From Candidatus Zixiibacteriota bacterium (GTDB lineage Bacteria > Zixibacteria > MSB-5A5 > WJJR01): a stretch of DNA of 64,000 nucleotides. How positions within the stretch are numbered: the stretch's first letter is position 1; the number at the start of each line of letters is the position of its first letter. Below are positions 1 to 64,000 of this stretch, in pieces. The position numbers and the translations under genes are program-made. The notes under the pieces were generated by a model, which was not told the origin of the DNA, did no database searches, and was given only the letters and a program-made list of their open reading frames with translations. The DNA lies in NCBI GenBank assembly GCA_040752595.1, contig JBFMGX010000004.1, forward strand, positions 365,346 to 429,345, given 5' to 3'.

Positions 1-408
1 CCGCCCTTGGACCTCAATCTCTATCAGACCATGAAAGGGTGGGAACTCTCCCAGGCGGGCGTGCGCGACGGCGGTGTTCTGATCGTGACCGCCCCGTGTC
101 CCGAGGGAATCGGCGCTTCGTTCTACACCCGACTGATCGAGGCTTATCCCGATCCGACCCGGTGGCTGGGGCTGGAGGATCGTCCGTACACCATCGGGCT
201 GCACAAGTTGGTGCGCACGGCCCGTGCCCGGGCGCGCTTTAGTCTGTGTGCCGTGACCGACATTGCACCCGACGAGGTGGCGCGCTACGGCTACGAGCCG
301 TTCTCCTCGGTCGACCAGGCCCTGCCATGGGCATTGGAGCGCGTGGGTCCGAGGCCGCGTGTTTTGGTGGTTGAGGATGCGGCACTGACCACCATCAAAC
401 GCGCCTGA
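1..408 (+). CDS. C-terminal fragment of a conserved hypothetical protein; 5' end lies outside the window
   Basis: Frame is open from nt 1 and the listed 'M' at 7 is a TTG. Stop TGA is at 406-408. No family confidently recognised from the 133 aa. Confidence 0.35.
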   Translation, partial: PPLDLNLYQTMKGWELSQAGVRDGGVLIVTAPCPEGIGASFYTRLIEAYPDPTRWLGLEDRPYTIGLHKLVRTARARARFSLCAVTDIAPDEVARYGYEPFSSVDQALPWALERVGPRPRVLVVEDAALTTIKRA

Positions 409-508
409 GACGGTTCAGTCGACGATGACTGTGATACACGGCGAATGGGTAGCTGGGCACGTATAGTCTCGAACGTCCGCCGATCGGCGGGGGATGAAAG
501 GGGATCCA

Positions 509-1435
509 ATGGAGAAGAAAGTCACGGTTGTAGGAGCGGGGAATGTCGGCGCGGCCTGCGCGCAGTATCTGGCCGAGGCGAATTTTTGTGACGTGGTCCT
601 GATCGACGTGGTCGAGGGAATGCCGCAGGGCAAGGCGCTCGACCTGACACAGGCCGGACCGGTGCGCGGGTACGACACGCGCGTCACGGGCTCCAATGAC
701 TTCGCCGCTGCGAAGGGCTCGAATCTGATCATCATCACCGCCGGTCTGGCGCGCAAGCCGGGGATGAGCCGCGAGGACCTGCTCAACTCAAACATCCAGA
801 TCATGGATTCGGTGATGGCGGGGATCAACGCTCACTGTCCCAACACCATGCTTTTGGTCGTCTCCAATCCGCTCGATGTCATGACCTACCGCGCCTGGCA
901 GAAATCCGGCATGAAGCCGAATATGGTATTCGGGCAGGCCGGCGTCCTCGACTCGGTGCGTTTCCGCACATTCGTGGCGATGGAAATCGGGTGCGCGGTC
1001 ACCGATCTGCAGGCGATGGTCCTCGGCGGCCACGGCGATTCGATGGTGCCGTTACCCCGCTACACCACGGTCGGCGGGATTCCGATCACCGAGATTCTCG
1101 GCAAGGATAAGATCGATGCCATCGCGCAGCGCACCCGTGACGGCGGCGCCGAGATTGTCAAGCTGCTCAAGACCGGGTCGGCCTACTATGCGCCGGCGGG
1201 GGCGACCGTGCAGATGGCCGATGCCGTGCTCAACGACCGCAAGCGCGTCGTCGCCTGCTCGGCATACCTCAGCGGTCAGTATGGCCTGACCGACGTGTTC
1301 ACCGGTGTCCCGGTCACGTTGGGCCGTGGCGGCGTGGAGAAGATCCACGAACTGAAACTGGAGAGCGACGAGCTGGGAGCACTGCAGAAGTCGGCGCTGG
1401 GCTACAAAGAGATCATCAACGGCCTGCCGAAGTGA
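509..1435 (+). CDS. mdh: Malate dehydrogenase, NAD-dependent, LDH-like family
   Basis: N-terminal Rossmann GAGNVGA. Substrate loop GLARKPGMSREDLL carries Arg, consistent with MDH rather than LDH. Catalytic His region present. RBS AAAGGGGA precedes ATG 509. Confidence 0.9.
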   Translation: MEKKVTVVGAGNVGAACAQYLAEANFCDVVLIDVVEGMPQGKALDLTQAGPVRGYDTRVTGSNDFAAAKGSNLIIITAGLARKPGMSREDLLNSNIQIMDSVMAGINAHCPNTMLLVVSNPLDVMTYRAWQKSGMKPNMVFGQAGVLDSVRFRTFVAMEIGCAVTDLQAMVLGGHGDSMVPLPRYTTVGGIPITEILGKDKIDAIAQRTRDGGAEIVKLLKTGSAYYAPAGATVQMADAVLNDRKRVVACSAYLSGQYGLTDVFTGVPVTLGRGGVEKIHELKLESDELGALQKSALGYKEIINGLPK

Positions 1436-1466
1436 GGCAGGTTCCATAGTGTGTTCCCGGGTGCGG

Positions 1467-1510
1467 TCGGGTGCCCACACCCGACCGCAGCGCCGGGTGT
1501 GGGCACCCGG
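1467..1510 (+). repeat. 17-bp perfect inverted repeat (CCGGGTGCCCACACCCG..CGGGTGTGGGCACCCGG) between mdh and icd; candidate terminator/attenuator hairpin
   Basis: Seen directly. Stem 17 bp, 9-nt spacer, no U-tract. Confidence 0.45.
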
Positions 1511-1531
1511 CGCCACGGAAAAGGAGAAACC

Positions 1532-2794
<1,263 letters not shown>

Positions 2795-2819
2795 AATCCA
2801 CGCATCACGCATGACTATT

Positions 2820-2960
2820 GTAGGGGCGCACGGCCGTGCGCCCCTTTGTCTTGCGGGCACGGCCCGCCGTGCCCCTACACGCAGGTCGTTTCCGTTCGTG
2901 TGTAGGGGCGCGGTCTCCGCGCCCTTCTTGGGACATGAGGGCGGGGAAACCCCGCCCCTT
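2820..2960. repeat. Cluster of four REP-like palindromic units (GTAGGGGC-hairpin / hairpin-GCCCCTAC)
   Basis: Perfect hairpins GGGGCGCACGG/CCGTGCGCCCC, GGGCACGGC/GCCGTGCCC, GGGCGCGG/CCGCGCCC, GGGCGGGG-AAAC-CCCGCCCC. The same unit recurs at 14 or more loci in the window. Confidence 0.6.
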
Positions 2961-4215
2961 GTATCTTCGGTTCATGTCATCGTTGTTCGCCCGATCGGGA
3001 GAGGCTGGCTCGCCCCTGAGGCTCTGCGCCTGTGTCGTAGATGGGTCGCCCGGTCGGTTGCACATCTGGGCCATCGAACGGTATCTGAGGCGATCCTTCC
3101 GGACCAGCCCTGATTGACAAGGTGGATGGGGATGTCGCGAACGACGACCGGCACAAACACCCAGGAGGTTGTCCCATGAGCGCAGAACGATTGTGTATCG
3201 GCGTGGATGTCGCCCAGGCAAGCTTGGCGGTGTGGGCGTGCACGCCGGACAAGAGGTCGCAAGGATCCCGGACGTTTGAGAACCGCCGGGCGGGGTTCGC
3301 ACAACTGGTGCGGTGGGCCCGGCAACTGGCGGTGCGTTTGGAGTGCACGCCCATCCACGTCGGGATGGAGTCCACCGGCGTCTATGGGCAGGCGTTGGCG
3401 GCGTATCTGTATCAGGCTGAGGGGATCACGGTCAGCGTGATCAATCCGGCGCAGATCAAGCACGCGGCGCGGGCGAATGGGGCGCGGACCAAGACGGACC
3501 GCACCGATGCCCAACAGATCGCGGTGTTTGTGGCGGAAAAGACGCCACCGACGTGGCAGCCGGAATCGCCGGCCGTGGTCCACCTGCGCGCCTTGGTGCA
3601 GCGCCTGGAGCAACTCAAAGAGATGCAGGTCCAGGAACGCAACCATCGGCACGCGGCCAGCCATGGCGCCCATACCGCCACGGATGTCCTGACCTCGATT
3701 GACGAGTCGTTGGTGGTGATCCACAAGCAGATCGCCGCCCTGCAGAAGCGCTTGCGCCGTCATCTGGATACCCATCCGGAACTGCGGCAGCAAACCGATC
3801 TGTTGCAGACCATCGACGGCATCGGCGAGTGGACCGCCGCCCGGATGATCGCCCGCGCCGGCCGCGCCCTGGTCGAACGCAGTGGCCGCGAACTGGTCGC
3901 CCATGCCGGTCTGGCCCCCGGGGAACGGCAATCGGGCACCTCGCTGCACACCCCACCGCGCCTCGTCAAGATCGGACGCGCCGACTTGCGCTGGGCCCTC
4001 TACATGCCCGCCGTCTGTGGCAGCAAACACAACCCGGTCCTGCGCGCCCTGTTTCAGCGCATTGTCGCCAAAGGACGGCCACCCATCGTCGCCATCATCG
4101 CCTGCATGCGCAAATTGCTCCACATCATCCATGGCGTACTCAAAACCCAGACACCCTTTAACCCCGCGCTCCACCTCACGAGCGCTTGACAAACAAGACG
4201 GTATCTACGAGAACG
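2961..4215 (+). mobile_element. IS110-family insertion sequence; ends approximate, no obvious TIR
   Basis: A single DEDD-transposase ORF fills the element. It is flanked on both sides by REP units (2820-2960 and 4227-4250). IS110/IS1111 members characteristically lack TIRs and target REPs. Confidence 0.5.
3176..4189 (+). CDS. IS110-family transposase (DEDD_Tnp_IS110 N-domain plus Transposase_20 C-domain)
   Basis: CIGVDVAQASLAV, GMESTGVYGQALAAYL, C-terminal IDGIGEWTAARMIARAG...PAVCGSKHNPVLRALFQRIVAKGRPP. RBS AGGAGG precedes the ATG. Confidence 0.9.
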   Translation: MSAERLCIGVDVAQASLAVWACTPDKRSQGSRTFENRRAGFAQLVRWARQLAVRLECTPIHVGMESTGVYGQALAAYLYQAEGITVSVINPAQIKHAARANGARTKTDRTDAQQIAVFVAEKTPPTWQPESPAVVHLRALVQRLEQLKEMQVQERNHRHAASHGAHTATDVLTSIDESLVVIHKQIAALQKRLRRHLDTHPELRQQTDLLQTIDGIGEWTAARMIARAGRALVERSGRELVAHAGLAPGERQSGTSLHTPPRLVKIGRADLRWALYMPAVCGSKHNPVLRALFQRIVAKGRPPIVAIIACMRKLLHIIHGVLKTQTPFNPALHLTSA

Positions 4216-4226
4216 TGCGTGGTTCC

Positions 4227-4250
4227 GTAGGGGCACGGCGCGCCGTGCCC
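4227..4250. repeat. REP unit GTAGGGGCACGGCGCGCCGTGCCC
   Basis: Identical unit also at 17156, 19152 and 57710. Confidence 0.55.
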
Positions 4251-4370
4251 GCGTGCCCAACGATTGCAATGACGTTTCTCTGGCACACGCCTCGACCCGT
4301 GCGTTATCTTATGGTTGGGCGGCGATGAATATGATGGCCGCCGTAAACAAACACGGGGAGACGAAACGTC

Positions 4371-4934
4371 ATGATATCGACCAGCGATTTTCGCATCGGC
4401 AAGAAGCTCAAAGTCGAAGGGGAACTTTGGGAGATTGTGGATTTCCAGAACGCCCGCACCGCGCAACGTCGCGCCAAGGTGACCACCAAGCTGCGCAACC
4501 TCAAGACCGGGCGCGTCCTGGAGCGTGTCTTTGCCTCTGGGGAGACGTTCGAGGAGCCGGAATTCGAACACCGTTCGATGCAGTACATGTACACCGACGG
4601 CACCAGTTGGAACTTCATGGACAATTCCAACTACGAGCAGGTGGCCCTGACCGAGGAGCATTTGGAGGGATACGCCGAATTCCTGATGGAGAACCACGAC
4701 TACAAAGTCTTGTATTTCGAAGGCAAGCCGATCTCGCTCGACCTGCCGACCGCGGTCGTCCTCGAGGTGACCGACTCCGAGCCGGGCGTGAAGGGCGACT
4801 CGGTCTCCAATCTCACCAAGAGCGCCACGCTCGAAACCGGCCTCGTCGTGAAGGTCCCGCTGTTCATCAAAATCGGCGACAAGGTCAAGGTCGACACCCG
4901 CACCAAGGAATACCTCGAACGCGCGACGGGGTAA
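4371..4934 (+). CDS. efp: Elongation factor P
   Basis: Full-length EF-P, 187 aa, KOW plus two OB domains. Conserved loop residue K32 in KVTTKLRNLKTG. Confidence 0.92.
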   Translation: MISTSDFRIGKKLKVEGELWEIVDFQNARTAQRRAKVTTKLRNLKTGRVLERVFASGETFEEPEFEHRSMQYMYTDGTSWNFMDNSNYEQVALTEEHLEGYAEFLMENHDYKVLYFEGKPISLDLPTAVVLEVTDSEPGVKGDSVSNLTKSATLETGLVVKVPLFIKIGDKVKVDTRTKEYLERATG

Positions 4935-4963
4935 AGCCCGTTCATTGCCGTTCCATCCACTGT

Positions 4964-5013
4964 GCCACGGGTCTTCAGACCCGTGTCCCCTGATGTAGGG
5001 CGGGCGCCCCCGC
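4964..5013. repeat. Hairpin CACGGGTCTTCAGACCCGTG followed by GTAGGGCGGGCGCCCCCGCC
   Basis: Second and third copies of the first hairpin are at 6413-6432 (same orientation) and 12499-12518 (inverted). Confidence 0.5.
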
Positions 5014-5028
5014 CATCTAACAGTGCAA

Positions 5029-6312
5029 TTAGGGGGCGGATGATCCTCGAATGTCGAGGATATGGACTGCCATCAACACGCCGGGAGGAGTAGACGCCTG
5101 CGCCTTGGTAATCCGCATGGGTGACGACCCTTGGCGAAGGAGAATGCACTCATCACGCGGATCTCGGAACACAGTACCAATCAGTGTGACACGGGACACG
5201 TGGTCGTACGTGAACACTTCGACTCTTGTGCTGTCGAGTCCGACCTTCGAAACGTGAAGTGTGTCTTGTGTGTCGTGCGCTACCCAGATTGACACGCTCG
5301 AGACGCTGGCATTTGCGTTCCCACGGATTGTGACCCGCTCAACCTGGTCCCAAACGGAGAGGACCAGTGTGTCGCTGTACGGTGGAGGGAAGGCTTCTCC
5401 TGGATCGTGGTTACCCGTGATGATGCTGACCATCGCTTCAAGGTCTGCCCGCGTCAGCAGCTCGCCATCGCCGTTGATGTCACTTGCGGCAATCTGGCGC
5501 CCACGGCGCGCGGGATCCGCATCCCAGACGCGATCTCCGTAGATGAAGTAATTCGTGAGGAGTATAGCATCTCCTATCTCTTGTGCAACACCATTGAGGT
5601 TGATGTCACCGACAAGGGTCGCCGGCGGTTGTTCAAAATGTACTGCGCCGGAAACAAACCGGAGGAGTGGTCTCAGAGTGTACCTCCGCGGACAATTCCC
5701 CGTGTCATAGGGTGCCCACAGGCCGTCGTGGCGCTCGAGTGTATCTGCCATGTAGATGATGTTGTCATCTTTGGCGTCCATGAACGTGTTGTCCAGACAA
5801 TCGCCGATCCAGAACCCGACCTCAGTCGTAGTCCCGAATCTTCCGCGATGAGCGGTGGCCACGAAGTTCAGCGTGCAAAGGGCACCGTCTGGCAGGAGTT
5901 GTGGCGGTCGTGGTGACTGTGCATTGCCCCGATCACGGAACGCCTGAATCTCAATGCAGGAGAGCGGCCGAGCGGTGCCGTTACGGATGAGGGACTTGCG
6001 GGTACGCCACGTGAAGTACTCCCATTCCGAGATTGCGGGTCCTTGGTCGGTGCCGACAAAGGACAACGCGCTGTCGTCATACGAGACGACGAAGTTGATG
6101 CTCGCGAGCGAGTCGATTCTGTCGGGAAGTGACTCGTCCCACGCTACGCGTACAGGCAGATGCACATTCATTCCCGGGAGAGTTGTGTCCGAGTCGATTG
6201 AGATGACCGCGGCATAGGGGCGTTCTTGCTCCCCCGGTCCCGTCGTACCGCTGCAACCGGCGAGCACGACGGCGACGCCCAGCAGCGCGAATCCAAAGAA
6301 GCGACCGGCCAT
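5029..6312 (-). CDS. Lipoprotein with internal dockerin-type Ca-binding repeats
   Basis: Lipobox LAGC|SG after the signal peptide. Two dockerin repeats: GDINLNGVAQEIGDAILLTNYFIY and AASDINGDGELLTRADLEAMVSII. Confidence 0.6.
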   Translation of the reverse strand: MAGRFFGFALLGVAVVLAGCSGTTGPGEQERPYAAVISIDSDTTLPGMNVHLPVRVAWDESLPDRIDSLASINFVVSYDDSALSFVGTDQGPAISEWEYFTWRTRKSLIRNGTARPLSCIEIQAFRDRGNAQSPRPPQLLPDGALCTLNFVATAHRGRFGTTTEVGFWIGDCLDNTFMDAKDDNIIYMADTLERHDGLWAPYDTGNCPRRYTLRPLLRFVSGAVHFEQPPATLVGDINLNGVAQEIGDAILLTNYFIYGDRVWDADPARRGRQIAASDINGDGELLTRADLEAMVSIITGNHDPGEAFPPPYSDTLVLSVWDQVERVTIRGNANASVSSVSIWVAHDTQDTLHVSKVGLDSTRVEVFTYDHVSRVTLIGTVFRDPRDECILLRQGSSPMRITKAQASTPPGVLMAVHILDIRGSSAP

Positions 6313-6522
6313 TGTATCTTGGGGTCTGGTTTGTGACCCCGCTCACACGCTCTGCCCAAAGACAATATAGCACTCAGGCGTGGCGCGTCAATTGGTGAAT
6401 GCGGCGCCGTGCCACGGGTCTTCAGACCCGTGGTTTCGCAATGCAGGGTGGGCTCTGCCCACCGTCTCAATAGATGTCAGGAGTGCAGTTCGGCTTCGCT
6501 CACCGCAAGCAGGGCTCCTGAC

Positions 6523-7506
6523 CTACGATTGTTGCAGCAGATCCGCCCCGACAAGCAACGCCGCCGTCAGCACGATCGGCGTCAATTCGCCATAGACGCG
6601 CATCTCGTTGAGATTGCCGATCAGGAGGATCATCAAGACGAACGGGGGGATCGCCCACAGCGATTGCCGCGTGAACGGATCGTGCAGTCGTTTCCAGCCG
6701 GCGAGGATGAGAATCCAGACAAACCCGAAGCTGCTCAGAAACAAGATCAGTCGTTGCGGTGTGGCGAGCATCTCGAGATTCGTGCGCCAGTGCGCGATGT
6801 CGGTGCCGACATGGGTGAACTCGAACGATGTGCCGGGATTGCCGGCGTAGATCGAGCCCATCACGAACTTGATCGCCAGCCAGATCGCAACCTGCGCGGC
6901 CAGATGAATGGCATACGACGCCCTGGACAGGCGGCGATGCTCCACGACCGCGAAGACGATAGCGAGGAACAACATCGTCTCCCGGTTGAAGGTCGCCAAT
7001 GCGAACACCGGGTAGTACCAGATCCACTTGCGTCGGTGCAAGAGCGCCAGACCGAGGGCGAAGAAGGCCACGGCTGCCAGGTCATAGGGGAGATAGACCG
7101 GCAGATCGCGGGCCAAGAGGTAGTTCCACGGTAGGACATAGAACAACGCGAAGGGGAAAAGCTCGACCGCGATGCCCTCAAAGTATGATTTCAGGTGTAG
7201 ACGAAAGGCATAGAACAACCCCATGAGCGCGGCAACGTCAACCACCTTGTACAGAGTTTTGATCTCGACAGGAAAGACACCGGACAGCGCGCCCACAATC
7301 CATGGGACCAGCATGCGAAACTGGAACGGCTTGTGCGCGGTCCCATCGATGAGCGCCTGCAGCGTCGCCAGCGGAAATTCCTGATTGAGCCGGTAGCGCA
7401 GGTGGACGAAGTACCAGGAGAACACCAGGGCGACAAGGAAGACCCCGACGCCGGTCCGCCAAGGCGTGGTTTGCGCTGGCGATGATCCACGTGCCACCTT
7501 GGTCAT
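6523..7506 (-). CDS. Polytopic inner-membrane protein of unknown function (about 8 predicted TM helices)
   Basis: Hydrophobic helices throughout. No family recognised. Confidence 0.5.
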   Translation of the reverse strand: MTKVARGSSPAQTTPWRTGVGVFLVALVFSWYFVHLRYRLNQEFPLATLQALIDGTAHKPFQFRMLVPWIVGALSGVFPVEIKTLYKVVDVAALMGLFYAFRLHLKSYFEGIAVELFPFALFYVLPWNYLLARDLPVYLPYDLAAVAFFALGLALLHRRKWIWYYPVFALATFNRETMLFLAIVFAVVEHRRLSRASYAIHLAAQVAIWLAIKFVMGSIYAGNPGTSFEFTHVGTDIAHWRTNLEMLATPQRLILFLSSFGFVWILILAGWKRLHDPFTRQSLWAIPPFVLMILLIGNLNEMRVYGELTPIVLTAALLVGADLLQQS

Positions 7507-7589
7507 GTATCAACGTAAGGGAATCCCAGAGCGGTTTTCAATCGACATATTGGCGGACGGAGTCATGGCTGCAATCAGGCATTATTCCC

Positions 7590-7690
7590 TCGCCCGCTCC
7601 CGCCTTTGGCGGGAGCGACCTCCCCCGGAGGGAGAGGTTATCATTCCCCCTCACCCTTCCAGGGAGAGGGTTGGGGTGAGGGTCATCTCG
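7590..7690. repeat. MITE-like element of the 'CCTCTCCCTCCGG' family
   Basis: Shares the core CCGGAGGGAGAGG and flanking GGGTGAGGG with copies at 12395-12470, 47105-47200 and 56303-56403. Confidence 0.5.
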
Positions 7691-7780
7691 CAGCCTACCC
7701 GTTGAGAATCACGAACAGACAGCGGGCGGTGCACTCGCACCGCCCGCCCCTTGACAGACCAACCTCAAGCTGCGCGGACT

Positions 7781-7876
7781 CTACCGCAGTTTCTTTTTGT
7801 GACGGTCCTTGCGCAGGCGTTTCTTCCTCTTGTGGGTTTTGATCTTCTGGCGTTTCCGTTTCTTCCCGGATGGCAT
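7781..7876 (-). CDS. 31-aa hyper-basic small protein MPSGKKRKRQKIKTHKRKKRLRKDRHKKKLR, resembling ribosomal protein bS22
   Basis: ATG sits 44 nt downstream of the HU stop, preceded by GGGAGCG. Composition and spacing resemble mycobacterial and Bacteroidetes bS22 (..KKRRKRM.KKKHRKLLRRTR..). It is far below ORF-caller length cut-offs. Confidence 0.4.
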   Translation of the reverse strand: MPSGKKRKRQKIKTHKRKKRLRKDRHKKKLR

Positions 7877-7920
7877 CGAGCGCTCCCGTGGATGGGCGCC
7901 GCAGGGGCGCCATCATCCCC

Positions 7921-8205
7921 CTATAAAGGTTGCTTCACAATCAAATTCTTGAATTCATTCGACGGCTTGAAGACCGGCACCTTGCGGTCCGGGACCGGAA
8001 CCTCGTCGCCGGTGCGCGGATTGCGCGCCTTGCGGGCCTTGCGCATCTTCACCTTGAAGGTCCCAAACCCGCGGATCTCAATGTTCTTCCCGGTCTCCAA
8101 ACTGGCCTTCACCGCGTCGAGAAAAGCGTCCACCGTCACGGCCACGTCGGTGCGCGTCAGGCCGGTCTTCTCGGCGCAGATCTCCACCAAATCGGCCTTG
8201 GTCAT
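7921..8205 (-). CDS. hup: HU/IHF-family nucleoid DNA-binding protein
   Basis: IEIRGFGTFKV arm, RNPRTGDEV, KPS.EFK over 94 aa. Confidence 0.9.
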   Translation of the reverse strand: MTKADLVEICAEKTGLTRTDVAVTVDAFLDAVKASLETGKNIEIRGFGTFKVKMRKARKARNPRTGDEVPVPDRKVPVFKPSNEFKNLIVKQPL

Positions 8206-8263
8206 CCTGACCTCCTCATTGCATCGTCTATTTGTCTATATCTCAATCCCACACATTCCGGAC

Positions 8264-9166
8264 TCAATTGTAGCGATACTGCAGATTCGGCTCCGTGTCG
8301 ATCTCATCGGTACTCCTGCCGAGAAGCTGCTGTATGGCGGCACTGCCCAAAAGATCCCAGATCGACCGCCGCCGCGTGATGGTCTCCCGCACCGTCTTGG
8401 GCGGCTTGCTCATGTGCGCCATGTCGGCGGCGACATCAAGCGCGTCCTCGTAGTCGCCGAGCACGTCGACCAGTTGAAGATCCTTGGCCTGTCGGCCGGT
8501 GAAGATCCGGCCATCGGCAAAGAGCCGGACGGAGTCCGGCGACAGGCGCCGTCCCTTCGCAACCACCTCGACGAACTGATCGTAGCTGTCGTCGATGACC
8601 GACTGCAGGTGGGCGCTGTCGGCCGGCGTCATGGTGCGCGCCAGATTGCCGATGTCCTTGTACGGTCCGCTCTTCACCGTTTCGTAGCGCACGCCGATCT
8701 TGTCGAGGAGTCTCTCCAGCGTTGGGAACTGGAAGATGACGCCGATCGACCCGGTCAGTGTTCCGGGATTGGCGACAATCGTGTCGGCGGCCATCGACAC
8801 ATACAGCCCGCCGGAGGCGGCGATCGACCCCATGGACACGACGATTCTCTTTCCCTTGTCGCGGGCGCGGAGCAACTCCGCGTAGATTTCCTGGCTGGCG
8901 GCCACACCGCCCCCCGGGGAATCGACCCGCAGGAGTATCACCGGCACGGAATGGTCCTCCGACCAACGGCGCACTTGACGCACGATCGACCGGGAGGATT
9001 GGATCTCGCCGATCAACTCGACGACCGCCACCCGCTTGCCGAAGCCGCCGAAACTGGTCGATTCGCTGTCGGACATCCCCCACATGGCGACGAACATCAC
9101 CAGCGCGAACACCAGAAACGTGCCGCCGATGATGATCCCTACCAGCCAATCCCGACGCGCGGCCAT
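8264..9166 (-). CDS. sppA: Signal peptide peptidase SppA (36K type, S49 family)
   Basis: N-terminal TM helix. S49 fold with DSPGGGV and catalytic GSIAASGGLY, then K-containing region. Confidence 0.85.
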   Translation of the reverse strand: MAARRDWLVGIIIGGTFLVFALVMFVAMWGMSDSESTSFGGFGKRVAVVELIGEIQSSRSIVRQVRRWSEDHSVPVILLRVDSPGGGVAASQEIYAELLRARDKGKRIVVSMGSIAASGGLYVSMAADTIVANPGTLTGSIGVIFQFPTLERLLDKIGVRYETVKSGPYKDIGNLARTMTPADSAHLQSVIDDSYDQFVEVVAKGRRLSPDSVRLFADGRIFTGRQAKDLQLVDVLGDYEDALDVAADMAHMSKPPKTVRETITRRRSIWDLLGSAAIQQLLGRSTDEIDTEPNLQYRYN

Positions 9167-9193
9167 ATCAGTGTGCCCCCGACGCCCCCATGC

Positions 9194-11116
9194 TTACAAG
9201 TCGGCGGGAATGTGGAGCTTCTGGCCCACGCTGATCTGATCCGGATCGCGGAGGGAATTGTGGGCCAGAAGTTGGGCGATTGTCACACCGAACCGCGTGG
9301 CTATGCGCAGAATCGTGTCGCCCCGCTTCACGGTGTACCAGAAGCCGCTGCCGCTGCTGCCGCTACCCCGTGTTCCATCGGGAAGCACCAGTTTCTGCCC
9401 GACCATCAGACGGTCGTGCGCTCCCATGCGGTTGGCGGCACGGATGGCGGACGTCGTCGTGCCGAACTTGCGCGCCAGATCCCAGAGCGTGTCCCCATGG
9501 CGCACGACATACGTGCTTCCGCTCTTGGCGGAGCGCGACTTCGGCGCGGGCGTCGGGTCCGGCGCGCGTTGACGCACTTCTCTCTGCGCCAGTCGCTCGG
9601 AGGTCGGGATCGTGAGGACCTGACCGACCTTGAGCCGCTTTTTGACGGACAACTTGTTCACCGCGAGAAGTTCGGACAGACTGACTCCATAGCGCCGGGC
9701 GATCTTCCCCAACGTCTCCCCGCGACGCACGGTGTGTTCGACCAATTGGGTCCGGGTCGATGCCGGCAGATCCCGATAGGCCGCGGCGAATTGCAGTGAC
9801 GTTCCCTTGGGCACTCGTACGCGGTACGGCACGACATCGGGTGGTGTAACGCCTCGCCGCAACTCCGGGTTCAGATCGACCAGCACCGCCTCCGATGCGC
9901 CCACGGCACCGGCGACGTCTCTCAATTCCAGCGTCTTGTTGGTGGCGACCCAATCGAACTCCAGGGGCGGATCAGGCTCGACGTAGAACCCGTAGCTCTC
10001 CGGATCCTTGGCGATCATCAGCGCCGCGATGAAGAGCGGCACATAGTTGCGGGTCTGGTCGCGCAGTTTCAGTTTCCAAAAGTCTTTGGTTTTCTGACGC
10101 TTGATTTGACGCGCCACGCGTCCCTCGCCGCCATTGTAGGCGGCCAGAGCCAGAGTCCAAGAGTTGAACATCCCGTACAGATCGGACAGATAACGGCAGG
10201 CGGCGTGCGTCGACTTTTCGAAGTCGCGCCGTTCGTCATACCAGACGTTACGCTCCAATCCGTAGCGGCGCCCTGTCGAGGCGATGAACTGCCACGGGCC
10301 CGCAGCGTGGGCATAGGAATAGGCATTGTTGTTGAAGCCCGATTCGATAAAAGGCAAATAGGCCAGATCGGTGGGGAGGCCATACGAAGCGAAGACATCC
10401 TTCATCATTGGCAGGTATCGACCCGCCCGCCCCAAGAACAGCTCGAACGGCTCACGCGCCACCGTCTGGTAGAACAGAATGCAGTTGCGGACCTTGTCGT
10501 TGAGTTCGACCGGGAAGTCGTACTCTACCTGTTGCTTCTCGGCTTCGCGGGTCACGAGTTCCGTACCGGCCAAGCTGGAGTCGACACTCTCGTAGCGGAG
10601 CATAACCGTCGAACTCGAAGCATCCTCGCCAAGGCTCCCGAGCGCTTCCAGCGTCTTCTCGTAGTCGGTGTTGATTTCTTCGAGGAGACGATCGATTCTC
10701 GCGGCGATTTCGGGGTCCTCAACCGCAGCCAAGTCGATTTCACCCAGAGCCTTGATGGCTCGCTCGAAGGCGACCTGAGCATCCTGCCACCGGGTGTCCT
10801 GGTTGGCGGCCACGCCGGACGCATAGAGCGCCTCGGCTTCTGCGAAGAGATGTGCGGGATCAACCGCTGCCTGCTCTTCGGACTCGGTGACAGGAGCAGC
10901 ACTATCTGTCGCAGTCTCAGGCGATTCCGAGTAATTGCCGGAGTCGAAATCGGCGGCACTCGGCGATGGTTCGCTGGGAACACCACGCCCAGTACGCCTC
11001 GATGTTGTCGCGCATCCTGCCAACGCCAAGGCAAGCAACGCGATCAAGATCGCATGTGGATTCAGTCGACTCGTCACAACCCCCCTTACAGATACCGCAA
11101 TCGTCTTCTGCCCCAC
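9194..11116 (-). CDS. mltD: Membrane-bound lytic murein transglycosylase D-like: SLT domain plus 3 LysM repeats, lipoprotein
   Basis: GTG start. Lipobox LALAGC. SLT motif ESGFNNNAYSYAHAAGPWQF. C-terminal LysM repeats (RRGETLGKIARRYGVS, RHGDTLWDLARKFG, KRGDTILRIATRFGV). Confidence 0.85.
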   Translation of the reverse strand: MGQKTIAVSVRGVVTSRLNPHAILIALLALALAGCATTSRRTGRGVPSEPSPSAADFDSGNYSESPETATDSAAPVTESEEQAAVDPAHLFAEAEALYASGVAANQDTRWQDAQVAFERAIKALGEIDLAAVEDPEIAARIDRLLEEINTDYEKTLEALGSLGEDASSSTVMLRYESVDSSLAGTELVTREAEKQQVEYDFPVELNDKVRNCILFYQTVAREPFELFLGRAGRYLPMMKDVFASYGLPTDLAYLPFIESGFNNNAYSYAHAAGPWQFIASTGRRYGLERNVWYDERRDFEKSTHAACRYLSDLYGMFNSWTLALAAYNGGEGRVARQIKRQKTKDFWKLKLRDQTRNYVPLFIAALMIAKDPESYGFYVEPDPPLEFDWVATNKTLELRDVAGAVGASEAVLVDLNPELRRGVTPPDVVPYRVRVPKGTSLQFAAAYRDLPASTRTQLVEHTVRRGETLGKIARRYGVSLSELLAVNKLSVKKRLKVGQVLTIPTSERLAQREVRQRAPDPTPAPKSRSAKSGSTYVVRHGDTLWDLARKFGTTTSAIRAANRMGAHDRLMVGQKLVLPDGTRGSGSSGSGFWYTVKRGDTILRIATRFGVTIAQLLAHNSLRDPDQISVGQKLHIPADL

Positions 11117-11375
11117 CTACTTAGGTAGTTCGGACGAATCGGGTCGACTCTGAAGAGAATCGACACCAATCCACACACCTTGATAACACCGACGTGACTG
11201 GGTCATCCCAATCCACGTAACCCGCTGGTATTTAAGATAATCACGAAGTGTGTCAAGGATTTTCCTGACCACCTTGGCTTCATGCAGCGGATTCGGATGA
11301 AAAAGATAATCAGTTGAAGACTATCGGGTTGGCCAGATGGGCACCCTACCGGGTCGTCGGCGACGCCTGTCGCGA

Positions 11376-12359
11376 TCAACCGCGGCCGCTTAGGGCGGGC
11401 TCCGAGCCTCGCCAAGCATCCATAACGTGTTGCGCAACAGCGCCTTGATACTTCACTGGGAGGGCATAGGGACGGTGCCGGAACCACGTGACTTGCCGCT
11501 TGGCGTACCGACCCGTGTTCCGGATGATAAGCTGAGTTGCCTCCTCGAGCGAAAGCTGACCTTGGAGGTGGGCGATCGTCTCCTGATACCCAACGGTAGC
11601 CATGCCGGGGGAATCGGGGCCGAACCCCTTCCGCAGGAGCGAAGCGACCTCGTCAACAAGCCCCTGTCTCATCATCGCGTGAACCCTCTGCTCGATTCGG
11701 CCAAGGAGTTCCGGCCGGGGTCGGTCGATCCAAACGACCACGATCGGCTCGTCGAGTCCGAGCCGGGCCGATTCCTCGAGGTGACGGCTCAGCGGTCGGC
11801 CGGTTTGGCGATAGAACTCGCATCCCCGCAGAATCCGCGTCTTGTCGGATGGGAGGATTCGGGAGGCGAATTCCGGATCGACTCGACGCAGTTCACCGTA
11901 CAGCGAGTCCCAGCCGGTCGTCGCGGCTTCGGCCAAGATGGCCGTGCGCACTGCGCGGTCAACCTCCGGAAGATCGGGCAGCCCGTGGATCAACGCATCC
12001 AGGTAGAAGCCGGTGCCACCGACCAGGATGATCGGGTGCCCGGTCTTGCGTCTTTCGGCGATGACCTTGTTGGTTTCCCGCGCATATCGGCCGGCAGAGT
12101 ACGCTTCATCAGGATCGACACGATCGATCATCGCGTATTCGAACCGTCGTTGCACCTCCGGGGACGGCTTGGCGGTGCCGATGTCCATTCCCCGGTAGAT
12201 CTTCCGCGAGTCGACCGAGATCAACGTGGCGTCGCTCTGTGTTGCGATCTCCTGCGCCAAGGCATTCTTGCCCGTCCCCGTCGCGCCGACGATGGCGAGA
12301 AAGGGGAGCGGGGGTACCCGATGATGTTTGGAACCGGATCGTTCCATATCGGCATTCAA
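11376..12359 (-). CDS. miaA: tRNA dimethylallyltransferase
   Basis: P-loop GATGTGKN, then DSRKIYRGMDIGTAKP. Full-length MiaA. Confidence 0.9.
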   Translation of the reverse strand: MNADMERSGSKHHRVPPLPFLAIVGATGTGKNALAQEIATQSDATLISVDSRKIYRGMDIGTAKPSPEVQRRFEYAMIDRVDPDEAYSAGRYARETNKVIAERRKTGHPIILVGGTGFYLDALIHGLPDLPEVDRAVRTAILAEAATTGWDSLYGELRRVDPEFASRILPSDKTRILRGCEFYRQTGRPLSRHLEESARLGLDEPIVVVWIDRPRPELLGRIEQRVHAMMRQGLVDEVASLLRKGFGPDSPGMATVGYQETIAHLQGQLSLEEATQLIIRNTGRYAKRQVTWFRHRPYALPVKYQGAVAQHVMDAWRGSEPALSGRG

Positions 12360-12394
12360 GCAATGATTGCCCCCAGAAGCAAGGCGATGGATGG

Positions 12395-12518
12395 CTAACC
12401 TCTCCCTCCGGCAGTGTCCCGAACGGAGTGAGGGAGAGAGGTCGATCCGCCGCAGGCGGATCGGGTGAGGGACAAGGCATCGTGTGCATCATTTGATCAC
12501 ACGGGTCTGAAGACCCGT
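12395..12518. repeat. MITE-like 'CCTCTCCCTCCGG' copy (inverted relative to the 56303 copy) plus the CACGGGTCTGAAGACCCGTG hairpin
   Basis: Direct sequence comparison with 56303-56403 and 4964-4983. Confidence 0.5.
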
Positions 12519-12622
12519 GGCACCCCACGACTCTGCTTGGGCAACTGATTGACCACAGCCATCGCGGCGGTGTTAATTGTCGCGGGCGCATTTCGAGGAC
12601 TGACCAGATCCCCGCGATTCTG

Positions 12623-15268
12623 ATGTCCACCGGCGAAACACCAGACACTCCACTGACTCCGATGCTGCGGCAGCATGCCGAGATCAAGGCGCGCTACCCC
12701 GGCCATCTGGTCTTCTTCCGGATGGGGGATTTCTATGAGATGTTCGGGGACGACGCGGTCGAGGGAGCCCGGATACTCGGGATCACGCTCACCAAACGCC
12801 CTCACGGCAAGAACGGCGCCATTCCCTTGGCTGGGGTGCCGCACCATCAGGCGGAGCGCTACCTCGCCCGGTTGGTCGCCGCCGGGCAACGGGTAGTCGT
12901 CTGTGAGCAAACGGAGGACCCGCGTCATGCCACCGGTCTGGTCAAACGCGACGTCACCGAGATCATCACCCCCGGCACCGTGATGACGCCCGGCGCCTTG
13001 GAAGAAACACAGACGCCCGCCATCGCCGCCGTCGCCGGTCCTGATGCGAATGGGCAGTTCGGGCTGGCGTGGGCCGAGCCGACGAGTGGTCGGTTTGCCG
13101 TGGAGCACTGCGCCCCGGAGGAGTTGGTCGAGTTGCTCTCATCGCACCCCGCCAGCGAGATTCTGATTGCTGCCGATGCCGATTCACGCATCGGCTCACT
13201 GACGGCGGACCGCTCCGGGGTGACCCGTTGGCCCGAGTGGCACTTCGAGCCCGATGAAGCGGCCCGCACGCTGAAATCGCACTTCGGCACCGATGATCCG
13301 AACGCGCTCGGGCTCGATCTCGCGGAATCTCCCCGTCATACTCGGTTGCCGGTCGGGGCTGTCGCGGCCGGGGCATTGCTGGGGTATTTGAAGGAGACTA
13401 AGCGCGCGCCTTTGTCCCACATAACGTCAATGCGCCCGTTGGTTGGACGGGCGGTCGTGGCGATTGACCCCCAGACCGCCGTCAATCTGGACATCATCGG
13501 CCGACCTCACAGCAACCGTCCCACGCTCTGCGATGTCCTGGATCGCTGCCGGACCGCCATGGGGCGACGTCTCTTGCGCGAGCGGCTGACTCACCCGCTC
13601 ACAGACCGCGAGGCGATCGAACGACGGCTGGACGAAGTCACCCATCTCGTCCATGACCGGGGCACGCTCGCCAAGCTCTCCGAGGCCACGAAGGGGATCT
13701 TCGATCTCGAACGGTTTGTCGGTCGTCTGGGGAGCGAACGGATCGGACCGAGAGATCTGCTCGGGCTCCGCGATGCGCTGTCGCGCTGGCCCACGATTGT
13801 GACTCTCATTGGACCCACCCCGCTGGCATATCGCGATGATCCTGCGGTGACGGAGACCGAGCGGTGGCATCAGGAACTGGCGCGCGGTCTGAAGGATGAT
13901 CCGCCGCTGGCGACCACTCAGGGGGGAATCTTCCGGCGCGGCTACTCCGACGAGCTTGACTCCCTGTACGCCGATGCCGCCGAGGCACGGGCCTGGATTG
14001 CCGACCTGCAATCGAAACTGCGAAGTGAAACCGGCATTCCCTCCCTGAAGGTCGGATACAACAAGGTCTTCGACTACTACATTGAAGTTCCGATGACTCA
14101 CGCGGAGAAGGTCCCTGCCGACTGGATCCGCAAGCAGACATTGGTCTCGGCCGAGCGGTTTGTCACCGCCGAGCTCAAAGAGAAGGAGGAGATTGTCCTC
14201 CGGACCGATGAGCGCGCCGCCGAGCTGGAAACACGGTTGTTCCTGGAGTTGCGGACGCGGCTGGTGGCGGAGATCGCGCTTCTATCGGCGTTGGCGCGGA
14301 CGCTGGCGCGGATTGATGTCACTGCCTCGCTGGCGCGGGCGGCACTTTCTCGTGGGTATTCGCGTCCGACGCTCACGAACGACCGGCAATTGACGATCCG
14401 CAAAGGGCGGCACCCGGTCTTGGAGACGATCAATCCTGCCGGCGGCTTCGTTCCCAACGACACGGTCTTCTCGACGGATGACGGCTTCCTGCACATTCTG
14501 ACCGGCCCCAACATGGCGGGCAAGTCGACCTACCTGCGCCAGGTCGGCCTGATCGTGCTGTTGGCGCAGATCGGCTCATTCGTTCCGGCCGAGGCGGCGA
14601 CGATCGGACTGGTCGATCGCATCTTCACGCGGGTCGGCGCCGATGACGATCTGTCGCACAACCGTTCGACCTTCATGGTTGAGATGGCGGAGACCGCGCG
14701 GATACTGGCCGGCGCAACGGCCGCTTCGTTGATCCTCTTCGATGAGGTGGGGCGGGGGACGTCGACATATGACGGGGTCGCCATCGCCTGGGCGATTGCC
14801 GAGCACCTGGCGGGTGACGCTGCGCATTGCCCGCGCACGCTGTTTGCGACCCACTACCATGAGTTGACCTCGCTGGCCGATCGCTTTGCGGCGATCTGCA
14901 ACTATCAATTGGCAACGAAGGAAAAGGACGGACGCGTCGTCTTCCTGTTTCGGGTCCGGCCGGGGGCCTGCGATGACTCGTTCGGCATTCACGTGGCCCG
15001 GATGGCGGGGGTGCCGCCCCCGGTCGTGGCACGCGCCCATGAGATACTCTCAGCCCTGGAGAGTGGAACGTTTGATCCGCTGCGGGGGCGCGGCGCACCG
15101 AGACCGAAGCCGGCGACCGCCTCGGCCGGGCAGGCCAATCTGTTCAGTGATGACCAGCGGGCCGCGGTCGACGCCCTGGCGCAACTGCATCCGGAGGCGA
15201 TGACGCCGATGGAGGCGTTGAACAAACTGGATGAACTCACGCGCCGGTTACGCGGGACAGCGGTGTAG
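12623..15268 (+). CDS. mutS: DNA mismatch repair protein MutS
   Basis: N-terminal mismatch domain (TPMLRQHAEIKARYP, FFRMGDFYEMF). Walker A GPNMAGKST. Stop TAG lies inside the REP motif GTAGGGG at 15265. Confidence 0.95.
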   Translation: MSTGETPDTPLTPMLRQHAEIKARYPGHLVFFRMGDFYEMFGDDAVEGARILGITLTKRPHGKNGAIPLAGVPHHQAERYLARLVAAGQRVVVCEQTEDPRHATGLVKRDVTEIITPGTVMTPGALEETQTPAIAAVAGPDANGQFGLAWAEPTSGRFAVEHCAPEELVELLSSHPASEILIAADADSRIGSLTADRSGVTRWPEWHFEPDEAARTLKSHFGTDDPNALGLDLAESPRHTRLPVGAVAAGALLGYLKETKRAPLSHITSMRPLVGRAVVAIDPQTAVNLDIIGRPHSNRPTLCDVLDRCRTAMGRRLLRERLTHPLTDREAIERRLDEVTHLVHDRGTLAKLSEATKGIFDLERFVGRLGSERIGPRDLLGLRDALSRWPTIVTLIGPTPLAYRDDPAVTETERWHQELARGLKDDPPLATTQGGIFRRGYSDELDSLYADAAEARAWIADLQSKLRSETGIPSLKVGYNKVFDYYIEVPMTHAEKVPADWIRKQTLVSAERFVTAELKEKEEIVLRTDERAAELETRLFLELRTRLVAEIALLSALARTLARIDVTASLARAALSRGYSRPTLTNDRQLTIRKGRHPVLETINPAGGFVPNDTVFSTDDGFLHILTGPNMAGKSTYLRQVGLIVLLAQIGSFVPAEAATIGLVDRIFTRVGADDDLSHNRSTFMVEMAETARILAGATAASLILFDEVGRGTSTYDGVAIAWAIAEHLAGDAAHCPRTLFATHYHELTSLADRFAAICNYQLATKEKDGRVVFLFRVRPGACDDSFGIHVARMAGVPPPVVARAHEILSALESGTFDPLRGRGAPRPKPATASAGQANLFSDDQRAAVDALAQLHPEAMTPMEALNKLDELTRRLRGTAV

Positions 15269-15328
15269 GGGCGACCCGTTGGGTCGCCCGAGGGCGAGGC
15301 AACGCCTCGCCCCTACGACAAAACCACG

Positions 15329-17128
15329 ATGACGATGACCGACACATTGGATCGCACCATCGCCGTCCTCCCCGACCATCTGGTCGACCAGATCGCCGCG
15401 GGGGAGGTGATCGAGCGCCCCGCCTCGGTGGTCAAAGAACTGATCGAGAATGCGCTCGATGCTGGCGCGACCGCGATCGATATCGAAATCGCCGGAGCGG
15501 GGGAGAAGCAGATGCGCGTGGTCGACAACGGCGTCGGCATGAGCGCCGTTGATTTGGCGCAAGCGGTCCTCCGACACGCCACCTCCAAGATCCAGACCGT
15601 CGAGGATTTGGAGGGAATCGTCACGTTCGGCTTTCGCGGCGAGGCGTTGGCAGCGGTCGCGTCGGTTTCACACCTGGAGATCGTCTCCCGTCCGCGCGAT
15701 CATGACGAGGCGGCGATGATGTTCTGGGAAGGGGGAACCCGGAGCGACTCCGGTTCTGTCGGCGCGCCGCCGGGGACCGCAGTGACAGTCCGGCATCTGT
15801 TCTACAACACGCCGGCCCGACATCAGTACATGCGCGCGCCGTCCACTGAAACCAGGCGCATCGTGGAGACAGTGACCGATTTCGCCGCCTATCACCATCG
15901 TGTCGCCTTCTCGCTTCTCATCGACGAGCGGCAGGTCTTGCATCTGGCGGCGGCGCCCGACCGACGCATACGTCTGATTGATCTCTATGGTCACGGTGTC
16001 GGCGATGCGCTCCTGACATTCCAGGGCGGCGACGCGGAACTGGGTGTCGAGGGACATGCGGGGAAACCGGAGTTGGCGCGCGCCACGCGCGACCGGATTC
16101 TCACCTATGTCAACGGGCGACGGGTCTGGTCGCAATCGCTGCAGCACGCCGTCACCGCCGCCTATGGCGAGACGATTCCGCGTGGGCGCTATCCGATCGC
16201 CGTGGTCTGTTTGAACGTCAATCCCCGCCGGGTCGACGTCAACGTGCATCCCACCAAACGTGAGGTGCGCTTCGCCCATGAGCGCATGGTGTACGATCTG
16301 ACCTACTATTCGATCAACAAGGTGATCTTTGCCTCACCGCGTGTCGCACCCGTTCTGCCTCTGAAGGAATCGTATGCCCCGCAGAGCGAGCGATTGCCGC
16401 TGCCCGCGTCCTCGCCGGAGAACGTAGGGGCGTATGGCCATACGCCCCTACCAAGCAACCAATCATCGGATGTAGGGGCGGTTCGTGAACCGCCCGATTG
16501 GCCCGGCTGGCCGACGGATCGGCCCGCACCAATGGCGGCAACATGTGTCCCCCAAGCGACGGACGGCGTCACGAACTTCTGGCAGTTCAACGATGTCTAC
16601 ATCGCCACCGTGGTCGGCGAAGAGCTGTGGATCATCGACCAGCACACGGCGCACGAACGCGTTCTCTATGAGGAAATGCTGCGCCGCGGTCGCGGTCGTG
16701 CCGAATCGCAACGCCTGCTCTTTCCCGAGTCCATCGATCTGGAAACGCGCGAGCTGGAGGTTTTTGGCGCCTCGCTGGATGCCTTCACGGCGTTGGGATT
16801 CGAGGTGCGCCCGTTTGGGACGCGCACCGTCTTGCTGGAGGGAATACCGACCGGGTTGAAGGTGGGCAATCCGGTGATTCTCTTTCGTCGGGTGCTCGAA
16901 GATTTGGAAATAGCCCGTCGCGGGGGAGAAGACTTGATGAAAGCGGCTGCCGCCTCTACCGCTTGCCGTGCTGCGGTCATGGCGGGGGACCGTCTGCGAC
17001 CCGAGGAAATGCACGGTCTATTCGCCCGTTTGATGCAGACGGAGAATCCCTTTTCATGTCCTCACGGCCGCCCGACGATGGTGAAGATCCCCATCACCGA
17101 TTTCGACAAGAAGTTCTGCCGGGCGTAG
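15329..17128 (+). CDS. mutL: DNA mismatch repair protein MutL
   Basis: GHKL ATPase N-domain (AAGEVIERPASVVKELIENALDAGA). C-terminal dimerisation domain with FARLMQTENPFSCPHGRP. Confidence 0.95.
   Translation: MTMTDTLDRTIAVLPDHLVDQIAAGEVIERPASVVKELIENALDAGATAIDIEIAGAGEKQMRVVDNGVGMSAVDLAQAVLRHATSKIQTVEDLEGIVTFGFRGEALAAVASVSHLEIVSRPRDHDEAAMMFWEGGTRSDSGSVGAPPGTAVTVRHLFYNTPARHQYMRAPSTETRRIVETVTDFAAYHHRVAFSLLIDERQVLHLAAAPDRRIRLIDLYGHGVGDALLTFQGGDAELGVEGHAGKPELARATRDRILTYVNGRRVWSQSLQHAVTAAYGETIPRGRYPIAVVCLNVNPRRVDVNVHPTKREVRFAHERMVYDLTYYSINKVIFASPRVAPVLPLKESYAPQSERLPLPASSPENVGAYGHTPLPSNQSSDVGAVREPPDWPGWPTDRPAPMAATCVPQATDGVTNFWQFNDVYIATVVGEELWIIDQHTAHERVLYEEMLRRGRGRAESQRLLFPESIDLETRELEVFGASLDAFTALGFEVRPFGTRTVLLEGIPTGLKVGNPVILFRRVLEDLEIARRGGEDLMKAAAASTACRAAVMAGDRLRPEEMHGLFARLMQTENPFSCPHGRPTMVKIPITDFDKKFCRA
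16424..16497 (+). repeat. Two REP units embedded in-frame in the mutL linker
   Basis: GTAGGGGCGTATGGCCATACGCCCCTAC is a perfect 28-bp palindrome. It is followed by GTAGGGGCGGTTCGTGAACCGCCC. They translate as ...VGAYGHTPLPSNQSSDVGAVREPP... with no frame interruption. Confidence 0.55.
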
Positions 17129-17155
17129 TCAAGATTGTCATCCCGCCATTGTGGG

Positions 17156-17236
17156 GTAGGGGCACGGCGCGCCGTGCCCTTTTGAATGTAGGGCGGGCTC
17201 TGCCCGCCGCAGGGGGCTGGAAGCCCCCTGTCCTCA
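17156..17236. repeat. REP cluster (GTAGGGGCACGGCGCGCCGTGCCC; GTAGGGCGGGCTCTGCCCGCC; CAGGGGGCTGGAAGCCCCCTG)
   Basis: Units identical or near-identical to copies at 4227, 19152 and 58790. Confidence 0.55.
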
Positions 17237-17310
17237 CGTGCAGTTGTCTGGCCGATGAGAAGGAACGGGAGGGCGATCCGCCACGGCGGACTGCCGAGCC
17301 GACCTGGAGT

Positions 17311-17913
17311 TCATCGTGGCTGATACAGCGATTCCGGGATGCCGTGCTGCCTGAGCACGCTGATTACCATCGACTGGATCTGAGTCGCCGTCGAATCAGC
17401 GCGTGCATGGAGCTCGGACAGGCGTACAAGCTCCCCACGCAGGACGTGTGCGGCGGATGAGGAATCGTCAGCTTGTCCGATCTCAAGCATGGCATCCTCG
17501 AGGGCACGCGAAACGCTGAGGTATCTGCTTCTGATAGAATCGATGGTCGCGTCAGCCACACGACCAATGGCCAGAGCGAGCTGTGAACTTCTGCCCAGAC
17601 CGTGGCCGCTGTATCGGCTGCGCGTCAGGTCAATGCTATCAGCCGCGCTCTGGCGGGCGAAGGCGAGATATCGGTCAAAGTCGTCAAGGTGTCTGCGTGC
17701 TCGGGTCCGGATCTCGACCTTGCCGATGCGTTCCAATTGAACTGCCACGTTGCCGACTTTGAAGACGGCGATGCACGCCGCAAATGCCGCGACCGCCGCA
17801 ATGGCATTCTGAATAATGAAGCGGGCGTCCCGGTACCATGCTCCCGCGCTTGTTTCCTTTGTGCGCGCCATGAGAATGTATGGCTCGGCGTGAGCCTCGC
17901 CCTCCCGAACCAT
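17311..17913 (-). CDS. Hypothetical membrane-anchored protein, likely co-transcribed downstream of lapB
   Basis: Start lies 4 nt after the lapB stop. One N-terminal TM helix (AIAAVAAFAACIAVF) then a helical/coiled region. No family recognised, and a GC-rich antisense artefact cannot be excluded. Confidence 0.35.
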   Translation of the reverse strand: MVREGEAHAEPYILMARTKETSAGAWYRDARFIIQNAIAAVAAFAACIAVFKVGNVAVQLERIGKVEIRTRARRHLDDFDRYLAFARQSAADSIDLTRSRYSGHGLGRSSQLALAIGRVADATIDSIRSRYLSVSRALEDAMLEIGQADDSSSAAHVLRGELVRLSELHARADSTATQIQSMVISVLRQHGIPESLYQPR

Positions 17914-17917
17914 CGAC

Positions 17918-19099
17918 CTACGCCTTTGTCGTCACCGATTGTGAAGTCGCCGCGATCCCGTACGACTCCACCGCCTTACATTGGGGGCAGTACCAGGCCG
18001 GCTCCGGCTCGCGGTGGCCGCAACGAGAGCAGGTGTACCCTTCATCCTCCAAGGTCCCCGTTCCCAGGAGCGAATCGACCTCTTGGGCGATCTGCTGCCA
18101 GCGAGACTGCTGGGCGAGGGCGCGGATGATCCCGGCGCGGGCCGGAAGGCAAACGGGGTCGATCTCCAGCACCTGTCGGTAGCGGCGCAGGGCGTGGTCG
18201 AACTCCCCCTTCTTCAGGGACAGATTGGCCAGTCCGAGGAGGGCCATCGCGTCATTCGGGTTCTTGTCGAGAATGCGCTCATAGAACTTGTTGATCTCGC
18301 CGTACTGGCCCAGCTCGAAATAGGCGCGTTCGAGACGATCGAAGACCATCTGTGCTGCTTCCGGTCGGGCCGCCGCCAGACGCGTCCACCATTCGACCGC
18401 ATCCTCCGGCTCGCCGTCATCCCAGTAGGCGTCGCCGAGATACAGAAGCGCGGGGATACAGTGCTCGTCAAAGCTGAGCGCTTCCTTATAGGCGACACGG
18501 GCGTCGTGTTTCTTCCCCGCTGCCGACAGTGAGGCGCCCGCCAGTGTCTTGTATATCGCCAGCGTGTGCCCGTCGGCCTTGCCCGAACGCTTGACGGCGG
18601 CGCGGCGGTAGTCGAACGCCGCGTCGAAGCGGCCGGAGTGCGCATAGAGCGCGACCAGTTGATCGGCGGCCCAGGCGTTCTCCTTGTCGACTTCAATGAT
18701 CTTCAACAGCGAACGCTCGGCGGCGGTGTGATCTCCCGACGCCACGTAGTCCAGGGCGAGGCTCTTCTGCACCGCGATGATGTCATTCTTGGAGAAGCCC
18801 CGACGGAGGTTGAGCTCCTGGTGAACCTTGATCGCCCGGTCAATTCGACCCCGCCGGCGCAGAAGGTCGCCGAGTTTCAGATAGGCGTCGAGGTTGTTGG
18901 AATCCTCCTGGGCGGTCATCTTCAAGCGGTCAAAGGCGGTCCGATCATCGCCGTCAACCAGCGCGCGCAGGGCCTCCATGTAGAGGCGCGGCGCCTGGCT
19001 GGTGCGTCGCTTATGTGTGCGGGTCCAGAGATAGGCGAAAACCGCCGCCGCGATCGCGAACACCCAGAAGATGGTCCATCCGAAGCCGGTGAAGTCCAT
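17918..19099 (-). CDS. lapB: Lipopolysaccharide assembly protein LapB/YciM (TPR plus C-terminal rubredoxin-like Zn ribbon)
   Basis: N-terminal TM helix and multiple TPRs. C-terminus YTCSRCGH...WYCPQCK matches the LapB Cx2C..Cx2C metal site. Confidence 0.7.
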   Translation of the reverse strand: MDFTGFGWTIFWVFAIAAAVFAYLWTRTHKRRTSQAPRLYMEALRALVDGDDRTAFDRLKMTAQEDSNNLDAYLKLGDLLRRRGRIDRAIKVHQELNLRRGFSKNDIIAVQKSLALDYVASGDHTAAERSLLKIIEVDKENAWAADQLVALYAHSGRFDAAFDYRRAAVKRSGKADGHTLAIYKTLAGASLSAAGKKHDARVAYKEALSFDEHCIPALLYLGDAYWDDGEPEDAVEWWTRLAAARPEAAQMVFDRLERAYFELGQYGEINKFYERILDKNPNDAMALLGLANLSLKKGEFDHALRRYRQVLEIDPVCLPARAGIIRALAQQSRWQQIAQEVDSLLGTGTLEDEGYTCSRCGHREPEPAWYCPQCKAVESYGIAATSQSVTTKA

Positions 19100-19151
19100 G
19101 GTCGGCCCTCGTTATCGTTGATGACCCATGTCGGTAGCCTTGCGGCCGCCG

Positions 19152-19220
19152 GTAGGGGCACGGCGTGCCGTGCCCGCCTCTGACGTGCCGTGCCGGCGGG
19201 CACAGCGCGCGGTGCCCCTA
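19152..19220. repeat. REP cluster bracketed GTAGGGGC...GCCCCTAC; overlaps the lapA stop codon
   Basis: GTAGGGGCACGGCGTGCCGTGCCC ... GGTGCCCCTAC. The terminal CTA at 19218-19220 is the lapA TAG. Confidence 0.5.
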
Positions 19221-19523
19221 CAATTCGTCCAATTCCTCCAATGAACGGTTGCGCAGCGAGGCAACCTCCATCTCCAATCGTTTGCGCCCGCGGCGCTCGC
19301 CGCGCATATCGCTGTGGATCTTCAAGACATACGTCAGCGCCAGCAACGCCGCCACCGCCATCCCGACGAGGAAGGCCCAGTACACGACGATCACCATTGA
19401 GACGTCGCTGTAGGACACCCAGATGACGTCGATCTGAGCGATCCGCTGGGGCGCATTGTAGATGGAGAATCCAAGCGCGATCGCGAACACGATCAAGAGG
19501 ATGATGATGCGTATGATCCACAT
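19218..19523 (-). CDS. lapA: Lipopolysaccharide assembly protein LapA/YciS (DUF1049)
   Basis: 101 aa, two TM helices, basic/coiled C-tail. Sits immediately upstream of lapB as in E. coli. Confidence 0.65.
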   Translation of the reverse strand: MWIIRIIILLIVFAIALGFSIYNAPQRIAQIDVIWVSYSDVSMVIVVYWAFLVGMAVAALLALTYVLKIHSDMRGERRGRKRLEMEVASLRNRSLEELDEL

Positions 19524-19732
19524 CGCGGACCTCCCCGGTTTGACGCCGCAGCATATGGTCCTTCTGTCCCGCCGTCAACCACAAACCGCACGATCGGCAA
19601 GGCGCCGCCGTTGTCGGGCGGCAAAAAAACCGGTTGAAGCGCTTGTGGATAAGACCGTATTTGGCATCCGGTGTCTCGTCATCCGAAGGGGTGTTCCGAG
19701 CCGTCCTTCGGCGGGCGCCGCAAGTAGAAACC

Positions 19733-19807
19733 GCCCCCGTGGTGTAAAGGATAACGCACCGGCCTCCGGAGCCGGTAATACAGGTTCGATTCCTGTCGGG
19801 GGTACCA
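19733..19807 (+). tRNA. tRNA-Arg (anticodon CCG), CCA encoded
   Basis: Hand-folded cloverleaf. 7-bp acceptor stem (G1-U72 wobble). D-stem GUGU/ACGC with GG in loop. Anticodon stem CCGGC/GCCGG with loop CUCCGGA. T-arm ACAGG-UUCGAUU-CCUGU. Discriminator A plus CCA. Confidence 0.85.
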
Positions 19808-19834
19808 CCGCTGGCAGCATGTCTTCTTGTCGGA

Positions 19835-21055
19835 TCACAGCCGCTGCTGATCCACCAGGGGTTTGATCGCGCCGATGAAACGCCGATTGAGCGCCCGGCG
19901 ATCGTAGTGCTCGGCGATAGCCAGTCTCCCCCTGCGACCCATCTGCTGCCGCTCTTCAGTATTCCGGACCAGTCTGGCGATTGCCTGCGCGATGGCTGAA
20001 ACATCGCCGGGTGGGGTCACAAGGCCACAACCGGAGCTCTCAACAATCTCGGCCGCTTCGCCGTCAACGGCGAGGATCACCGGCGTCCCCGACGCCATCG
20101 CCTCAAAGAGCTTTGAAGGAACTGCACCGCGGAAGAGCGGCAGGTTTTTCAGGCATACAAGCGTGCAGTCGAAAGCGCTCCAGACTGCGGGCATGTTTTC
20201 ATGCGGCTGCGTGGGGACACAGATCACGTTGTGGAGTCTGCGGCGCGCGATCTCGCTCAGAATCACCGTCCGAGCCGGGCCGTCGCCCACCAAGACATAG
20301 ACAACATCCGGCGTCAGTGCCGCCACCTGCGGAATGATCTCCAAGCCCTGCGAGAGTCCGAAGAGCCCGGCGTACCCCGCCAAGAATCGGTGCGACGCGA
20401 TTCCCCACCGACGCCGCCACGATTCGCTGTCCGGCTTCTTTTCAGGCACGGGTTCTGCCCCGTTTCCCCAATGAATGACCGGCACAGCAGGGACGCGACC
20501 GGCGATGTCGGCGACGATCGCCTGCGTTTGTCCCGATATCAGCGCCGACCGTCGATAGAGGAACTGCTCCATCGTCTTGAGGCAACGCATGATCGTGCCA
20601 TCGCGGAGTCCGCCCAGTGCGAGAATGCTGGCCGGCCACAGATCAGAGACATTCGTCACGAGCCGCGCCCCCTTGATCTTTGCCAACAGCCACGCGGTAG
20701 GGCCCAGAAACAAAGGTGGCGTCTCCCATATCACGACGTCGACGCGGGGTGCGCGGATCATACCAACCAGCAAAGCGGTGACTGCAAAGGAGAGAAACGA
20801 CATCATCCGCCACCATTTTCCCCGACCGTGGGTGAAAAGCCAAGCTCGGATCACCTGCACCCCCTCGTCGAGCTCGGTCTTCATGATGCGACCCTGATAT
20901 TCCGGGAGGATGCGACCTGCCGGATAGTGAGGCATGGCGGTCACGACGATGACGTCGATTCCCTCCTCCCGGCATGTGCGCACCAGCGCCCCCAACCGGT
21001 TCTGAGTGGCCCCGGTCTCGGGCGGGAAGAACTGTGTGACAAGCAAGAGTCGCAT
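19835..21055 (-). CDS. Glycosyltransferase family 4 (WcaI-like, GT-B fold)
   Basis: N-domain MRLLLVTQFFPPETGATQNR. C-domain EX7E region ...GLVTPPGDVSAIAQAI.... The longer listed ORF (to 21337) has no support upstream of M95. Confidence 0.8.
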   Translation of the reverse strand: MRLLLVTQFFPPETGATQNRLGALVRTCREEGIDVIVVTAMPHYPAGRILPEYQGRIMKTELDEGVQVIRAWLFTHGRGKWWRMMSFLSFAVTALLVGMIRAPRVDVVIWETPPLFLGPTAWLLAKIKGARLVTNVSDLWPASILALGGLRDGTIMRCLKTMEQFLYRRSALISGQTQAIVADIAGRVPAVPVIHWGNGAEPVPEKKPDSESWRRRWGIASHRFLAGYAGLFGLSQGLEIIPQVAALTPDVVYVLVGDGPARTVILSEIARRRLHNVICVPTQPHENMPAVWSAFDCTLVCLKNLPLFRGAVPSKLFEAMASGTPVILAVDGEAAEIVESSGCGLVTPPGDVSAIAQAIARLVRNTEERQQMGRRGRLAIAEHYDRRALNRRFIGAIKPLVDQQRL

Positions 21056-21208
21056 CTGTGCCCTTCTCGCTGGACGGGGTGAATATAGGCGACCGACACC
21101 GGCAGCGCAGGGATTCTCGTAAAGGGACTTGGCAAGTTTGAGGCGATCGATTTGCTTACAACCGATGGCGGCGCCTCGTTGCCCGCAGCACTTGAATGGG
21201 AGGTCCCA

Positions 21209-22723
21209 ATGACGAGAATCCAGCTTTCCAGTCAGATTGCCGGCGAGCCACCGAGCTTTCGCCTGCTCGCCGTCATGGTCCCTGAAAAAGCGGACGCCGC
21301 TCCGGCGTGGACACAGAAATTGCCTGCGGATCTGCAAGCCGCACTGCGCGCCGCGCTATCCGCCCCCGGTTTCAGCGCGAAGCTGGGTGAGACTTCCTTG
21401 GTCCATTCTGCAGGTGGCGCGTCCATTTTGGTGGGAATGGGAACCGGAACACCGACTGGTGAGACCGTCCGGCGCGCCTTTGCGGTCCTGATGCAGGCGG
21501 CAGGGAAGGCCAAGCAACTCCATGTGACCGCGCCCCTGCCGTCGGGGCGCGATGCCCGGAGCGTCGCCGAGAATGCCGTGGTCGGCGCGCTGCTGGGGAA
21601 CTACCGGTTCTCCACCTATCACTCCGATTCGACAAAGTCCAAGCATTCGCCGCCGGTGGAGACGTTGATTCTGTGGGAGCCCAATGGGGCCCGTCGCCGC
21701 GAGGCGGCTCGGGGACTCGCCTCTGGAGATGTGCTGGCTGAGGCGACGAATCGGGTGCGCGACCTGGCCAATACACCGGCCAACGATCTTCCTCCGGCGG
21801 CATTGGCGAAAGTCGCGTCGGGCTGGTGCCAGGAGGCCGGCGTGAAGTTGCAGGTTCTCGGGCCCAGCGAGATCGAGCGCGCGGGAATGAGGGCGGTGCT
21901 GGCGGTGGGCGGTGGATCGGTGCATGAGCCCCGATTCCTCATCGCTTCGTACCACGGTCGGAAACGGCGGGTGGCGGGAGCTCGAAAGCGCACGCCGCAG
22001 GCCGTCGACGTCGCTTTGGTCGGGAAAGGCGTGACGTTCGACTCCGGCGGCATCACACTCAAACCCGGCGCCGACATGTGGGAGATGCGCGGCGACATGA
22101 CCGGTTCGGCGGTGATGCTGGCGGCCATCTGCGCTGCGGCCAAGCTCAGACTTCCGCTGGATCTGGTGGCGCTGACTCCGCTTGTGGAGAATATGCCCTC
22201 CGGCGCCGCCTATCGTCCCGGTGATGTCATCCGGATGCTCTCCGGTCTCACGGTGGAGATCATCTCCACGGATGCCGAAGGGCGCCTGATCCTCGCCGAT
22301 GCCCTGACATATGCCCAACGGTACAATCCGCGGGTGATTGTCGATTGCGCCACCCTGACCGGTGCCATCCGTGTCGCCTTGGGAGAGGTACGCTGCGGCG
22401 TCTTCACGGAACACGATGTCCTGTGGCGGGCGATGGATCAGTGTGCCAGGGCGACAGGGGAAAAGGCCTGGCGGATGCCCTTGGATGAGGAGTATGACGA
22501 GGTGATCCGCTCCGAGATCGCCGACATGCGCAATTCCGGGAAGCAGTATGGCGGCGCCAGCGTGGCGGCGCGCCTGTTGCGCAAGTTCACCGGCGACTAT
22601 CCCTGGCTGCACATCGACATCGCCGGCGTCGACGTCGAGGATAAAGGGCAGGCTCTCTGCCCGAAAGGCGCCACCGGGTTCGGCGCGCGGCTGGTGATCG
22701 AATGGCTGCGGTCACGACGGTAA
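21209..22723 (+). CDS. pepA: Leucyl aminopeptidase (M17, PepA)
   Basis: NTPANDL, VGKGVTFDSGG, metal-site motifs NTDAEGRL, DCATLTGA. RBS GGGAGGT precedes ATG 21209. Confidence 0.85.
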   Translation: MTRIQLSSQIAGEPPSFRLLAVMVPEKADAAPAWTQKLPADLQAALRAALSAPGFSAKLGETSLVHSAGGASILVGMGTGTPTGETVRRAFAVLMQAAGKAKQLHVTAPLPSGRDARSVAENAVVGALLGNYRFSTYHSDSTKSKHSPPVETLILWEPNGARRREAARGLASGDVLAEATNRVRDLANTPANDLPPAALAKVASGWCQEAGVKLQVLGPSEIERAGMRAVLAVGGGSVHEPRFLIASYHGRKRRVAGARKRTPQAVDVALVGKGVTFDSGGITLKPGADMWEMRGDMTGSAVMLAAICAAAKLRLPLDLVALTPLVENMPSGAAYRPGDVIRMLSGLTVEIISTDAEGRLILADALTYAQRYNPRVIVDCATLTGAIRVALGEVRCGVFTEHDVLWRAMDQCARATGEKAWRMPLDEEYDEVIRSEIADMRNSGKQYGGASVAARLLRKFTGDYPWLHIDIAGVDVEDKGQALCPKGATGFGARLVIEWLRSRR

Positions 22724-22871
22724 TGGGGGGCAGAAGAGCAGGGATCTTTCGTGTGCCCGCGATCTCTGATCGCGGCTTTGTGATATGTTTCGATTGTCGC
22801 GCTTCGCGCAACCGCGATCGGAGATCGCGGCCACGCAACGTGGTCATGCTCCACGTATGACGAGGTGCACC

Positions 22872-23405
22872 ATGAAGACCGTACATCCTGGACGCTGGCG
22901 GGCGAAACTGGAGAAGGATCAGCCGGCGAAGATCGTCCCCGTCCCGCCGAAGTGGCAACGGCAGTATGGGCGGGGGACGATGTTGATCTCCCGCCCCATC
23001 GATGTCGATTGGCTCATCCGCAAGGTGCGCAAGGGACGGCTGACGACGCCGACCCTGATCCGGGAACGTCTGGCGCGCGACTATGGCGCCGAAAACGCCT
23101 GCCCGCTCTGCACCGGCATCTTCATCCGCATCGTCGCCGAGGCCGCCGAAGAGGATCGTCGCGCCAGGAAGGGACGCATCACACCCTACTGGCGCGTGGT
23201 GCAGTCCGATGGAAGTCTCTATACGAAGTTCCCGGGAAGCGCGGCGGCGCAAGCCAGGCATCTGCGCACCGAGGGATTCGTCATCGCCGCGGCGAAGGGC
23301 CGGAAACCGCGCTTCGACTGCGCTTGCCGTCGCAGACCGATCGTCGTCAGGATCCCGCGATCGGTCCCCCCGTGTTGGCCCAGCCGCGTTTCACCACGGC
23401 GTTGA
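22872..23405 (+). CDS. MGMT-fold DNA-binding protein of the alkyltransferase-like (Cys-less) type with N-terminal extension
   Basis: Helix-turn-helix region then ITPYWRVVQSDGSL, which aligns to the Ogt PCHRV active-site loop with Cys replaced by Tyr-Trp. Canonical Ogt (PCHRV) is encoded separately at 60906-61424. Confidence 0.5.
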   Translation: MKTVHPGRWRAKLEKDQPAKIVPVPPKWQRQYGRGTMLISRPIDVDWLIRKVRKGRLTTPTLIRERLARDYGAENACPLCTGIFIRIVAEAAEEDRRARKGRITPYWRVVQSDGSLYTKFPGSAAAQARHLRTEGFVIAAAKGRKPRFDCACRRRPIVVRIPRSVPPCWPSRVSPRR

Positions 23406-24996
23406 CCATCGGCGTTCCCGGAGGAAGCTTGGTGGGATCCAGAAGATCGGTGTCGAACTGCCAAACGCGATTCGGGGGATTGTAGTAGCCGCCGGTGCCG
23501 CCCCACTTGGCGGTTGCCTGCTCCGAATACCACATCTGCACCATCGAGCCGCTCCAAGTGAAGTTATCGCCGCTCCAGTTCTCGAGGAACCGCGGGAAGT
23601 TCTCGACCCCGCCCGAGTAGTTCCCGCCCACGCTGGCGACATTGCCGGTGATGAACGACACGTTCACCGTCGTCGGGTTCGCATTGCGATAGGTCAACGT
23701 CTTGGTGCTGTTGCTGTCCTGCCAGTTGGTCGACAGGACCGTGTAAGCGTCGGAGAAAATGGCGGCCGGCTTCTTGCTTGTGGAGTTGTAGTTCCCTTTC
23801 GTGTAGACCGGGTTCTCCGACACCACCGTAAGCCCCGACTTGAGCGACGAACCGTTGATCAGCCGGGTGGCCTTGAGGTTGCCGCCCGAGTAGGTGTCCT
23901 TCGTATAGACGATTCCGTTGCTCGGCCAATAGGCGCTGGTGTTCAGCTTGGAGATGTCGATGTCGCGGGCGTTGACCGTCTTGGCGTTGCGCCCGTCGTA
24001 GAATGACGACGTCGAAAGCACGCCGCTGGAGGTTAGATCGGCGGTCACATTGACCCACGAACCGCCGCTCTTGAAGTAGGCCTGTCCGTCAAGGATCTTC
24101 AACGTGGCCTTGTTCTCATAGGAATCCGTGTTCCCGGCCGAGGCGTCTTCGATGATGGCATGGGGGTCGTTGCTGGCCTCCAGGGGCAGGTTGAGGGACG
24201 TCATGCCGTGGTCGACATCCTGCACTTGACCGCCCCAGCGGTCCAGCGCCTTCTGCATCCACTGGCTCTCATTGTGATCCAGCCAGGTGCCGTCGGGGTT
24301 CCGCATGTCACGGTCCACCCCGTCCTTGTCCTTGATGCGCACATACCCGGTGCCGGTCGCCATTCCCGAGGCGGGATCACGACCGTGGTAGATGGACCCG
24401 GCGGCGGTCAGAAACGAGTTGATGGTCAGACCGTTGTTGGAGCCGAGATAGGTGTCGCCGTTCGAATGGACGCGCCCGGACAGGGTCATCACCGGCCCCG
24501 GGTGCCACTCCAGCACCTTGTCATAGAAGATCGCGAACTGGAAGATCGGGATCAGCGCCCGCTCCATCCGGATGCGCACCGAGTTCTGCACGCCGGAGGC
24601 GTCGGAGCGCGCGTACCCCCAGAGGTCGTAGTCTTGCACGAGGCCATACAGCCCCCGAAACGCCCCGGTCGTGAGATTCCGGGTCGTGGGCGTGCCGACG
24701 GCCAGGGTGGCGTACTGGACATGATAGCGGTCGAGAACGAACGAATCGACCGGCAGCGGGTTGGGCGGCGCGTCGGTGGAGTCGATGGCGGCGTTGAACA
24801 GGGCGTAGGCATAGTCCGCCGCCGCCTCGGCGGCGTAGAGGGCATTGACGTCCCGCAATTGGTACCCGGCCACGTCCATGTCATCGGACGACTTGTTGAC
24901 CATCGAGACGCCGAGGATGCCGAACATCAGAAGCAGCGCCATGCAGGTCAGCATCACAAACCCGCGTTGGTTGCGGAGAACAAACAGATGTTTCAT
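23347..24996 (-). CDS. pilX: Type IV pilus minor pilin/tip-associated protein with PilX_N domain (549 aa)
   Basis: N-terminus NQRGFVMLTCMALLLMFGILGVSMVNKSS matches the PilX_N signature. Long Gly/Asn/Thr-rich C-region. Last gene of the pilV-pilW-pilX operon. Confidence 0.6.
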   Translation of the reverse strand: MKHLFVLRNQRGFVMLTCMALLLMFGILGVSMVNKSSDDMDVAGYQLRDVNALYAAEAAADYAYALFNAAIDSTDAPPNPLPVDSFVLDRYHVQYATLAVGTPTTRNLTTGAFRGLYGLVQDYDLWGYARSDASGVQNSVRIRMERALIPIFQFAIFYDKVLEWHPGPVMTLSGRVHSNGDTYLGSNNGLTINSFLTAAGSIYHGRDPASGMATGTGYVRIKDKDGVDRDMRNPDGTWLDHNESQWMQKALDRWGGQVQDVDHGMTSLNLPLEASNDPHAIIEDASAGNTDSYENKATLKILDGQAYFKSGGSWVNVTADLTSSGVLSTSSFYDGRNAKTVNARDIDISKLNTSAYWPSNGIVYTKDTYSGGNLKATRLINGSSLKSGLTVVSENPVYTKGNYNSTSKKPAAIFSDAYTVLSTNWQDSNSTKTLTYRNANPTTVNVSFITGNVASVGGNYSGGVENFPRFLENWSGDNFTWSGSMVQMWYSEQATAKWGGTGGYYNPPNRVWQFDTDLLDPTKLPPGTPMVNAVVKRGWANTGGPIAGS

Positions 24997-25043
24997 CGTT
25001 CCCTCACTATCGACATGCATCCGGTACGGACATGCGATGAACC

Positions 25044-25970
25044 TTACTCCTGATTGCGAACGCTGACGACAAAGCCGTATTGCCGCCGACGGTACGCCTG
25101 ATCCATGATCTGGTCGACCCGGTTCGTACGGGCCATGATGCGCACCAGGACATTGCGAACCAGTGTCGGGGTGACCGGCGTGGCGAGCGTGTCGCCATCC
25201 TGCATGATATAGTCGAACTGCAAGTCCTCGATGTTCTCGGCGTACGGCTCGGGCGCGCCGCCGACCGGATGGCGGACCAGCATCGGATGGAGCGTGTCGG
25301 CACGGTCCAGGTAGTACGACATCTGGAGGATACGCGAGACCCGTGACCCGCTCGGATAGGTGCGCGACAGGGCGGCGGTGTGGGTCAATGCGGGGGGGGC
25401 GCTCTCGATGGTGGACACGGTGAAAAACTCACCCACGCCATTGACGGCGTCGAACACGTAGACACGCATGCCGGGAGAAAAGCAACTCAGGTCCGCGCCG
25501 CTGCAGACCAGATTGTCCGACACGGATGCCATCGATGCCGAGGTGCTCGCTTCGCATCCGGTCGCATCGAGGTTCGTGACCGTGATCGTATCCGGGTTGG
25601 AGTCCACTCCCGCCAGCGGATCGAGAGTCGCCGGCAGACCGAACCCCGCCATCCGCAGATGCTCCGAAAGCACGCGCATCGCCGCCCGCCCCGACTGCTG
25701 CATCTCGTTGATCTCATCCTGCATGACCGACTGGGTATGCAAGGTCAGGTAGGCGTCCATCGCTGCGGCCACGGTGAACAGTCCGATCAGGACCGCCGCC
25801 AGCAGCTCCAGTATGGTCATGCCCGCCTGCGCCCCGGCCCAGCTCCGGCACCGGGAGTGAACCGATCTTGTCCAACGCTTCAGTATTGACATGCTGCCGC
25901 TCCCCGTCAGTTCCGGTAGAGGTAGGTGATTGCGCGCTGACGACGCAGCACGCCCGTTTCGCTGTTCCAA
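25044..25970 (-). CDS. pilW: Type IV pilus minor pilin PilW-like
   Basis: Prepilin leader ...AQAG|MTILELLAAVLIGLFTV (class III signal, Glu5). The start may be the internal Met at 25892. Confidence 0.6.
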   Translation of the reverse strand: MEQRNGRAASSARNHLPLPELTGSGSMSILKRWTRSVHSRCRSWAGAQAGMTILELLAAVLIGLFTVAAAMDAYLTLHTQSVMQDEINEMQQSGRAAMRVLSEHLRMAGFGLPATLDPLAGVDSNPDTITVTNLDATGCEASTSASMASVSDNLVCSGADLSCFSPGMRVYVFDAVNGVGEFFTVSTIESAPPALTHTAALSRTYPSGSRVSRILQMSYYLDRADTLHPMLVRHPVGGAPEPYAENIEDLQFDYIMQDGDTLATPVTPTLVRNVLVRIMARTNRVDQIMDQAYRRRQYGFVVSVRNQE

Positions 25971-26302
25971 GTCACTTCAACGTAGACGCGCTGTAGCCCG
26001 TTCGGATCGGTCTCAACCCACCACTGGGTGTACATTCCCGTTTCCTCGTCATAACGGGAGCCGGGTGTGATCAGCGTGTCCGTCCGCAAGTGCTCGATTT
26101 CGTTCTGCAAGGCAATCGTCGCGTCTCCGGAATTCTGAGCCAGTTCATTGGCTTGGATGGAGATCGTGGCGAGGGGCAGAAGGGTGAGAATCCCCATCGA
26201 CAACATCAGCATGCCGGCCATCGCCTCGATCAGCGTAATCCCCGATTCCCCTGACCTCAGCAATCGTCGATAGATTCTCGGTCGATTCCTCGTCTTCAGC
26301 AT
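25907..26302 (-). CDS. pilV: Type IV pilus minor pilin PilV-like
   Basis: Prepilin signal ...SGESG|ITLIEAMAGMLMLSMGIL. Start taken at Met71 of the listed ORF (ATG 26302-26300). The upstream part of the ORF overlaps pilW in another frame. Confidence 0.6.
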   Translation of the reverse strand: MLKTRNRPRIYRRLLRSGESGITLIEAMAGMLMLSMGILTLLPLATISIQANELAQNSGDATIALQNEIEHLRTDTLITPGSRYDEETGMYTQWWVETDPNGLQRVYVEVTWNSETGVLRRQRAITYLYRN

Positions 26303-26897
26303 AGAGTCCTCACTGTCTCGCGCATCAAGGGGGAGTAAAATCGGTGCCGAAGACGGCCGGATGCCGCGGAAGGGCGATATTCCATTGTCAGGCCGTGCCT
26401 TAGACCGATCGCACGCCCCTGACCCATGCGGTGGTGTGGGACTTTGGCCGGTTGTTCCTGTGGTCGCGCCAGACCTCAGTGTGGGAGTGATCCCACAGAT
26501 GCGGATGGTCAACTCAGCGTGTGGGGGGTAGCCCTAAGGTGTTGTCGAACAATAAGAGCGACCGGTCGACTCATGCTGCACTCGAAGCACCGGCGACCGC
26601 CGATAGGCATCCTGAGTGGTTCTGAACTCCCCCGCAGGCCGAGCCGCGGGCAAGCAAACAGGGGAATGACCTCATCAGCCGTCCCAGCCAGAGCCGATGC
26701 CGAATTCATCCCTTGTCGGTGGTCTGTCGCCGGGACATGATGACAAAAGCGGAGCATTTTGTTGTTGTCTCAGCTTGTGAAAACCGTATCATTTTCGTGC
26801 AAGCGGCAACCCGCGCGCACGGTCTCCCGATGCGCGTTGTGTGCGTTGACGGAAAGGATGAGACAGACTTCATAGCCGGCAGTGAAAGGGGCGGTCC

Positions 26898-27305
26898 ATG
26901 CAATTCACCAAGGCGGAAGAATACGGACTGTTTGGGGCGGTGTACCTGGCCAAGCAACCACGCGGGGCGGTGATTTCGCTGTCCGAGATCTCCGACTCAC
27001 AGCAGGTTCCCGACAAGTTCCTCGCCAAGATATTCCAGAACCTGACGAAGGCGGGGATTCTGCGCTCGCATCGCGGCGTTCGCGGCGGGTTCTCTCTGAA
27101 CAAGCTGCCGCGCCGCATCTCGATCGGTGAAATCCTGCAGGCGATTCAGGGCGACACCGACCCCGTCAAGTGCGTCAATGACGGTCAGCCCTGCGTGAAG
27201 AAGGGGGACTGTGCCATTCGCGACCTCATCCTCGAGGGGCGCCGGCACATGTTCTCCTACTACAACAAGCAGACTCTGCAGGAGTTGTCGGACAGGTATC
27301 GTTAG
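26898..27305 (+). CDS. Rrf2-family transcriptional regulator (IscR/NsrR-like, three Cys cluster ligands)
   Basis: wHTH ISLSEISDSQQVPDKFLAKIFQNLTKAGILRSHRGVRGGFSL. C-x6-C-x5-C near the C-terminus (VKCVNDGQPCVKKGDC). Confidence 0.8.
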   Translation: MQFTKAEEYGLFGAVYLAKQPRGAVISLSEISDSQQVPDKFLAKIFQNLTKAGILRSHRGVRGGFSLNKLPRRISIGEILQAIQGDTDPVKCVNDGQPCVKKGDCAIRDLILEGRRHMFSYYNKQTLQELSDRYR

Positions 27306-27309
27306 GCGA

Positions 27310-27622
27310 GACGGGCGGCCACGTAGGGCCGCCCCTACGTGCGTTCTCGGATTCTCAAGGGGCGGGGTTTCCCCGCCCCGATTCTTTCTGATTCGCGTGC
27401 GGGGTTCGTGTAGGGTGCGGCGACCGCGCCCCTGCGATTCTTGATTCCAGACGGTGTCGCGCAAGGGTAGGCCTGTGTGCCTGCCCCATTGCTCCCCACA
27501 GCTGACGCCGTGGGCTACGGTCTTTCCCCCCGTCGGGGCTGGTCAAGACGGGCGGCCACATAGGGCCGCCCCTATGTGCGTTCTCGGATTCGCTGGGGCA
27601 GGCCTGCGTGCCTGCCCGACTG
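27310..27622. repeat. REP cluster including a duplicated ~45-bp unit (GGCGGCCACRTAGGGCCGCCCCTAYGTGCGTTCTCGGATTC) at 27310-27355 and 27548-27593
   Basis: Perfect 20-bp palindrome ACGTAGGGCCGCCCCTACGT. Hairpins GGGCGGGGTTTCCCCGCCCC and GGGCAGGCCTGCGTGCCTGCCC. Only two direct copies, so this is not a CRISPR array. Confidence 0.55.
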
Positions 27623-27625
27623 ACC

Positions 27626-29059
27626 TCAGCCCAATGCCAGTTTGCCCGAGCGGCGGTTGATGCGGGTGGGGTACCGACCGGAGAAGCAGGCGGTGCAGAA
27701 CGAGTTGGCGGGGTGGGTCGAGAGCGACAGCATGCCCTTCAGCGACAGGTAGCCGAGCGAGTCGACGCCCAGGTGTCGGCGGATGGCATCGACCGAGCGT
27801 TGCGATGCGATCAACTCTCCCTTGGTGGGCATGTCGATGCCATAAAAGCAGGGGGAGATGATCGGCGGCGAGGCGATGCGAAAGTGGACTTCGCGTGCCC
27901 CGGCGGCACGGATCATGCGCACCAACTTGCGCGCGGTGGTGCCGCGCACGATGGAATCGTCGACGATCACGACACGTTTGCCGCGCAGCACGCCGCGGAC
28001 CGGGTTGAACTTGATCTTCACGTCGAGGTCGCGCAGTTTCTGGTCCGGCAGGATGAAGGTCCGCCCGACGTAGTGGTTCCGGATCAGTCCCACTTCCAGC
28101 TTCAGTCCGGACTCTTCGGCGTAGCCGAGCGCCGCCGTGTTCGAGGAATCGGGGACGGAGATCACGATGTCGGCCTCGGCGGGGTGCTCGCGCGCCAGTT
28201 GCCGTCCGAGGCGGCGACGCACCTTGTCGACGTTTTCCGTGAAGATCATCGAGTCGGGACGGGCGAAATAGATGTGCTCGAAGATGCAGAAGGCCCGTTT
28301 GTCGGTCCTTGGTAGAAACGACGAGCGCAGCCCGTGACGCGAGATCGCCAACACTTCGCCGGGAGCGATGTCGCGCACGTAACGGGCGCCGATGATGTCG
28401 AACGCGCAGGTCTCCGAGGCCACGACCCAGGCGCCGTTGTACTTACCGAGGGAGAGGGGCCTGAATCCGAGAGGGTCACGGGCGGCGATCAGCTCTTCCT
28501 CGGTGAGAATGACAAAACAATAGGCACCGACAAAGCGCGAGAGCGCCTCCGCGAGCTTGGCCGCGGTGCCGCGCTTCCGGGAACGAGCGTACAGATGAAG
28601 CACCAGCTCCGAGTCGGACGACGATTGGAAGATCGCCCCGCCCTGTTCCAGGTAGGTCTTCAGCTCGCCGGCATTGGTGATGTTGCCGTTGTGCGCCGCC
28701 GCCATCTGGCGGTAGCGAAACTTCATCAACAGCGGCTGCGCGTTTCCCAGAGAGGACGATCCGGTGGTGGAGTAGCGATTGTGGCCGATGGCGGCATGTC
28801 CCGCCAGAGTCTGCATCACGTCGCGATCGGGAAAGACCTCGGCGATCTCTCCCATGCCCTTGTGCGCGACGATCCGCTCACCGTTGGAGACCGCGATCCC
28901 CGCCGATTCCTGGCCGCGGTGCTGCAAAGCGTACAGGCCGAAATAGGTCAATTCGGCGGCATTGCGCGTTCCGTAGATGCCGAACACGCCGCATTCGCAG
29001 GCCGGCTTGTCGTCTCGAGGGACGTCGGGGCGGGTGGGACCTTCAGTTTCTGCGATCAT
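27626..29059 (-). CDS. purF: Amidophosphoribosyltransferase (PurF) with short propeptide
   Basis: Catalytic N-terminal Cys in ...ACEC|GVFGIYG. Gn-AT II domain plus PRTase motif VVIVDDSIVRGTT. Start moved to Met15 (ATG 29059, RBS GGTGAG) because a promoter abuts the upstream ATG. Confidence 0.88.
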   Translation of the reverse strand: MIAETEGPTRPDVPRDDKPACECGVFGIYGTRNAAELTYFGLYALQHRGQESAGIAVSNGERIVAHKGMGEIAEVFPDRDVMQTLAGHAAIGHNRYSTTGSSSLGNAQPLLMKFRYRQMAAAHNGNITNAGELKTYLEQGGAIFQSSSDSELVLHLYARSRKRGTAAKLAEALSRFVGAYCFVILTEEELIAARDPLGFRPLSLGKYNGAWVVASETCAFDIIGARYVRDIAPGEVLAISRHGLRSSFLPRTDKRAFCIFEHIYFARPDSMIFTENVDKVRRRLGRQLAREHPAEADIVISVPDSSNTAALGYAEESGLKLEVGLIRNHYVGRTFILPDQKLRDLDVKIKFNPVRGVLRGKRVVIVDDSIVRGTTARKLVRMIRAAGAREVHFRIASPPIISPCFYGIDMPTKGELIASQRSVDAIRRHLGVDSLGYLSLKGMLSLSTHPANSFCTACFSGRYPTRINRRSGKLALG

Positions 29060-29099
29060 GAATCTCACCGGGCCTCGGAGAGGTCCCGGAGAAGCCGCC

Positions 29100-29128
29100 A
29101 TTTAAGCTGCAATCGCTGCCGCTGTCAA
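29100..29128 (-). promoter_or_regulatory. Sigma70-like promoter TTGACA-17-TTAAAT for purF
   Basis: Read on the minus strand. -35 TTGACA (plus 29123-29128), 17-nt spacer, -10 TTAAAT (plus 29100-29105). This would put the TSS about 34 nt upstream of ATG 29059. Confidence 0.35.
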
Positions 29129-29170
29129 GGGGCGGACGGTCACTTCCTTTTATCTTGACGGAGCGAACTG

Positions 29171-29623
29171 TCATTGCGAACCGGAATCCATCACACCCAT
29201 GCGATTCGCAAAGGCCATTTCGCCGCCGAGGTATGCACCGTAGGCGACGCAGAGTACGGCCGCAGTGATCAACACGAGATAGGCCCAACGTCCCTTTCGG
29301 GGGAAGCCACCACGTAGAGCCATCCGCCACAACGCCAGAATGGAAACCAGGCCGGCCGTACCAAATGCCGCCAACTCGTGAGCCTCGATCAACTCCATGA
29401 CACGCGGCGCGGCGTGTACTGAGCTCTCGACCGCCAGGCCACTGGCAATGGCCGCCATCGCCGCCACCATTGCCGCGATCAAGATCGGTGTCGTCCCATC
29501 CCAAAATCCGCAACCAAGCAGCCGGTCACGATCGAAGAACCAACGCCCCCCATCCAATGCGGCGACGAGCAGTACCAGTGCGATCGGGAAGTGTACGAGC
29601 ATTGGGTGGAGAGGCGCGGACAT
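29171..29623 (-). CDS. DUF2231-family membrane protein
   Basis: HPMLVHFPIALVLL signature near the N-terminus. 4 TM helices. Confidence 0.55.
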   Translation of the reverse strand: MSAPLHPMLVHFPIALVLLVAALDGGRWFFDRDRLLGCGFWDGTTPILIAAMVAAMAAIASGLAVESSVHAAPRVMELIEAHELAAFGTAGLVSILALWRMALRGGFPRKGRWAYLVLITAAVLCVAYGAYLGGEMAFANRMGVMDSGSQ

Positions 29624-29963
29624 GTGATTGACTCCCGAAAGGTATCTTGGTACGCCTCCCGGTGCCTATGCCATTGCTCGAAATGTGAAGATCGATTCAC
29701 ACCTACGCGGTTCGTCTGGCCCGTGGCCGGAGGCGTCCCGACACCGCCTGATGCAGGACTTCCACTTGCGACGACAATTGTTTGGTGGACAATCTGTTAT
29801 GGCTGGTGTATCGCGCCCCGATCTGACGCCTTCAATCACGGTCAAAGGGACTGGGTCACCAGCAGCGACCGGCCGGAGACCTGCTTGGCGGCATTGGGTT
29901 TGCGCTTCGTTGACCGGTGAGGAAGTTGCGGTCTCCCAGTGATCAGATTCGTGAGCCCTTGGC

Positions 29964-30755
29964 GTGAACCCGGAGAAGCAGACGGCAGAGCAGCGGTTTC
30001 AGGCGCTGGGGCGACTGGCGGTCGCCGCCGCACGCGGTGATGATCCGCGGCAGTTGCTGGAAATGGCCGTCGCCGAGGCAGTCGAAGCGGTGGGGCTGCT
30101 TGCGGGGGCGGTGCGGATATTCGCTGCCAAGCCGGATCAGGTCGATGTGGCGGAAGCCGGCGCCGGTGACGCTGATGCGCGGCGGCGGGTCGCGGAACTG
30201 GAGCGGACTCTGCTGTCGCCGTTGCGGAGCAACTGGGGTGTCAAGTCGCTCTTCATGACCTTGGATCTCGATGGTCCGGCCGGTCTGTTTTCATACCCAC
30301 TGCGCTCGCGGGATGCCGTGATCGGCGCCATCACCGGCCTGGCGCGCGGCGAGCGCAACCTCGCCCGCGAGGAAGAGTTTGTCGGCAGTCTGGCCGCGAT
30401 GATCGTTTTGATCGGACGGACCGGCCCGACATGGGGAGAGGTGCCGGCGGATCGATCAGCCCGCGAGGAACAGGCGCGGGTACAAACCGTGCGCGAGGTC
30501 GGCACGGCGCTCAACCACGAGATCAACAACCCGCTCATGGCCGTTCTGGGGAATATCGAATTGCTGCTGCGCAAGGCCCCGCCACTGGAGGCCGATGTCG
30601 TTGCCAAGCTGGGAAAGGTCCATGAGGCCGCCGAACGAATCCGTGACGTCACGCAGGGACTGGTGCGGATCACCGAAGTGAAGACCGTTCCCTATCCCGG
30701 CGGGACACGCATGCTCGACATCGACGGCTCCCCCAAGGGCGATGAGCCATCCTGA
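29964..30755 (+). CDS. GAF domain plus HisKA (DHp) protein lacking an HATPase_c domain
   Basis: H-box VREVGTALNHEINNPLMAVLGNIELL. No N/G1/G2 ATP-lid motifs before the stop. Confidence 0.6.
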   Translation: MNPEKQTAEQRFQALGRLAVAAARGDDPRQLLEMAVAEAVEAVGLLAGAVRIFAAKPDQVDVAEAGAGDADARRRVAELERTLLSPLRSNWGVKSLFMTLDLDGPAGLFSYPLRSRDAVIGAITGLARGERNLAREEEFVGSLAAMIVLIGRTGPTWGEVPADRSAREEQARVQTVREVGTALNHEINNPLMAVLGNIELLLRKAPPLEADVVAKLGKVHEAAERIRDVTQGLVRITEVKTVPYPGGTRMLDIDGSPKGDEPS

Positions 30756-30759
30756 GCCA

Positions 30760-31311
30760 TTACCACTTCTCAATCTTGATCGAGCGAAAGGCCCCGCCGC
30801 CGGACGGCAGATACTCCATGATCCCCTCGCGATAGAGCTTGATCCGGTCGCCGCCGCAGGTGGACAAAAGGATGTAATCCGGCGTCACTTCGTCGACCGC
30901 GTCATAGATGATCCCCTTCTCGATGATGCATGTCCCCGGTTTGAACTTCGACTCATCGAATGCCAGGGGTCGCTCCATCCCCAGCGTGTCGAAGTCCTCC
31001 GGCGTCGTGCTGATGTACCAGCTTTGGTTCGGTGACTTGCGAACGCGGACCAGTTGTTTGCGGGCGATGCCCTTGTCGGTGAATGCCACCTGCGAGGCGC
31101 CGCAGTAGACATTGGCGCTGTCGCCGTCGCGTTGTCCCTGAACGACGAAGTAATGCGTGTCGGTCCAGACTGTGTATGTCCCGCCCGGATTCAGCCACAC
31201 ACCCTTCTGCCAGGTGCGGAGCTTCTCCTCGACGTCGGTCGGTCCGGTGGCGTGTGACATTGAACCTGCACTCAAGAGCAGAAGCGCTGTCAGGACTCCG
31301 AGTCTGCGCAT
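30760..31311 (-). CDS. Secreted hypothetical protein
   Basis: Signal peptide MRRLGVLTALLLLSAGSMSHA|TG. No recognised domain. Confidence 0.5.
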   Translation of the reverse strand: MRRLGVLTALLLLSAGSMSHATGPTDVEEKLRTWQKGVWLNPGGTYTVWTDTHYFVVQGQRDGDSANVYCGASQVAFTDKGIARKQLVRVRKSPNQSWYISTTPEDFDTLGMERPLAFDESKFKPGTCIIEKGIIYDAVDEVTPDYILLSTCGGDRIKLYREGIMEYLPSGGGAFRSIKIEKW

Positions 31312-31476
31312 TGGGTGTCCTCCTTCGTAAGCCCGCCGATGCAGGGGTGGTTCTGTTTCTCAATAATACGCGCGTGCGACCCGCAGGTTACAAGCCAGGG
31401 CACCGGTCTTCTGTAGGTATGATGGTGGGCGGAGCCCACCCTACGGAGCAGGGCCGGGCTGCGCCCACCAGCTTGT

Positions 31477-32346
31477 CTACAGCATCTGCTTCAGAAGGCG
31501 CAGCACCATCCGGTTGAACCCCTCGGGTCCGGGGGCGCCGGCGAGACGGATCCCTCGGTGGGCGCGCAGGCCGGGATGGTACTTGCCGTCGGGGCGTTTG
31601 ACGGCGATGCCGATGTCGCAGGCCGCCATCATCGCCCAATCGTTGGGGGAATCGCCGAAGGCCAGTGTACGCGGCTTGATCTTCAGAGAGGTCGCATACC
31701 AGCGGATCAACTCGGCGACGGCATGTCCCTTGTCGGTCTTGCCGGTGAGGTGGTAGAAGCGGCCACCGGTGATCACGGTGAGCCCGTCGGCGGCCAGTTC
31801 TCTGAGATGATTCTGGGTTGTGCTCTCGGACAGGGCCGGGCGGAACAGGAACGGCTCTTCGTACTCGCGTTTCTTCGCCAGCGGCGCCAGGTGGATCGGT
31901 ATCTCGGCGTATTGGGCGATTACCTCCGGAGTCCAGTCGCCGAACCCCTCGCATTTCACCCCACTCTGCTCACGGTAGGCGATCAACCGCTTGCGCACGG
32001 ACGCATACGGTACGCCGAACTCACGCACCCACAACCCGTCACGCTCCCTGGCGCCTCTCGGCTTGATCGGTGCCGCCGCCTTGGGCCAGAAGATGGCGGC
32101 GCCGTTCTCCGCAATGAACGGTGTCTCCAGACTCAATGCCTTGTGCAAGGGGAGAATCTCCGCCCGCGTCTTCGATGAGACGATGACGAGAGGGACATTC
32201 AGACGTTTGAGTTCCCGCAAAGCGGCGGTCGCGACCGCATGCGAGTAGGTGTGAAAATCCAACAGCGTGCCGTCCAGGTCGGTGAAGACCACCAAACCCG
32301 GCTTGGTCGGCTTGGCCGCGCGCTTCTTTGTAGCTGCCGTGGGCAT
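31477..32346 (-). CDS. HAD-IIB hydrolase, mannosyl/glucosyl-3-phosphoglycerate phosphatase-like
   Basis: Motif I FTDLDGTLL. Motif III/IV ...GDSPNDWAMM.... Start at Met25 (ATG 32346); an alternative start is at 32418. Confidence 0.7.
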   Translation of the reverse strand: MPTAATKKRAAKPTKPGLVVFTDLDGTLLDFHTYSHAVATAALRELKRLNVPLVIVSSKTRAEILPLHKALSLETPFIAENGAAIFWPKAAAPIKPRGARERDGLWVREFGVPYASVRKRLIAYREQSGVKCEGFGDWTPEVIAQYAEIPIHLAPLAKKREYEEPFLFRPALSESTTQNHLRELAADGLTVITGGRFYHLTGKTDKGHAVAELIRWYATSLKIKPRTLAFGDSPNDWAMMAACDIGIAVKRPDGKYHPGLRAHRGIRLAGAPGPEGFNRMVLRLLKQML

Positions 32347-32529
32347 GGAATAGGGCTTTGACGTTTCTCCGCCAGAGTTCGAAACATGCAAAATACCGTC
32401 CGCCTCGGCATCCGGCAACGGAAAAACGTTCCTGGCGCGGCACCTTTGGCGCCCGGAGCGATACGGTCGTATGCAATCGGACTTGACAGATCAAGGCGGC
32501 ATCCCTATATGTGATTCGGCGTCCGGTGA

Positions 32530-32700
32530 TCTGCGGATCGACCGGGAAGGCGGTGAGAATCCGCCACAGCCCCGCTGCTGTAAGCGGCTACGACGGTGAC
32601 GCCGCGTGCGAAAGTCGCGGCTAACCACTGGGACGGTAGTCCCGGGAAGGTGTCACCCGAGGCCCGAAGCCGCAAAGTCAGAAGACCGGCACGGACGTCT
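32530..32700 (+). promoter_or_regulatory. Cobalamin (AdoCbl) riboswitch
   Basis: GGGAAGGCGGTGAGAATCCGCC...CCCGCTGCTGTAAGCGG ... CCACTGGGACGG...CCCGGGAAGGTG ... B12-box AAGTCAGAAGACCGGCA. These match the Rfam RF00174 core elements GGUG.GAAUCC / CCACUG / GGGAAGG / AGUCAGGAGACCUGCC. Confidence 0.7.
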
Positions 32701-32905
32701 GCCACAGATCTCGATTCGGCTGAAGCCGAATGAGTCCGTGGCCAGAGTTTCGATGCCTTCGCGGGAAGGATCGGGGCGGGACGTCGCATCGCGGCTGAGT
32801 CCCTGACTGTCGCCCGACCACCGCGTGGCCGGGCGATCTGCTTTGTCCGGTCCCGTTCCTTCCCCGCAGACATCGGTTCAGCACCGCTCCGAGGGAGAGC
32901 CGGCC

Positions 32906-35182
32906 ATGTCCAGTGTCTGCGAATACCTGCCGCGTTGGGGAGCGCGATCCGCCGCGGCGGACCGCCGAGCCGTCCCCGATCACTCGCCACAATCCCGGCT
33001 CAGCAGGAGCTTCGCCCTCCCTTTCAGTGACGGGATCGGGGGAAGGGTCGGTCGTCGCGCGTTCTTCCTGTTCGTCGCTTTCGTCGTTACTGCCCCTGCG
33101 ACAGCACGGGCCGAGTCGGAACGCGCCATCAGCGGCACTGTCTACGATCGTGCCTCCGGTTCTCCGCTTGAAGGTGCCGTCCTGACGGTGGATGGCACTG
33201 CCTGGGCGAGCATCACCGACGCCGGGGGTCGTTTCTCGATGCGTTCCATCCCCCCGGGAGAGTGGTCGGTCATGGTCACGCGCGTCGGGTTCCAGCCACG
33301 GCACCTGGCGTCGGTTGCAGTACGCGAAGGATTCGAGCAGACGCTGCACATCAGTTTGATTCCCGCACCGGTGGTGCTGCCGGGGCAGCAGGCGACCGGT
33401 CAGGCGCCCGATCGCTTCGCGGTGCGGCGCATCGAATTGTCATCGACACCACAGTCACCATCTCAGACGATTGAGCAGGCGCTGGCACGCGTACCGGGGG
33501 TTCGTGTCTATGGTTCGTCGGAGACACCCGGCGGGGTTCGTGTCTCTGTCGGAGGCGAGCCCGCCGAACGAGTGGCAGTGCTGTTGGATGGTGTGCCGTT
33601 GTCCGGTGGGGGAGATGGCTCAGTGGATCTGGCGGCGATCCCCCCTGCGGCGATCCGCGCCATTGAAGTCCATCCCGGGTCTCAGTCGGCGATTGCGGGC
33701 AATGCGGCGGTTGGCGGTGTCGTCAACCTGATCACGTCCACAGATGACCCTGCGGCGGCGCCTCCGACCGAGCTGCATGCCTTTGGTGGTGCATTCGATC
33801 ATTACGAAGCCGGAACGTCCCAACGGTTGCTCTTGGGAGGCGGCGAGGCGCGCTTCACCCTCGATGGGTTCCGGCATGGCCCCCGTTTCTCGTATCCCTC
33901 CGGCGACACCAACGCGATCCGTACCGGCGTCGCCAGTCACGGCCTGCGTGTGTTCACGCGCTTCGACAATCTGCCGCGCCACATCGAGGCGCTGGCATTC
34001 GTCTATCGGTCGACCAACGGCGTTCCCGGTCCTCTGGAGCAGAGGACGCCGGATGCCACCAATGACAATGACCGGTTTCGTTGCCAGGTGCGCTGGCAGG
34101 CGGAAATGCCGGAGGCAATGCAGGCGGCCGCCGCGATTTGGTACGAAAACGGCCGCGAACACTATCGTTCGCCGCAGCTCTACAAGGCCGATGCCGAGTC
34201 GAACGAGGAAACATGGGGCGGGAAGGCCGATCTCGTCCTTCATGGCCGGTCGCTGTCCGGCGGGCTCACGGTGGAAATGCGCAGCCGGCGTCTGGAAGGG
34301 ATCGATCATCTGCGTCCGGCGCAGTCGTTCGGAGTCCGACAGCGCATGGAGCATGCGGTCCGGGGACAGGTGGCGCACTCGGGAAGTCTACCTATAGGAT
34401 CAGGGACTGCTCGTGTCACTTGGGCGTGGGACATCGAGACCGGCGGGCAGAGCATCCTCTCGCCGCGCGCCGATCTGTCTTGGTCGGGCCCCGGCGCGAT
34501 CGTGTGGCACGGTGGTTGGGGACGATCATTCCGCCGCCCCGAGTTGACGTCGTTGTTCTGGAAGGCCGATGCCTACGCCGTCGGCAACCCCGACCTGCGT
34601 CCCGAGCGCGCTTCGGAATGGGACATCGCCGTTGGCTGGTTTCCGCGGCGCGTCGTGGCCGAGACACGGTACTTCGAACGCGACGTGACCGACATCATCG
34701 TCTGGGATCGCGACTTCGCCGGGCGCTACACACCCCGGAATCTGCGCGCGGCGTCTGTGGTCGGCCGGGAGGATCACATCGCGGTTGTGCCCTGCGAGCG
34801 CCTGGTCTCTCTGACGCTCGACTATACCCACGTGTTCACCGGCGCCAATGACGCCAGCGGCGAACCGAACACCGACGGGCGCACGCTGGTGTTCACGCCG
34901 CGACACATACATCAGTTTCGCCTCTCCGGGGAATGGCGACGATTCGGCGCCACCGTGCTCGGGCGGTGGGTGTCGCTGCGCTACACACGACGCGCCAACA
35001 CGAAGACGATCGCACCCTACCGTGCATTCGATGCGTCCGTGACCGTCGTCTGCCGTCGCCGGGCGCCGCGGTTGACAGTCTCGCTCAGCGGCGAGAACCT
35101 GACCAACGAGCATATCGAACTGATCGAACGCTATCCCTCGCCGGGACGGGCGCTGTCGGGAGCGATCACAGTCGGCCTATGA
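32906..35182 (+). CDS. TonB-dependent outer-membrane receptor with N-terminal carboxypeptidase-regulatory-like domain; BtuB-like by context
   Basis: Signal peptide RRAFFLFVAFVVTAPATARA. CarbopepD_reg-like ISGTVYDRASGSPLEGAVLTVDG. Plug and 22-strand barrel region. RBS GGGAGAG precedes ATG 32906. Sits immediately downstream of the B12 riboswitch. Confidence 0.8.
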   Translation: MSSVCEYLPRWGARSAAADRRAVPDHSPQSRLSRSFALPFSDGIGGRVGRRAFFLFVAFVVTAPATARAESERAISGTVYDRASGSPLEGAVLTVDGTAWASITDAGGRFSMRSIPPGEWSVMVTRVGFQPRHLASVAVREGFEQTLHISLIPAPVVLPGQQATGQAPDRFAVRRIELSSTPQSPSQTIEQALARVPGVRVYGSSETPGGVRVSVGGEPAERVAVLLDGVPLSGGGDGSVDLAAIPPAAIRAIEVHPGSQSAIAGNAAVGGVVNLITSTDDPAAAPPTELHAFGGAFDHYEAGTSQRLLLGGGEARFTLDGFRHGPRFSYPSGDTNAIRTGVASHGLRVFTRFDNLPRHIEALAFVYRSTNGVPGPLEQRTPDATNDNDRFRCQVRWQAEMPEAMQAAAAIWYENGREHYRSPQLYKADAESNEETWGGKADLVLHGRSLSGGLTVEMRSRRLEGIDHLRPAQSFGVRQRMEHAVRGQVAHSGSLPIGSGTARVTWAWDIETGGQSILSPRADLSWSGPGAIVWHGGWGRSFRRPELTSLFWKADAYAVGNPDLRPERASEWDIAVGWFPRRVVAETRYFERDVTDIIVWDRDFAGRYTPRNLRAASVVGREDHIAVVPCERLVSLTLDYTHVFTGANDASGEPNTDGRTLVFTPRHIHQFRLSGEWRRFGATVLGRWVSLRYTRRANTKTIAPYRAFDASVTVVCRRRAPRLTVSLSGENLTNEHIELIERYPSPGRALSGAITVGL

Positions 35183-35315
35183 CGCAACAACTAAACAAGG
35201 ATCGGGAGGGCGACGCTCCTGCGGAGCCGAGTCACTTCGCATGAAAAGACGGCTCGGCGGTCCGCCGCGGCGGATCGCCCTCCCGGAACGAATGTGTGAT
35301 AGGAAGGGGAAGGGG

Positions 35316-36551
35316 ATGCAGATGACTCGGTTCCAACTCGTATGCCACGCAACGTCCATTCTGCTGCTGGCGATGGTGATTCCCGTGGGCGCAGCCGCTG
35401 CCGCAGTCGTCGACACCGACCGGCTCATCGTGATCAACGGTCTGGCGGAAACACTGACTCTGGTCGACCGTGCCGCCGGGACCGTCGTCAACGATGTGAA
35501 GCCGCTCGGATTGGCACCCAACCGTATCCGTTATGGCGGCGGCCGGCTCCTGCTGGTGAATTCGACCTCCGATGATCTGTGGGTCATCGATCCAGAGACG
35601 CTCGCCACGCTGCGCGACGTAAACTTCATCGACGGCGAGAATCCCTGGGATGTCGCCTATGTCGATGACACACTGTGCGCCGTCTCGCTGTTGATCGCCG
35701 ATAAGATCGCCTTCGTCAACCAAAGCACGGGGCAGATTCTCCGCCGTCGCGACGTCGGCAAGAGCCCGCAGGGGCTGTTGGCCGTCGGGCCACAGCTCTG
35801 GGTGGCCAACACGGGGTTCGATTTCGGCACGTATCTGTATGATCCCGGGACCGTGTCGGTGCTGAACATCGCCGATGGTGCAACCATGGCGACGATTCCG
35901 GTCGGGACCAATCCCCAGGCGCTGGCGGCGTCGCCCGATGGTACGATCCATGTCTTGTGCACGGGGAACTACTTCGACCGTTTCGGCATCGTGTACTTCC
36001 TCGACCCGGCATCAATGTCGGTCGTCGATTCACTCCTGCTGGGGGGATCGCCGGGCGATCTGGCGATTGGCTCCGACGCCATTGCCTATGTCGCCGCCGG
36101 TGGCTGGGTCGATTCCGGCGAAGTGTATCGCTATCAGGCCATCTCACACCTACTGTTGAATGGCTCCGCCAATCCGTGGCACACGGCGCGCGGTGCCATG
36201 ACAGTCTTGCCGCGCCTGGAAGGGGGAGTGCATGCCATCTGTTTCTCCGGCGACTCACTGGTGGAGCACGATCTGCATGGCGGCATCGCGCGTCGCTGGC
36301 AGGTCGGCGACGGCCCTGTTCATGCCGCCTATGTCACCAACCGCCTGCCCGGGGATTTCAATGAGGATGGCGTGCTGTCTGTGCAAGACGTCGTCGGCCT
36401 GATCGACTTTGTCTTCCGCAGCAGCTCATTTCCGCAGCGATTGGGCGCCGCGGATGTCAATGCCGACTGCCAGTACTCGATACAGGATGTCGTGCTGTTG
36501 ATCAATGTCGTCTTCCGCGGCGGCTCCGGTCTCTATTGGGGGTGTGACTGA
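35316..36551 (+). CDS. Secreted YVTN-type beta-propeller protein with C-terminal dockerin-like domain
   Basis: Signal peptide, then repeated ~40-aa YncE/YVTN blades. C-terminus DFNEDGVLSVQDVVGLIDFVF...ADVNADCQYSIQDVVLLINVVFRGGSG is a type-I dockerin duplication. Confidence 0.65.
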   Translation: MQMTRFQLVCHATSILLLAMVIPVGAAAAAVVDTDRLIVINGLAETLTLVDRAAGTVVNDVKPLGLAPNRIRYGGGRLLLVNSTSDDLWVIDPETLATLRDVNFIDGENPWDVAYVDDTLCAVSLLIADKIAFVNQSTGQILRRRDVGKSPQGLLAVGPQLWVANTGFDFGTYLYDPGTVSVLNIADGATMATIPVGTNPQALAASPDGTIHVLCTGNYFDRFGIVYFLDPASMSVVDSLLLGGSPGDLAIGSDAIAYVAAGGWVDSGEVYRYQAISHLLLNGSANPWHTARGAMTVLPRLEGGVHAICFSGDSLVEHDLHGGIARRWQVGDGPVHAAYVTNRLPGDFNEDGVLSVQDVVGLIDFVFRSSSFPQRLGAADVNADCQYSIQDVVLLINVVFRGGSGLYWGCD

Positions 36552-36970
36552 TGACGTTGGGCAACTTTCATCAGCGTCGGGCACTGGTGTGTTGGGTCGC
36601 CGTGGGCGCGGTGCTCCTGTCGGCCGGGTGCGGTCAGAATGGCAGCCGACCGCGTCCAGGGCATGGCGCGCAGGATTCTCGGGCATTGATCATCGCCTAC
36701 AGCCCGGACTCAGCCGATACGTTCGCCTGTCCCGGCCGCGATTCCATCGCGGTTCTCGATCTCCTGATGCAGATGGCCCGCTCCGACAGCACGATTGTGC
36801 GCACCAAGACATACCCATTCGGTGTCTTGGTTGACCAGATCGGGTACCGTCGCAACGGCGACGGTGGTTTCTGGCTATACAGCGTCAACGGTGCCATGAT
36901 CCCGGAGTCGGCGGACAAACATCGGATCGGTGCGGGCGACACCGTGCGGTTCTTATTCGATGAGCGATGA
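36551..36970 (+). CDS. DUF4430-family lipoprotein (transcobalamin-like B12-binding fold family)
   Basis: Lipobox LLSAGC. Motif GGFWLYSVNGAMIPESADKHRIGAGDTVRFLF fits the DUF4430 signature (W.Y.VNG...GA..Y.L..GD.I.W.Y). Start overlaps the upstream stop (ATGA). Confidence 0.65.
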   Translation: MTLGNFHQRRALVCWVAVGAVLLSAGCGQNGSRPRPGHGAQDSRALIIAYSPDSADTFACPGRDSIAVLDLLMQMARSDSTIVRTKTYPFGVLVDQIGYRRNGDGGFWLYSVNGAMIPESADKHRIGAGDTVRFLFDER

Positions 36971-37022
36971 CACAACGCGGCTGTCTTCTTGACGCGGCCA
37001 GCGGTCACCGGGATATTCCGGC

Positions 37023-37550
37023 ATGTCTTCGGCCGGCACCACGTCACTTTGGACCGTCCCCAATCTGCTCTCACTGTCCCGGGTGATCCTGCTGCCGGTG
37101 TGGTGGTGGGTCATGGACTCCCCCGACCCATCACGACGCTGGTGGGGCGCGGCGCTCATCGCCTACGGTATTCTCTCCGATGTTCTCGATGGCTATCTGG
37201 CGCGCCGATGGGGGCAGGTGTCGCTCTGGGGGAAGGTGATCGATCCGGTCGGCGACAAACTCGCGGGATTGGTGATCGGTTTGTTCTGTGTGATGCATCG
37301 TGGTTTCCCACTCGCCGCGTTTCTTCTGGGAACCGGCCGCGACTTGGTTCTGGTCGTCGGCGGGTGGGTGCGCTATCGCCGCACAGGAGTCATGCCGATC
37401 TCGGCAAATCTCGGCCGCTACGCCGCCTTTCTGTGGGGAGTTCTGCTGTTGCTCTATGCCTTCGATACGTCGGCCATAGCTCATGTCATTGTCTGGCCCA
37501 CGGTGGCGCTGTATCTCATCGCTGGGATCGACTATCTCCGTCGTCGATGA
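37023..37550 (+). CDS. CDP-alcohol phosphatidyltransferase family protein (PgsA-like)
   Basis: DVLDGYLARRWGQVSLWGKVIDPVGDKL matches the D-G-x2-A-R...G-x3-D-x3-D signature. 4-5 TM helices. Confidence 0.7.
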   Translation: MSSAGTTSLWTVPNLLSLSRVILLPVWWWVMDSPDPSRRWWGAALIAYGILSDVLDGYLARRWGQVSLWGKVIDPVGDKLAGLVIGLFCVMHRGFPLAAFLLGTGRDLVLVVGGWVRYRRTGVMPISANLGRYAAFLWGVLLLLYAFDTSAIAHVIVWPTVALYLIAGIDYLRRR

Positions 37551-37558
37551 GAAATGCT

Positions 37559-37755
37559 GTAGGGGTTGATCTCAAATCGACCCGTTTGTAGGGGCGAGGC
37601 ACTGCCTCGCCCTCTTGCCCTCGCAGGGGGTGGGCGACCCAACGGGTCGCCCCTACAAGGTAACATCGATGGCAAATCGTAGGGTGGGTGCTCCGCACCC
37701 ACCGTGTCCCGAGACCCCTGCGGTGGGTACAAAGCACCCACCCTACATCACATTC
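37559..37755. repeat. REP cluster of five hairpin units (e.g. GTAGGGGCGAGGCACTGCCTCGCCC; GGGCGACCCAACGGGTCGCCCCTAC; GTAGGGTGGGTGCTCCGCACCCACC)
   Basis: Same GTAGGGG...CCCCTAC bracket as the other clusters. Hairpins verified by hand. Confidence 0.55.
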
Positions 37756-38731
37756 TCCTTGTCCGTCCGCCGGGGTGAATCCCCGTGTCGGAGATGATCG
37801 CCGTGATCAGCGCATTCGGCGTGACATCGAAGGCGGGGGAGAAGACCTTGGCACCTGGGGGTGCGATACGTGTGTCGCCGATGTCGGTGACCTCATCGGC
37901 GGAGCGTTCTTCGATTGGAATGTCGCGCCCCGTGGCGATGTCGTCGTCAAAGGTCGTGCGCGGCGCGGCAACATGGAAGGGGACGCCATGATGCGCCGCC
38001 AGCACCGCAACGTTGTATGTGCCGATCTTGTTGGCGACATCGCCATTGCGCGCGATGCGGTCGGCGCCGACGATAACCGCATCGATCCGTGAAGCGGAAA
38101 AGAGCGACGCGGCGGTGTTGTCGGTGATCAACGTCGCGTCGATCCCCTCTTGCATCAACTCCCACATTGTCAGACGCGCCCCTTGCAGAATCGGACGCGT
38201 CTCATCGGCATAGACCCGCAGCCGCTTCCCCTGATCGCGCGCCGTGTAGATCACGCCGAGCGCGGTCCCGATGCCCGTTGTCGCCAACGCCCCGGCGTTG
38301 CAGTGTGTCAAGACGGTCATGCCATCGGCCAACAGCGTGGCGCCGTTCTCGCCGATGCGTTTGCACATCGCGATGTCTTCCTCGTGGATGGCGATTGCTT
38401 CCGTTTCCAGAACCTCACGCAATCGCGTCGGATTCGCGCCGCAGTTTTGTTCCACGACAGACCTCATGCGCGCAACCGCCCAGCCGAGGTTCACTGCGGT
38501 CGGACGCGCTGATGTCAACAGTCGTGCGGCGGAGTCACGGTCCGTGGCGAGGACCATTCCATAGGCGGCGGCGACACCGATGGCCGGTGCGCCGCGCACG
38601 GTCAGATTGCGGATCGCCCCGGCAACATCCTCCGCTGTGCGGCAGACGACCGTGTCAACGCGCCCCGGCAGCCGCCGCTGGTCGAGGAGGTGCAGGGCGC
38701 CATCTGCCCAAGCCAATGTCCGAAAACGCAT
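37748..38731 (-). CDS. mtnA: S-methyl-5-thioribose-1-phosphate isomerase (eIF-2B alpha/beta/delta-like)
   Basis: Full-length match to MtnA/e2B2 family: GAPAIGVAAAYG, catalytic Cys/Asp region ...LTHCNAGALAT..., C-terminal FSPAFDVTP. Confidence 0.8.
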   Translation of the reverse strand: MRFRTLAWADGALHLLDQRRLPGRVDTVVCRTAEDVAGAIRNLTVRGAPAIGVAAAYGMVLATDRDSAARLLTSARPTAVNLGWAVARMRSVVEQNCGANPTRLREVLETEAIAIHEEDIAMCKRIGENGATLLADGMTVLTHCNAGALATTGIGTALGVIYTARDQGKRLRVYADETRPILQGARLTMWELMQEGIDATLITDNTAASLFSASRIDAVIVGADRIARNGDVANKIGTYNVAVLAAHHGVPFHVAAPRTTFDDDIATGRDIPIEERSADEVTDIGDTRIAPPGAKVFSPAFDVTPNALITAIISDTGIHPGGRTRRM

Positions 38732-38743
38732 AGGGTGCGGGGT

Positions 38744-39949
38744 CTAATGCCGAGTCTTGGGACTGGGGTAATGTCCCGAGAGAAGTCGGAAGTATAACTT
38801 GTGCAGAGTATGGATGAACTCGTACTCGCCGGACTTGTCGGTTTTCCTGATGACACCAAGCTCTTCCAACTTGCGCAACAGGTTGTCCACCCGCGTCCTG
38901 TCTTCATCAGACGCGGCTCTGAGGAGGTTCTGCCGCCGGAAAGGTCCTCCTGGGAATTCCGCGATCTTCCGAATGATCTCGCGATAGGACTTGCTACGGA
39001 TTCGCTTGACCACCTGCGGCTCGACATACTTCAGACCGACCACCTCAGCGGCCTTCCAGACCCCGGCGAAAGCGTCGTCTTCGTCGACCACCGTGTCGCG
39101 ATTGATCCAGAAGGTTGCGTCGCCAATCTCATGCATTACAGAGGGGACACCTCCGGAGAAATAGCGCAATACAGCGGATGCCTCCGGAGTCACGGTCACG
39201 TTGACCGATGCGAAGGCGCGCTCGAAAAACGAGTCAACGACAGAATCGGCGACACGCCCCAAGATGATCGGCCGGAAGATACGACCGACCGATGGCTGAT
39301 TGGTGGACAATTCCTGCATCTTCTCCTGTGTTCCGACCAGGACGATCATCAGGGGCATGGCGGGGAGGCCGCTGGTGACCATGCCATCCACCCAACCTTT
39401 TAGAAAGTTGGCGAATCCAAAGTCACGAGCAACACCATTGAGGTCGTCGAGCACGACCATTAGACCTCGAACCTCGGGTTGTAGTCTCGCGTAGGACTCG
39501 CGAATCAATTCCGGGAACGAGAGTTTCAGATCGTTGCGCAGAGTTGCGTCCGCACGAAACCTAACCTGCACACCCGTGCCCGGGAGACCCAGCGAAACCG
39601 ATTCTATGTATCTTTCGAAGACGCCTCTTGCACGCTCTGCCAGGGACTTCGGCATCTGCGCCAGGAGCTTCTGGGCAATGAGCGTGCATGCCTCGTCGGC
39701 GGACGATGCCGCCGTCAACTGGCAGTAGGCAGCGGAGAACCCAAGTTCATTCTGTGCATATCCGGTGCACAAGAGAGCGAGCGAAGATTTCCCGAACCCC
39801 CGTTCCCCACCGATGAACACGTTCTCATTGCGGCCCTGCGCAGACTGGCGCAAAAACCGGCCAATCTCGGCGATCTCCACCTCGCGACCGACGAAAAGGT
39901 CCGAGGCCACAGGCTTGCCCGGAGAAAAGGGTGACTCGACACCGGTCAT
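38744..39949 (-). CDS. AAA+ ATP-binding protein of the Arch_ATPase (PF01637) type with C-terminal DUF234-like wHTH
   Basis: FVGREVEIAEIGRFL, Walker A GGERGFGKSSLAL, Walker B LMVVLDDLN. C-terminal ...LRKLEELGVIRK... winged helix. Confidence 0.7.
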   Translation of the reverse strand: MTGVESPFSPGKPVASDLFVGREVEIAEIGRFLRQSAQGRNENVFIGGERGFGKSSLALLCTGYAQNELGFSAAYCQLTAASSADEACTLIAQKLLAQMPKSLAERARGVFERYIESVSLGLPGTGVQVRFRADATLRNDLKLSFPELIRESYARLQPEVRGLMVVLDDLNGVARDFGFANFLKGWVDGMVTSGLPAMPLMIVLVGTQEKMQELSTNQPSVGRIFRPIILGRVADSVVDSFFERAFASVNVTVTPEASAVLRYFSGGVPSVMHEIGDATFWINRDTVVDEDDAFAGVWKAAEVVGLKYVEPQVVKRIRSKSYREIIRKIAEFPGGPFRRQNLLRAASDEDRTRVDNLLRKLEELGVIRKTDKSGEYEFIHTLHKLYFRLLSGHYPSPKTRH

Positions 39950-40065
39950 CGGCGGTCAATCAAGTGATAGCTGCCGCCCGTGTAAAGCAAAAACCTCGGC
40001 TACTGCTGGATTGGAGGGGCGCTATTCGATTAAGTGGCTGCAGCTTGGAGTCGTGGGAACGCTTC

Positions 40066-40839
40066 TCATCCCGCGCCGACCGCGCGCTTGGCCGGCGGCG
40101 GGCGGAATGCGGCCCGGCGCAATTCGCGATTCAACTCGGCGATGACGCGGACGCTGATATTCTTCGGACAGACCGCCTCGCACTCGTAGGTATTGGTACA
40201 GTTGCCGAATCCCTCGCGGTCCATCGCGGCGACCATGTTGCGGACACGCGCCTCCCGTTCCGGATGCCCCTGCGGCAGGTGCAGGAACTGCGAGACCTTG
40301 GCGCCGACAAAGAGCATCGCCGAAGCGTTCTTGCAGGCGGCGACACAGGCGCCGCAACCGATGCAGGCGGCGGCATCCATCGCCAGCTCCGCCTCTTCTT
40401 TGGGGATCGGGATCGCATTGGCATCCGGCGCGCCGCCGGCATTGACCGAGGTGAACCCGCCCGCCTGGATGATGCGATCGAAGGCACTGCGGTCGATGAT
40501 CAGGTCCTTCAACACCGGAAACGGCCGGGCACGCCAGGGCTCGATCGTGATCGTCTGCCCGTCGTGGAAGTGGCGCATGTGCAACTGGCAGACCGTCGTG
40601 CCGCTCTGATGGCCATGCGGCACACCATTGATCACCAGCGAACACATGCCGCAGATCCCCTCGCGGCAATCGTGATCGAAGGCGATCGGATCTTCGCCCT
40701 TGAGGATTAGACCCTCGTTGACGACGTCGAGCATCTCCAGAAACGACATGTCGGGGATGATGTCCCGCGCCTGATAGGTGACCAACCGCCCCGCCTCGCG
40801 GGGGCTTTTTTGCCGCCACACACGGAGTGTCAGGTTCAT
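40066..40839 (-). CDS. sdhB: Succinate dehydrogenase/fumarate reductase iron-sulfur subunit
   Basis: 2Fe-2S ligands CREGICGMC...C. 4Fe-4S and 3Fe-4S motifs [11 protein letters not shown] and [12 protein letters not shown]. Confidence 0.9.
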
Positions 40840-42752
40840 TACTTGTAGCTCCTCACGGCCGGCTGGACCGTCTCGAAGACCAACGGTTCCGGATGCAGAT
40901 TGGGCCTTTGGCCTACGCCGGTAAACTCCCAGCGGCTCACGTGGCTGAAGTGCTCATCATCACGTTGCGCCTCGCCCTCGGGCGTCTGGCTTTCCTCACG
41001 GAAATGCGAGCCGCACGACTCGGTGCGCGTCAACGCGTCATGGCAGAGAAGCTCGGCGAATTCGAGATAATCGGCGACGCGCCCGGCTTTCTCCAACGCC
41101 GTGTTGAGATCCTCATTGACGCCGGGGACGATGGCGTTCCTCCAGAACTCCTCTCGCAGTGGGGGTATCTTCTCCAGCGCCTGCTTCAGACCGGCGTCGT
41201 TGCGCCCCATCCCGCAGTACTCCCACATGATGTGACCGAGTTCGCGATGGAACGACGTGACCGTTCGTTTGCCCCGGAGAGAGAGCAGACGTTTCAAGCG
41301 CTCTCTCACCTCCGCTTCGGCCGCCTTGAACTCCGGCCGGTCGGTCGTGACCTTGGCGGGCTTGGCGCCGGCAAGGTAGTGGCCGATCGTGTAGGGAATG
41401 ATGAAGTAGCCGTCGGCCAGTCCTTGCATGAGGGCACTGGCGCCGAGACGGTTGGCGCCATGGTCGGAGAAGTTGGCCTCACCGATCACGTGCAACCCGG
41501 GGATGTTGCTCATCAGGTTGTAGTCGACCCAAAGGCCGCCCATCGTGTAATGCACCGCCGGATAGATGCGCATGGGCACCTTGTAGGGGTCCTCGCCGGT
41601 GATCTTTTCGTACATTTCAAAGAGATTGCCGTACCGCTCGGCGATCGTGGCGGCACCGAGACGGCCGATGGACTCGGCAAAGTCGAGGTAGACGCCGCGC
41701 CCAAACTCGCCGACGCCGCGCCCCTCATCGCAGACCTCCTTGGCGGCACGCGAGGAGATGTCGCGCGGGGCGAGATTCCCGTACGTGGGGTACTTGCGTT
41801 CGAGGTAGTAATCGCGCTCATCCTCGGGGATTTGGGCGGACGCGCGCTTGTCACCGGCCTTCTTGGGGACCCAGATGCGCCCGTCGTTGCGCAACGACTC
41901 CGACATCAAGGTCAACTTGGATTGGTGCTCGCCGGAGACGGGGATGCAGGTCGGGTGAATCTGCACGAAGCAGGGATTGGCGAAGAGGGCGCCGCGCTTG
42001 TACGCCCGGTAGACGGCGCTGACATTCGCTCCGGCGGCCATGGTCGAGAGGAAGTAGAGGTTGCCGTATCCGCCGGTGGCCAGCACGACGGCATCGCCCG
42101 CGAAGGAGACGATCTCGCCGGTGACCAGATTGCGGGTCACGATGCCGCGCGCGACGCCATCGACCAGCACCAGGTCCAGCATCTCGGTGCGCGTGAACAT
42201 GCGCACCTTGCCGAGAGCGATCTGCCGCGACAGCGACGAGTAGGCGCCGAGCAGCAGTTGCTGCCCGGTCTGTCCGCGCGCATAGAACGTGCGCGACACC
42301 AACGCGCCGCCGAAGGAGCGGTTGGCCAGTTGGCCGCCATATTCGCGCGCAAAGGGCACGCCCTGCGCCACGCACTGATCGATGATATTGTTGCTGACCT
42401 GGGCGAGACGGTAGACATTCGCCTCGCGCGCGCGGAAGTCGCCGCCCTTGAGCGTGTCCATAAACAGGCGAAAGACGCTGTCGCCGTCGTTCTGGTAGTT
42501 CTTGGCGGCGTTGATCCCGCCTTGGGCGGCGATCGAATGCGCCCGACGCGGGCTATCTTGATAGCAAAGGCAGTCGACGTTGTACCCGAGTTCCGCCAAC
42601 GAGGCGGCGGCCGATGCGCCCGCCAACCCCGACCCCACGACGATGATGCGAAATTTCCGTTTGTTGGCCGGGTTCACCAACTTGAGCTCGGCGATGTGCT
42701 TGTCCCATTTCTGGGTCAGCGGTCCGGACGGTACCTGGCTTGCGAGTTCCAT
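40839..42752 (-). CDS. sdhA: Succinate dehydrogenase/fumarate reductase flavoprotein subunit
   Basis: FAD fold [12 protein letters not shown]. Covalent-FAD His in [10 protein letters not shown]. Catalytic HPTMGG... region ([12 protein letters not shown]). Confidence 0.92.
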
Positions 42753-42755
42753 GGT

Positions 42756-43433
42756 CTACATCCCTCCGGTCGGCAGATGGACCACCCCGAGCAGGATGGA
42801 CAGGGGGATCGAGATGTTCCCCACAACGATGATGGCCGCCAGGATCAGCGCGACCCGCTCCAGGGTCGGACGCGTGCGCGGTGTGCTCCAGCCGACGGTC
42901 TGGAAGAAGCTGGAAAAGGCATGGGTGAAGTGGAAGCCGAGCACGATCATGGCCGCGATGTAGATCACCGAGGCGACCGGATTCTGGAATCCCAGCACGA
43001 CCATCGCATAGACATCCGGCCGGTCGTGCGCGTCGCGGAGGGACGCGTACTGGGGATTGGTCAGCTTCCAAGTGAGGTGCAAGAGGTGATACACGACAAA
43101 GCCGAGGAGCGCCAATCCGCTGTACACCATCGTGCGCGATGACACAGAGGCCTCCACGGCCTCCTTGCGCACATAACGGATGGGGCGGGCGGCACGATTC
43201 TGAAAGGCCAGCGTGATCGTCAGGGTGATGTGGACGACGGCGATGACGAGCAACCCAATCCGCACCGTCCAGAGCAGCGGCGGGAGGGCGCGTAGTTTCT
43301 CCGCGTAGGTGTTGAGCGCATTGGGGCCGAGATAGACTTGCAGATTACCGATCATGTGGCCGATCACGAACAGGTACAACAGCACACCCGTGACCGCCAC
43401 GATTAGTTTCAGTCCGATCGACGTCTTCCACAT
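42756..43433 (-). CDS. sdhC: Succinate dehydrogenase/fumarate reductase cytochrome b subunit (Bacteroides/Wolinella-type, 5 TM)
   Basis: 225 aa with conserved His pairs in TM helices (HMIGNL, HITLT, HLLHL, HFTHA). First gene of the sdhCAB operon. Confidence 0.8.
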   Translation of the reverse strand: MWKTSIGLKLIVAVTGVLLYLFVIGHMIGNLQVYLGPNALNTYAEKLRALPPLLWTVRIGLLVIAVVHITLTITLAFQNRAARPIRYVRKEAVEASVSSRTMVYSGLALLGFVVYHLLHLTWKLTNPQYASLRDAHDRPDVYAMVVLGFQNPVASVIYIAAMIVLGFHFTHAFSSFFQTVGWSTPRTRPTLERVALILAAIIVVGNISIPLSILLGVVHLPTGGM

Positions 43434-43835
43434 ACGCGATACTCCACGCGGCTACGTTTCCGGCGACCCGGCGGCCACGCCGGAGGAGGGGGCACAAATC
43501 TCCCGGCTCCCGGTTGCCGTTGCCAATGTGGGGCCGGCGAGATCCACAAGCCGGTACGGCTTCACGCACGCACCAGCGGCGAGACCGACCGGCGCTCGTA
43601 CATTTGGCACGTGCCTTGTACGCACCATCCGCGGCGATGCCGACAGCGGGCGCACTCGAATGCCAGTAAATGCCGTGGCCGGGATGGTTCAAGGTCTTTT
43701 TCCGGAACTTGTCAAATCTTGCGCGATGCTTCATGCCTTGTGGTGATCCGAAGACGGTGCAGCCCGGCACAAACGAGGAGCCGACGGGGGAAACGTCCAC
43801 CCGTCGGCTCAAGCCCGGACCCTTGAATGTCTCGG

Positions 43836-44213
43836 TCAGCGGCCCTTGCCCAACAGACCGGTCACGAGCTGGTTTCTCAGGCGGGAGCGTTTGACGCCTT
43901 TGGCCAGTCCTTTCGGCAAACGCGCTCCGACTGTGTCCAGGAATGACTCGACTTCCTTCTCGATGGCGTGCTTGGCGAGGTCGGGGTGGCTGCGAAAGAT
44001 CACGGTGTGCAGGGCGTGCCGGATCACGCTGGCCACGGAGGTGTTCTCCCGGCGGGCCATCTTGCGCAGGATGTTCAGTTCCTCAGGATTGAGGATGAGG
44101 GAAAAGGGCTGCTTCGGTCCCGGGGTGCCGCGACCGCGCCGGACGACGCGCCTTGGTGCGCGCCGGACCGGCGACGGGCGTGCGGCGGCGGTTCTCCTTG
44201 CTCTTGGTGACAT
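43836..44213 (-). CDS. Putative ribbon-helix-helix (CopG-like) DNA-binding protein with basic N-tail
   Basis: C-terminal FSLILNPEELNILRKMARRENTSVASVIRHAL has an RHH-like beta-alpha-alpha pattern. Start chosen at the internal ATG 44213 with RBS AAGGA. A hairpin CCGACGGG..CCCGTCGG lies 3' of the stop. Confidence 0.4.
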   Translation of the reverse strand: MSPRARRTAAARPSPVRRAPRRVVRRGRGTPGPKQPFSLILNPEELNILRKMARRENTSVASVIRHALHTVIFRSHPDLAKHAIEKEVESFLDTVGARLPKGLAKGVKRSRLRNQLVTGLLGKGR

Positions 44214-44709
44214 CACACGTCCTTGGTTGGGTGTTGGGGACATAGTGGACCTGTTTCCACGCATGGGCGCTATTACGGGTGCGCCGGATCGGATGTCAAT
44301 AGCAAATTGAATGGCGTCGTCAGCATGACCGGGGCCCGGTCTGTGGTCATTGAACCGATCTCCCGGCCGGTCGCGCGGGGGCACCAGTCCGGGCCACCCG
44401 CTCACACCTCGCTATACGCCGCCGGGGCGTCGTTGGTTCCCCGCGCGGTTCATTAGCAGGATGCTGAAGAAGGACCATCCATGTCATTCTGAGCCCCGCC
44501 GCTCTTGGGCGGGGCTTGCCCGCCAAAGGCGGGCGAGAGTCTGCGGTTGGTTTCATGGGGCAAAACAGCAGGATGACAATGATGGGACCGGTCCACGTTT
44601 TCTGTGTTTTTCAGCAACCTGTTGGATAGTGAACTGCGATACTCAAGATTCGAGGTTGGTGGCGCCCATCGTCCCGACCGTTCCGCCAGAGTGCCGGGCT
44701 GGACCACCC

Positions 44710-47094
44710 TCAGGGTCCGGCCATCAGCTTTTCGCGGCAGAGGATGGCCTGTCCATCGTTGAACAGGACCTCCTTGGCATTGTGATGCAAGGGAGGTGAA
44801 GTGAAGATCGTCGTCGACCGGGAAATCTCCTGACGGATGGTGACCCGCCCGGAGTCGGTGACGAAGGTGATCGGCATGATGCAGCGAAACGACGAATCGC
44901 AGTCGAACTTGTCGATGCGCCCCCGAACAATGTAGCGCCCGTCCGGCAGCCGTTCGCGGTCCCACCGGTACTCGAATCGGGGGATCTGCACCCCGTACAC
45001 CCACTGGTCAAAGAACCACTGCATCGGCTGACCGACGTGGGCTTCCACGACCCGCTGGAAGTCGGCCGTGGCGGCATTCGCATGCGACATCGTTCGCACA
45101 TAGTCATGCATCATGTCGATGAAGCGTTCATCAGACCCGGTGCGTTCGTCGTGGAGCATCGCCCGCAGCATGTGCAGCACATAAGCGCCCTTGGCATACA
45201 CGAGATGGCTGTACGACGCCGGGGAGGATTCTGATGCGCAGCGGTATCCCAGCCAGATCGGGGCCACTTGCGGACCGGCGTGCCAATCTCGATGTCCCCC
45301 GGTTTGCAGGACCCGCTGACGCCACCGGGACAACATGGTGGAGAATTCCTTTCCTCCCGGATGGCGGGCCTGCACGAACATGGCGGAGGCGTACTCGGCG
45401 AATCCCTCGGAGAGCCATTGATCATGATAGGTCTGCCAGCCGACGAGGTGTCCGAACCACTGGTGGGCGACTTCATGGGCGATGAAGGCGTCGGTGATCC
45501 CTTTGCGGCTGGTTTCGAAGGAGTACCAGGCCAGATGCAGGAGCTGCGGGAATCCCTGGCCGTGCCCGCCCGGAATCTCCGTGGCCGCCAGGTGGTCCCA
45601 CGGGTAGCGTCCGAAGAGTTGCGAAAACAGCGTCACGGCGCCGACGATCTCATCGGCAACGCGTTGGCTCATGTCGCTGTTGAACAGCCCCCGACGATGG
45701 TTGCGGCTGCGGTAGATGTCGAGACGGATCCCGGAGTCGACCTGAACGGTCCGGCGCTCGAAGCTGCCATAGTTGAAGGAGATGAAGCTGACCGGCTCAT
45801 AGGTGCGCCAGCGCGTCACGTGCCAGTCGCCGGCCAGGCTGTCGCTCACCAGGGCGCCGACGGACACCAGATCGAAGCCCCGGGGAACTCGAAAGGTCAC
45901 ATCATGCATGGCCGGGTGGGACCACAAACCGGACGGCAGCCAGCGCGTCGTATGCCGGATGTAGAAGTCGTCGCTCCACGGCAACCTGCGCAAAAGCCCC
46001 GTGCTCCGATACGTGAACCGCGCCACGGCTGAGTCCTGCAAGCGCTGACCGGCGGGGACGCCGACGATGATCCAGGCGCCGGCATCGTCATAGATGAACG
46101 GGGCCGGCGACCCGTTCACCCAGACGCTGTCGATGATCAGATCAGGGGCCATGGCCAGCCCGAGCGTGGCGACATCGGGATGCCGCAGCGACAGAGTGAG
46201 ACTCGCATCCACGGTGACGGCAGCGGGACGGGAAATCGTGACCTCCGCGCGACAATGTGTGGCGACGAAACCGCCATGGAGGGTGGCCACGCGAAAGGGC
46301 GTCTCGCCGGCATCGCGCGCGCGATCGTAGGAGCACACCAGATCGGCGGACCCGCGCGGCGTCGCGCCCGGCGGTCGGCGCCAGAGTCTGATGCTCTCAT
46401 CGGCGGCCTCGTCCCAGATGAAGTGCAGGCGGCGCTGGTTCGGCGCCTTGGGCGCCGCATACAGGAACGACGTCGACCAATCGCCGTCGCGACGCGACTG
46501 CCATCCCCGCGTCGCCAGATCGATGGCCAGGTCGTCCCTGGCATCGTGGTCGAAGGATCGAAGATCCGCGTCGCGCGGAGCTTTGCCCCGGCCGGGAGCA
46601 CCGCAGCAGCGGTACAGGCCGGCGGCCACGGCACGATCGAAGAACCGGAAGTATACTTCGGTAACGGACATCGTGAGGATCGAATCGCCGGTATAGCGTT
46701 CGAGTTGATCGCGCTCCATCGCTGAGGGCGGTGAGATCTGAAGCGTCCCCACGCCTCGGAACAGGCAGCCGCTGGGACGGCCGCCGACCGGCGTGAAAAA
46801 CGACAGCGTGCCGGACTCAAACCGGTAGGTGCCGAGCACGGTCTCCCATTCGACACCGGGCACGACCGTGAAGAACGCGGCCGGATCGGCGTGCGGGCGG
46901 GACAGGGAATCGTAGATCGCCCGATCAGGTCCTGCCAGCCGCGTGAACGTGCGACCAACTGCGGGCGCATGCATCACTGTGACGACGGCAACTGCCGCGA
47001 GCGAGATCACGCCTGAACTGACGTGCCTTCCAACGCTATTCGTTTTGCACCTCGATCGTTCAACAAGACGGCTTGAGAATGACAACATCCTCAC
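44710..47094 (-). CDS. M1-family zinc aminopeptidase (aminopeptidase N-like), exported
   Basis: Gluzincin motif HEVAHQWFG...x18...E (WLSEGFAEY). N-terminal signal/TM. 794 aa. Confidence 0.8.
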   Translation of the reverse strand: MRMLSFSSRLVERSRCKTNSVGRHVSSGVISLAAVAVVTVMHAPAVGRTFTRLAGPDRAIYDSLSRPHADPAAFFTVVPGVEWETVLGTYRFESGTLSFFTPVGGRPSGCLFRGVGTLQISPPSAMERDQLERYTGDSILTMSVTEVYFRFFDRAVAAGLYRCCGAPGRGKAPRDADLRSFDHDARDDLAIDLATRGWQSRRDGDWSTSFLYAAPKAPNQRRLHFIWDEAADESIRLWRRPPGATPRGSADLVCSYDRARDAGETPFRVATLHGGFVATHCRAEVTISRPAAVTVDASLTLSLRHPDVATLGLAMAPDLIIDSVWVNGSPAPFIYDDAGAWIIVGVPAGQRLQDSAVARFTYRSTGLLRRLPWSDDFYIRHTTRWLPSGLWSHPAMHDVTFRVPRGFDLVSVGALVSDSLAGDWHVTRWRTYEPVSFISFNYGSFERRTVQVDSGIRLDIYRSRNHRRGLFNSDMSQRVADEIVGAVTLFSQLFGRYPWDHLAATEIPGGHGQGFPQLLHLAWYSFETSRKGITDAFIAHEVAHQWFGHLVGWQTYHDQWLSEGFAEYASAMFVQARHPGGKEFSTMLSRWRQRVLQTGGHRDWHAGPQVAPIWLGYRCASESSPASYSHLVYAKGAYVLHMLRAMLHDERTGSDERFIDMMHDYVRTMSHANAATADFQRVVEAHVGQPMQWFFDQWVYGVQIPRFEYRWDRERLPDGRYIVRGRIDKFDCDSSFRCIMPITFVTDSGRVTIRQEISRSTTIFTSPPLHHNAKEVLFNDGQAILCREKLMAGP

Positions 47095-47454
47095 ACTCTT
47101 CCTGAAAGGGAGCGGGGGATGATAACCTCTCCCTCCGGCTTGCCCTGAGCGAAGTCGAAGGGGAGAGATCGCTTGGACCGGAGGTCCCAGCGGGTGAGGG
47201 ACTTTTCCGTCGGTTCATACGGCGAGAAGTCCTCGGACCTTCCCAGAAGTTGAGGGTTTGCCGGAAAAAAGCAGACCCCTCGCTCCGCTCGGGGTGACAG
47301 GGTGTGTGGGATTTCTGAAGGGAGACTGTCGTTCCGAGCGAAGCGAGGAACCTGCTGTTTCATGTATAATGACCTTCCGTTTCACTCTGTTAGCTGGTCA
47401 TTGGCATGACCTGGCCATGCCGGGCCGTCACCCCCCCGGCCAATAGTACGCAAA

Positions 47455-47484
47455 CGAAACGCGCCCTGAGGCGCGTTTCGTGCG
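47455..47484 (-). terminator. Hairpin GAAACGCGCC-CTGA-GGCGCGTTTC about 30 nt downstream of the M14 peptidase stop
   Basis: Perfect 10-bp stem followed on the minus strand by GTTTGCGT. Weak U-tract. Confidence 0.4.
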
Positions 47485-47512
47485 TCTTTCTTTGGCCGGG
47501 GCCTGCGTCGGG

Positions 47513-49810
47513 TCAGGGTGCGCAGGGGTCGCAGAACTCTGTCGCCGCCGCGCTGCCGCGGAAAGCCACGTTGACCACCTTCACGACGTCCGCGATTGTC
47601 GTCACTCCGTCGCAGCTCACGTCTGTCTGCTCCCGCGGGCAATCGGGATCGACGACGGCGCTTTCGCCGCGAAAAGCGACGTTCACGGTCAGCACGACGT
47701 CCTGCAGCGTCGGTATCCCGTCACACATCGGGTCACCGTGGCATGGGCAGTCGCAGGTGACGTAGCTCACGACGACCTGGTGGAGCGGCGCCGCCATCGT
47801 CTGGCCGTCGACGTCGGTGGCACTCAGCGCATACCAGTAATCGCCCGGCGTCTTGCCCGTGACCGCTAATGTCGTTTCCGGCGTCGCGGTCGACAACGTG
47901 ATCAGGGAGTCGTAGTCCGTTTGCGGATAGAACTCATCGACATAGATGCCGTCGCCGAGCGTGTAGTCGTCGGTCTCATAGGCAATCCGGAACAGGACAT
48001 CCTGCCCGCCATAGGTGGTCAGCGGGAACTTGGCGAGTACAAAGGACCCACCGGAACTGCCGGTGATGCCGTTGCCGCGCTGCCGTTGCGGGTAGTAGGT
48101 CATCGTTGTCACGTTGCCCGGCAGCGGTGTCCAGGTCTGACCGTGGTCCGTGGAGATCTCCACGTAGGCGTAGTCAAAATCCTGTTCGATGTCGTACCAC
48201 AGCTTCATCTGGAGCGTGTCGTTGCTGATGACATGAAGATAGTCGTTGCCGGTCATGTACGAGTTGCGGCTGCTGCCGGTGCCGCCCCAGTAGCTGTATG
48301 ACCCGGATGAGGCCCATGTTGTCGAGCGCGAGAACCCGGTCAGACGCCAGTCGTTTCCTTCGGTCTCGGCGCCGTCGGTGACGCGGTGGGTGCCGAATGC
48401 CTCCTTCAGGGTGAAGCTGGCCGCCGGGTTGGCCCCTCCCGGGTCCTTCCACACCAAGGTGTAATCGGGCGCGCCCACGAGTCCGGGTGCAATCCACGAC
48501 GGCACCGCCGGCGGGAAGATGCGCTCCGGGCTGGCCGCCAGGTCGATGATAACCAGATTCGAGGTCATGTGTTCCTCGATCTGGACGGGAATGCGCGACG
48601 GATCGGGCCAGAAACCATCCTCCCCCGAGCCGATCTCGGGTGTGTAGGCGAGGATCTTGCCGTGCCCACTGGTGTCGTTGTACATCCAGTCGTCGGAGTC
48701 GCCGTTGACGATGTACAGCAGCGAACTGATCTGCGGTGTGTAGCCGTTGTAGCGCGCGACCGAGTCGCCGATGGCCGCAAACAGCGCGTGGTCCGGCGTG
48801 TAGTGTTGCAACGCGTAGCCCCAGGGCCACAGATAGAGATTCGAATAGGAATGGAAGTTGACGGCGATCACGAACTGGCGGCTGTTGACCAGCGAGGCGA
48901 TGTTCTGAGTCTCATATTCGGAAAAGGCGGAGGGGCCGCGGTACGTCTCGCTGCTCGGATTGGGCGAGGAACCGTCGTTGTCCAGCCCCCACATGTAGCC
49001 GTAGTTGCGGTTCAGATCGACACCGCCGCTGCCTCCGTATTCCAGGTTGCGGTTCTTCCGCCACATGCCGCCGCCGCCCGGGGCAATAATGCGGTTGTAC
49101 TCATACCCGTCCGGATTCATGCAGGGAACGAAGTAGATCTCGCGCTCGTTGGCCAGACGTGTTCGCAGGGTATCGGTGCCGTACCCGAGGACAAAGCGGC
49201 GCATTGTCTCCAGGCAGACCTCCATCCCGATCGGCTCGCGGGCGTGGTGCATCCCGGTGAAGAGGAGCTCCGGCTCGGCCTCGTCGACATGGGGATTGTC
49301 CGAGACCTTCATCGCCCACGTTTGCCGACCCTCGTACGAGAAGCCAATCGAGAACTTGGCCGTTGTGATCATCGCGGGATAATGGAGGACCGAATCGAGT
49401 CGGTGAATGGAGTCCATCACCGCGATCCCCTCCGCCAGCGTGCGGAATCCGCCCATCGTCACCGCCGTCTTGGCCGCGTAGGTCTGGTACCAATCCGCCA
49501 CCTCGACCTCGATCTTGTATCCGGCGCCCTCCAGCTCGGCCAACTGCTCGGGCGTGACCAGGATGCGGAAGAAGCCGTTGGCGGCATTGGGATGGTCTTC
49601 CAGGATGTCGATGTTGCGGCGGTAGGCCTCGGCGATCTGACCTTTGCCGGTGATCACCCAACGGGCAACGATCTTCTTGTTCAGAAAGGCCTCATCGGCC
49701 GCAGTCAAGCTCCATGCGCGATTGACCGTCAACAGAACGGACAGCACCAAAACAACCATGCCAAGACCCCGGATGAACTCCCGACGGCGCATCACTCCTC
49801 CTTCAAGCAA
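47513..49810 (-). CDS. M14 zinc carboxypeptidase with C-terminal Cys-rich dockerin-like module; Tat-type signal
   Basis: RREFIRGLG twin-arginine motif. M14 Zn site HAREPIG..., NPDGYEY. C-terminus ...CDGIPTLQDVVLTVNVAFRG...CDGVTTIADVVKVVNVAFRG... parallels the dockerin tail of the 35316-36551 product. Confidence 0.8.
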   Translation of the reverse strand: MLEGGVMRRREFIRGLGMVVLVLSVLLTVNRAWSLTAADEAFLNKKIVARWVITGKGQIAEAYRRNIDILEDHPNAANGFFRILVTPEQLAELEGAGYKIEVEVADWYQTYAAKTAVTMGGFRTLAEGIAVMDSIHRLDSVLHYPAMITTAKFSIGFSYEGRQTWAMKVSDNPHVDEAEPELLFTGMHHAREPIGMEVCLETMRRFVLGYGTDTLRTRLANEREIYFVPCMNPDGYEYNRIIAPGGGGMWRKNRNLEYGGSGGVDLNRNYGYMWGLDNDGSSPNPSSETYRGPSAFSEYETQNIASLVNSRQFVIAVNFHSYSNLYLWPWGYALQHYTPDHALFAAIGDSVARYNGYTPQISSLLYIVNGDSDDWMYNDTSGHGKILAYTPEIGSGEDGFWPDPSRIPVQIEEHMTSNLVIIDLAASPERIFPPAVPSWIAPGLVGAPDYTLVWKDPGGANPAASFTLKEAFGTHRVTDGAETEGNDWRLTGFSRSTTWASSGSYSYWGGTGSSRNSYMTGNDYLHVISNDTLQMKLWYDIEQDFDYAYVEISTDHGQTWTPLPGNVTTMTYYPQRQRGNGITGSSGGSFVLAKFPLTTYGGQDVLFRIAYETDDYTLGDGIYVDEFYPQTDYDSLITLSTATPETTLAVTGKTPGDYWYALSATDVDGQTMAAPLHQVVVSYVTCDCPCHGDPMCDGIPTLQDVVLTVNVAFRGESAVVDPDCPREQTDVSCDGVTTIADVVKVVNVAFRGSAAATEFCDPCAP

Positions 49811-50017
49811 CTTCTCTTAAGGTGTATCGTCACTTCACTGCCAGTGCCACGGTGCCGGGACCAAGGTGTAAGCAGGACATCTTGGTGTACATCCGCAGGC
49901 GGGACCGCCGCATTCCCAGGCGCGGAACATGCGGCCGCCAAACAAAATAAGACAATTGCGCCCTTTGACAAGCGCCGATTTGATTCACTGCGACATTCTG
50001 TCAACCGGGGTCGACAA

Positions 50018-50563
50018 TTACCGGGGGGACGGTCTGCTACTGTCGCGTCTCCCGGGATCGAATTGCGGCGTGATGGCGCGCACATCGGGCGTGACCACCT
50101 GGAGCGTGTTGTGCGGGGCGATGAAGGTCGTGTCCAGGACGAGCGGGCGCGAGGTCGGCGTGCGTGACGTGAAGAACAGCCGGGCAATCGGACCGCTACC
50201 GGGCTCCAACGGCGGTAGGCCGCTTCCGAGGTCGGAGATCAGCCCGATCAGGATATTCCGCTCCGCCGAGTCGGGATAGAACGTCTTCAGCGCGAAGTAC
50301 TCGGTCCGCAACCCGTAGTAGTTGGCGGAATCGATCCCGAACGGTGAGTTGCGGCCCCAGCGGAACGGGAGAGTCATGGCCGCCAGATGCTGGGTGTTGT
50401 CCAACGAGACAAGCACTTCCCAGTGCAGCGAATCGACCCGTTCGGATTGCAGCGTGATCCGCGTGACAGTGGGTGTCGCCGCCGGCGTCGCGGCCACCGC
50501 GGCCCCGAGTGGCGCGGTGGCCAAGAGCATGGCCGTTAGCGTCGCCCGAAGCTGCGTGTTCAT
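50018..50563 (-). CDS. Secreted hypothetical protein
   Basis: Signal peptide MNTQLRATLTAMLLATAPLGAAVAA. Start taken at Met29 to avoid overlap with the upstream gene. Confidence 0.45.
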   Translation of the reverse strand: MNTQLRATLTAMLLATAPLGAAVAATPAATPTVTRITLQSERVDSLHWEVLVSLDNTQHLAAMTLPFRWGRNSPFGIDSANYYGLRTEYFALKTFYPDSAERNILIGLISDLGSGLPPLEPGSGPIARLFFTSRTPTSRPLVLDTTFIAPHNTLQVVTPDVRAITPQFDPGRRDSSRPSPR

Positions 50564-50621
50564 GATCGTCTCACCGTTCATTGCCAACCGTGATACACGG
50601 ATCGGTTCCCGGCGACTCAGT

Positions 50622-52673
50622 TTATTGCGGCGAAGCGGTTGAGTCAAGGCGCGGCGTCGCCGACAGTGGAATCGTCAGGGAATCTGCCATCCCCAAGGCC
50701 CGACCGGCGGCGCGCTTGCGCGCCTGCGAATCGCCGCGGAAGACCGACAAGGCGCGCTGGAACAACTCACGCGCGCGGTCATAGAGCCCTCGCGTCTCGT
50801 AGTACATGCCGGCACGGTAGAGCGTGGCGACATAGACCCGCTGCGCGTCGTAGTCGTAGAGGATCCGCCGCGGTGAACCATAGAATCGCGATTGCCGCTC
50901 GAATTCTTCCTGCGCCCGAATCTGGCGCGGCTCCAGATAGGGGACAGGTTCAGGAGACAGGGCAAACAGGTGCCCGGCCGGGGTCAGATTCGGCAGCACT
51001 TCCATGCTTGTCTCGGTGAATTCCCAATAGACCGGAAAGCCGGCGCGGGCCAGGTTGGCCGCCCACAGCCCGAGGTTCAAACGGACCGAATCATGCGGAA
51101 TCGGGAAATCCGCCAACTCCGGGTAACTGTCGAAGACCCACTGTCGGTACCATGCCGCCGGGAGCAGATCCCGGTTCAGAATGCGCAGGTCCTGCCGCCA
51201 GCCGTCGCAGTATTGCAGTCCCCGCAAAACGAAGTCGAGATCGGTCGCTGCTACGAACACGACCGCCCCGGGGCGCAGATCGGCGGTTGCTTCGGTGCCG
51301 AAATCGTAGGCGAGCCGATGCGACACGAGATTGCAGTACGGGGCATTAATCACCAGGGGGGCAATGGCCAGAAGGCCAATGGTGCCGACGATTGAGACAG
51401 TCAGAATGCGCCGGAGCGATGGAGTCGGGATGCGATGCCGCAGCCCCGTCAGGGCGCCGGCGAGACCGATGAGTCCACCGACGGCGAAGAATGCCACGCA
51501 CGAAAGCGCGGGGAGCAGGTAACCGTGAACGTCGGCGTTCGTGTCACTCGGATCATTGACCAAGAGGGCCGTGACGACGAGATTGCCGGCGAATACCCCG
51601 AGTGCCAGCAGTGTCCATGACCGGGAACGCCGCCACCAGCAGACAATCCCCCATGCCGCCAGGATCACCAATCCCCAATGGAGTTGATCAAAGAGAATCA
51701 TCCCGGCTTGGGAGGCGCGCTTGACCAATGTCCCGACCCCGGTCGTGAGCACGCCGCCGATGGCGTCCTTGGCTACCACCGTGCCCCAGCCGGGGGAGAG
51801 GGCCGTCGTGGTCCAACCCCAGTTCAAGGGCGGATTCTGGCCGGCGCGGACCGGGAGGTACAGGTAGACGGTGACGCCGACGAGGAGCAGAAGCCCGGGG
51901 GCCAACCAAGTCCTGAGTCCGACAGCGTAGCGGCGGCTCAAGATCACAAAGAACAACAGGAAGGCCGGCCAGACCGAGAGGAAGGTTGCATTGTGCAGGC
52001 CGAATCCCAATCCAGCCAGGAATCCGGCCAGACAGAGCCAGCGGCCGGTCTCGCCGTGGCCGCTGCGCGCAGCGGTCTGCGCCCCGAGTGCCGTTCCCCA
52101 CAGCAGGGCCACCGCCAGGAGCGTGGGCGCATACACCTCGGCCCGCACCGCTTGAATCCACAGGGTGTATGTGCCGGCGATCGCCGCCACCGGCAGTACG
52201 ACCGCGATTAGCGCTTCCCAATTGCGACGGGGACGAAGGATCTGCACGACCAACTCAAGCCACACATAGGTGAAGATCGCCAACGCCGTCGATGCGGTGA
52301 TGGCCGAGACGAAATTGACGCGGTAGAACAGATCGCCGAACGGCGCCAGGGCAAAGAGCCGTCCGAGCAGGATGAAGAGCGGAAAACCGGGGCGGTGGGC
52401 AATTCCCAAGACCTTGGCGTTGGCGGCCAATTCGCCGGAATCCCACCAGAAGACCGTCCGGCACATCGTGGCCACATACAGGATCAATGTCAGAATGAAG
52501 ACGATGGTGGCCAACAGCCACCCAGTCGTGAGGCGCTCCTCGGTGGTCTTTCTCGCCTCGGACAGCGTGAGACCCGGTGCGGTGAAGGACGGCGTGGCCG
52601 TTTGGGCAAACCAGGATCGCGGATGCAGATCGACTCCTCGCTGGCGCTCGAACCCGGCGCCCGGTACGTGCAT
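50622..52673 (-). CDS. DUF2723 (TMEM260-like, putative protein O-mannosyltransferase) polytopic membrane protein with C-terminal TPR
   Basis: Signature RTVFWWDSGELAANAKVLGIAHRPGFPLF in the first loop. About 10 TM helices. C-terminal TPR-like YRAGMYYETRGLYDRARELFQRAL. Confidence 0.7.
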   Translation of the reverse strand: MHVPGAGFERQRGVDLHPRSWFAQTATPSFTAPGLTLSEARKTTEERLTTGWLLATIVFILTLILYVATMCRTVFWWDSGELAANAKVLGIAHRPGFPLFILLGRLFALAPFGDLFYRVNFVSAITASTALAIFTYVWLELVVQILRPRRNWEALIAVVLPVAAIAGTYTLWIQAVRAEVYAPTLLAVALLWGTALGAQTAARSGHGETGRWLCLAGFLAGLGFGLHNATFLSVWPAFLLFFVILSRRYAVGLRTWLAPGLLLLVGVTVYLYLPVRAGQNPPLNWGWTTTALSPGWGTVVAKDAIGGVLTTGVGTLVKRASQAGMILFDQLHWGLVILAAWGIVCWWRRSRSWTLLALGVFAGNLVVTALLVNDPSDTNADVHGYLLPALSCVAFFAVGGLIGLAGALTGLRHRIPTPSLRRILTVSIVGTIGLLAIAPLVINAPYCNLVSHRLAYDFGTEATADLRPGAVVFVAATDLDFVLRGLQYCDGWRQDLRILNRDLLPAAWYRQWVFDSYPELADFPIPHDSVRLNLGLWAANLARAGFPVYWEFTETSMEVLPNLTPAGHLFALSPEPVPYLEPRQIRAQEEFERQSRFYGSPRRILYDYDAQRVYVATLYRAGMYYETRGLYDRARELFQRALSVFRGDSQARKRAAGRALGMADSLTIPLSATPRLDSTASPQ

Positions 52674-52753
52674 TGTCTAATATATCGGTCAAATGCGTGT
52701 CTGATTGCAGTGGATGGGTATCGGGCGCGGCAATCTCCCGTGGGCAATTCGGA

Positions 52754-52782
52754 TTGACGCCTCGTGTACCGTGGCATAGTAT
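52754..52782 (+). promoter_or_regulatory. Sigma70-like promoter TTGACG-17-TAGTAT upstream of the sensor kinase gene
   Basis: Near-consensus hexamers with 17-nt spacing, 55 nt upstream of ATG 52837. Confidence 0.4.
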
Positions 52783-52836
52783 GAATTGAGGAAACAGCGG
52801 CGACGGTCCGGACCTCCGCACGCACGCCTCTGACCG

Positions 52837-54882
52837 ATGACGGCCGAAACACGCCTGGGCAAGACGATAGAGCGACGCCCCCGATTCCGCTGGGGTCCGT
52901 TGGTCGCCACGGTTCTTCTCAGCTCGCTGGTGCTGGGAGTCGTGTTTTCGCTGTGGACGCTGTGGGGTATTCGCGCCGTGCGGCAGGCGTTGGTGTCCGA
53001 GACACGTCGAGATGCCGTCGCCCTGCTACAATCCCTGTTGCTGGCGTCGCAATACGCCGTTGCGACCGGATCTCTGGTCGACCAACTCGAGCGGGAATCG
53101 CAGGCCGCCGATGCGCGCCGGATCGCCGATCTGATCGATCCCGCCCGTGTCGACACGGCGATTCTCGCCGAGCTCTCCGGACGTTGGGAATCGGGAGGGA
53201 TCACTGTCTGGCGTGGCCGCAGGGCGATGGTGACGTTTCCGTCGTCACTCGCCGGGGTGCTGGCCGCTGACAGCGACGTCGCCGGTCACGATTGGACGGA
53301 GAGTGGGTCGGCGCCGACCGTGTTGACTTGCCAGGACACGTCGAATGGCGTGCGCTGGGTGGCAACGGGGATTGCGACAGATTGGGGAGCGCTGGCCTTG
53401 TGGGAGCGCGTCACGGATGAGACACCCCGCGCGCCGTTGGGTGGCATCGGCGAGCTGGTTCAGCAGATCGGGCAACGTTCCGGGATCAACTACATCATGC
53501 TGCAATCCCCTGATGGCATTGTATTTGCATCCCGTCCCTTGAAGCCCGTCTTGAAGTTGGCGGCCGACTCATTCCTCGTCGCCGCCGTCGAGGCGGAGAC
53601 CACGGCGACACGCGAGGTGGTCTTTGAAGGGCTTCCTGTGCTGGAAGCCGTCGCGCCGTTCTTGTCTTCGGAGCTTCCGTCGGGGATGTTCCGTGTCGGG
53701 ATCAGTTTGTCGGGAGTGAAGGCCGCCGAACGGCGCCTGACGCTGCAATTGGCGCTCTCGGCATTGCTGTTCCTGCTCCTTGCCACGGCCGTGATTGCCA
53801 TCCTGCTGGCGCGACGTTCGCTGGCCGATTTGGGGCGGTCGTATCGGCGCGTGGAGACATTGACCGGCCGGATTCTGGACGCCATCGATCAGGCGGTCGT
53901 GGCGGTCGACGGTGCCGGGCGCGTCTCCGTGTTCAATCCATCGGCAGAGCGTCTGACAGGGCGTTCCGCGGCGGAGTCGCTGGGCGTGCCGGTGCGCGAG
54001 GTTCCGGGTACGGACGGTTTCCACCTTGAGGAGGTGCGAGCCGGGGAGGAACCGGTTCGGAATCAGGAACTCAGTGTTGCGCGGCCCGGCGGTTCGCGGG
54101 AGTTGGTCTACACAACGACGCCGATCACAACCGCCGAGGGCGTCGTGGATGGCGCCGTGGCCATCATCCGTGATGAAACCGAGGCACGGGCGCTGGCGCT
54201 ACAGGTTCGACGCTCGGAACGCCTCTCGGAAATGGGACACCTCGCTGCCGGGGTCGCGCATGAGATTCGCAATCCGCTCAATGCCATCGCCCTGGCCGCG
54301 CAACGGCTCCGTCTGGAGGTGGGCGATCCCGAAGCGGCGCGTTTGGCGACGACCATCTGCGACGAATCGACACGTCTGAATGCCATCGTCGAGGATTTCC
54401 TCTCGCTGGCACGCTCGTCGACTCAACCTCCGGCACCGGTCGATCTCTCCGCCTTGGTCGAGAGCGTCGCGGCGATGGCGGCCTTGCAGGCCCAGGCGGC
54501 ACACGTATTATTGGAAACGCAGATCGCCGCCGATCAAGTCGTCGTCGGCGTCGCCGATGAATTGCGCAAGGCGGTGTGGAATGTCATGACCAATGCCTTG
54601 GCGGCGTGCTCTGGCAACGGGCGCATCCGCCTGGCACTGAGTCCGGAGCGTTCTTGTGTGGCGCTGACCGTGGAGGACAACGGCAGCGGCATCGCGCCTG
54701 AGGATCTGTCTCGTGTGTTTGAGCCGTGGTTCACAACGCGCAGCGGCGGAACAGGCCTGGGATTGGCGATCACGCACCGTATCGTAACGGACCACCGCGG
54801 GACAATCGACATCGTTTCACCGGCGCCCGGGGTGGCGAATGGAACACGAGTTACTGTCCGGTTGCCGCTGATCGCCGTATGA
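52837..54882 (+). CDS. Sensor histidine kinase (2 TM periplasmic sensor, PAS, HisKA, HATPase_c)
   Basis: PAS DAIDQAVVAVDGAGRVSVFNPSAERLTG. H-box HLAAGVAHEIRNPLNAI. N/G boxes ...VEDNGSGIAPEDL...GGTGLGLAI. Confidence 0.85.
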   Translation: MTAETRLGKTIERRPRFRWGPLVATVLLSSLVLGVVFSLWTLWGIRAVRQALVSETRRDAVALLQSLLLASQYAVATGSLVDQLERESQAADARRIADLIDPARVDTAILAELSGRWESGGITVWRGRRAMVTFPSSLAGVLAADSDVAGHDWTESGSAPTVLTCQDTSNGVRWVATGIATDWGALALWERVTDETPRAPLGGIGELVQQIGQRSGINYIMLQSPDGIVFASRPLKPVLKLAADSFLVAAVEAETTATREVVFEGLPVLEAVAPFLSSELPSGMFRVGISLSGVKAAERRLTLQLALSALLFLLLATAVIAILLARRSLADLGRSYRRVETLTGRILDAIDQAVVAVDGAGRVSVFNPSAERLTGRSAAESLGVPVREVPGTDGFHLEEVRAGEEPVRNQELSVARPGGSRELVYTTTPITTAEGVVDGAVAIIRDETEARALALQVRRSERLSEMGHLAAGVAHEIRNPLNAIALAAQRLRLEVGDPEAARLATTICDESTRLNAIVEDFLSLARSSTQPPAPVDLSALVESVAAMAALQAQAAHVLLETQIAADQVVVGVADELRKAVWNVMTNALAACSGNGRIRLALSPERSCVALTVEDNGSGIAPEDLSRVFEPWFTTRSGGTGLGLAITHRIVTDHRGTIDIVSPAPGVANGTRVTVRLPLIAV

Positions 54883-55048
54883 GATATGACGTGTAAGGGC
54901 ACGGCGTGCTTGTCCGCCTCTGGCGGGCCGTGCCCGGAGATGTGGGAAATCGTGAAGAGGTATTGGTGGGGCAGACACGCTGGTATGCCCATGATCGTGC
55001 GCAGGCAGGAGTGCCTGCGCCACCAGACAAGAGAACGAGCGACTCATA

Positions 55049-56272
55049 TTGATGGATCATCTCATCTATCGCAGCGCCGGTGAATCCCATGGCCCGCAAT
55101 TGACCGGCATCCTCGAGGGTCTGCCGGCGGGGATGCAGATCGACTTCCCACGTCTCGACGCCGAGTTGGCGGAACGGCAGAAGGGTTTCGGTCGGGGCGG
55201 ACGGATGAAAGTGGAGTCCGACCGCTGTGAAATCACCGCCGGTGTGCGCCATGGCGTCACGCTGGGGTCGCCGATCGCCTTCACAATCTTCAACAAGGAT
55301 TGGGAGAACTGGCAATCGGTGATGTCGGTCACATCCGAGAGGGCGGAGCCCGCCAGCGAGCGTGAAGCGGCAATGACTCTGCCGCGCACGGTGCCCCGGC
55401 CCGGGCATGCCGATCTTGCCGGGGCGCAGAAACGCGGTTTTGCCGACCTCCGGAATGTTTTGGAGCGTTCCTCGGCGCGGGAGACCGCCGTGCGCGTCGC
55501 CGCCGCAGCGCTCGCGAAGATGTTCCTTCACGAGCTGGGCATCGAGACGGCGGCGCATGTGGTGCGCATCGGCGCGGCGGCACTGTCTGCGCCTGTGCCG
55601 ACGGTTGATGAGATACGCCTCCGTGTGCGCGACTCGGATGTGCGCTGCATCGATCCGGAGACATCGGAAGCCATGCGGTCGGAGATTCGTGCGGCGGCCG
55701 CATCGGGCGACACGGTGGGAGGCATCGTCGAAATCGTCGCCACGGGAGTCCCGCCGGGTCTGGGAGACTACATACAGTGGGACAAGCGTCTGGATGCCCG
55801 GTTGGCCGGCGCCGTCATGTCGGTGCCGTCGGTGAAAGGCGTGGAGATCGGCGAGGGGTTCGCGCAGGCGGCGCATCGCGGCTCCGACGTTCACGATGAA
55901 ATCTTCCGAGACCGTGATTCCGGTCACCCACGCACAGGGGGATACTATCGTACCACGAATCGTGCCGGTGGGATCGAAGGCGGTGTGACCAATGGCGCCG
56001 ACGTCGTCGTCCGTGCCGCCGCCAAGCCGATCCCCACCTTGAACCATCCCCTGCGGTCCGTCGACATTCACACGGGGGAGGAATCGCGGGCGTTCGTGGA
56101 GCGTTCCGATATCTGCAGTGTGCCGGCGGTCGCCGTTGTCTGCGAGGCGATGGTTGCGTTGACATTGGCCGATGCCTGCCTCGAGATGTTTGGCGGTGGA
56201 ACGCTCGGCGACATTCGGGAAAGGTTCCGGCTGTACATCGGGAGGTTGAAGCGGTTTGAGACTGGTCTATAG
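55049..56272 (+). CDS. aroC: Chorismate synthase
   Basis: N-terminal GESHGP, RPGHADL and the FMN-binding region. Full length (407 aa). Confidence 0.9.
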   Translation: MMDHLIYRSAGESHGPQLTGILEGLPAGMQIDFPRLDAELAERQKGFGRGGRMKVESDRCEITAGVRHGVTLGSPIAFTIFNKDWENWQSVMSVTSERAEPASEREAAMTLPRTVPRPGHADLAGAQKRGFADLRNVLERSSARETAVRVAAAALAKMFLHELGIETAAHVVRIGAAALSAPVPTVDEIRLRVRDSDVRCIDPETSEAMRSEIRAAAASGDTVGGIVEIVATGVPPGLGDYIQWDKRLDARLAGAVMSVPSVKGVEIGEGFAQAAHRGSDVHDEIFRDRDSGHPRTGGYYRTTNRAGGIEGGVTNGADVVVRAAAKPIPTLNHPLRSVDIHTGEESRAFVERSDICSVPAVAVVCEAMVALTLADACLEMFGGGTLGDIRERFRLYIGRLKRFETGL

Positions 56273-56302
56273 GATTTCCAGCGAAGTGAACGAAAGAAAA
56301 AC

Positions 56303-56403
56303 CCCCTCACCCGATCCGCCTGCGGCGGATCGACCTCTCCCGGAGGGAGAGGTTGCTTTCTCCCCTCTCCCCGGTGGGGAGAGGGTAGGGTGAGGGGTTT
56401 TTG
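56303..56403. repeat. MITE-like element with 16-bp terminal inverted repeats (AAAAACCCCCTCACCC...GGGTGAGGGGTTTTTG), 'CCTCTCCCTCCGG' family
   Basis: TIRs seen directly. Internal palindromes CCGCCTGCGGCGG and CTCTCCCGGAGGGAGAG. Related copies at 7590, 12395 and 47105. Confidence 0.5.
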
Positions 56404-56475
56404 GACCCTGCTGAAGCAGTGGATCGCCCTCCCACGGGACCATCCGTTCGCTTATTAGGATGATGAAGGGGACAC

Positions 56476-57480
56476 ATGTTCCAGACGACGCTGGTCGGCA
56501 ACCAACCGAAGGTATTCGAAGACCCGGCGTGCGGCGCACCGGGCGTGAATCTCCGGTTGGCACGCAACCGGTTTGACCAGGGGCGCATCACCGCGGCCGA
56601 GTTGGAGGATGTGGTCCGCGCGACCATCCGGGCAACGCTGGACGATCAAGCCCGCGCCGGACTGGACTGGTTGACCGACGGCCGGATTCGCTGGGATGAT
56701 CCGGTGACTCCTTTCGCCGCGGCGCACGAGGGGTTCACGATCGGCGGCCTGATTCGGTACTTCGACAACAACGTCTACTATCGCCGTCCCACGATCGCCG
56801 GGCCGATCCGTTTTGTGCGCTCGGCGGTTGCCGATGACTACCGCTTCGCAAGCAGTGCCGGTCGCGGCCGTGTCATTCCCTCCGTCTGCGGACCGTTCTC
56901 GTTGGCGAAGTTCTGCGTGGACGAGTACTACCATAAGGAAGAAGCGCTGTATGCCGATTGTGCCGCACTGGTGCGCGGCGAATTGGAGGCCTTGGCGGAC
57001 GCCGGTGCCGATTGGGTACAGTTGGACGAGCCGTACTTGGGACGCTGCCCGGACGAAATCGACGCCGCGGTCACCGCGATCAGCGCCGCCACTATCGGTG
57101 TGGACGTGCGGGTGTTCGTCCACACCTACTTCTGCCCGATTGAAGGGATCGGCGACCATCTCTGGCGGTTACCGGTTCATGCGATCGGCGCCGACTGTGC
57201 CACGGTCCCCGGCAACTTCGAAGCGTTGATCCACGGTCCCAAGACGATGGGTCGGGGCTTCGGTTTGGTCGATGCCCGCACCACTCGTCTGGAGACGGCC
57301 GATCAGATCGTCAGGCAACTGGAACGATTGGCAGCGGCCGGTGCGGCCGATTGGCCCGCCTGCTTCATCACGCCGTCGGCGGCGCTGGAGTTCCTGCCGT
57401 ATCCGAGCGCGATCGCCAAGATGCGCCGTCTGGTCGCCGCCGTTTGCCAGTTCCTCGGCGTGGCCTGCGGGGCGTCATGA
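56476..57480 (+). CDS. MetE-fold (UroD/MetE-like TIM barrel) protein lacking the Zn-binding ligands; resembles the MetE N-terminal domain
   Basis: Overall similarity to short cobalamin-independent methionine synthases, but no HxC or D-CGL Zn motifs (has HTYFCP and lacks the C-terminal Cys). Confidence 0.6.
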   Translation: MFQTTLVGNQPKVFEDPACGAPGVNLRLARNRFDQGRITAAELEDVVRATIRATLDDQARAGLDWLTDGRIRWDDPVTPFAAAHEGFTIGGLIRYFDNNVYYRRPTIAGPIRFVRSAVADDYRFASSAGRGRVIPSVCGPFSLAKFCVDEYYHKEEALYADCAALVRGELEALADAGADWVQLDEPYLGRCPDEIDAAVTAISAATIGVDVRVFVHTYFCPIEGIGDHLWRLPVHAIGADCATVPGNFEALIHGPKTMGRGFGLVDARTTRLETADQIVRQLERLAAAGAADWPACFITPSAALEFLPYPSAIAKMRRLVAAVCQFLGVACGAS

Positions 57481-57759
57481 AGGATTACACGGTGGGCGGA
57501 GGGAGCGTGCCACGGGCCTTGGTCCGCGATCTGCGGCGGCTTAGGCGCGCACTGACCAAGGTCAGTGGCACACACGTCTAACGCCGGGGACAGAGACGTC
57601 ACTGTTCCCAATCCTGTCATGCTGGGCGAAGCGAAGCATCTCTATAGGCAGGCGACTCACCATGGAATCTCATAGAGACCTTTCGCTTCGCCGGTGACAG
57701 AGATGAGGTGTAGGGGCACGGCGCGCCGTGCCCGAATCCGGACCCCGGAGATCAGAAAC

Positions 57760-58722
57760 ATGTTGGAAACCACCAGCGTCGGATCATTCCCCAAGCCGGA
57801 CTACCTGGTCAAGGCGCGCCGGGACCGGCAACAAGGCAAGGTGTCGCCGGACGAGTTAACCACCGTGGAACGGCGGGCCACCGAGGAATGGATTCGCATC
57901 CAGGAACGAATCGGGATCGACATCCTCGTGCATGGCGAGATGGAACGCGGCGACATGACGACGTTCTTTGCGGAGCTCCTGGATGGGTATGGGATTTCCG
58001 GCCTCGTGCGCTCCTATGGGAATCGCTACTATCGCAAGCCGATCATCCAGTCGACCTTGTCGCGTCCCCGGCCAATGACCACAGACTGGCACTGTTGGGT
58101 GCAGTCCCTGACCACCATGCCGGTCAAGGGAATGCTGACCGGACCGTACACGATGTGTGACTGGTCCTTCGATGAACATTATCCGTCACGGCGCGATGCC
58201 GTGCTGGCGCTGGCCGAGATCGTGCGCGATGAAGCCCATGATCTCGAAGCCGCGGGCGCCCGCTACATCCAGATCGATGAGCCGGCGATCTCGACCCGCC
58301 CCGATGAAATCGAGTTGGCCATCGAGGCCATGGAGGTCGTCACGGCGGGACTGAAGGCGACGACGATCAGCCACATCTGCTACGGCGATTTCGCGATGAT
58401 GTATCCGCGCATCCTGGACCTTCCCGTCGACATGCTCGACCTGGAGTTTGCCAACTCGCAATTCGCCAACCTCGACATCTTCCGCAAGCCGAAGTTCACC
58501 AAGCGGATCTCGGTCGGTGTTATCGATGTCCATTCGCACGTCATCGAGACCAAGGGGCAGGTCAAGGACGGCATCCGACGTGCCCTCGACGTCTTCGACC
58601 CGGCGCTGGTGTGGATCGACCCGGACTGCGGCCTGAAAACGCGCACGCCGCAGGAGGCGATCGACAAGTTGACGGTGATGGTCGAAGCGGTCAAAGAGAT
58701 CAAACAGGAGATGGGATTGTAG
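57760..58722 (+). CDS. metE: Cobalamin-independent methionine synthase, short (C-domain/archaeal-type) form
   Basis: Zn ligands HICYGDF, E in ...LEFAN.., DPDCGLKTR. Start at ATG 57760; the upstream portion of the listed ORF overlaps a REP unit. Confidence 0.8.
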   Translation: MLETTSVGSFPKPDYLVKARRDRQQGKVSPDELTTVERRATEEWIRIQERIGIDILVHGEMERGDMTTFFAELLDGYGISGLVRSYGNRYYRKPIIQSTLSRPRPMTTDWHCWVQSLTTMPVKGMLTGPYTMCDWSFDEHYPSRRDAVLALAEIVRDEAHDLEAAGARYIQIDEPAISTRPDEIELAIEAMEVVTAGLKATTISHICYGDFAMMYPRILDLPVDMLDLEFANSQFANLDIFRKPKFTKRISVGVIDVHSHVIETKGQVKDGIRRALDVFDPALVWIDPDCGLKTRTPQEAIDKLTVMVEAVKEIKQEMGL

Positions 58723-58949
58723 GGTGCGTGCTTTGCTTGTGGCGAGCGACTTGTCCTGGGCGGAGTCGAAGGAAGCCGACCCGCACGCACCGCAGGGGGC
58801 TGAAAGCCCCCTGTCCTCGATTCCAAAAGCGTGGGTTGTAGCGGCACGGCGTGCCGTGCCCGGAGGGACGATCGGCGTGTAGGGGCCGGTCTGAGACCGG
58901 CCCGGCCCCGTGCCAAGAAACAAGAGGGCGGGTCTGAGACCCGCCCAGA

Positions 58950-60875
58950 ATGTTGATCATGCCCGATCAGACACGATCCCGTGCTCACCCGCTGTTCGAC
59001 CGTCTCACGGCCGGACCGATCCTCGCCGATGGCGGGATGGGGACGATGCTCTATCGACGCGGCGTATCGTTCGAGCGCTGTTTCGATGAACTGAATCTCT
59101 CCGCGCGGGCGCTGGTCCTCGGCATTCATCAGGACTATCTGCGGGCCGGAGCACGCCTGATCGAAACCAATACCTTCGGCGGCAACGGCGTGCGTCTGGC
59201 CGCGCATGGCCTCGAACACAAGGTCCGGGACATCAACTATCACGGTGCCCGTCTGGCACGCGAGGCGCGGGAGATCGAAGGTGTCGATGCCTTCGTAGCC
59301 GGCGCGATCGGCCCTTTGGGGAAGAATCTCGCGCCGTGGGGACCGGTTCCGGCTCTCATGGCGCGTTCGCATTTTGCCGAGCAGGCCGCGGCGCTGCTCG
59401 AAGGCGGCGTCGATCTGTTCATCATCGAGACGATGTCGGACACCGCCGAGATGGCCGAAGCGGTGGCCGCGGTACGGTCCCTCTCCGATCTCCCGATCAT
59501 CGCGGAAATGACCTTCACCGAGGAGGGGTTGACGACCACCGGTCGAACTCCCGGGGAGATCGCCGGATTCCTGAACGCGCTTCCCATCGACGTGATCGGC
59601 GCCAACTGCTCGGTCGGGCCGCAGGGGATGTTGGAAGTCATCCACCACCTGGCGTCGATGGCGACAAAGCCGCTGGTCGCGATGCCGAATGCGGGGATGC
59701 CGCGGTTGGTCGATGGGCGGTTCGTTTACGCGGCCACGCCGGAGTATTTCGCCAGTCTGGTCGGTTCGTTTCTGGCCCATGGCGTGCGCATTCTCGGTGG
59801 GTGCTGTGGCACGTCTCCCGATCATATCGCGGCGATGGGGGAGGTGTTGGGCCGCGCCCGGACGGCTTCATCCGAACCGGTTGTCACCTTCGTCTCCACG
59901 CCAGAACCGGAAACGCTGGCCAGCGAGCCCGCCGCTGCAGCACGGTCCAGTTTCGCGCAGAAACTGGGGAAGCGATTTCAAGTGTCGGTTGAACTCGATC
60001 CGCCGAAGGGTACGAATCCGATCAAGTTACTGGAGGGCGCGCGCCTCTGCCTGGGTGCCGGAGTCGATGCTGTGAACATTGGCGATTCGCCGATGGCCCG
60101 TGTGCGCATGAGCGCTTTGGCTGTCGCGGCGCTGATCGAGCGCGAAGTCGGACTGGAGACGATCCTGCATTTCACCTGTCGCGACCGGAATCTGATGGGG
60201 ATACAATCCGACCTGATCGGCGCTCATGCTCTCGGCATACGCAATGTGCTGGCGATCACCGGCGACCCGCCCTCGCTGGGTGACTATCCGCATGTGACCG
60301 GTGTCTATGATGTCGATTCGATCGGACTAACCCGGATTCTCACCGCGCTCAACATGGGAAAGGACCTCGCCGGCGTTTCCATCGGACGTCCGACGACATT
60401 TGCCGTCGGCGTCGCGCTCAACCCGGCGGCCGACGACTGGCCGACCGAGCTTGATCGTTTCCGGCGTAAGGTGGAGGCCGGGGCACATTTCGCCTTCACG
60501 CAGCCGCTCTATTCCCTCGCGCCGCTGGAAAGGGCGATCAAGGCAATCGATGAATTCCGCATTCCGGTCTTCCTGGGTTTGTTGCCGTTGATGTCGTTCC
60601 GGCACGCTTGGTTCCTGCACAATGAAGTGCCGGGGATCACGGTCCCCGAGGACCTCTTGGGACGCATCAAGGACGCCGGAGAGGGCGGAGCAGAAATCGG
60701 AGTACAAGTCTGCCGTGACGTTCTGAGGCAGGCCCGGGAAATGATCGCCGGCGCCTATCTGATGCCCTCATTCGGCCGCTATGAGACCTGTCTGCGCGTC
60801 GTTGAAGGAATGATCGAGAAGAAGCCGGATACGATCCTGCCGGACAGCATCTTGGCACAGCGCCTCCAACCGTAG
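58950..60875 (+). CDS. yitJ: Bifunctional homocysteine S-methyltransferase / 5,10-methylenetetrahydrofolate reductase (YitJ-like)
   Basis: N-terminal Hcy-binding domain (ADGGMGTML, Zn Cys in ANCSVGP and GGCCGT). C-terminal MetF barrel (SVELDPPKG, HFTCRDRN, ITGDPP). Confidence 0.85.
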   Translation: MLIMPDQTRSRAHPLFDRLTAGPILADGGMGTMLYRRGVSFERCFDELNLSARALVLGIHQDYLRAGARLIETNTFGGNGVRLAAHGLEHKVRDINYHGARLAREAREIEGVDAFVAGAIGPLGKNLAPWGPVPALMARSHFAEQAAALLEGGVDLFIIETMSDTAEMAEAVAAVRSLSDLPIIAEMTFTEEGLTTTGRTPGEIAGFLNALPIDVIGANCSVGPQGMLEVIHHLASMATKPLVAMPNAGMPRLVDGRFVYAATPEYFASLVGSFLAHGVRILGGCCGTSPDHIAAMGEVLGRARTASSEPVVTFVSTPEPETLASEPAAAARSSFAQKLGKRFQVSVELDPPKGTNPIKLLEGARLCLGAGVDAVNIGDSPMARVRMSALAVAALIEREVGLETILHFTCRDRNLMGIQSDLIGAHALGIRNVLAITGDPPSLGDYPHVTGVYDVDSIGLTRILTALNMGKDLAGVSIGRPTTFAVGVALNPAADDWPTELDRFRRKVEAGAHFAFTQPLYSLAPLERAIKAIDEFRIPVFLGLLPLMSFRHAWFLHNEVPGITVPEDLLGRIKDAGEGGAEIGVQVCRDVLRQAREMIAGAYLMPSFGRYETCLRVVEGMIEKKPDTILPDSILAQRLQP

Positions 60876-60905
60876 GTCAGGAGCCCTGTGCTCCTGACAC
60901 CGCGA

Positions 60906-61424
60906 TCAAATCGCCTCCCGGGCACCTTCCAACTCCAACAAGGCAATCTTGTGATGCACCTGACCGGAGAATCCCCCGATCGAACCGTCGGATCTGACCA
61001 CGCGGTGGCAGGGGACGACGATGGGAAACGGGTTTCGTGACATCGCCTGACCGGCCGCACGCGCACCACCGGGCGACCCGGCGCGTTCGGCCAGTTCCCC
61101 ATATGACACGGTCTTCCCGTAAGGGATGCGGGCACATGCTTGCAGCGCCTTGCGCGAGAAACCATCGACACGCGACCAATCAATCGGCAGATCGAACCTC
61201 TGACGCCTCCCAGCAAAGTACTCCTTGAAGGCCCGTCCGATCTTCGCGGTCTGTCGGTCATCGGCAATCGCATCCACGCCGTCGGCCGTAAGGTCCTTGA
61301 GGAATCGCTCCCGTGTCCGCCCAAAATCGACCCGCCACAGTCCCCGTTTGCTCACCGCATACCACACATCGCCGAATGCCGCGGCCCGAAAGTGGCCATA
61401 GTACACCGGAGTCATGGTCTTCAT
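60906..61424 (-). CDS. ogt: Methylated-DNA-protein-cysteine methyltransferase
   Basis: Active site IVVPCHRVVRSDGSIGGF. HTH GKTVSYGELAERAG. Confidence 0.85.
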   Translation of the reverse strand: MKTMTPVYYGHFRAAAFGDVWYAVSKRGLWRVDFGRTRERFLKDLTADGVDAIADDRQTAKIGRAFKEYFAGRRQRFDLPIDWSRVDGFSRKALQACARIPYGKTVSYGELAERAGSPGGARAAGQAMSRNPFPIVVPCHRVVRSDGSIGGFSGQVHHKIALLELEGAREAI

Positions 61425-61528
61425 CGGTCGCCTCCCCTTGCCCCGAGGGACCTATGCACGACGGAATATGCAGATGCCATCACTTTTTGCGGCATCCCAT
61501 GGGGCAAGGCGTACCGTGCCCGTTCTCC

Positions 61529-61582
61529 GTAGGGGCGCCATTCATGGCGCCCTCCCTTCGGGCGTGATGAATCACGCCCCTA
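61529..61582. repeat. Two REP units in the ogt / AI-2E divergent promoter region
   Basis: GTAGGGGCGCCATTCATGGCGCCC and GGGCGTGATGAATCACGCCCCTAC. Confidence 0.5.
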
Positions 61583-61655
61583 CGCATCAATGCTATTGGT
61601 CTGGATGCCGTGTTGCGATACCTTGGCCCCAGCGTTCCGACAGGGAAGAGGTCCT

Positions 61656-62747
61656 GTGGCAAAGGGTGAGCTGATCAAACGCGAGACGGTGTTCGGAGTG
61701 GCGCTTTTGGCCTTTGTGGTCGGAATCGTCTACTTGTTCTACCGGATCATTGCGCCGTTTCTGGTGCCGATTGCCTGGGGTTCGGTCCTGGTCATCAGCG
61801 TCTATCCGTTGCATGCCTGGCTGGCGGGCAAGATTCGGCGTCGCGGTCTGGCGGCGGCGATCAGCACCACGGCCTCGGCGCTCCTGATCCTGTTGCCGTC
61901 GGCGTATCTGGTGGCCACATTGGTTGATGAGGCCGTCGGTCTGTATCAGCATCTGCAGCAGGGGTGGGGTGCAGCCGCTGTGGCGGAGCTCTCGGCACGC
62001 ATCGATCCTTTGATTCGCGGCTGGTCAGCGCGTTTGGAAGGGGTCGTTGATCTGTCCCGTTGGAATCTCCAGGACACCATCCTGGGAATCTTGGGGGCCG
62101 TGAGCACATTCGCCGTCAATCACACGACCGCGGCGATCGCCAATGTGGGACGGGCGATCTTCCAGTTTCTGCTGATGCTTTTGACCATGTACTACTTGTT
62201 CAAGGATGGACCGGCGCTGGTGGAGCGAGTCCGGACTTCGATCCCGCTCGGGGAGATACGCGCCGCCGGGATTCTCGAACACGTCACGGAGGTCGTGCGT
62301 GCCACGATCTACGGCGGGCTTCTGGTCTCGGGAATCCAAGGCGCACTGGGCGGGTGCCTCTTTTGGATTCTGGGACTGCCGTCGCCGATCTTCTGGGGCG
62401 CGGTCATGGGGTTCTTCACATTGATACCGCTCCTCGGCGCATTCGTCATCTACGCGCCGGCGGCGGTCATTCTGTTCCTCGCCGGGGCGCACATCAAGGC
62501 GATCATCCTTCTGGTGGTGGGCACGTTAGTCGTGTCCCAGATCGACAACTTCCTGAAGCCGATGATCATCTCGGGGCGGACCGCGATGCATCCGCTGCTT
62601 CTATTCTTCGCCATTGCCGGCGGCGTGGCGGCCTTCGGTCTTCTCGGCGTCGTCCTCGGCCCGGTGATTGCGGCGGTGTTCGTGGCGCTACTGAATCTGT
62701 ATCGCATAACCCTGAGAGAGCCCGTCGCAACCTCCGACCCGTCTTGA
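61656..62747 (+). CDS. AI-2E family transporter (UPF0118/PerM-like)
   Basis: 8 TM helices. Conserved ...GLLVSGIQGALGG... and C-terminal LLGVVLGP. GTG start with RBS GGAAGAGG. Confidence 0.75.
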   Translation: MAKGELIKRETVFGVALLAFVVGIVYLFYRIIAPFLVPIAWGSVLVISVYPLHAWLAGKIRRRGLAAAISTTASALLILLPSAYLVATLVDEAVGLYQHLQQGWGAAAVAELSARIDPLIRGWSARLEGVVDLSRWNLQDTILGILGAVSTFAVNHTTAAIANVGRAIFQFLLMLLTMYYLFKDGPALVERVRTSIPLGEIRAAGILEHVTEVVRATIYGGLLVSGIQGALGGCLFWILGLPSPIFWGAVMGFFTLIPLLGAFVIYAPAAVILFLAGAHIKAIILLVVGTLVVSQIDNFLKPMIISGRTAMHPLLLFFAIAGGVAAFGLLGVVLGPVIAAVFVALLNLYRITLREPVATSDPS

Positions 62748-62934
62748 AGATGACACTCCTTCAGTTCGACTCCAACTGACCGATAACAGTACAGTGGCAG
62801 TATGGCGGGCCGGGGTGATACCCCGAAATCCGCCATCCCCGGTTGGCATTCGTGTCTGGCGGAACGCGTGTGCCGCACGACGGCCGGGGAAGCTGCGCAT
62901 CCGGTTGGAAGCGACGCTTCGTGGGGAGGTCGAG

Positions 62935-63321
62935 ATGGAGTTGCGCGTCGAATCACACCAGCACGTGGATGTTCTGCGCGTCGTCGGACGCCTTGATCTG
63001 GTCAGCTCCAGCACACTGAAGGACGCGATTCGTCAACGGCTGTCCGATCATCGTTCCGCGCTGGTGTTGAACCTTGAGAAGGTGGATTTCATCAACAGCT
63101 CGGGTCTGGGAGCACTCCTTTCGGCATTGAAGGATGTCCGCCTCTCCGGCGGGCGTCTGGTGTTGTGTCACTTGACACCGTACGCGGATGAGATCTTCGC
63201 CCTCACGGGACTGAAGCAGATACTCGACACGTACGAGACACAGGACGAAGCGGTCGCATCGTTCGCCTCGACGGCGACTCCGACCGGCGGTTTGCCTCGG
63301 GCCCGGACGGCCCGCGGGTAG
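62935..63321 (+). CDS. STAS-domain anti-sigma-factor antagonist (SpoIIAA-like)
   Basis: ...LDLVSSSTLKDAI...VDFINSSGLGALL... includes the phosphorylatable Ser in the DFINSSG motif. RBS GGAGGT precedes the ATG. Confidence 0.75.
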   Translation: MELRVESHQHVDVLRVVGRLDLVSSSTLKDAIRQRLSDHRSALVLNLEKVDFINSSGLGALLSALKDVRLSGGRLVLCHLTPYADEIFALTGLKQILDTYETQDEAVASFASTATPTGGLPRARTARG

Positions 63322-63330
63322 CGGTGAATC

Positions 63331-63759
63331 ATGATCGGGAACGTACCGTCTCATCGTCCGCGACTCCTGATCGTCGATGACGAACTTCTGATTCGCGATC
63401 TGCTCTATGATTTCTTCAAGGGCCAGGACTACGAAATCGCCGTCGCCGAGAGCGGCCAGCGGGCCCTGTCGCAGTGGGAGACGGGGCACTTCGACACCGT
63501 GATCCTCGATTTGAAGATGCCCGACATGGACGGCCTTGAACTGGCGGCACGTCTGCGGGAACGCGACCGCGAGGTACCGATCATTATCATGACGGGATAC
63601 CCCTCGTTTGATTCCGCCGTCGAAGCACTCCGGCAGAGGGCCGACGACTATTTCGTGAAGCCGTTCAATCTGAAGCAGATGAGCCGGGCCGTGGAGGCCG
63701 CCGTATCCCGCCACACCGCCCACCACCCTGAGCCATCCCCGGGAGATGCCACGACATGA
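63331..63759 (+). CDS. Single-domain response regulator (REC only)
   Basis: LLIVDDE, phospho-acceptor D in ILDLKMPDMDG, T/K pair (IIMTGY, KPF). Confidence 0.8.
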   Translation: MIGNVPSHRPRLLIVDDELLIRDLLYDFFKGQDYEIAVAESGQRALSQWETGHFDTVILDLKMPDMDGLELAARLRERDREVPIIIMTGYPSFDSAVEALRQRADDYFVKPFNLKQMSRAVEAAVSRHTAHHPEPSPGDATT

Positions 63760-64000
63760 CTCCGGCGACCGCCACACGCGTGCTCGTTGTCGACGACGAG
63801 CAGTTCGTTCGCGACTTATTGCAGGACTATTTCACGAAGATGGAGTTCTCCGTTGTCACGGTCGTCGATGGCCAGGCCGGGATCGACGCCTGTCGTCGCC
63901 AGCGCTTCGATGTCGCCCTGGTCGATCTCAAGATGCCCGGCAAGGGAGGGATTGAAGTGCTGACCGAAGTACGGCAGATCGATCCCTCGCTCCCCGTGGT
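63756..64000 (+). CDS. Response regulator, N-terminal REC domain; 3' end outside window
   Basis: Start overlaps the previous stop (ATGA). VLVVDDEQ, VDLKMPGKGG. Confidence 0.7.
   Translation, partial: MTPATATRVLVVDDEQFVRDLLQDYFTKMEFSVVTVVDGQAGIDACRRQRFDVALVDLKMPGKGGIEVLTEVRQIDPSLPV

Follow-up and report, generated by a model that had tools for sequence, protein, structure and literature searches.

The repeats that recur throughout the 64-kb window (the whole stretch of DNA analysed here) are GTAG-tagged REPs of the kind described in 2013 (PMC3733652), and two of them lie in frame within mutL. In an account that we hold to be highly probable as a whole, the mutL copies of this GTAG REP family would be ancestral insertions into the linker of the protein, with the hairpin itself under selection.

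When the window was scanned for GTAG plus a following hairpin (stem of 7–12 bp with at most one mismatch, loop of 2–8 nt), 25 units were returned, against a mean of 0.5 in first-order Markov random windows, and GTAGGGGC occurs 19 times against 0.93 expected from shuffled sequence. The density of 3.75 units per 10 kb compares with 0.13 per 10 kb at 160 unrelated bacterial mutL loci and is 29-fold that of 1.98 Mb of unrelated loci; the over-representation in the window is 30–50 fold. The initial annotation had proposed an over-represented REP family from the sequence alone, and these counts bear it out: all 12 of the loci it listed hold at least one unit where it had placed them, and units at 31424–31444 and 60872–60898 can be added. 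The catalogue of units and associated features is as follows.

2820–2878: REP doublet with outward-facing heads, located 3′ of the gene for isocitrate dehydrogenase; GTAG GGGCGCACG-GC-CGTGCGCCC (+) and GTAG GGGCACGGC-GG-GCCGTGCCC (−)
2902–2924, plus strand: single REP, GTAG GGGCGCGG-TCT-CCGCGCCC
2939–2957: headless hairpin after the preceding REP, GGGCGGGG-AAA-CCCCGCCC
3176–4189, plus strand: IS110-family RNA-guided transposase gene, nested in the 2820–4250 REP cluster and not a member of the REP family
4227–4250, plus strand: REP of the commonest subfamily, GTAGGGGCACGGCGCGCCGTGCCC
4995–5014, plus strand: weak unit with a 6-bp stem, GTAG GGCGGG-CGCC-CCCGCC, between convergent genes
15265–15316: REP doublet filling the mutS–mutL spacer, stems GGGCGACCC and GGGCGAGGC; the first GTAG contains the mutS stop
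15329–17128, plus strand: mutL (599 aa, endonuclease type; NCBI annotation MutL), host gene of the two in-frame REPs
16424–16451, plus strand: fully palindromic REP in mutL, GTAGGGGCGTATG-GC-CATACGCCCCTAC; codons 366–374 (VGAYGHTPL) and the first base of codon 375 (P)
16472–16495, plus strand: second mutL REP, GTAG GGGCGGTTC-GT-GAACCGCCC; codons 382–389 (VGAVREPP)
17156–17208, plus strand: two REPs downstream of mutL, one of the GGGCACGGC type, then TTTT, then GTAG GGCGGGC-TCT-GCCCGCC
17210–17230: a different hairpin after those two REPs, CAGGGGGCT-GGA-AGCCCCCTG
19152–19221: REP doublet separating the lapB-like gene from the lapA-domain gene, with one C/T mismatch in the minus-strand unit, whose head holds the lapA-domain stop
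27313–27338, minus strand: REP, GTAG GGGCGGCC-CTACGT-GGCCGCCC
31424–31444, minus strand: intergenic REP, GTAG GGTGGGC-TCC-GCCCACC
32944–32972, plus strand: 29-nt repeat GCGATCCGCCGCGGCGGACCGCCGAGCCG, within the N-terminal extension of the TonB-receptor ORF as annotated
37559–37746: REP cluster between convergent genes, an imperfect unit at 37559 and two doublets
37588–37656: doublet in that cluster, stems GGGCGAGGC and GGGCGACCC, the stem pair of the mutS–mutL spacer again
37679–37746: doublet in that cluster, stems GGTGGGTGC and GGTGGGT
57710–57733, plus strand: REP identical to the 4227 copy, upstream of a metE-like gene at 27 nt from its likely ATG (57761)
58838–58903, plus strand: two REPs, GTAGC GGCACGGC... 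and GTAG GGGCCGGTC-TGA-GACCGGCCC, with a headless hairpin on either side (58793 and 58926)
60872–60898, plus strand: GTAG hairpin with a different stem type, GTCAGGAGC-CCTGT-GCTCCTGAC
61529–61583: REP doublet, stems GGGCGCCAT and GGGCGTGAT; no other cluster lies in a divergent intergenic region

Each unit has a single 5′ head, the sequence running GTAG and then GGGC-N5 / N5′-GCCC. Stems are G+C-rich and span 7–9 bp (13 bp in the mutL palindrome), loops are mostly 2–3 nt, and the inner five stem positions are diverse, with about 15 different stems among the 25 units. Nearly all stems are perfectly Watson–Crick paired without G–T pairs; a single C/T mismatch occurs. Folding of single units and doublets as DNA gave −9.6 to −12.6 kcal/mol (z = −3 to −6), and the minimum free energy structures of single units leave GTAG unpaired. 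The unit had initially been drawn as GTAGGG-hairpin-CCCTAC, which treats single units and inverted doublets as one thing: taken literally, GTAGGG-N(6-34)-CCCTAC matches once, and a far-end CCCTAC arises either from an adjoining inverted second unit or from the fully palindromic mutL copy. All six inverted doublets carry their heads outward, combine unlike partner stems (GCGCACG/GCACGGC, GCGACCC/GCGAGGC, GCGCCAT/GCGTGAT) and fold as two separate hairpins, not as one long hairpin. Identical 24-mers (GTAGGGGCACGGCGCGCCGTGCCC) stand at three unrelated loci (4227, 17156 and 57710), and a heterodimer with stems GACCC and GAGGC was found twice, with a 3-nt spacer at 15265–15316 and a 19-nt spacer at 37588–37656. 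The commonest subfamily (GGGCACGGC) occurs mostly as single units.

Non-coding DNA, which makes up 13% of the window, holds 22 of the 25 units. REPs or hairpins are present in five of seven convergent spacers, seven of 35 co-directional spacers and one of seven divergent spacers, so that the preferred sites are downstream of genes and between convergent genes. By analogy, units once fixed would be transcribed as part of 3′ ends, and hairpins of this sort are able to stabilise mRNA or act as terminators there. The heads also supply stop codons: the TAGs of mutS (15266–15268) and of the lapA-domain gene (19218–19220, minus strand) lie within GTAG at the coordinates first reported, and in a third case the TAG of gene 58950–60875 is that of the GTAG in hairpin 60872–60898.

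Two further repeat contexts are to be distinguished from the family. The REP at 27313–27338 sits in a composite region (27305–27620) of headless hairpins and a duplicated element of about 45 nt. A palindrome in the TonB-receptor gene had been described as related to the REPs; its copies (the others are at 17273–17301, plus strand with two mismatches, and 35250–35278, minus strand) and its position in the ORF (codons 13–23 from ATG 32906, the start also used by NCBI) hold, and the relation to the REPs is not supported, as it has no GTAG head. It was also rejected as a stable hairpin, folding no better than shuffled sequence (z = +0.35); the 29-nt element is a separate repeat family. The receptor pre-sequence spans 69 aa, and its first ~45 residues are unmatched in homologues, most of which have leaders of 25–48 aa; translation of the 29-nt stretch is therefore putative, and the stretch would be cleaved off in any case.

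The two mutL units are both in frame (GTA GGG GCx), as the initial annotation had stated, and leave the ORF unbroken, with HATPase, DNA_mis_repair and MutL_C domains all present. They encode aa 366–374 and 382–389, between the Pfam domains DNA_mis_repair (aa 218–332) and MutL_C (aa 419–556), which is consistent with insertion into a disordered linker joining the ATPase/transducer part to the dimerisation/endonuclease domain, where eight or nine extra residues would be tolerated. Aligning MutL orthologues was the check proposed for these copies: in close relatives the linker residues come together with the palindromic DNA, and the segment is missing from outgroup MutLs, which identifies it as an insertion. 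Most members of one Zixibacteria clade carry the first copy at this position and in this frame, and the in-frame palindrome GTA GGG GCG is found in the linkers of L001, L002, L003, L005 and L006. In the nearest relative, L001, which comes from an independent metagenome and whose MutL is 78% identical, the DNA of both mutL REPs matches the window at 51 of 51 nt; identity is 59% in the remainder of this fast-evolving linker and 57% at the third codon positions of the whole gene. All 17 third positions within the REPs agree, for which the probability at the gene-wide third-position identity is about 6e-5. Among five distinct sequences of the mutL hairpin, stem pair 10–19 appears as C-G, U-A and A-U. 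In L006 the palindrome is kept and the reading frame of the 3′ arm is shifted, yielding VGAYFIRPG, which argues against a constraint on the peptide. L168, L169 and L170 show a clean nine-codon gap at the site, and REP-bearing lineages stand at the base of the clade in the tree. Most likely, judging from these sequence comparisons, the hairpin was inserted once, in the ancestor of the clade; its stem would then have been altered by compensatory substitutions, with a clean loss of 27 nt in some lineages and decay in one. We infer that purifying selection acts on the hairpin itself, as DNA or RNA, and not on the peptide.

In all six genomes the primary copy runs in one direction and, of the two frames open to it, always uses the same; its stems (GGGCG-[T/C/A]AT) are far more alike than the roughly 15 stems of the window, L007 retains a decayed remnant at the same site, and REP-less alleles are exactly 27 nt shorter, L168 and L170 still having the Val and Pro-Asp codons on either side. 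These features speak against repeated, independent REP insertion at a linker hot spot, with the identity between the window and L001 due only to a recent shared ancestor. We regard this history as unlikely, even though the divergence of the linker flanks precludes a proof of orthology and the event counts are comparable (one insertion with two or three losses versus four or five independent gains). It would also accommodate the further linker REPs of L002 and L003, one of which is on the minus strand, the second copy shared by the window and L001, and an in-frame GTAG hairpin at about aa 371 in the linker of an unrelated Nitrospirota MutL (L154).

Quasipalindrome correction, i.e., intrastrand template switching during replication, is an established process. 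It could by itself have produced the perfect stems and compensatory changes, with the mutL copies as neutral passengers in a permissive linker. Such correction keeps the arms complementary yet permits paired change, and so cannot explain the identity at 51 of 51 nt and 17 of 17 third positions; moreover, the window and L001 differ in the orthologous intergenic REPs of the mutS–mutL spacer. Near-perfect Watson–Crick stems without G–T pairs do fit copying at the DNA level better than selection at the RNA level, and linker insertions are possibly neutral according to the part of Di Nocera et al. (PMC3733652) used here; on balance, we think it quite improbable that correction without selection accounts for the mutL copies.

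By analogy with REP/RAYT and IS200/IS605 systems, the family would spread in the form of single-stranded hairpins on which a Y1 (HUH) tyrosine transposase, recognising GTAG and the stem, acts in trans. The window contains no Y1/RAYT gene (PF01797) among its approximately 50 genes, and two collection scans yielded only distant MutL loci. In L006, L168, L169 and L170–172 the mutS–mutL interval carries a fixed Y1 transposase gene of PF01797, and this mutS–Y1–mutL synteny offers a defined place to seek the enzyme partner of the repeats. The gene is flanked by a different hairpin, TTAG-CCCAGGGC-N4-GCCCTGGG, and by GCCCCGGAGGGGCGACAC, not by GTAGGGGC REPs, so that it is not established as the cognate transposase; nor does GTAGGGGC density track its presence among the relatives. 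The L006 protein scores 73 bits with the transpos_IS200 model (cut-off 55), and its assignment as a RAYT was rejected, REP_Tyr_transpos (NF047646) giving 21 bits, below the cut-off of 80. Its best PDB matches are the TnpA proteins of ISDra2 and IS608 (structures 2xm3 and 2a6m), and no chain named REP-associated transposase is among the PDB matches listed at E ≤ 0.01. In L006, L168, L169 and L170 the gene lies between nested inverted repeats of about 100 nt, the inner one reading GGGGCGAC, one mismatch from GGGGWSAS. The gene represents a possible candidate for the class of enzyme that mobilises these REPs. A bolder proposal is that the mutL hairpins are selected as a structured transcript or DNA signal that tunes MutL expression or stability, after an old association of mutS–mutL with a domesticated Y1 gene of which the REP doublet is what is left here. 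We consider this doubtful; if true, it would mean that a REP/Y1 system is functionally coupled to mismatch repair and that an intragenic REP has a selected role.

It is extremely improbable that the hairpins are independently evolved terminators or mRNA 3′ stabilisers of G+C-rich appearance without common origin: most units do lie just downstream of stop codons, 10 of 11 single units point the same way as the gene before them and T-rich tracts follow a few units (2820, 2902 and 17156), but the conserved unpaired GTAG, the fixed GGGC/GCCC stem ends, the recurrence of the same 24-mer and heterodimer at separate loci, the copies within a coding region and upstream of genes, and the missing T tail of most units all speak against it. 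A role as terminator or stabiliser is compatible with REP identity and not an alternative to it.

Among known systems, REPIN–RAYT pairs (PMC3116915, PMC5581495) resemble the present repeats in their inverted doublets, with at least one doublet apparently copied as a unit, in their long vertical persistence at orthologous sites and in the single-copy, syntenic Y1 gene of related genomes. Unlike REPINs, a designation that was considered and rejected for the window doublets, the partners here are not inverted copies of one sequence and form no single long hairpin, and the window lacks a RAYT gene. The Y1 gene of the relatives seems closer to the TIR-flanked tyrosine transposases (TIRYTs) of Di Nocera et al. 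(PMC3733652) than to RAYTs; in the part of that study used here, a TIRYT/TIRtron is a Y1 gene with long terminal inverted repeats unrelated to GTAG REPs, some of which share GGGGWSAS. The logic of IS200/IS605 ends, a hairpin beside a short fixed tetranucleotide used in TnpA (Y1) "peel and paste" transposition, also recurs here, and the presence or absence of 27 nt in mutL resembles precise insertion or excision adjoining a GTR codon. Unlike IS200/IS605 elements, the REPs encode nothing; the ends of those elements are same-strand hairpins, whereas the Y1 gene of the relatives lies between inverted repeats and stays at one chromosomal site across species.

Rickettsia RPEs, at about 100–150 bp, are considerably longer than the mutL inserts, which are GTAG hairpins of 24–28 bp. 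They are alike in being in-frame palindromic inserts that leave the host protein functional, repair genes included (refs 13 and 14 of PMC3733652, as cited in the portion consulted), and the same portion counts the intragenic R. conorii repeats equated with RPE-4 and RPE-6 among CGTC repeats. IS110 elements that insert into REPs, such as IS621 (PMC11208160) and ISPpu9 (10.1101/2025.01.17.633520), have a possible counterpart in the transposase gene at 3176–4189, which lies within a REP cluster and matches PF01548, PF02371 and NF033542 (204 bits, cut-off 140). The natural target of IS621, ATCAGGCCTAC, closes with the CTAC that heads an E. coli REP (PMC11208160). In the window, a plausible left junction is the CT within the CTAC of REP 2855–2878; 299 nt of non-coding DNA separate this candidate CT core from the ATG, and the REP at 2902–2924 and the headless hairpin at 2939–2957 may lie within the left end of the element. 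A bridge RNA had no match in Rfam, and a search for a second copy of the element found none.

The closest parallel is the GTAG-tagged REP superfamily of Di Nocera, De Gregorio and Rocco (PMC3733652), to which SMAG repeats of Stenotrophomonas maltophilia and the classical REPs of E. coli and Pseudomonas belong. As far as the portion of that paper used here extends, the agreement covers the unpaired terminal GTAG, the G+C-rich stem of 6–13 bp with a loop of 2–3 nt, frequent inverted dimers, subfamilies with alternative complementary stem residues, and a preference for sites downstream of ORFs and for convergent or co-directional spacers. There, too, GTAG termini often supply the TAG stop and in-frame intragenic copies cluster in replication and repair genes (uvrABCD, recBCD, polA and dnaE2), so that the initial description of such colonisation of a repair gene as unusual was overstated. 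For the most part the present case is ordinary; since 2013 it has been known that GTAG REPs exist, serve as stop codons and occur within repair genes. It differs in its phylum, Zixibacteria (represented by metagenomes only), which is not among the eight phyla listed in that portion; in its host gene, mutL, which like mutS goes unmentioned there; and in the unusual diversity of the inner five stem positions. New as well, and without a report in the same portion, is the retention of an intragenic REP across species at one site and in one frame with compensatory stem changes, together with its complete nucleotide conservation in one pair of species whose linkers have otherwise diverged strongly. 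This bears on whether REPs are present in repair genes by accident, a point that Di Nocera et al. did not decide, and makes mutL a specific gene in which selection for a REP hairpin can be tested against selection for its peptide.

The window has a G+C content of 63% and carries about 50 genes, called from third-position G+C and Pfam. Six of them recur in this analysis:

12623-15268, plus strand: mutS
15329-17128, plus strand: mutL
17918-19099, minus strand: lapB-like TPR gene
19218-19523, minus strand: lapA-domain gene
3176-4189, plus strand: IS110-family transposase gene
32906-35182, plus strand: TonB-dependent receptor gene, 3' of a cobalamin riboswitch

In the window, the word GTAGGGGC was observed 19 times against 0.93 expected. 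Scanning for GTAG followed by a hairpin (stem 7-12 bp, at most one mismatch) returned 25 units, compared with 0.5 in Markov-1 random versions of the window, and the REP family proposed in the initial annotation is therefore real and strongly over-represented. As background we used 160 unrelated bacterial mutL loci (1.98 Mb), which came from clade-alignment scans of genomes and metagenomes that had matched on generic MutL motifs (DQIAAGEV and similar); the relatives returned by these scans all had MutL identities of 41% or less, and a search of genome contigs with the window MutL alone returned no related loci. The background holds 26 units, i.e., 0.13 per 10 kb versus 3.75 per 10 kb in the window. 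All 12 loci listed initially contain at least one unit and were accurately placed, and two further units lie at 31424-31444 and 60872-60898.

The unit itself had been described as a hairpin enclosed by GTAGGG and CCCTAC, but the literal pattern GTAGGG-N(6-34)-CCCTAC matches only once, at the fully palindromic copy in mutL. Each unit instead has a single head and consists of GTAG, GGGC-N5, a loop of 2-3 nt and N5'-GCCC; elsewhere, the far-end CCCTAC is the head of a second, inverted unit, and six such doublets have their heads pointing outward. About 15 stem sequences occur among the 25 units, with highly variable inner five positions, and the stems are perfect Watson-Crick helices in all but one case (a single C/T mismatch), with no G-T pairs. 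Folded as single-stranded DNA, the units reach -9.6 to -12.6 kcal/mol (z from -3 to -6) with GTAG unpaired, and each doublet forms two separate hairpins. Signs of spread include identical 24-mers at three unrelated loci (4227, 17156 and 57710) and a heterodimer of the stems GGGCGACCC and GGGCGAGGC that is present in two copies (15265-15316 and 37588-37656) whose spacers differ.

Non-coding DNA makes up 13% of the window, yet holds 22 of the 25 units. They occupy 5 of 7 convergent, 7 of 35 co-directional and 1 of 7 divergent spacers; 10 of 11 single units are co-oriented with the upstream gene, and a T-rich tract 3' of the unit was seen in a few cases only. As the initial annotation had noted, GTAG heads supply the stop codons of mutS (15266-15268) and of the lapA-domain gene (19218-19220, minus strand). 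The stop of the gene at 58950-60875 likewise lies within a GTAG head, and in the nearest relative (locus L001), too, mutS ends on the TAG of a REP head. The units are dispersed and irregularly spaced, which on inspection rules out CRISPR or tandem arrays.

Two units lie within mutL and, as initially reported, leave the reading frame unbroken. The first (16424-16451) takes up codons 366-374 (VGAYGHTPL) and reaches one base into codon 375, and the second (16472-16495) corresponds to codons 382-389 (VGAVREPP); both are read in the frame GTA GGG GCx, so that TAG is avoided. They sit in the interdomain linker, after the DNA_mis_repair domain (aa 218-332) and before MutL_C (aa 419-556). As a whole, the encoded MutL shows 100% identity to an NCBI protein from a Candidatus Zixiibacteriota MAG. 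For comparison, we used DNA of ten MutL loci from the same clade, across which the gene order miaA, mutS, mutL, lapB, lapA is kept. The mutL linkers of these loci read as follows:

L001 (MutL 78% identical): both linker REPs, nucleotide-identical to the window
L002 (protein P0009): linker REP at the same place and in the same frame, GGCGCATG-GA-CATGCGCC; an extra minus-strand REP further along
L003 (P0014): linker REP, same place and frame, GGGCGCAT-GGCT-ATGCGCCC
L005 (P0003): linker REP, same place and frame, GTAGGGGCGAATA-AT-TATTCGCCCCTAC
L006 (P0005): linker REP, same place and frame, GGGCGTAT-TTC-ATACGCCC
L007 (P0016): non-palindromic remnant, GTC ATC GCA GAG CCC CAC GCG CCA GTT
L168, L169, L170: linker REP absent

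The last three loci show a clean 9-codon gap at the REP site, flanked in L168 and L170 by a Val codon (GTR) and Pro-Asp, neither of which is found in L169. The initial annotation had proposed aligning MutL orthologues; the alignment places both linker REPs in the nearest relative, and the segment is absent from more distant Zixibacteria MutLs (62-65% identity).

In a neighbor-joining tree built with the linker left out, the clade's two basal branches are among the REP-bearing lineages. The most economical reading of the distribution would be one old insertion into the linker, followed by losses and decay. Four or five independent gains would require a similar number of events, but we consider them unlikely: the primary linker copies share one orientation and one frame throughout, their stems (GGGCG-[T/C/A]AT) are far more alike than REP stems across the window, and L007 retains a decayed remnant at the same place in the linker. 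Together, these features favor descent from a single insertion.

The mutL copies are also unusually well preserved. Between the window and L001, mutL is 76.8% identical at the nucleotide level and 56.6% identical at third codon positions, and linker nucleotides outside the REPs are 59% identical, with indels. The two REPs, by comparison, are identical at 51 of 51 nucleotides and 17 of 17 third positions, the latter having a chance of about 6e-5 at the gene-wide rate. The orthologous hairpins comprise five distinct sequences, in which C-G, U-A and A-U are all seen at stem pair 10-19 and G-C, A-U and G-U at pair 13-16; 93.8% of cells in the linker hairpin are paired, and the covariation score was reached by 6 of 500 shuffles in this small sample of five sequences. 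The loop of the L006 hairpin is 3 nt long, so that its 3' arm is read in another frame (VGAYFIRPG), and the palindrome is nonetheless kept. We infer that the constraint in mutL falls on a nucleic-acid hairpin rather than on the peptide. Template switching during replication can keep the arms of a palindrome complementary, but full identity beside a fast-evolving linker makes it insufficient as an explanation for the mutL REPs.

Two further features of MutL linkers were observed. L154, a Nitrospirota MAG locus (MutL 36% identical), has an in-frame GTAG hairpin in its mutL linker (1120-1143, minus strand, around aa 371; GTAG GGGCAAAA-AATC-TTTTGCCC), which is 1 of 160 background loci and not statistically significant. 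Separately, W-[PV]-G-W-P-[TS]-[DE] may be a linear motif: it reads DWPGWPTD in the window (16497-16520, aa 390-397), AWPGWPSE in L001 and WVGWPTD in the unrelated L154 (about 1165-1185), and between the window and L001 it is conserved at the protein level with synonymous changes.

No gene of the window encodes a PF01797 domain, the signature of tyrosine (Y1) transposases, and the mutS-mutL spacer of the window contains a REP doublet only. In L006, L168, L169 and L170-172, mutS and mutL are separated by a PF01797 gene for an IS200-like protein of 150 aa:

L006: 1854-2306
L168: 7492-7944
L169: 8999-9451 (a partial, degenerate second copy at about 9600-9660)
L170: 9639-10091

The six closest database homologues of the Y1 protein are 74-99% identical, and those with readable context (P0121 in L006, P0124 in L170-172) are all at the mutS-mutL site. 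Enzymes of this class are thus residents of the locus in this lineage. Nested inverted repeats of about 100 nt lie on either side of the gene; the left flank reads TTAG-CCCAGGGC-GTGA-GCCCTGGG ... GCCCCGGAGGGGCGACAC and the right flank is its mirror image, the general form of the hairpin being TTAG-CCCAGGGC-N4-GCCCTGGG, with GCCCCGGAGGGGCGACAC. The protein scores above the cut-off of the NCBI IS200 model (73 bits versus 55) and below that of the RAYT (REP-associated Y1) model (21 bits versus 80), and its closest solved structures are the ISDra2 and IS608 TnpA proteins. Given these flanks, model scores and structural likeness, the Y1 of the relatives looks like a fixed transposase of the TIRYT sort, the name given by Di Nocera et al. 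to TIR-flanked tyrosine transposases (PMC3733652). A role as partner of the GTAGGGGC REPs is not supported: the flank hairpins differ in type, with none of their type in the window, and across the relatives GTAGGGGC density does not track the presence of the Y1 gene. One might speculate that the mutS-mutL doublet of the window is a remnant of the Y1 cassette, given the likeness between the cassette's inner repeats GGGGCGACAC/GTGTCGCCCC and the stem GGGCGACCC; this is speculation only, since the shared bases are the generic start of a REP stem.

In the window itself, a transposase gene of the RNA-guided (bridge-RNA type) IS110 family (NF033542, 204 bits) lies inside the 2820-4250 REP cluster. 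Candidate CT junctions at 2875-2876, in the CTAC head of the REP at 2855-2878, and at 4205-4206 would delimit a putative element of about 1330 bp with a left end of 299 nt and a right end of 15 nt, the excision of which would leave GGGCACGGC REPs as a head-to-head pair. An exact-protein lookup from two start codons found no other copy on record, so these ends are hypothetical; the left end folds as RNA no better than shuffles (z = +0.72) and has no Rfam match. Insertion into REPs is known for IS110 elements, and the natural IS621 target ATCAGGCCTAC ends in a REP CTAC (PMC11208160); the candidate junction mirrors this targeting of the CTAC end of E. coli REPs.

The palindrome in the TonB-receptor gene had been regarded as related to the REPs, but it lacks the GTAG head, and its fold is no more stable than those of shuffled sequence (z = +0.35). 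This 29-mer, GCGATCCGCCGCGGCGGACCGCCGAGCCG, is a separate repeat, with one copy at 32944, an inverted one at 35250-35278 and a third, carrying two mismatches, at 17273. It forms codons 13-23 from the ATG at 32906, also the NCBI start (P0241), and no canonical start lies between this ATG and the signal-peptide core. An alternative that put the 29-mer in the 5' UTR, ahead of a GTG start around 33047, was discarded, since the triplet there is GTC and NCBI starts at 32906. The annotated leader comprises 69 aa versus 25-48 aa in most homologues, and G+C by codon position is flat over this stretch; if translated, it would be removed with the signal peptide. Two long-leader homologues contain CRGG[V/A]SPP, the product predicted for GTAGGGGC in its other open frame. 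The upstream cobalamin riboswitch (32507-32709; Rfam RF00174, 90.8 bits) suggests a B12 uptake gene, and the stretch 56476-60875 contains two metE-like genes plus a fusion of homocysteine S-methyltransferase and MTHFR.

Other small repeats accompany the REPs. A palindromic family without GTAG head, GCCACGGGTCT-TC-AGACCCGTGG, has three intergenic copies (4966-4985, 6412-6433 and 12500-12519); CCCTCACCCGATCCGCC-TGC-GGCGGATCGACCTCTC has two inverted copies (12436-12470 and 56305-56340); and CAGGGGGCT-GRA-AGCCCCCTGTCCTC has two copies beside GTAG REPs (17210-17230 and 58793-58813). An element of about 45 nt, GACGGGCGGCCAC[G/A]TAGGGCCGCCCCTA[C/T]GTGCGTTCTCGGATTC, is duplicated 240 nt apart (27305-27350 and 27545-27590), and its stem CACGTAGGG/CCCTACGTG has G-C in one copy where the other, by compensatory change, has A-T. 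Two neighboring hairpins with perfect stems of 12 and 10 bp (1462-1513) closely follow the GTG at which the isocitrate dehydrogenase gene is annotated to begin; as its Pfam domain begins at aa 64, translation may in fact start further 3', which would make the hairpins intergenic.

A GTAG-tagged REP superfamily has been described in eight phyla by Di Nocera, De Gregorio and Rocco (2013, PMC3733652). The paper reports stems of 6-13 bp with loops of 2-3 nt, sub-families in which complementary stem residues are exchanged for alternatives, inverted dimers, and favored sites 3' of ORFs and in spacers of convergent or co-directional gene pairs. It also reports termini that supply TAG stop codons and REPs wholly within ORFs, notably of DNA synthesis and repair (uvrABCD, recBCD, polA, dnaE2), which the authors suspected to be non-accidental; both features that the initial annotation had highlighted were already published. 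Neither Zixibacteria nor mutL or mutS is mentioned in the paper, and among the papers listed by a literature search combining Zixibacteria with REP terms, none names Zixibacteria. What the present analysis adds is the reading of the mutL REPs as probably old, orthologous and constrained at the nucleotide level, and the finding that the mismatch-repair locus of this clade hosts an apparently fixed Y1 transposase gene in sister lineages. The doublets of the window fall outside the REPIN definition because their partners differ, and the units show all the defining features of the GTAG-tagged superfamily that can be tested within 64 kb.

What the first reader, a model, noticed from the sequence alone, without database searches (positions are those of the whole stretch)
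5029..49810. Dockerin-like modules on three unrelated exported proteins with no cohesin partner in the window
A lipoprotein (5029-6312, internal tandem dockerin repeats), the B12-locus beta-propeller (35316-36551) and an M14 carboxypeptidase (47513-49810) all carry Ca-loop/helix dockerin-type repeats. The latter two share a near-identical tail (QDVVLLINVVFRGGSG vs ADVVKVVNVAFRGSAA). The peptidase version replaces the Asp ligands with Cys (CDGxxTxxDVV). This points to a cohesin/dockerin-based surface display system used for nutrient capture rather than cellulolysis.
Basis: partly seen in the sequence, partly recalled or inferred. Interest (0 to 1): 0.5.

Follow-up and report, generated by a model that had tools for sequence, protein, structure and literature searches.

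The report
Unannotated cohesin-dockerin docking system in Zixibacteria
This looks like a non-cellulolytic version of the known cohesin-dockerin tethering system, here attached to a peptidase and a vitamin-B12-capture protein.

Summary

(1) Cohesins are present. The lipoprotein's N-domain has a cohesin fold (Foldseek E 8.5e-11). A small secreted protein (50018-50563) next to the M14 gene is a divergent cohesin (hhalign 98.8% to Pfam-positive cohesins). (2) Cys sits at loop position 4, not at the Asp ligand positions. (3) The shared tails are 8/16 identical, not near-identical.

No T9SS C-terminal domain is present on any of the three. The Cys-rich tail is a C-terminal tag found on up to 42 loci in one genome. 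It sits on peptidases, cupredoxins and FG-GAP proteins, but on no glycoside hydrolase. Orthologues of the BtuG-like propeller keep both the riboswitch and the dockerin.

Verdict: a new variant of the known non-cellulosomal cohesin-dockerin kind. Actual binding and surface display are inferred, not shown.

The parts
5029..6312 (-). Lipoprotein of 427 aa (lipobox LAGC, Cys20). Order of modules: N-terminal cohesin, internal dockerin, C-terminal beta-sandwich. It has no T9SS CTD.
   Evidence: ORF. It is 100% identical to NCBI AB1792_01790. Most homologues end in a T9SS CTD (PF18962) where this protein stops.
5623..6219 (-). Cohesin module of the lipoprotein (aa ~32-230).
   Evidence: Pfam Cohesin scores 17.3 bits, below the 24.1 cutoff. 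Homologues P0003 and P0012 pass the cutoff with 35.7 and 30.6 bits in the aligned region. With the AF2 model, the top 50 Foldseek PDB hits are all cohesins: E 8.5e-11, target-normalised TM 0.76.
5413..5610 (-). Internal dockerin of the lipoprotein (aa 235-300): GDINLNGVAQEIGD...NYFIYG / SDINGDGELLTRAD...VSIITG. Each loop is one residue longer than canonical.
   Evidence: Pfam Dockerin_1 E 0.071. Family profile A6 against PDB: the top 5 hits are dockerins, best E 4.3e-4. hhalign against A5 gives 91%, E 9.5e-7.
32507..32709 (+). Cobalamin riboswitch heading the B12 locus.
   Evidence: Rfam RF00174, 90.8 bits. Present upstream in 5 of 6 orthologous loci.
32825..35182 (+). TonB-dependent receptor (BtuB-like position).
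   Evidence: Pfam Plug, TonB_dep_Rec barrel and CarboxypepD_reg domains.
35322..36551 (+). Secreted YVTN/YncE-type beta-propeller, BtuG-like, with a C-terminal dockerin. It has a signal peptide and no lipobox.
   Evidence: The NCBI start gives 409 aa. The orthologue profile (A7) hits BtuG1 8blw_B at E 4.3e-9 and 8ptf/8ptd at 2e-9. 8BLW is the BtuB1G1 complex.
36351..36548 (+). Dockerin of the propeller: GDFNEDGVLSVQDVVGLIDFVF / ADVNADCQYSIQDVVLLINVVFRGGSGLYWGCD. It has a conserved Cys pair (loop-2 position 6 and the terminal WGC).
   Evidence: Pfam 22.3 bits. A5 profile against solved dockerins, E 1.5e-5. The tail and the Cys pair are conserved in the five orthologues with a complete C-terminus, 54-72% identical.
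36551..36970 (+). DUF4430 lipoprotein (the C-terminal domain type of transcobalamins).
   Evidence: Pfam PF14478, 30.1 bits. NCBI name. DUF4430 is described as the C-terminal domain of TCN proteins in PMC4350170.
47513..49792 (-). M14 zinc carboxypeptidase with an InhA-like MAM domain and a C-terminal Cys-rich dockerin.
   Evidence: Pfam E 1.3e-60 and 4.5e-22. NCBI start at 49792.
47516..47764 (-). Cys-rich dockerin (aa 683-765) with eight conserved Cys: CxCxCHxDPxCDG...DVVxTVNVAFRG...DPxCP...TDVxCDG...DVVKVVNVAFRG...FCDPC.
50018..50563 (-). Small secreted single-cohesin protein (181 aa, NCBI AB1792_01970), immediately upstream of the M14 gene.
   Evidence: No Pfam hit. The family profile (A3) finds 413 representatives. 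In these, the matched regions coincide with above-threshold Pfam Cohesin hits: P0147 187-295 against 189-299, and P0117 1687-1809 against 1677-1813. hhalign of A3 against Pfam-positive cohesins (A8) gives 98.8%, E 8.3e-17. A8 hits 22 solved cohesins. The neighbourhood is conserved in L001/L002, L003 and L019.
50622..52673 (-). Context only: TMEM260-like O-mannosyltransferase-type protein with TPR, a conserved upstream neighbour of the small cohesin.
   Evidence: Pfam PF11028 E 1e-28. Same neighbour in L001-L003.

Best explanation
The window, from a Candidatus Zixiibacteriota MAG, encodes components of a non-cellulosomal cohesin-dockerin docking system.

Three exported proteins carry type-I-like dockerins, each a duplicated Ca-loop plus helix:
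- a BtuG-like beta-propeller in a cobalamin-riboswitch operon;
- an M14 carboxypeptidase with a MAM domain;
- a lipoprotein.

Two proteins carry cohesins:
- the same lipoprotein (cohesin, then dockerin, then beta-sandwich);
- a small secreted single-cohesin protein encoded next to the M14 gene.

Proposed mechanism, which is inferred. After Sec export, the dockerin tails bind cohesin modules non-covalently and in a Ca-dependent way. This tethers enzymes and binding proteins to envelope-anchored cohesin carriers. Here the anchor would be the lipid of the lipoprotein. In relatives the same cohesin-dockerin proteins are anchored through a type IX secretion C-terminal domain.

For the B12 locus, the dockerin would take the place of the lipid anchor that Bacteroides BtuG uses to stay at the transporter. 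The helices of the propeller and peptidase dockerins share DVVxxxNVxFRG in both repeats. That suggests the two share one class of cohesin partner and are symmetric enough for a dual binding mode.

What is shown: module identities, export signals, gene context, conservation, and spread of the tag as a modular C-terminal tail. What is inferred: actual binding, which cohesin binds which dockerin, how the proteins cross the outer membrane, and surface location.
For: Dockerin identity
- A5 profile against solved dockerins, E 1.5e-5.
- Cys-rich tail against A5, 98.7%.
- the lipoprotein's internal module.

Cohesin identity
- top 50 Foldseek hits are cohesins, E 8.5e-11.
- homologues pass the Pfam Cohesin cutoff.
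- the small protein is a cohesin by transitive profile homology.

Functional linkage
- The order small cohesin then M14-dockerin is conserved in four other loci.
- A paralogous M14 (L022) fuses an A3-type cohesin-like module and the Cys-rich dockerin in one chain.
- M14 orthologues carry either the Cys-rich tail or an ordinary dockerin tail, so the two types are interchangeable.

Modular tag behaviour
- 76 loci in 7 genomes, 42 of them in one MAG.
- The tail lies within 14 residues of the stop codon in 78 of 80 cases.
- Its carriers are diverse extracytoplasmic domains, with no glycoside hydrolase among the 25 most frequent of 32 matched families.
- My A5-based HMM finds 129 dockerin-bearing ORFs in the fetched loci, often in tandem arrays.

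Selection
- The five propeller orthologues with a complete C-terminus (54-72% identity) keep the dockerin and its Cys pair, and five of the six orthologous loci keep the riboswitch.

Anchoring logic
- Relatives of the cohesin-dockerin protein end in T9SS CTDs.
- CTD genes occur in the same genomes as the dockerin tails.

Precedent
- Cloacimonadota MAGs have dockerin-bearing peptidases plus a cohesin scaffoldin with a CTD (PMC8542988).
- BtuG works as an extracellular partner of BtuB (PMC10404256).
Against: - No binding was tested or modelled, because no multimer prediction was available.
- None of the window's dockerins or cohesins reaches Pfam's gathering score. The assignments rest on family profiles and predicted structures.
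- The small cohesin has no recognisable anchor, neither lipobox nor CTD, so on its own it cannot display anything on the cell.
- The cohesin and M14 genes are about 225 nt apart, with weak promoter-like and terminator-like sites between them. In L003 a MoaC gene lies between them. The whole region is syntenic among relatives, so adjacency may reflect ancestry rather than co-function.
- Dockerin ORFs greatly outnumber confident cohesins in the fetched loci. Pfam did not confirm my weaker cohesin-like hits there.
- How a folded dockerin-tagged protein crosses the outer membrane of a diderm is unexplained.
- Loop 1 of the Cys-rich dockerin lacks a ligand-type residue at position 3.
Confidence: 0.6

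Rival explanations
1. The dockerin-like tails are chiefly a C-terminal sorting or secretion tag, or a Ca-dependent folding and stability module. They would be recognised by an export or attachment machinery rather than by cohesins. The cohesin-like modules in the window would then be unrelated Ig-like binding domains.
For: - The tail lies at the extreme C-terminus on dozens of paralogues per genome, as sorting domains do.
- In the cohesin-dockerin family, one member (P0008) carries a dockerin tail in the position where the others carry a T9SS CTD.
- Dockerin ORFs far outnumber confident cohesins in the DNA examined.
- The Cys-rich version has eight conserved Cys, which suggests a rigid disulfide- or metal-stabilised knob.
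Against: - The module is a folded dockerin, not a signal-type tail. It has no transmembrane segment and no basic cluster.
- Cohesins of two families are encoded nearby, and one is fused to M14 plus dockerin in L022.
- T9SS CTDs occur in the same genomes on other proteins, so a separate tag already covers that sorting role.
- An excess of dockerins over cohesins is also normal in cellulosome producers (established knowledge, not tested here).
Confidence: 0.2
2. The tails are type IX secretion C-terminal domains or another known sorting domain misread as dockerins.
For: Homologues of the lipoprotein do end in PF18962 CTDs, and the organism belongs to the FCB group, where T9SS is common.
Against: - No PF18962, CHU_C or NCBIfam sorting-domain hit on any of the three proteins, even at E up to 1.
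- A CTD HMM built from the homologues finds no match in the window, yet finds 8 CTD ORFs in other loci.
- The predicted tail is two loop-helix repeats, not a beta-sandwich.
Confidence: 0.02
3. The dockerins bind something other than cohesins, for example cell-wall or LPS glycans, each other, or the TonB-dependent transporter directly. The window's cohesins would then bind only the dockerin in their own chain or family. The cohesin-dockerin lipoprotein could self-associate head-to-tail into surface chains.
For: - Every member of the lipoprotein family carries its own highly conserved dockerin directly after the cohesin (GDINLNG invariant). That fits a cis or homotypic interaction.
- That dockerin type differs from the two tail types: it has 13-residue loops and only 91% hhalign probability to A5.
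- BtuG binds BtuB directly in Bacteroides.
Against: - The small cohesin has no dockerin of its own and sits beside a dockerin-tailed enzyme.
- No evidence was obtained for a non-cohesin ligand.
Confidence: 0.15

Closest known systems
Type I cohesin-dockerin pairs of clostridial and ruminococcal cellulosomes (Pfam PF00404 / PF00963)
   Same: - The cohesin has the same beta-sandwich fold (Foldseek E 1e-10 to 5nrm_A, 1g1k_A).
- The dockerin sits at the C-terminus of exported enzymes.
- The two repeats are near-symmetric.
   Different: - The host is a diderm of the FCB group, not a Firmicute.
- Cargo is peptidases, a B12-locus propeller, cupredoxins and FG-GAP/TSP3 proteins, with no glycoside hydrolase among the 25 most frequent of 32 matched families.
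- The cohesins are single modules on a lipoprotein or on a small free protein, not multi-cohesin scaffoldins.
- All window modules score below Pfam's cutoffs.
- One dockerin type has eight conserved Cys, and another has 13-residue loops.
Non-cellulosomal cohesin/dockerin modules. Sources: Peer et al. 2009, FEMS Microbiol Lett 291:1, cited from my own knowledge and from the reference list seen. Also the Cloacimonadota 'cellulosome-like' complex, PMC8542988.
   Same: - Dockerins sit on peptidases and other non-cellulolytic exported proteins in uncultured FCB-group bacteria.
- Cohesin carriers have a T9SS C-terminal domain for surface attachment.
   Different: - The phylum here is Zixibacteria, for which the searchable literature holds no paper mentioning dockerins.
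- The cohesins are of divergent families that Pfam misses.
- No giant multi-cohesin scaffoldin was seen.
- The window's own cohesin-dockerin protein uses a lipobox instead of a CTD.
BtuG, the surface lipoprotein partner of BtuB in Bacteroides (PDB 8BLW, 8BMX; PMC10404256, PMC6143338)
   Same: - A beta-propeller is encoded directly after a TonB-dependent receptor under a cobalamin riboswitch.
- The orthologue profile hits BtuG1 at E 4.3e-9 and BtuG2/3 weakly.
   Different: - There is no lipobox. Instead there is a plain signal peptide and a C-terminal dockerin, conserved in orthologues.
- The best PDB match is a generic YVTN S-layer propeller, 1l0q.
- B12 binding is untested.
Type IX secretion C-terminal domain (PF18962 / TIGR04183)
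   Same: It is a C-terminal tag present on many unrelated exported proteins of one genome. It occupies the same position in some homologues.
   Different: The fold differs (beta-sandwich against two loop-helix repeats). There is no HMM match. Both tags coexist in the same genomes on different proteins.

Membership tests
Dockerin (type I, PF00404) | Two tandem ~22-residue segments. Each has a 12-residue EF-hand-like loop (Asp/Asn at positions 1, 3, 5 and 12) followed by a helix. | tested here: met
   Read directly from the sequence.
- Propeller: both loops are canonical, except that Cys replaces Gly at position 6 of loop 2.
- M14: D1, D5 and D12 are kept in both loops; position 3 is Met in loop 1 and Ser in loop 2.
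- Lipoprotein: both loops are one residue longer than canonical.
Dockerin (type I, PF00404) | Score at or above Pfam's gathering threshold (22.9 bits). | tested here: not met
   propeller 22.3 bits, lipoprotein 13.8 bits, M14 no hit. Relatives with the same tail type do pass: P0008 45.7, P0143 35.0, P0135 28.5.
Dockerin (type I, PF00404) | Significant profile similarity to experimentally solved dockerins. | tested here: met
   A5 profile: 32 PDB hits, essentially all dockerin modules or dockerin-bearing proteins, best E 1.5e-5. A6 profile: best hit 3ul4_B, E 4.3e-4. A2 reaches PDB dockerins only weakly (E 0.36) but matches A5 at 98.7%.
Dockerin (type I, PF00404) | Dockerin three-dimensional fold. 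| tested here: met
   [not shown]
Dockerin (type I, PF00404) | Ca-dependent, specific binding to a cohesin. | not testable with these tools
   No multimer prediction or experiment was available.
Cohesin (PF00963) | Nine-stranded beta-sandwich (jelly-roll) cohesin fold. | tested here: met
   Lipoprotein N-domain: the top 50 Foldseek PDB hits are all cohesins, E 8.5e-11, probability 1.00, target-normalised TM up to 0.79. The domain's pLDDT is about 70-90.
Cohesin (PF00963) | Score at or above Pfam's gathering threshold (24.1 bits). | tested here: not met
   Lipoprotein 17.3 bits. Small protein: no hit. Homologues pass in the aligned region: P0003 35.7, P0012 30.6, P0147 35.7, P0133 77, P0117 24.8.
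Cohesin (PF00963) | Profile homology of the small secreted protein to accepted cohesins. | tested here: met
   hhalign of A3 against A8 (Pfam-positive cohesin modules): 98.8%, E 8.3e-17, 143 columns. A8 hits 22 solved cohesins, E 2.6e-8.
Caveats: three A8 members were themselves found with the A3 profile. The direct comparison of A3 with the lipoprotein family was not significant (E 0.061).
Cellulosome | Scaffoldin with several cohesins that assembles dockerin-bearing glycoside hydrolases. | tested here: not met
   No glycoside hydrolase family among the 25 most frequent of the 32 Pfam families matched by 51 tail-bearing proteins. The window's cohesin proteins are single-cohesin. Multi-cohesin proteins exist among distant relatives (P0133) but were not found in this genome.
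Type IX secretion C-terminal domain | Match to PF18962 / TIGR04183 at the C-terminus. | tested here: not met
   No hit at E up to 1. A custom CTD HMM finds nothing in the window.
BtuG (B12-binding partner of BtuB) | Beta-propeller encoded next to a BtuB-type TonB-dependent receptor under a cobalamin riboswitch. | tested here: met
   The arrangement is conserved in orthologous loci.
BtuG (B12-binding partner of BtuB) | Sequence homology to solved BtuG proteins. | tested here: inconclusive
   The A7 profile hits BtuG1 8blw_B at E 4.3e-9, but over only about 160 residues. BtuG2 and BtuG3 reach only E 0.008-0.08. The best match is a generic YVTN propeller, 1l0q, at 1.5e-21.
BtuG (B12-binding partner of BtuB) | N-terminal lipid anchor (surface lipoprotein). 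| tested here: not met
   No Cys follows the signal peptide in the window protein or in five orthologues. A dockerin tail is present instead.
BtuG (B12-binding partner of BtuB) | High-affinity corrinoid binding. | not testable with these tools
   Needs a binding assay or a confident ligand-site comparison.

The most novel reading that the evidence does not exclude
Zixibacteria and some related FCB-group lineages run a large envelope 'docking network' that public annotation does not record. Dozens of exported proteins per genome would be tethered through a previously undescribed eight-cysteine dockerin subfamily, and its ordinary relatives, to divergent cohesins that Pfam cannot see. The tethered proteins include peptidases, cupredoxins, adhesin-like proteins and a BtuG-type B12 binder.

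In this reading the dockerin replaces the lipid anchor of Bacteroides-type surface nutrient-capture proteins. That would be a third way of fixing proteins to a diderm surface, besides lipidation and T9SS-mediated attachment. The cohesin-dockerin lipoprotein could additionally polymerise head-to-tail.
Probability: 0.3. Interest if true: 0.65.

Novelty: new variant of a known kind. Interest (0 to 1): 0.5.

Why it matters
- The four proteins are annotated only as 'hypothetical protein' or by their catalytic domain. The docking modules are therefore invisible to standard pipelines, even though one MAG has 42 loci with the tag.
- If binding is confirmed, it would show how an uncultured, widespread sediment and groundwater phylum organises its extracellular proteolysis and vitamin scavenging.
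- It would extend cohesin-dockerin biology to diderm surfaces and to micronutrient capture.
- It would add a disulfide-rich or metal-binding dockerin scaffold and new orthogonal cohesin-dockerin pairs to the toolbox used for designer protein assemblies.
- The new family profiles (A2, A3, A5, A6) could be turned into HMMs to re-annotate FCB-group genomes.

Tried and rejected
- Pfam and NCBIfam on the three proteins gave only sub-threshold dockerin and cohesin hits and no sorting domain.
- The Cys-rich tail profile alone reached solved dockerins only at E 0.36. The link had to be made through the A5 tail family.
- Comparing the small protein with the lipoprotein's cohesin family directly was not significant, with one sequence or with a profile (E 0.034 and 0.061). 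It also had no PDB sequence hit. Its cohesin identity rests on the wider search.
- P0024, a 67-aa tail-only ORF from another contig of the same MAG, could not be located.
- My broadened cohesin HMM gave split, weaker matches in several dockerin-rich loci (L028, L045, L047, L062, L063, L032). Pfam did not confirm them, so I do not count them as cohesins.
- The promoter/terminator scan between the cohesin and M14 genes was uninformative.
- Literature searches for Zixibacteria with dockerin, and with type IX secretion, returned nothing. Peer et al. 2009 is not held.
- The Tat-like RRREFIRGLG at the M14 N-terminus was considered and set aside, because orthologues have ordinary Sec signals.

Full report
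ORIGIN AND GENE MAP

The window is 62.7% G+C. It matches a 513,807-bp contig of a Candidatus Zixiibacteriota MAG with locus tags AB1792_*. It is ordinary chromosome. It carries mutS, mutL, an M17 aminopeptidase, purF-like, succinate dehydrogenase/fumarate reductase flavoprotein, chorismate synthase, metE-like and a sensor kinase.

CHECK OF THE OBSERVATION

All three proteins are exported:
- The 427-aa protein has a lipobox (LAGC, Cys20).
- The propeller has a signal peptide (NCBI start 35322).
- The M14 peptidase has a signal peptide (NCBI start 49792).

Pfam alone is equivocal:
- Dockerin_1 scores 22.3 bits on the propeller tail, just under the 22.9 cutoff.
- It scores 13.8 bits on the lipoprotein.
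- It scores nothing on the peptidase.

I therefore built family profiles.

Profile A5 combines the propeller tail, its metagenomic orthologues and Pfam-positive tails of the same style. It hits 32 solved sequences, essentially all dockerin modules or dockerin-bearing cellulosomal/amylosomal proteins, down to E 1.5e-5 and over their full length.

The peptidase tail has 25 close relatives. They share eight conserved cysteines: CxCxCHxDPxCDG...DVVxTVNVAFRG...DPxCP...TDVxCDG...DVVKVVNVAFRG...FCDPC. This family aligns to A5 with 98.7% probability, E 3.4e-16. Its AlphaFold model is confident (pLDDT 94). It matches only dockerins in the PDB:
- 27 of 28 Foldseek hits.

The lipoprotein's internal module (profile A6) has a type I dockerin as best solved match (3ul4_B, E 4.3e-4), with dockerins in the top five places. 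It aligns to A5 at 91%.

So the central observation, dockerin modules on three unrelated exported proteins, is correct and far beyond chance.

Three details are wrong:
1. The cysteines of the peptidase tail do not replace the Asp ligands. In both loops Asp is kept at positions 1, 5 and 12, and Cys is at position 4. A solved R. flavefaciens dockerin has the same DANCDG. Only position 3 of loop 1 has lost a ligand-type residue.
2. The 'near-identical' 16-mers share 8 of 16 residues. The motif DVVxxxNVxFRG is nevertheless shared, and in the six-frame translation it occurs only in these two ORFs.
3. It is not true that the window lacks a cohesin. This is the most important correction.

COHESINS IN THE WINDOW

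First cohesin. The lipoprotein's N-terminal 200 residues gave a sub-threshold Pfam Cohesin hit (17.3 bits). Its homologues share a conserved N-domain (WEYFTYR, DCxDNT), the invariant dockerin GDINLNG...NYF, a beta-sandwich and, in most cases, a type IX secretion C-terminal domain. Two of them pass Pfam's Cohesin cutoff in the aligned region. The AlphaFold model has N-domain pLDDT of about 70-90. Its top 50 Foldseek PDB matches are all cohesins (E 8.5e-11). The lipoprotein is therefore a cohesin-dockerin protein. It has a lipid anchor where its relatives have a T9SS CTD.

Second cohesin. ORF 50018-50563 (181 aa, AB1792_01970) lies immediately upstream of the M14 gene. It is a secreted protein with no Pfam hit. 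It belongs to a conserved family (56 close hits). A profile search of 1.84 billion representatives found 413 relatives. Some are stand-alone proteins of about 190 aa. Others carry one to four copies inside large proteins. In those, the matched stretch coincides with above-threshold Pfam Cohesin hits:
- P0147: 187-295 against Cohesin 189-299, 35.7 bits.
- P0117: 1687-1809 against 1677-1813.
- P0133: Cohesin 77 bits, three stretches.
Most of these proteins end in a T9SS CTD. The family aligns to a set of Pfam-positive cohesin modules at 98.8%, E 8.3e-17 over 143 columns. That set in turn hits 22 solved cohesins. Its direct comparison with the lipoprotein's cohesin family was not significant. The two are distinct cohesin subfamilies.

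CONTEXT AND CONSERVATION

M14 neighbourhood. The order TMEM260-like glycosyltransferase, small cohesin, M14-MAM-dockerin, M1 peptidase recurs in other Zixibacteria-type loci (L001/L002 and L003). In L019 the small cohesin again lies just upstream of the M14 orthologue.

The M14 orthologue in L003 has the Cys-rich tail. The one in L001 has an ordinary tail (GDMDGNESIDAVDVNLLIDFVF...GINVLDIVRLIDYVYRGGPAP). The two tail types are therefore interchangeable on the same enzyme.

A paralogous M14 peptidase (L022) fuses a PKD domain, an A3-type cohesin-like module and the Cys-rich dockerin in one chain.

B12 locus. A cobalamin riboswitch (90.8 bits) precedes a TonB-dependent receptor, the propeller-dockerin protein and a DUF4430 lipoprotein. 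DUF4430 is the C-terminal domain type of transcobalamins.

Six metagenomic orthologues of the propeller are 53-72% identical. All have a plain signal peptide without a lipobox. The five with a complete C-terminus (the sixth is cut by the contig end) keep the dockerin and a conserved Cys pair (ADVNADC...LYWGC). Five of the six loci keep the riboswitch.

The orthologue profile hits BtuG1 of the BtuB1G1 complex (8blw_B, E 4.3e-9) and, weakly, BtuG2 and BtuG3. Its best match is a generic YVTN propeller.

THE TAIL AS A MODULAR TAG

A scan of one genome per species with the Cys-rich tail found 76 loci in seven assemblies:
- 42 in one MAG (DATKYL01, labelled Acidobacteriota but sharing the Zixibacteria-type locus).
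- 13 in a Zixibacteria MAG.
- 8 in each of two MAGs labelled Ignavibacteria.
- 5 in the remaining three assemblies.

The scan used two narrow peptide patterns, so it is a lower bound and is biased towards close relatives.

The tail lies within 14 residues of the stop codon in 78 of 80 cases.

Fifty-one complete carriers hold these domains: FG-GAP/VCBS repeats (9), thrombospondin type 3 repeats (5), peptidases M14, M64, C1 and M28, glucose/sorbosone dehydrogenase, cupredoxins, BNR, sortilin and cadherin/Big_9 domains. No glycoside hydrolase appears among the 25 most frequent of the 32 Pfam families matched.

An HMM of A5 finds 129 dockerin-bearing ORFs in the fetched DNA, often as tandem gene arrays. 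T9SS CTD genes occur in the same genomes on other proteins. None occurs in the window.

MECHANISM

Shown:
- The identities of three dockerins and two cohesins.
- The export signals.
- The conserved contexts.
- Purifying conservation of the tails.
- Their behaviour as a modular C-terminal tag.
- The coexistence of T9SS CTDs on cohesin carriers in relatives.

Inferred:
- The tails dock, Ca-dependently, onto cohesins.
- This keeps the peptidase and the B12-capture propeller at the envelope.
- The lipoprotein (or CTD-anchored relatives) is the anchor.
- In the B12 locus the dockerin substitutes for the lipid anchor of Bacteroides BtuG, which works as an extracellular partner of BtuB.

The near-identity of the helix surfaces in both repeats of the propeller and peptidase dockerins suggests a common partner class and a dual binding mode. 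This too is inference from established dockerin structure.

Weak points:
- The small cohesin has no anchor.
- The adjacency of the cohesin and M14 genes may be inherited synteny rather than an operon.
- Confident cohesins are far fewer than dockerins in the DNA I could see.
- The route across the outer membrane is unknown.

COMPARISON WITH WHAT IS KNOWN

Cohesin and dockerin modules outside cellulosomes have been known since Peer et al. 2009 (cited from my own knowledge; the reference is visible). A very similar idea has been proposed for Cloacimonadota MAGs: dockerin-bearing peptidases plus a CTD-anchored cohesin scaffoldin (PMC8542988). Cellulosome-like complexes for other substrates are also described.

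What differs here:
- The phylum. No paper in the searchable library mentions Zixibacteria together with dockerins.
- The cohesin and dockerin subfamilies, which Pfam and NCBI annotation miss.
- The eight-cysteine dockerin.
- The cohesin-dockerin lipoprotein.
- A BtuG-like B12-locus protein carrying a dockerin instead of a lipid anchor.

VERDICT

I rate this a new variant of a known kind, of moderate interest (0.5). Module identities are secure, at about 0.9. The tethering function is plausible but untested, at about 0.6.

Noticed in passing
window 50622-52673 (-): A TMEM260-like O-mannosyltransferase-type membrane protein with TPR repeats sits directly upstream of the small cohesin in this window and in L001-L003. 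It could glycosylate exported proteins, as cellulosomal linkers are glycosylated, but nothing was tested.
   Followed up: partly
window 36351-36548 (+); L081-L085: The propeller's dockerin has a conserved Cys pair: position 6 of loop 2 (ADVNADC) and the terminal LYWGC. This suggests a disulfide clamping the C-terminus onto the second Ca loop.
   Followed up: partly
window 47690-47764 (-): A CxCxCH motif precedes the first loop of the Cys-rich dockerin. With the other five conserved Cys, it could form four disulfides or a metal site.
   Followed up: no
window 49759-49810 (-): The M14 N-terminus reads MRRREFIRGLG, resembling a twin-arginine motif. Orthologues in L001 and L003 have ordinary Sec signal peptides, so it is probably fortuitous.
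   Followed up: partly
window 3122-4189 (+): An IS110-family transposase (DEDD_Tnp_IS110 plus Transposase_20) lies about 0.8 kb from the stop-codon end (5029) of the convergently oriented cohesin-dockerin lipoprotein gene, with efp between them.
   Followed up: no
window 23347-25020 (-): A 557-aa protein with no Pfam match and an N-terminal hydrophobic segment of the PilX/prepilin-like kind (RGFVMLTCMALLLMFGILGVSMV). It may be a minor pilin-like protein.
   Followed up: no
window 56476-57480 (+) and 58950-60875 (+): A MetE-like cobalamin-independent methionine synthase domain protein, and a fused homocysteine S-methyltransferase plus MTHFR protein. Both lie in the same window as the B12 uptake locus.
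   Followed up: no
window 38744-39949 (-): An AAA_16/STAND-like ATPase with weak BrxC/D similarity. It is isolated among housekeeping genes.
   Followed up: no
L023, L028, L034, L047, L048, L063 (genome-contig loci): Dockerin-tailed genes occur as tandem arrays of three to five consecutive genes in the DATKYL01 MAG and in the MAGs labelled Ignavibacteria. Several large neighbours carry HYR or TSP3 repeats.
   Followed up: partly
L067 (JBBSVW010000037.1): One Cys-rich dockerin locus is in an assembly labelled Candidatus Micrarchaeota archaeon, and 42 are in one labelled Acidobacteriota. Both are probably mis-binned or mislabelled Zixibacteria-type contigs.
   Followed up: no
window 5029-5100 (-): The last ~20 residues of the lipoprotein (LMAVHILDIRG...) align with the start of the T9SS CTD of its homologues. 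Only ~95 nt separate the stop codon from the convergent efp gene. This suggests the CTD was lost by truncation in this lineage.
   Followed up: partly

Follow-up and report, generated by a model that had tools for sequence, protein, structure and literature searches.

A 31-codon gene following HU in a Zixibacteria-like genome very probably encodes ribosomal protein bS22

Introduction

Is a 31-codon, extremely basic open reading frame (ORF) lying directly after an HU-family gene in a Zixibacteria-like bacterium a real gene, and if so, does it encode ribosomal protein bS22? This protein is described in the literature from Mycobacteria/Actinobacteria, Bacteroidia and Borrelia. In the ribosomes of F. 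johnsoniae, P. gingivalis, Borrelia and mycobacteria, bS22 lies between helices h44 and h45 of 16S rRNA, near h2 and h27, and touches H68/H70 of 23S rRNA, which makes an additional intersubunit contact near the decoding centre. Deletion of bS22 is tolerated in M. smegmatis and increases sensitivity to kanamycin; no transposon insertions are found in the Borrelia gene; and the F. johnsoniae protein is seen in 70S complexes and is absent from isolated 30S subunits. The ORF was studied within a 64-kb stretch of DNA (hereafter the window, meaning that stretch at its full length), for which an initial annotation had pointed out its resemblance to bS22.

Methods

The 31-aa peptide was used as a single phmmer query against all PDB chains, matches being reported at E ≤ 10. 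The same chains were searched with a profile, A1, built from an alignment of 12 orthologues recovered in this analysis. Related loci L001 to L008 were selected by an identical protein. Independent loci were collected using SppA alone as the anchor, with one genome per GTDB species; L018, L023 and L075, whose sequences end too early, were left out of the count. Curated families were searched in Pfam, NCBIfam and Rfam, and the peptide was modelled with AF2 from its single sequence.

Position and composition of the ORF

The features of the locus are listed in Table 1. Translation of the ORF gives MPSGKKRKRQKIKTHKRKKRLRKDRHKKKLR, a peptide of 31 aa (about 4 kDa, with a computed pI of about 12) containing 12 Lys, 7 Arg and 2 His. 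Lys and Arg account for 61% of its residues and, together with His, for 21 of the 31, i.e. 68%, a count that corrects the 71% of the initial annotation. The rest of that description was borne out: a hyper-basic ORF of 31 codons after HU, an ATG on the same strand exactly 44 nt past the HU stop, GGGAG just ahead of the ATG, and an overlapping, out-of-frame ORF of 73 aa.

The window contains 826 ORFs of 25 aa or longer, and the ORF tops them all in basic content, with basic residues at 68% and Lys at 39%. The runner-up has 48% basic residues and 3% Lys, and the other top-ranked ORFs are rich in Arg, Lys never exceeding 4%. In a window of 62.7% G+C, the ORF is far above chance expectation.

Table 1. 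Features of the putative bS22 locus and other elements mentioned in the text (window coordinates)
Feature	Coordinates	Strand	Remarks
Putative bS22 coding sequence	7781..7876	minus	31 codons + stop; ATG start, TAG stop
Shine-Dalgarno-like GGGAG	7883..7887	minus	6 nt upstream of the ATG; putative ribosome-binding site
HU-bS22 spacer	7877..7920	minus	44 nt; predicted G+C-rich hairpin without U tract at ~7885-7918, dG -21.5 kcal/mol (fold)
HU/IHF-family gene	7921..8205	minus	94 aa; Pfam Bac_DNA_binding, E = 3.9e-32; directly upstream of bS22
SppA-type signal peptide peptidase (S49) gene	8264..9166	minus	Pfam Peptidase_S49, E = 3.9e-52
SLT + LysM lytic transglycosylase gene	9194..11116	minus	Pfam SLT and LysM; 27-nt gap to sppA
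Terminator-like hairpin	7721..7748	minus	33 nt past the bS22 stop; fold, and inverted repeat 7722-7732 / 7737-7747
Overlapping out-of-frame ORF	7695..7916	minus	73 aa
Downstream gene	6523-7506	minus	327 aa
Downstream gene	5029-6312	minus	427 aa
Antisense open frame	7751-9799	plus	682 aa
Palindromic repeats	7585-7685		intergenic, just past the terminator-like hairpin
Related palindromic copies	12396-12411, 47114-47138, 56304-56396		
tRNA	19733-19804	plus	Rfam gathering-level match
Cobalamin riboswitch	32507-32709	plus	Rfam gathering-level match, 90.8 bits, E = 3.5e-21

Similarity to ribosome-bound bS22 proteins

Exactly three significant matches to the peptide were found among the PDB chains, and each of them is a bS22 modelled in a cryo-EM ribosome map: F. 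johnsoniae bS22 (7JIL chain 5, E = 1.4e-7, 23/29 identical residues), a P. gingivalis protein deposited as "AURKAIP1/COX24 domain-containing protein" (9I5V chain 10, E = 3.4e-7, 23/29) and Borrelia burgdorferi bS22 (8FMW chain V, E = 1.7e-5, 20/28). As the search output names no organism for it, 9I5V was assigned to P. gingivalis because its length of 30 aa and its description as a hypothetical protein agree with the published paper. All three alignments are ungapped and full-length and start at residue 1, and the sole further match to the single sequence at E ≤ 10 was a homeobox protein (E = 1.3). The A1 profile matched the same chains at 8.8e-14 (7JIL), 1.9e-12 (9I5V) and 2.1e-10 (8FMW), and nothing beyond these three at E ≤ 10.

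Composition alone fails to explain the match, since in 20,000 composition-preserving shuffles of the peptide the best ungapped identity per reference averaged 8.5-9.2 residues and reached a maximum of 15, against the 23/29, 23/29 and 20/28 observed. By these alignments, the ORF is the orthologue of the ribosomal bS22 of F. johnsoniae, P. gingivalis and Borrelia. The resemblance put forward by the initial annotation is supported for this type (1.4e-7 to 1.7e-5), of which the ORF carries every sequence-level mark, and not for the mycobacterial one: at E ≤ 10, neither the single sequence nor the A1 profile picked out a mycobacterial bS22 or an mS38 among the PDB chains. The mycobacterial gene, cited there as adjacent to Rv2056c, is given in the literature as MSMEG_0945 / Rv0550B.

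Compared with the Bacteroidota proteins (F. johnsoniae Fjoh_1533, 7JIL chain 5; P. gingivalis, 9I5V), the peptide has nearly the same length (31 vs 30 aa) and shares the MP(S/N)GKKRKR N-terminus, the THKRKKR core and the RHKKK tail, the 23/29 alignment being free of gaps. It differs by one extra C-terminal residue (…KKKLR), by its host, a Zixibacteria-like lineage and not a member of the Bacteroidota, and by the clear GGGAG ahead of its gene, whereas Bacteroidia are generally without Shine-Dalgarno sequences. The Bacteroidota protein is ribosome-bound; for that of the window, binding is predicted. The Borrelia burgdorferi protein (bb0822, 8FMW chain V) shares the MP.G…THKRKK…RHKK pattern over its 20/28 identity; unlike the window gene, which starts with ATG, it has a GUG start, and 28 of its residues are modelled. 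That gene was also unannotated originally and was found by translated search. Basicity is similar throughout, with a pI of about 12 and 61% K+R for the window peptide, a pI of 12.7 for F. johnsoniae bS22 and 61% K/R for Borrelia bS22.

Actinobacterial bS22 (MSMEG_0945 / Rv0550B), mS38 (AURKAIP1/Cox24, PF08213) and eL41 resemble the peptide in size and charge and, according to published superpositions, occupy the same h44/h45 rRNA pocket as the Bacteroidota protein. Actinobacterial bS22 and mS38 differ from it in having no significant sequence similarity to it (none at E ≤ 10, and a sub-threshold COX24_C match), and a link between the ORF and mycobacterial bS22 or mS38 would rest on these structural superpositions. 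Homology versus convergence among the bS22, mS38 and eL41 groups is debated, at least one paper considering convergence possible.

Outside the PDB, phmmer retrieved 88 matches at E ≤ 1e-3 from 1.84 billion representatives, all of them 34-145 aa long and 67-97% identical over the peptide; the longer ones may be gene calls over-extended at the N- or C-terminus. By exact look-up in the protein collection, three sequences of 30-31 aa, including F. johnsoniae bS22, were all missing.

Curated family models and the annotation gap

The Pfam family COX24_C (PF08213) aligned weakly with residues 3-29 of the ORF, at 10.5 bits (E = 0.61) for a gathering threshold of 23, and matched 5 of the 12 orthologues, all below threshold (best E = 0.031). 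No NCBIfam family was found for the ORF at E ≤ 10. The three structure-validated bS22 proteins were used as controls: F. johnsoniae and Borrelia bS22 were left unmatched by PF08213, the P. gingivalis protein scored 11.8 bits, and NCBIfam gave no family at E ≤ 10 for any of the three. Because proteins validated by cryo-EM fail the same Pfam and NCBIfam libraries, absence of an HMM match is no valid test of the ORF. The check for bS22 HMM similarity suggested by the initial annotation thus yields a sub-threshold score from the curated model (10.5 vs 23 bits), together with clear matches to the PDB chains. The PF08213 model is insensitive to the Bacteroidota/Borrelia bS22 subfamily, and the failure is that of the models, not of the ORF; on 10.5 bits against 23, the ORF would nevertheless not be filed under PF08213.

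The gap concerns annotation models as such, Pfam and NCBIfam missing the bS22 of 7jil_5, 9i5v_10 and 8fmw_V at threshold while A1 recovers them cleanly. The practical value of the finding lies in annotation, a real ribosomal protein gene being left unnamed by the current Pfam and NCBIfam models; the orthologues in several poorly studied phyla face the same problem, and in the window the spurious overlapping 73-aa ORF can mask bS22. Two observations bear on gene calling. In the Gemmatimonadota MAG CP070758.1 (L013:5530-5625), the bS22 orthologue starts with TTG after GGGAGG, non-ATG starts being a further reason for misses. The 682-aa open frame of the window is antisense to bS22, HU, SppA and part of the SLT/LysM gene; it looks like a high-G+C shadow ORF, by which gene callers might be led astray here.

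Conservation in related genomes

In public contigs, the identical 31-aa protein has been called as a gene in 51 index blocks; samples that hold it include JGI 3300043178 and 3300037878 and ENA ERZ27247687. It is already predicted by gene callers in public metagenomes, and the view that such genes are routinely missed by ORF callers is untrue of these contigs. The DNA of the identical-protein contigs differs from that of the window at 9-15 of 93 nt, and all differences are synonymous, a result that is partly conditioned for L001-L008 by their selection on an identical protein.

The loci anchored on SppA are free of this selection. The best match among them, L009, comes from a Ca. Zixiibacteriota MAG in which SppA is 68% and HU 93% identical; its bS22 peptide, at a locus found via SppA only, is identical to that of the window, with 10 nucleotide differences that are all synonymous. 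Where SppA identity was at least 42% and downstream sequence was sufficient, the ORF was found after an HU-family gene on the same strand in 16 of 16 SppA-anchored loci. These are labelled Zixibacteria, Ignavibacteria, Gemmatimonadota (with a TTG start) and Prosthecochloris, in which the ORF lies about 1 kb after HU. The bS22 peptides of the SppA-anchored loci are 77-84% identical to that of the window. No such ORF was found in loci of Elusimicrobia, Fibrobacteres and Melainabacteria within 4 kb of SppA, the stretch covered. The conserved reading frame and HU synteny, which the initial annotation had named as checks, were therefore both seen in relatives, including loci found independently of the ORF.

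In the orthologue protein alignment, 19 of the 31 columns are invariant (MP.G, K6, K8, R9, K11, T14-K19, L21 and R25-K29), and nearly all of these residues are common to the solved bS22 proteins. Over 18 sequences, variable columns number 15, 10 and 30 of 31 at codon positions 1, 2 and 3, respectively. The HU-bS22 spacers of the relatives, 21-106 nt long, cannot be aligned and are unconserved in sequence. With the peptide conserved and third positions and spacers variable, selection therefore acts on the peptide and not on the DNA or RNA. This pattern shows the ORF to be a real coding gene, held under strong purifying selection.

Gene neighbourhood

The ORF closes a same-strand cluster in the order SLT/LysM, SppA, HU, bS22. 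For the 94-aa HU/IHF-family protein, NCBIfam IHF and HU equivalog matches fall below their cut-offs. The order miaA (IPPT), SLT+LysM, S49 peptidase (SppA), HU, bS22 was found at 10 of the 10 identical-protein places listed (from 51 blocks), and the genes of the window are arranged likewise, mutS and mutL lying on the opposite strand. All related loci that carry the ORF have HU upstream of it, and the conserved SppA-HU-bS22 order can be used for finding bS22 elsewhere.

Synteny is lost directly past bS22, the downstream genes differing among the otherwise collinear relatives L001-L008. The two downstream genes of the window, of 327 and 427 aa, have no Pfam match. In L008, mutL and mutS are separated by a Y1 (IS200-type) transposase gene (L008:2154-2501) that is absent from the window.

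Expression signals and RNA elements

The bS22 ORF would be translated from its own GGGAG ribosome-binding site; most orthologous loci have GGAG or GGGAG about as far from the start, and one subgroup has GGTGGT. Transcription probably reads through from HU or from farther upstream, and the transcript would end at the G+C-rich hairpin past the bS22 stop. This hairpin has a perfect G+C stem of 11-12 bp, a 4-nt loop and a weak U-rich tail, and hairpins just as strong, with U runs behind them, stand in the same place in close relatives. The scan for consensus promoters and terminators called nothing at the bS22 locus, the hairpin going uncalled because its U tract is weak. Given the terminator-like hairpins here and in relatives, bS22 would therefore be the last gene of its transcription unit.

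Hairpins similar to that of the spacer occur in some close relatives (L002, L003 and L009) and are missing from more distant ones. A role of the spacer hairpin as a conserved attenuator was rejected, many relatives being without a stable fold in spacers whose length varies as given above. One may conjecture that it sets the HU:bS22 expression ratio or protects the transcript.

Over the whole window, Rfam gave no match at the bS22 locus and no rRNA; the only gathering-level matches are the riboswitch and the tRNA of Table 1. Short G+C-rich palindromic repeats are found just past the bS22 terminator, e.g. CGGAGGGAGAGGTTATCAT and CCCTCACCC…GGGTGAGGG, with related copies elsewhere in the window. 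They resemble a REP-like family of intergenic repeats, and no match to them was found among the related loci.

Alternative readings of the ORF

One could argue from its very short length and low complexity, and from the hairpins on both sides of it, that the ORF is non-coding: either the purine-rich 3' UTR of HU or some other RNA element in which one frame is open by accident. The 15/10/30 pattern of codon positions is that of a coding sequence and already refutes this reading, the peptide remains identical despite 10-16% DNA divergence next to flanking spacers that are unalignable and of variable length, Rfam is silent at the locus, and the ORF is the only Lys-rich one among 826; a non-coding origin is hardly credible. 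It is equally improbable, to the point of being negligible, that the overlapping 73-aa ORF is the real gene and the 31-codon frame incidental. The former is longer, has an ATG start and is the one listed in the ORF track behind the initial annotation, but of the 17 related loci, 15 have 1-4 stops in its frame within the bS22 sequence, and a conserved open frame of 73 aa was looked for in these 17 loci and not found. The substitutions sit at third positions of the bS22 frame, and the 73-aa frame crosses the terminator hairpin. The third reading frame over bS22 also has stops in more distant relatives.

More deserving of attention, although still very unlikely, is a real and conserved hyper-basic small protein that would be non-ribosomal in this organism, such as a nucleic-acid-binding partner co-expressed with HU in the nucleoid, or a protamine-like or antimicrobial peptide. 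The ORF does follow an HU-family gene directly, in a linkage kept across several phyla, and the absence of F. johnsoniae bS22 from isolated 30S subunits makes its binding conditional. Operon neighbours of ribosomal protein genes are, however, often functionally unrelated to them, and along its full length the peptide has about 79% identity to proteins observed in three ribosome structures, with which it shares the invariant MP.G, THKRKK and RHKKK. The ORF is thus very probably the ribosomal protein bS22 gene of a Zixibacteria-like bacterium (FCB group).

Predicted structure and role in the ribosome

The AF2 model of the peptide is a single helix spanning residues 4-29 (pLDDT 94.7), with KKK at 27-29, which agrees with how F. 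johnsoniae bS22 has been described in print, as one alpha helix followed by lysines. Foldseek returned no matches to this model in the PDB, which may be due to the query being one short helix.

The same binding mode as in the solved bS22 proteins is expected by analogy, because the invariant residues are nearly all common to them. As in these orthologues, the peptide would form a single alpha-helix and enter the pocket of 16S rRNA that is flanked by h44 and h45, close to h27 and the decoding centre. The Lys/Arg tail at its C-terminus would reach H68/H70 of 23S rRNA and add an intersubunit contact, and the peptide would thereby stabilise the base of h44 and shape the aminoglycoside-binding pocket.

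Range and significance of bS22

The bS22 family is already known, as are its structure and ribosomal location, and the window gene is an ordinary member of the family. A search of the available literature found no phylum-wide survey of bS22. The present results go slightly beyond that literature on two points, namely the presence of a bS22 gene in Zixibacteria-like, Ignavibacteria-labelled, Gemmatimonadota and Chlorobi genomes, and the conserved SppA-HU-bS22 string in which it is retained. They modestly widen the range documented for bS22 and leave what is known of its action unchanged.

A broader reading, which we hold tentatively and judge somewhat less probable than its contrary, is that bS22 is an ancestral component of the ribosome across the FCB group and Gemmatimonadota (Zixibacteria, Ignavibacteria, Chlorobi and Gemmatimonadota), kept in an old SppA-HU-bS22 string. 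If this were true, bS22 would be no peculiarity of Bacteroidia, Borrelia and Actinobacteria, and it would occur in lineages that use Shine-Dalgarno sites. It would also imply a long-standing co-expression of a nucleoid protein with a ribosomal peptide of the decoding centre, and possibly a functional coupling between the two.
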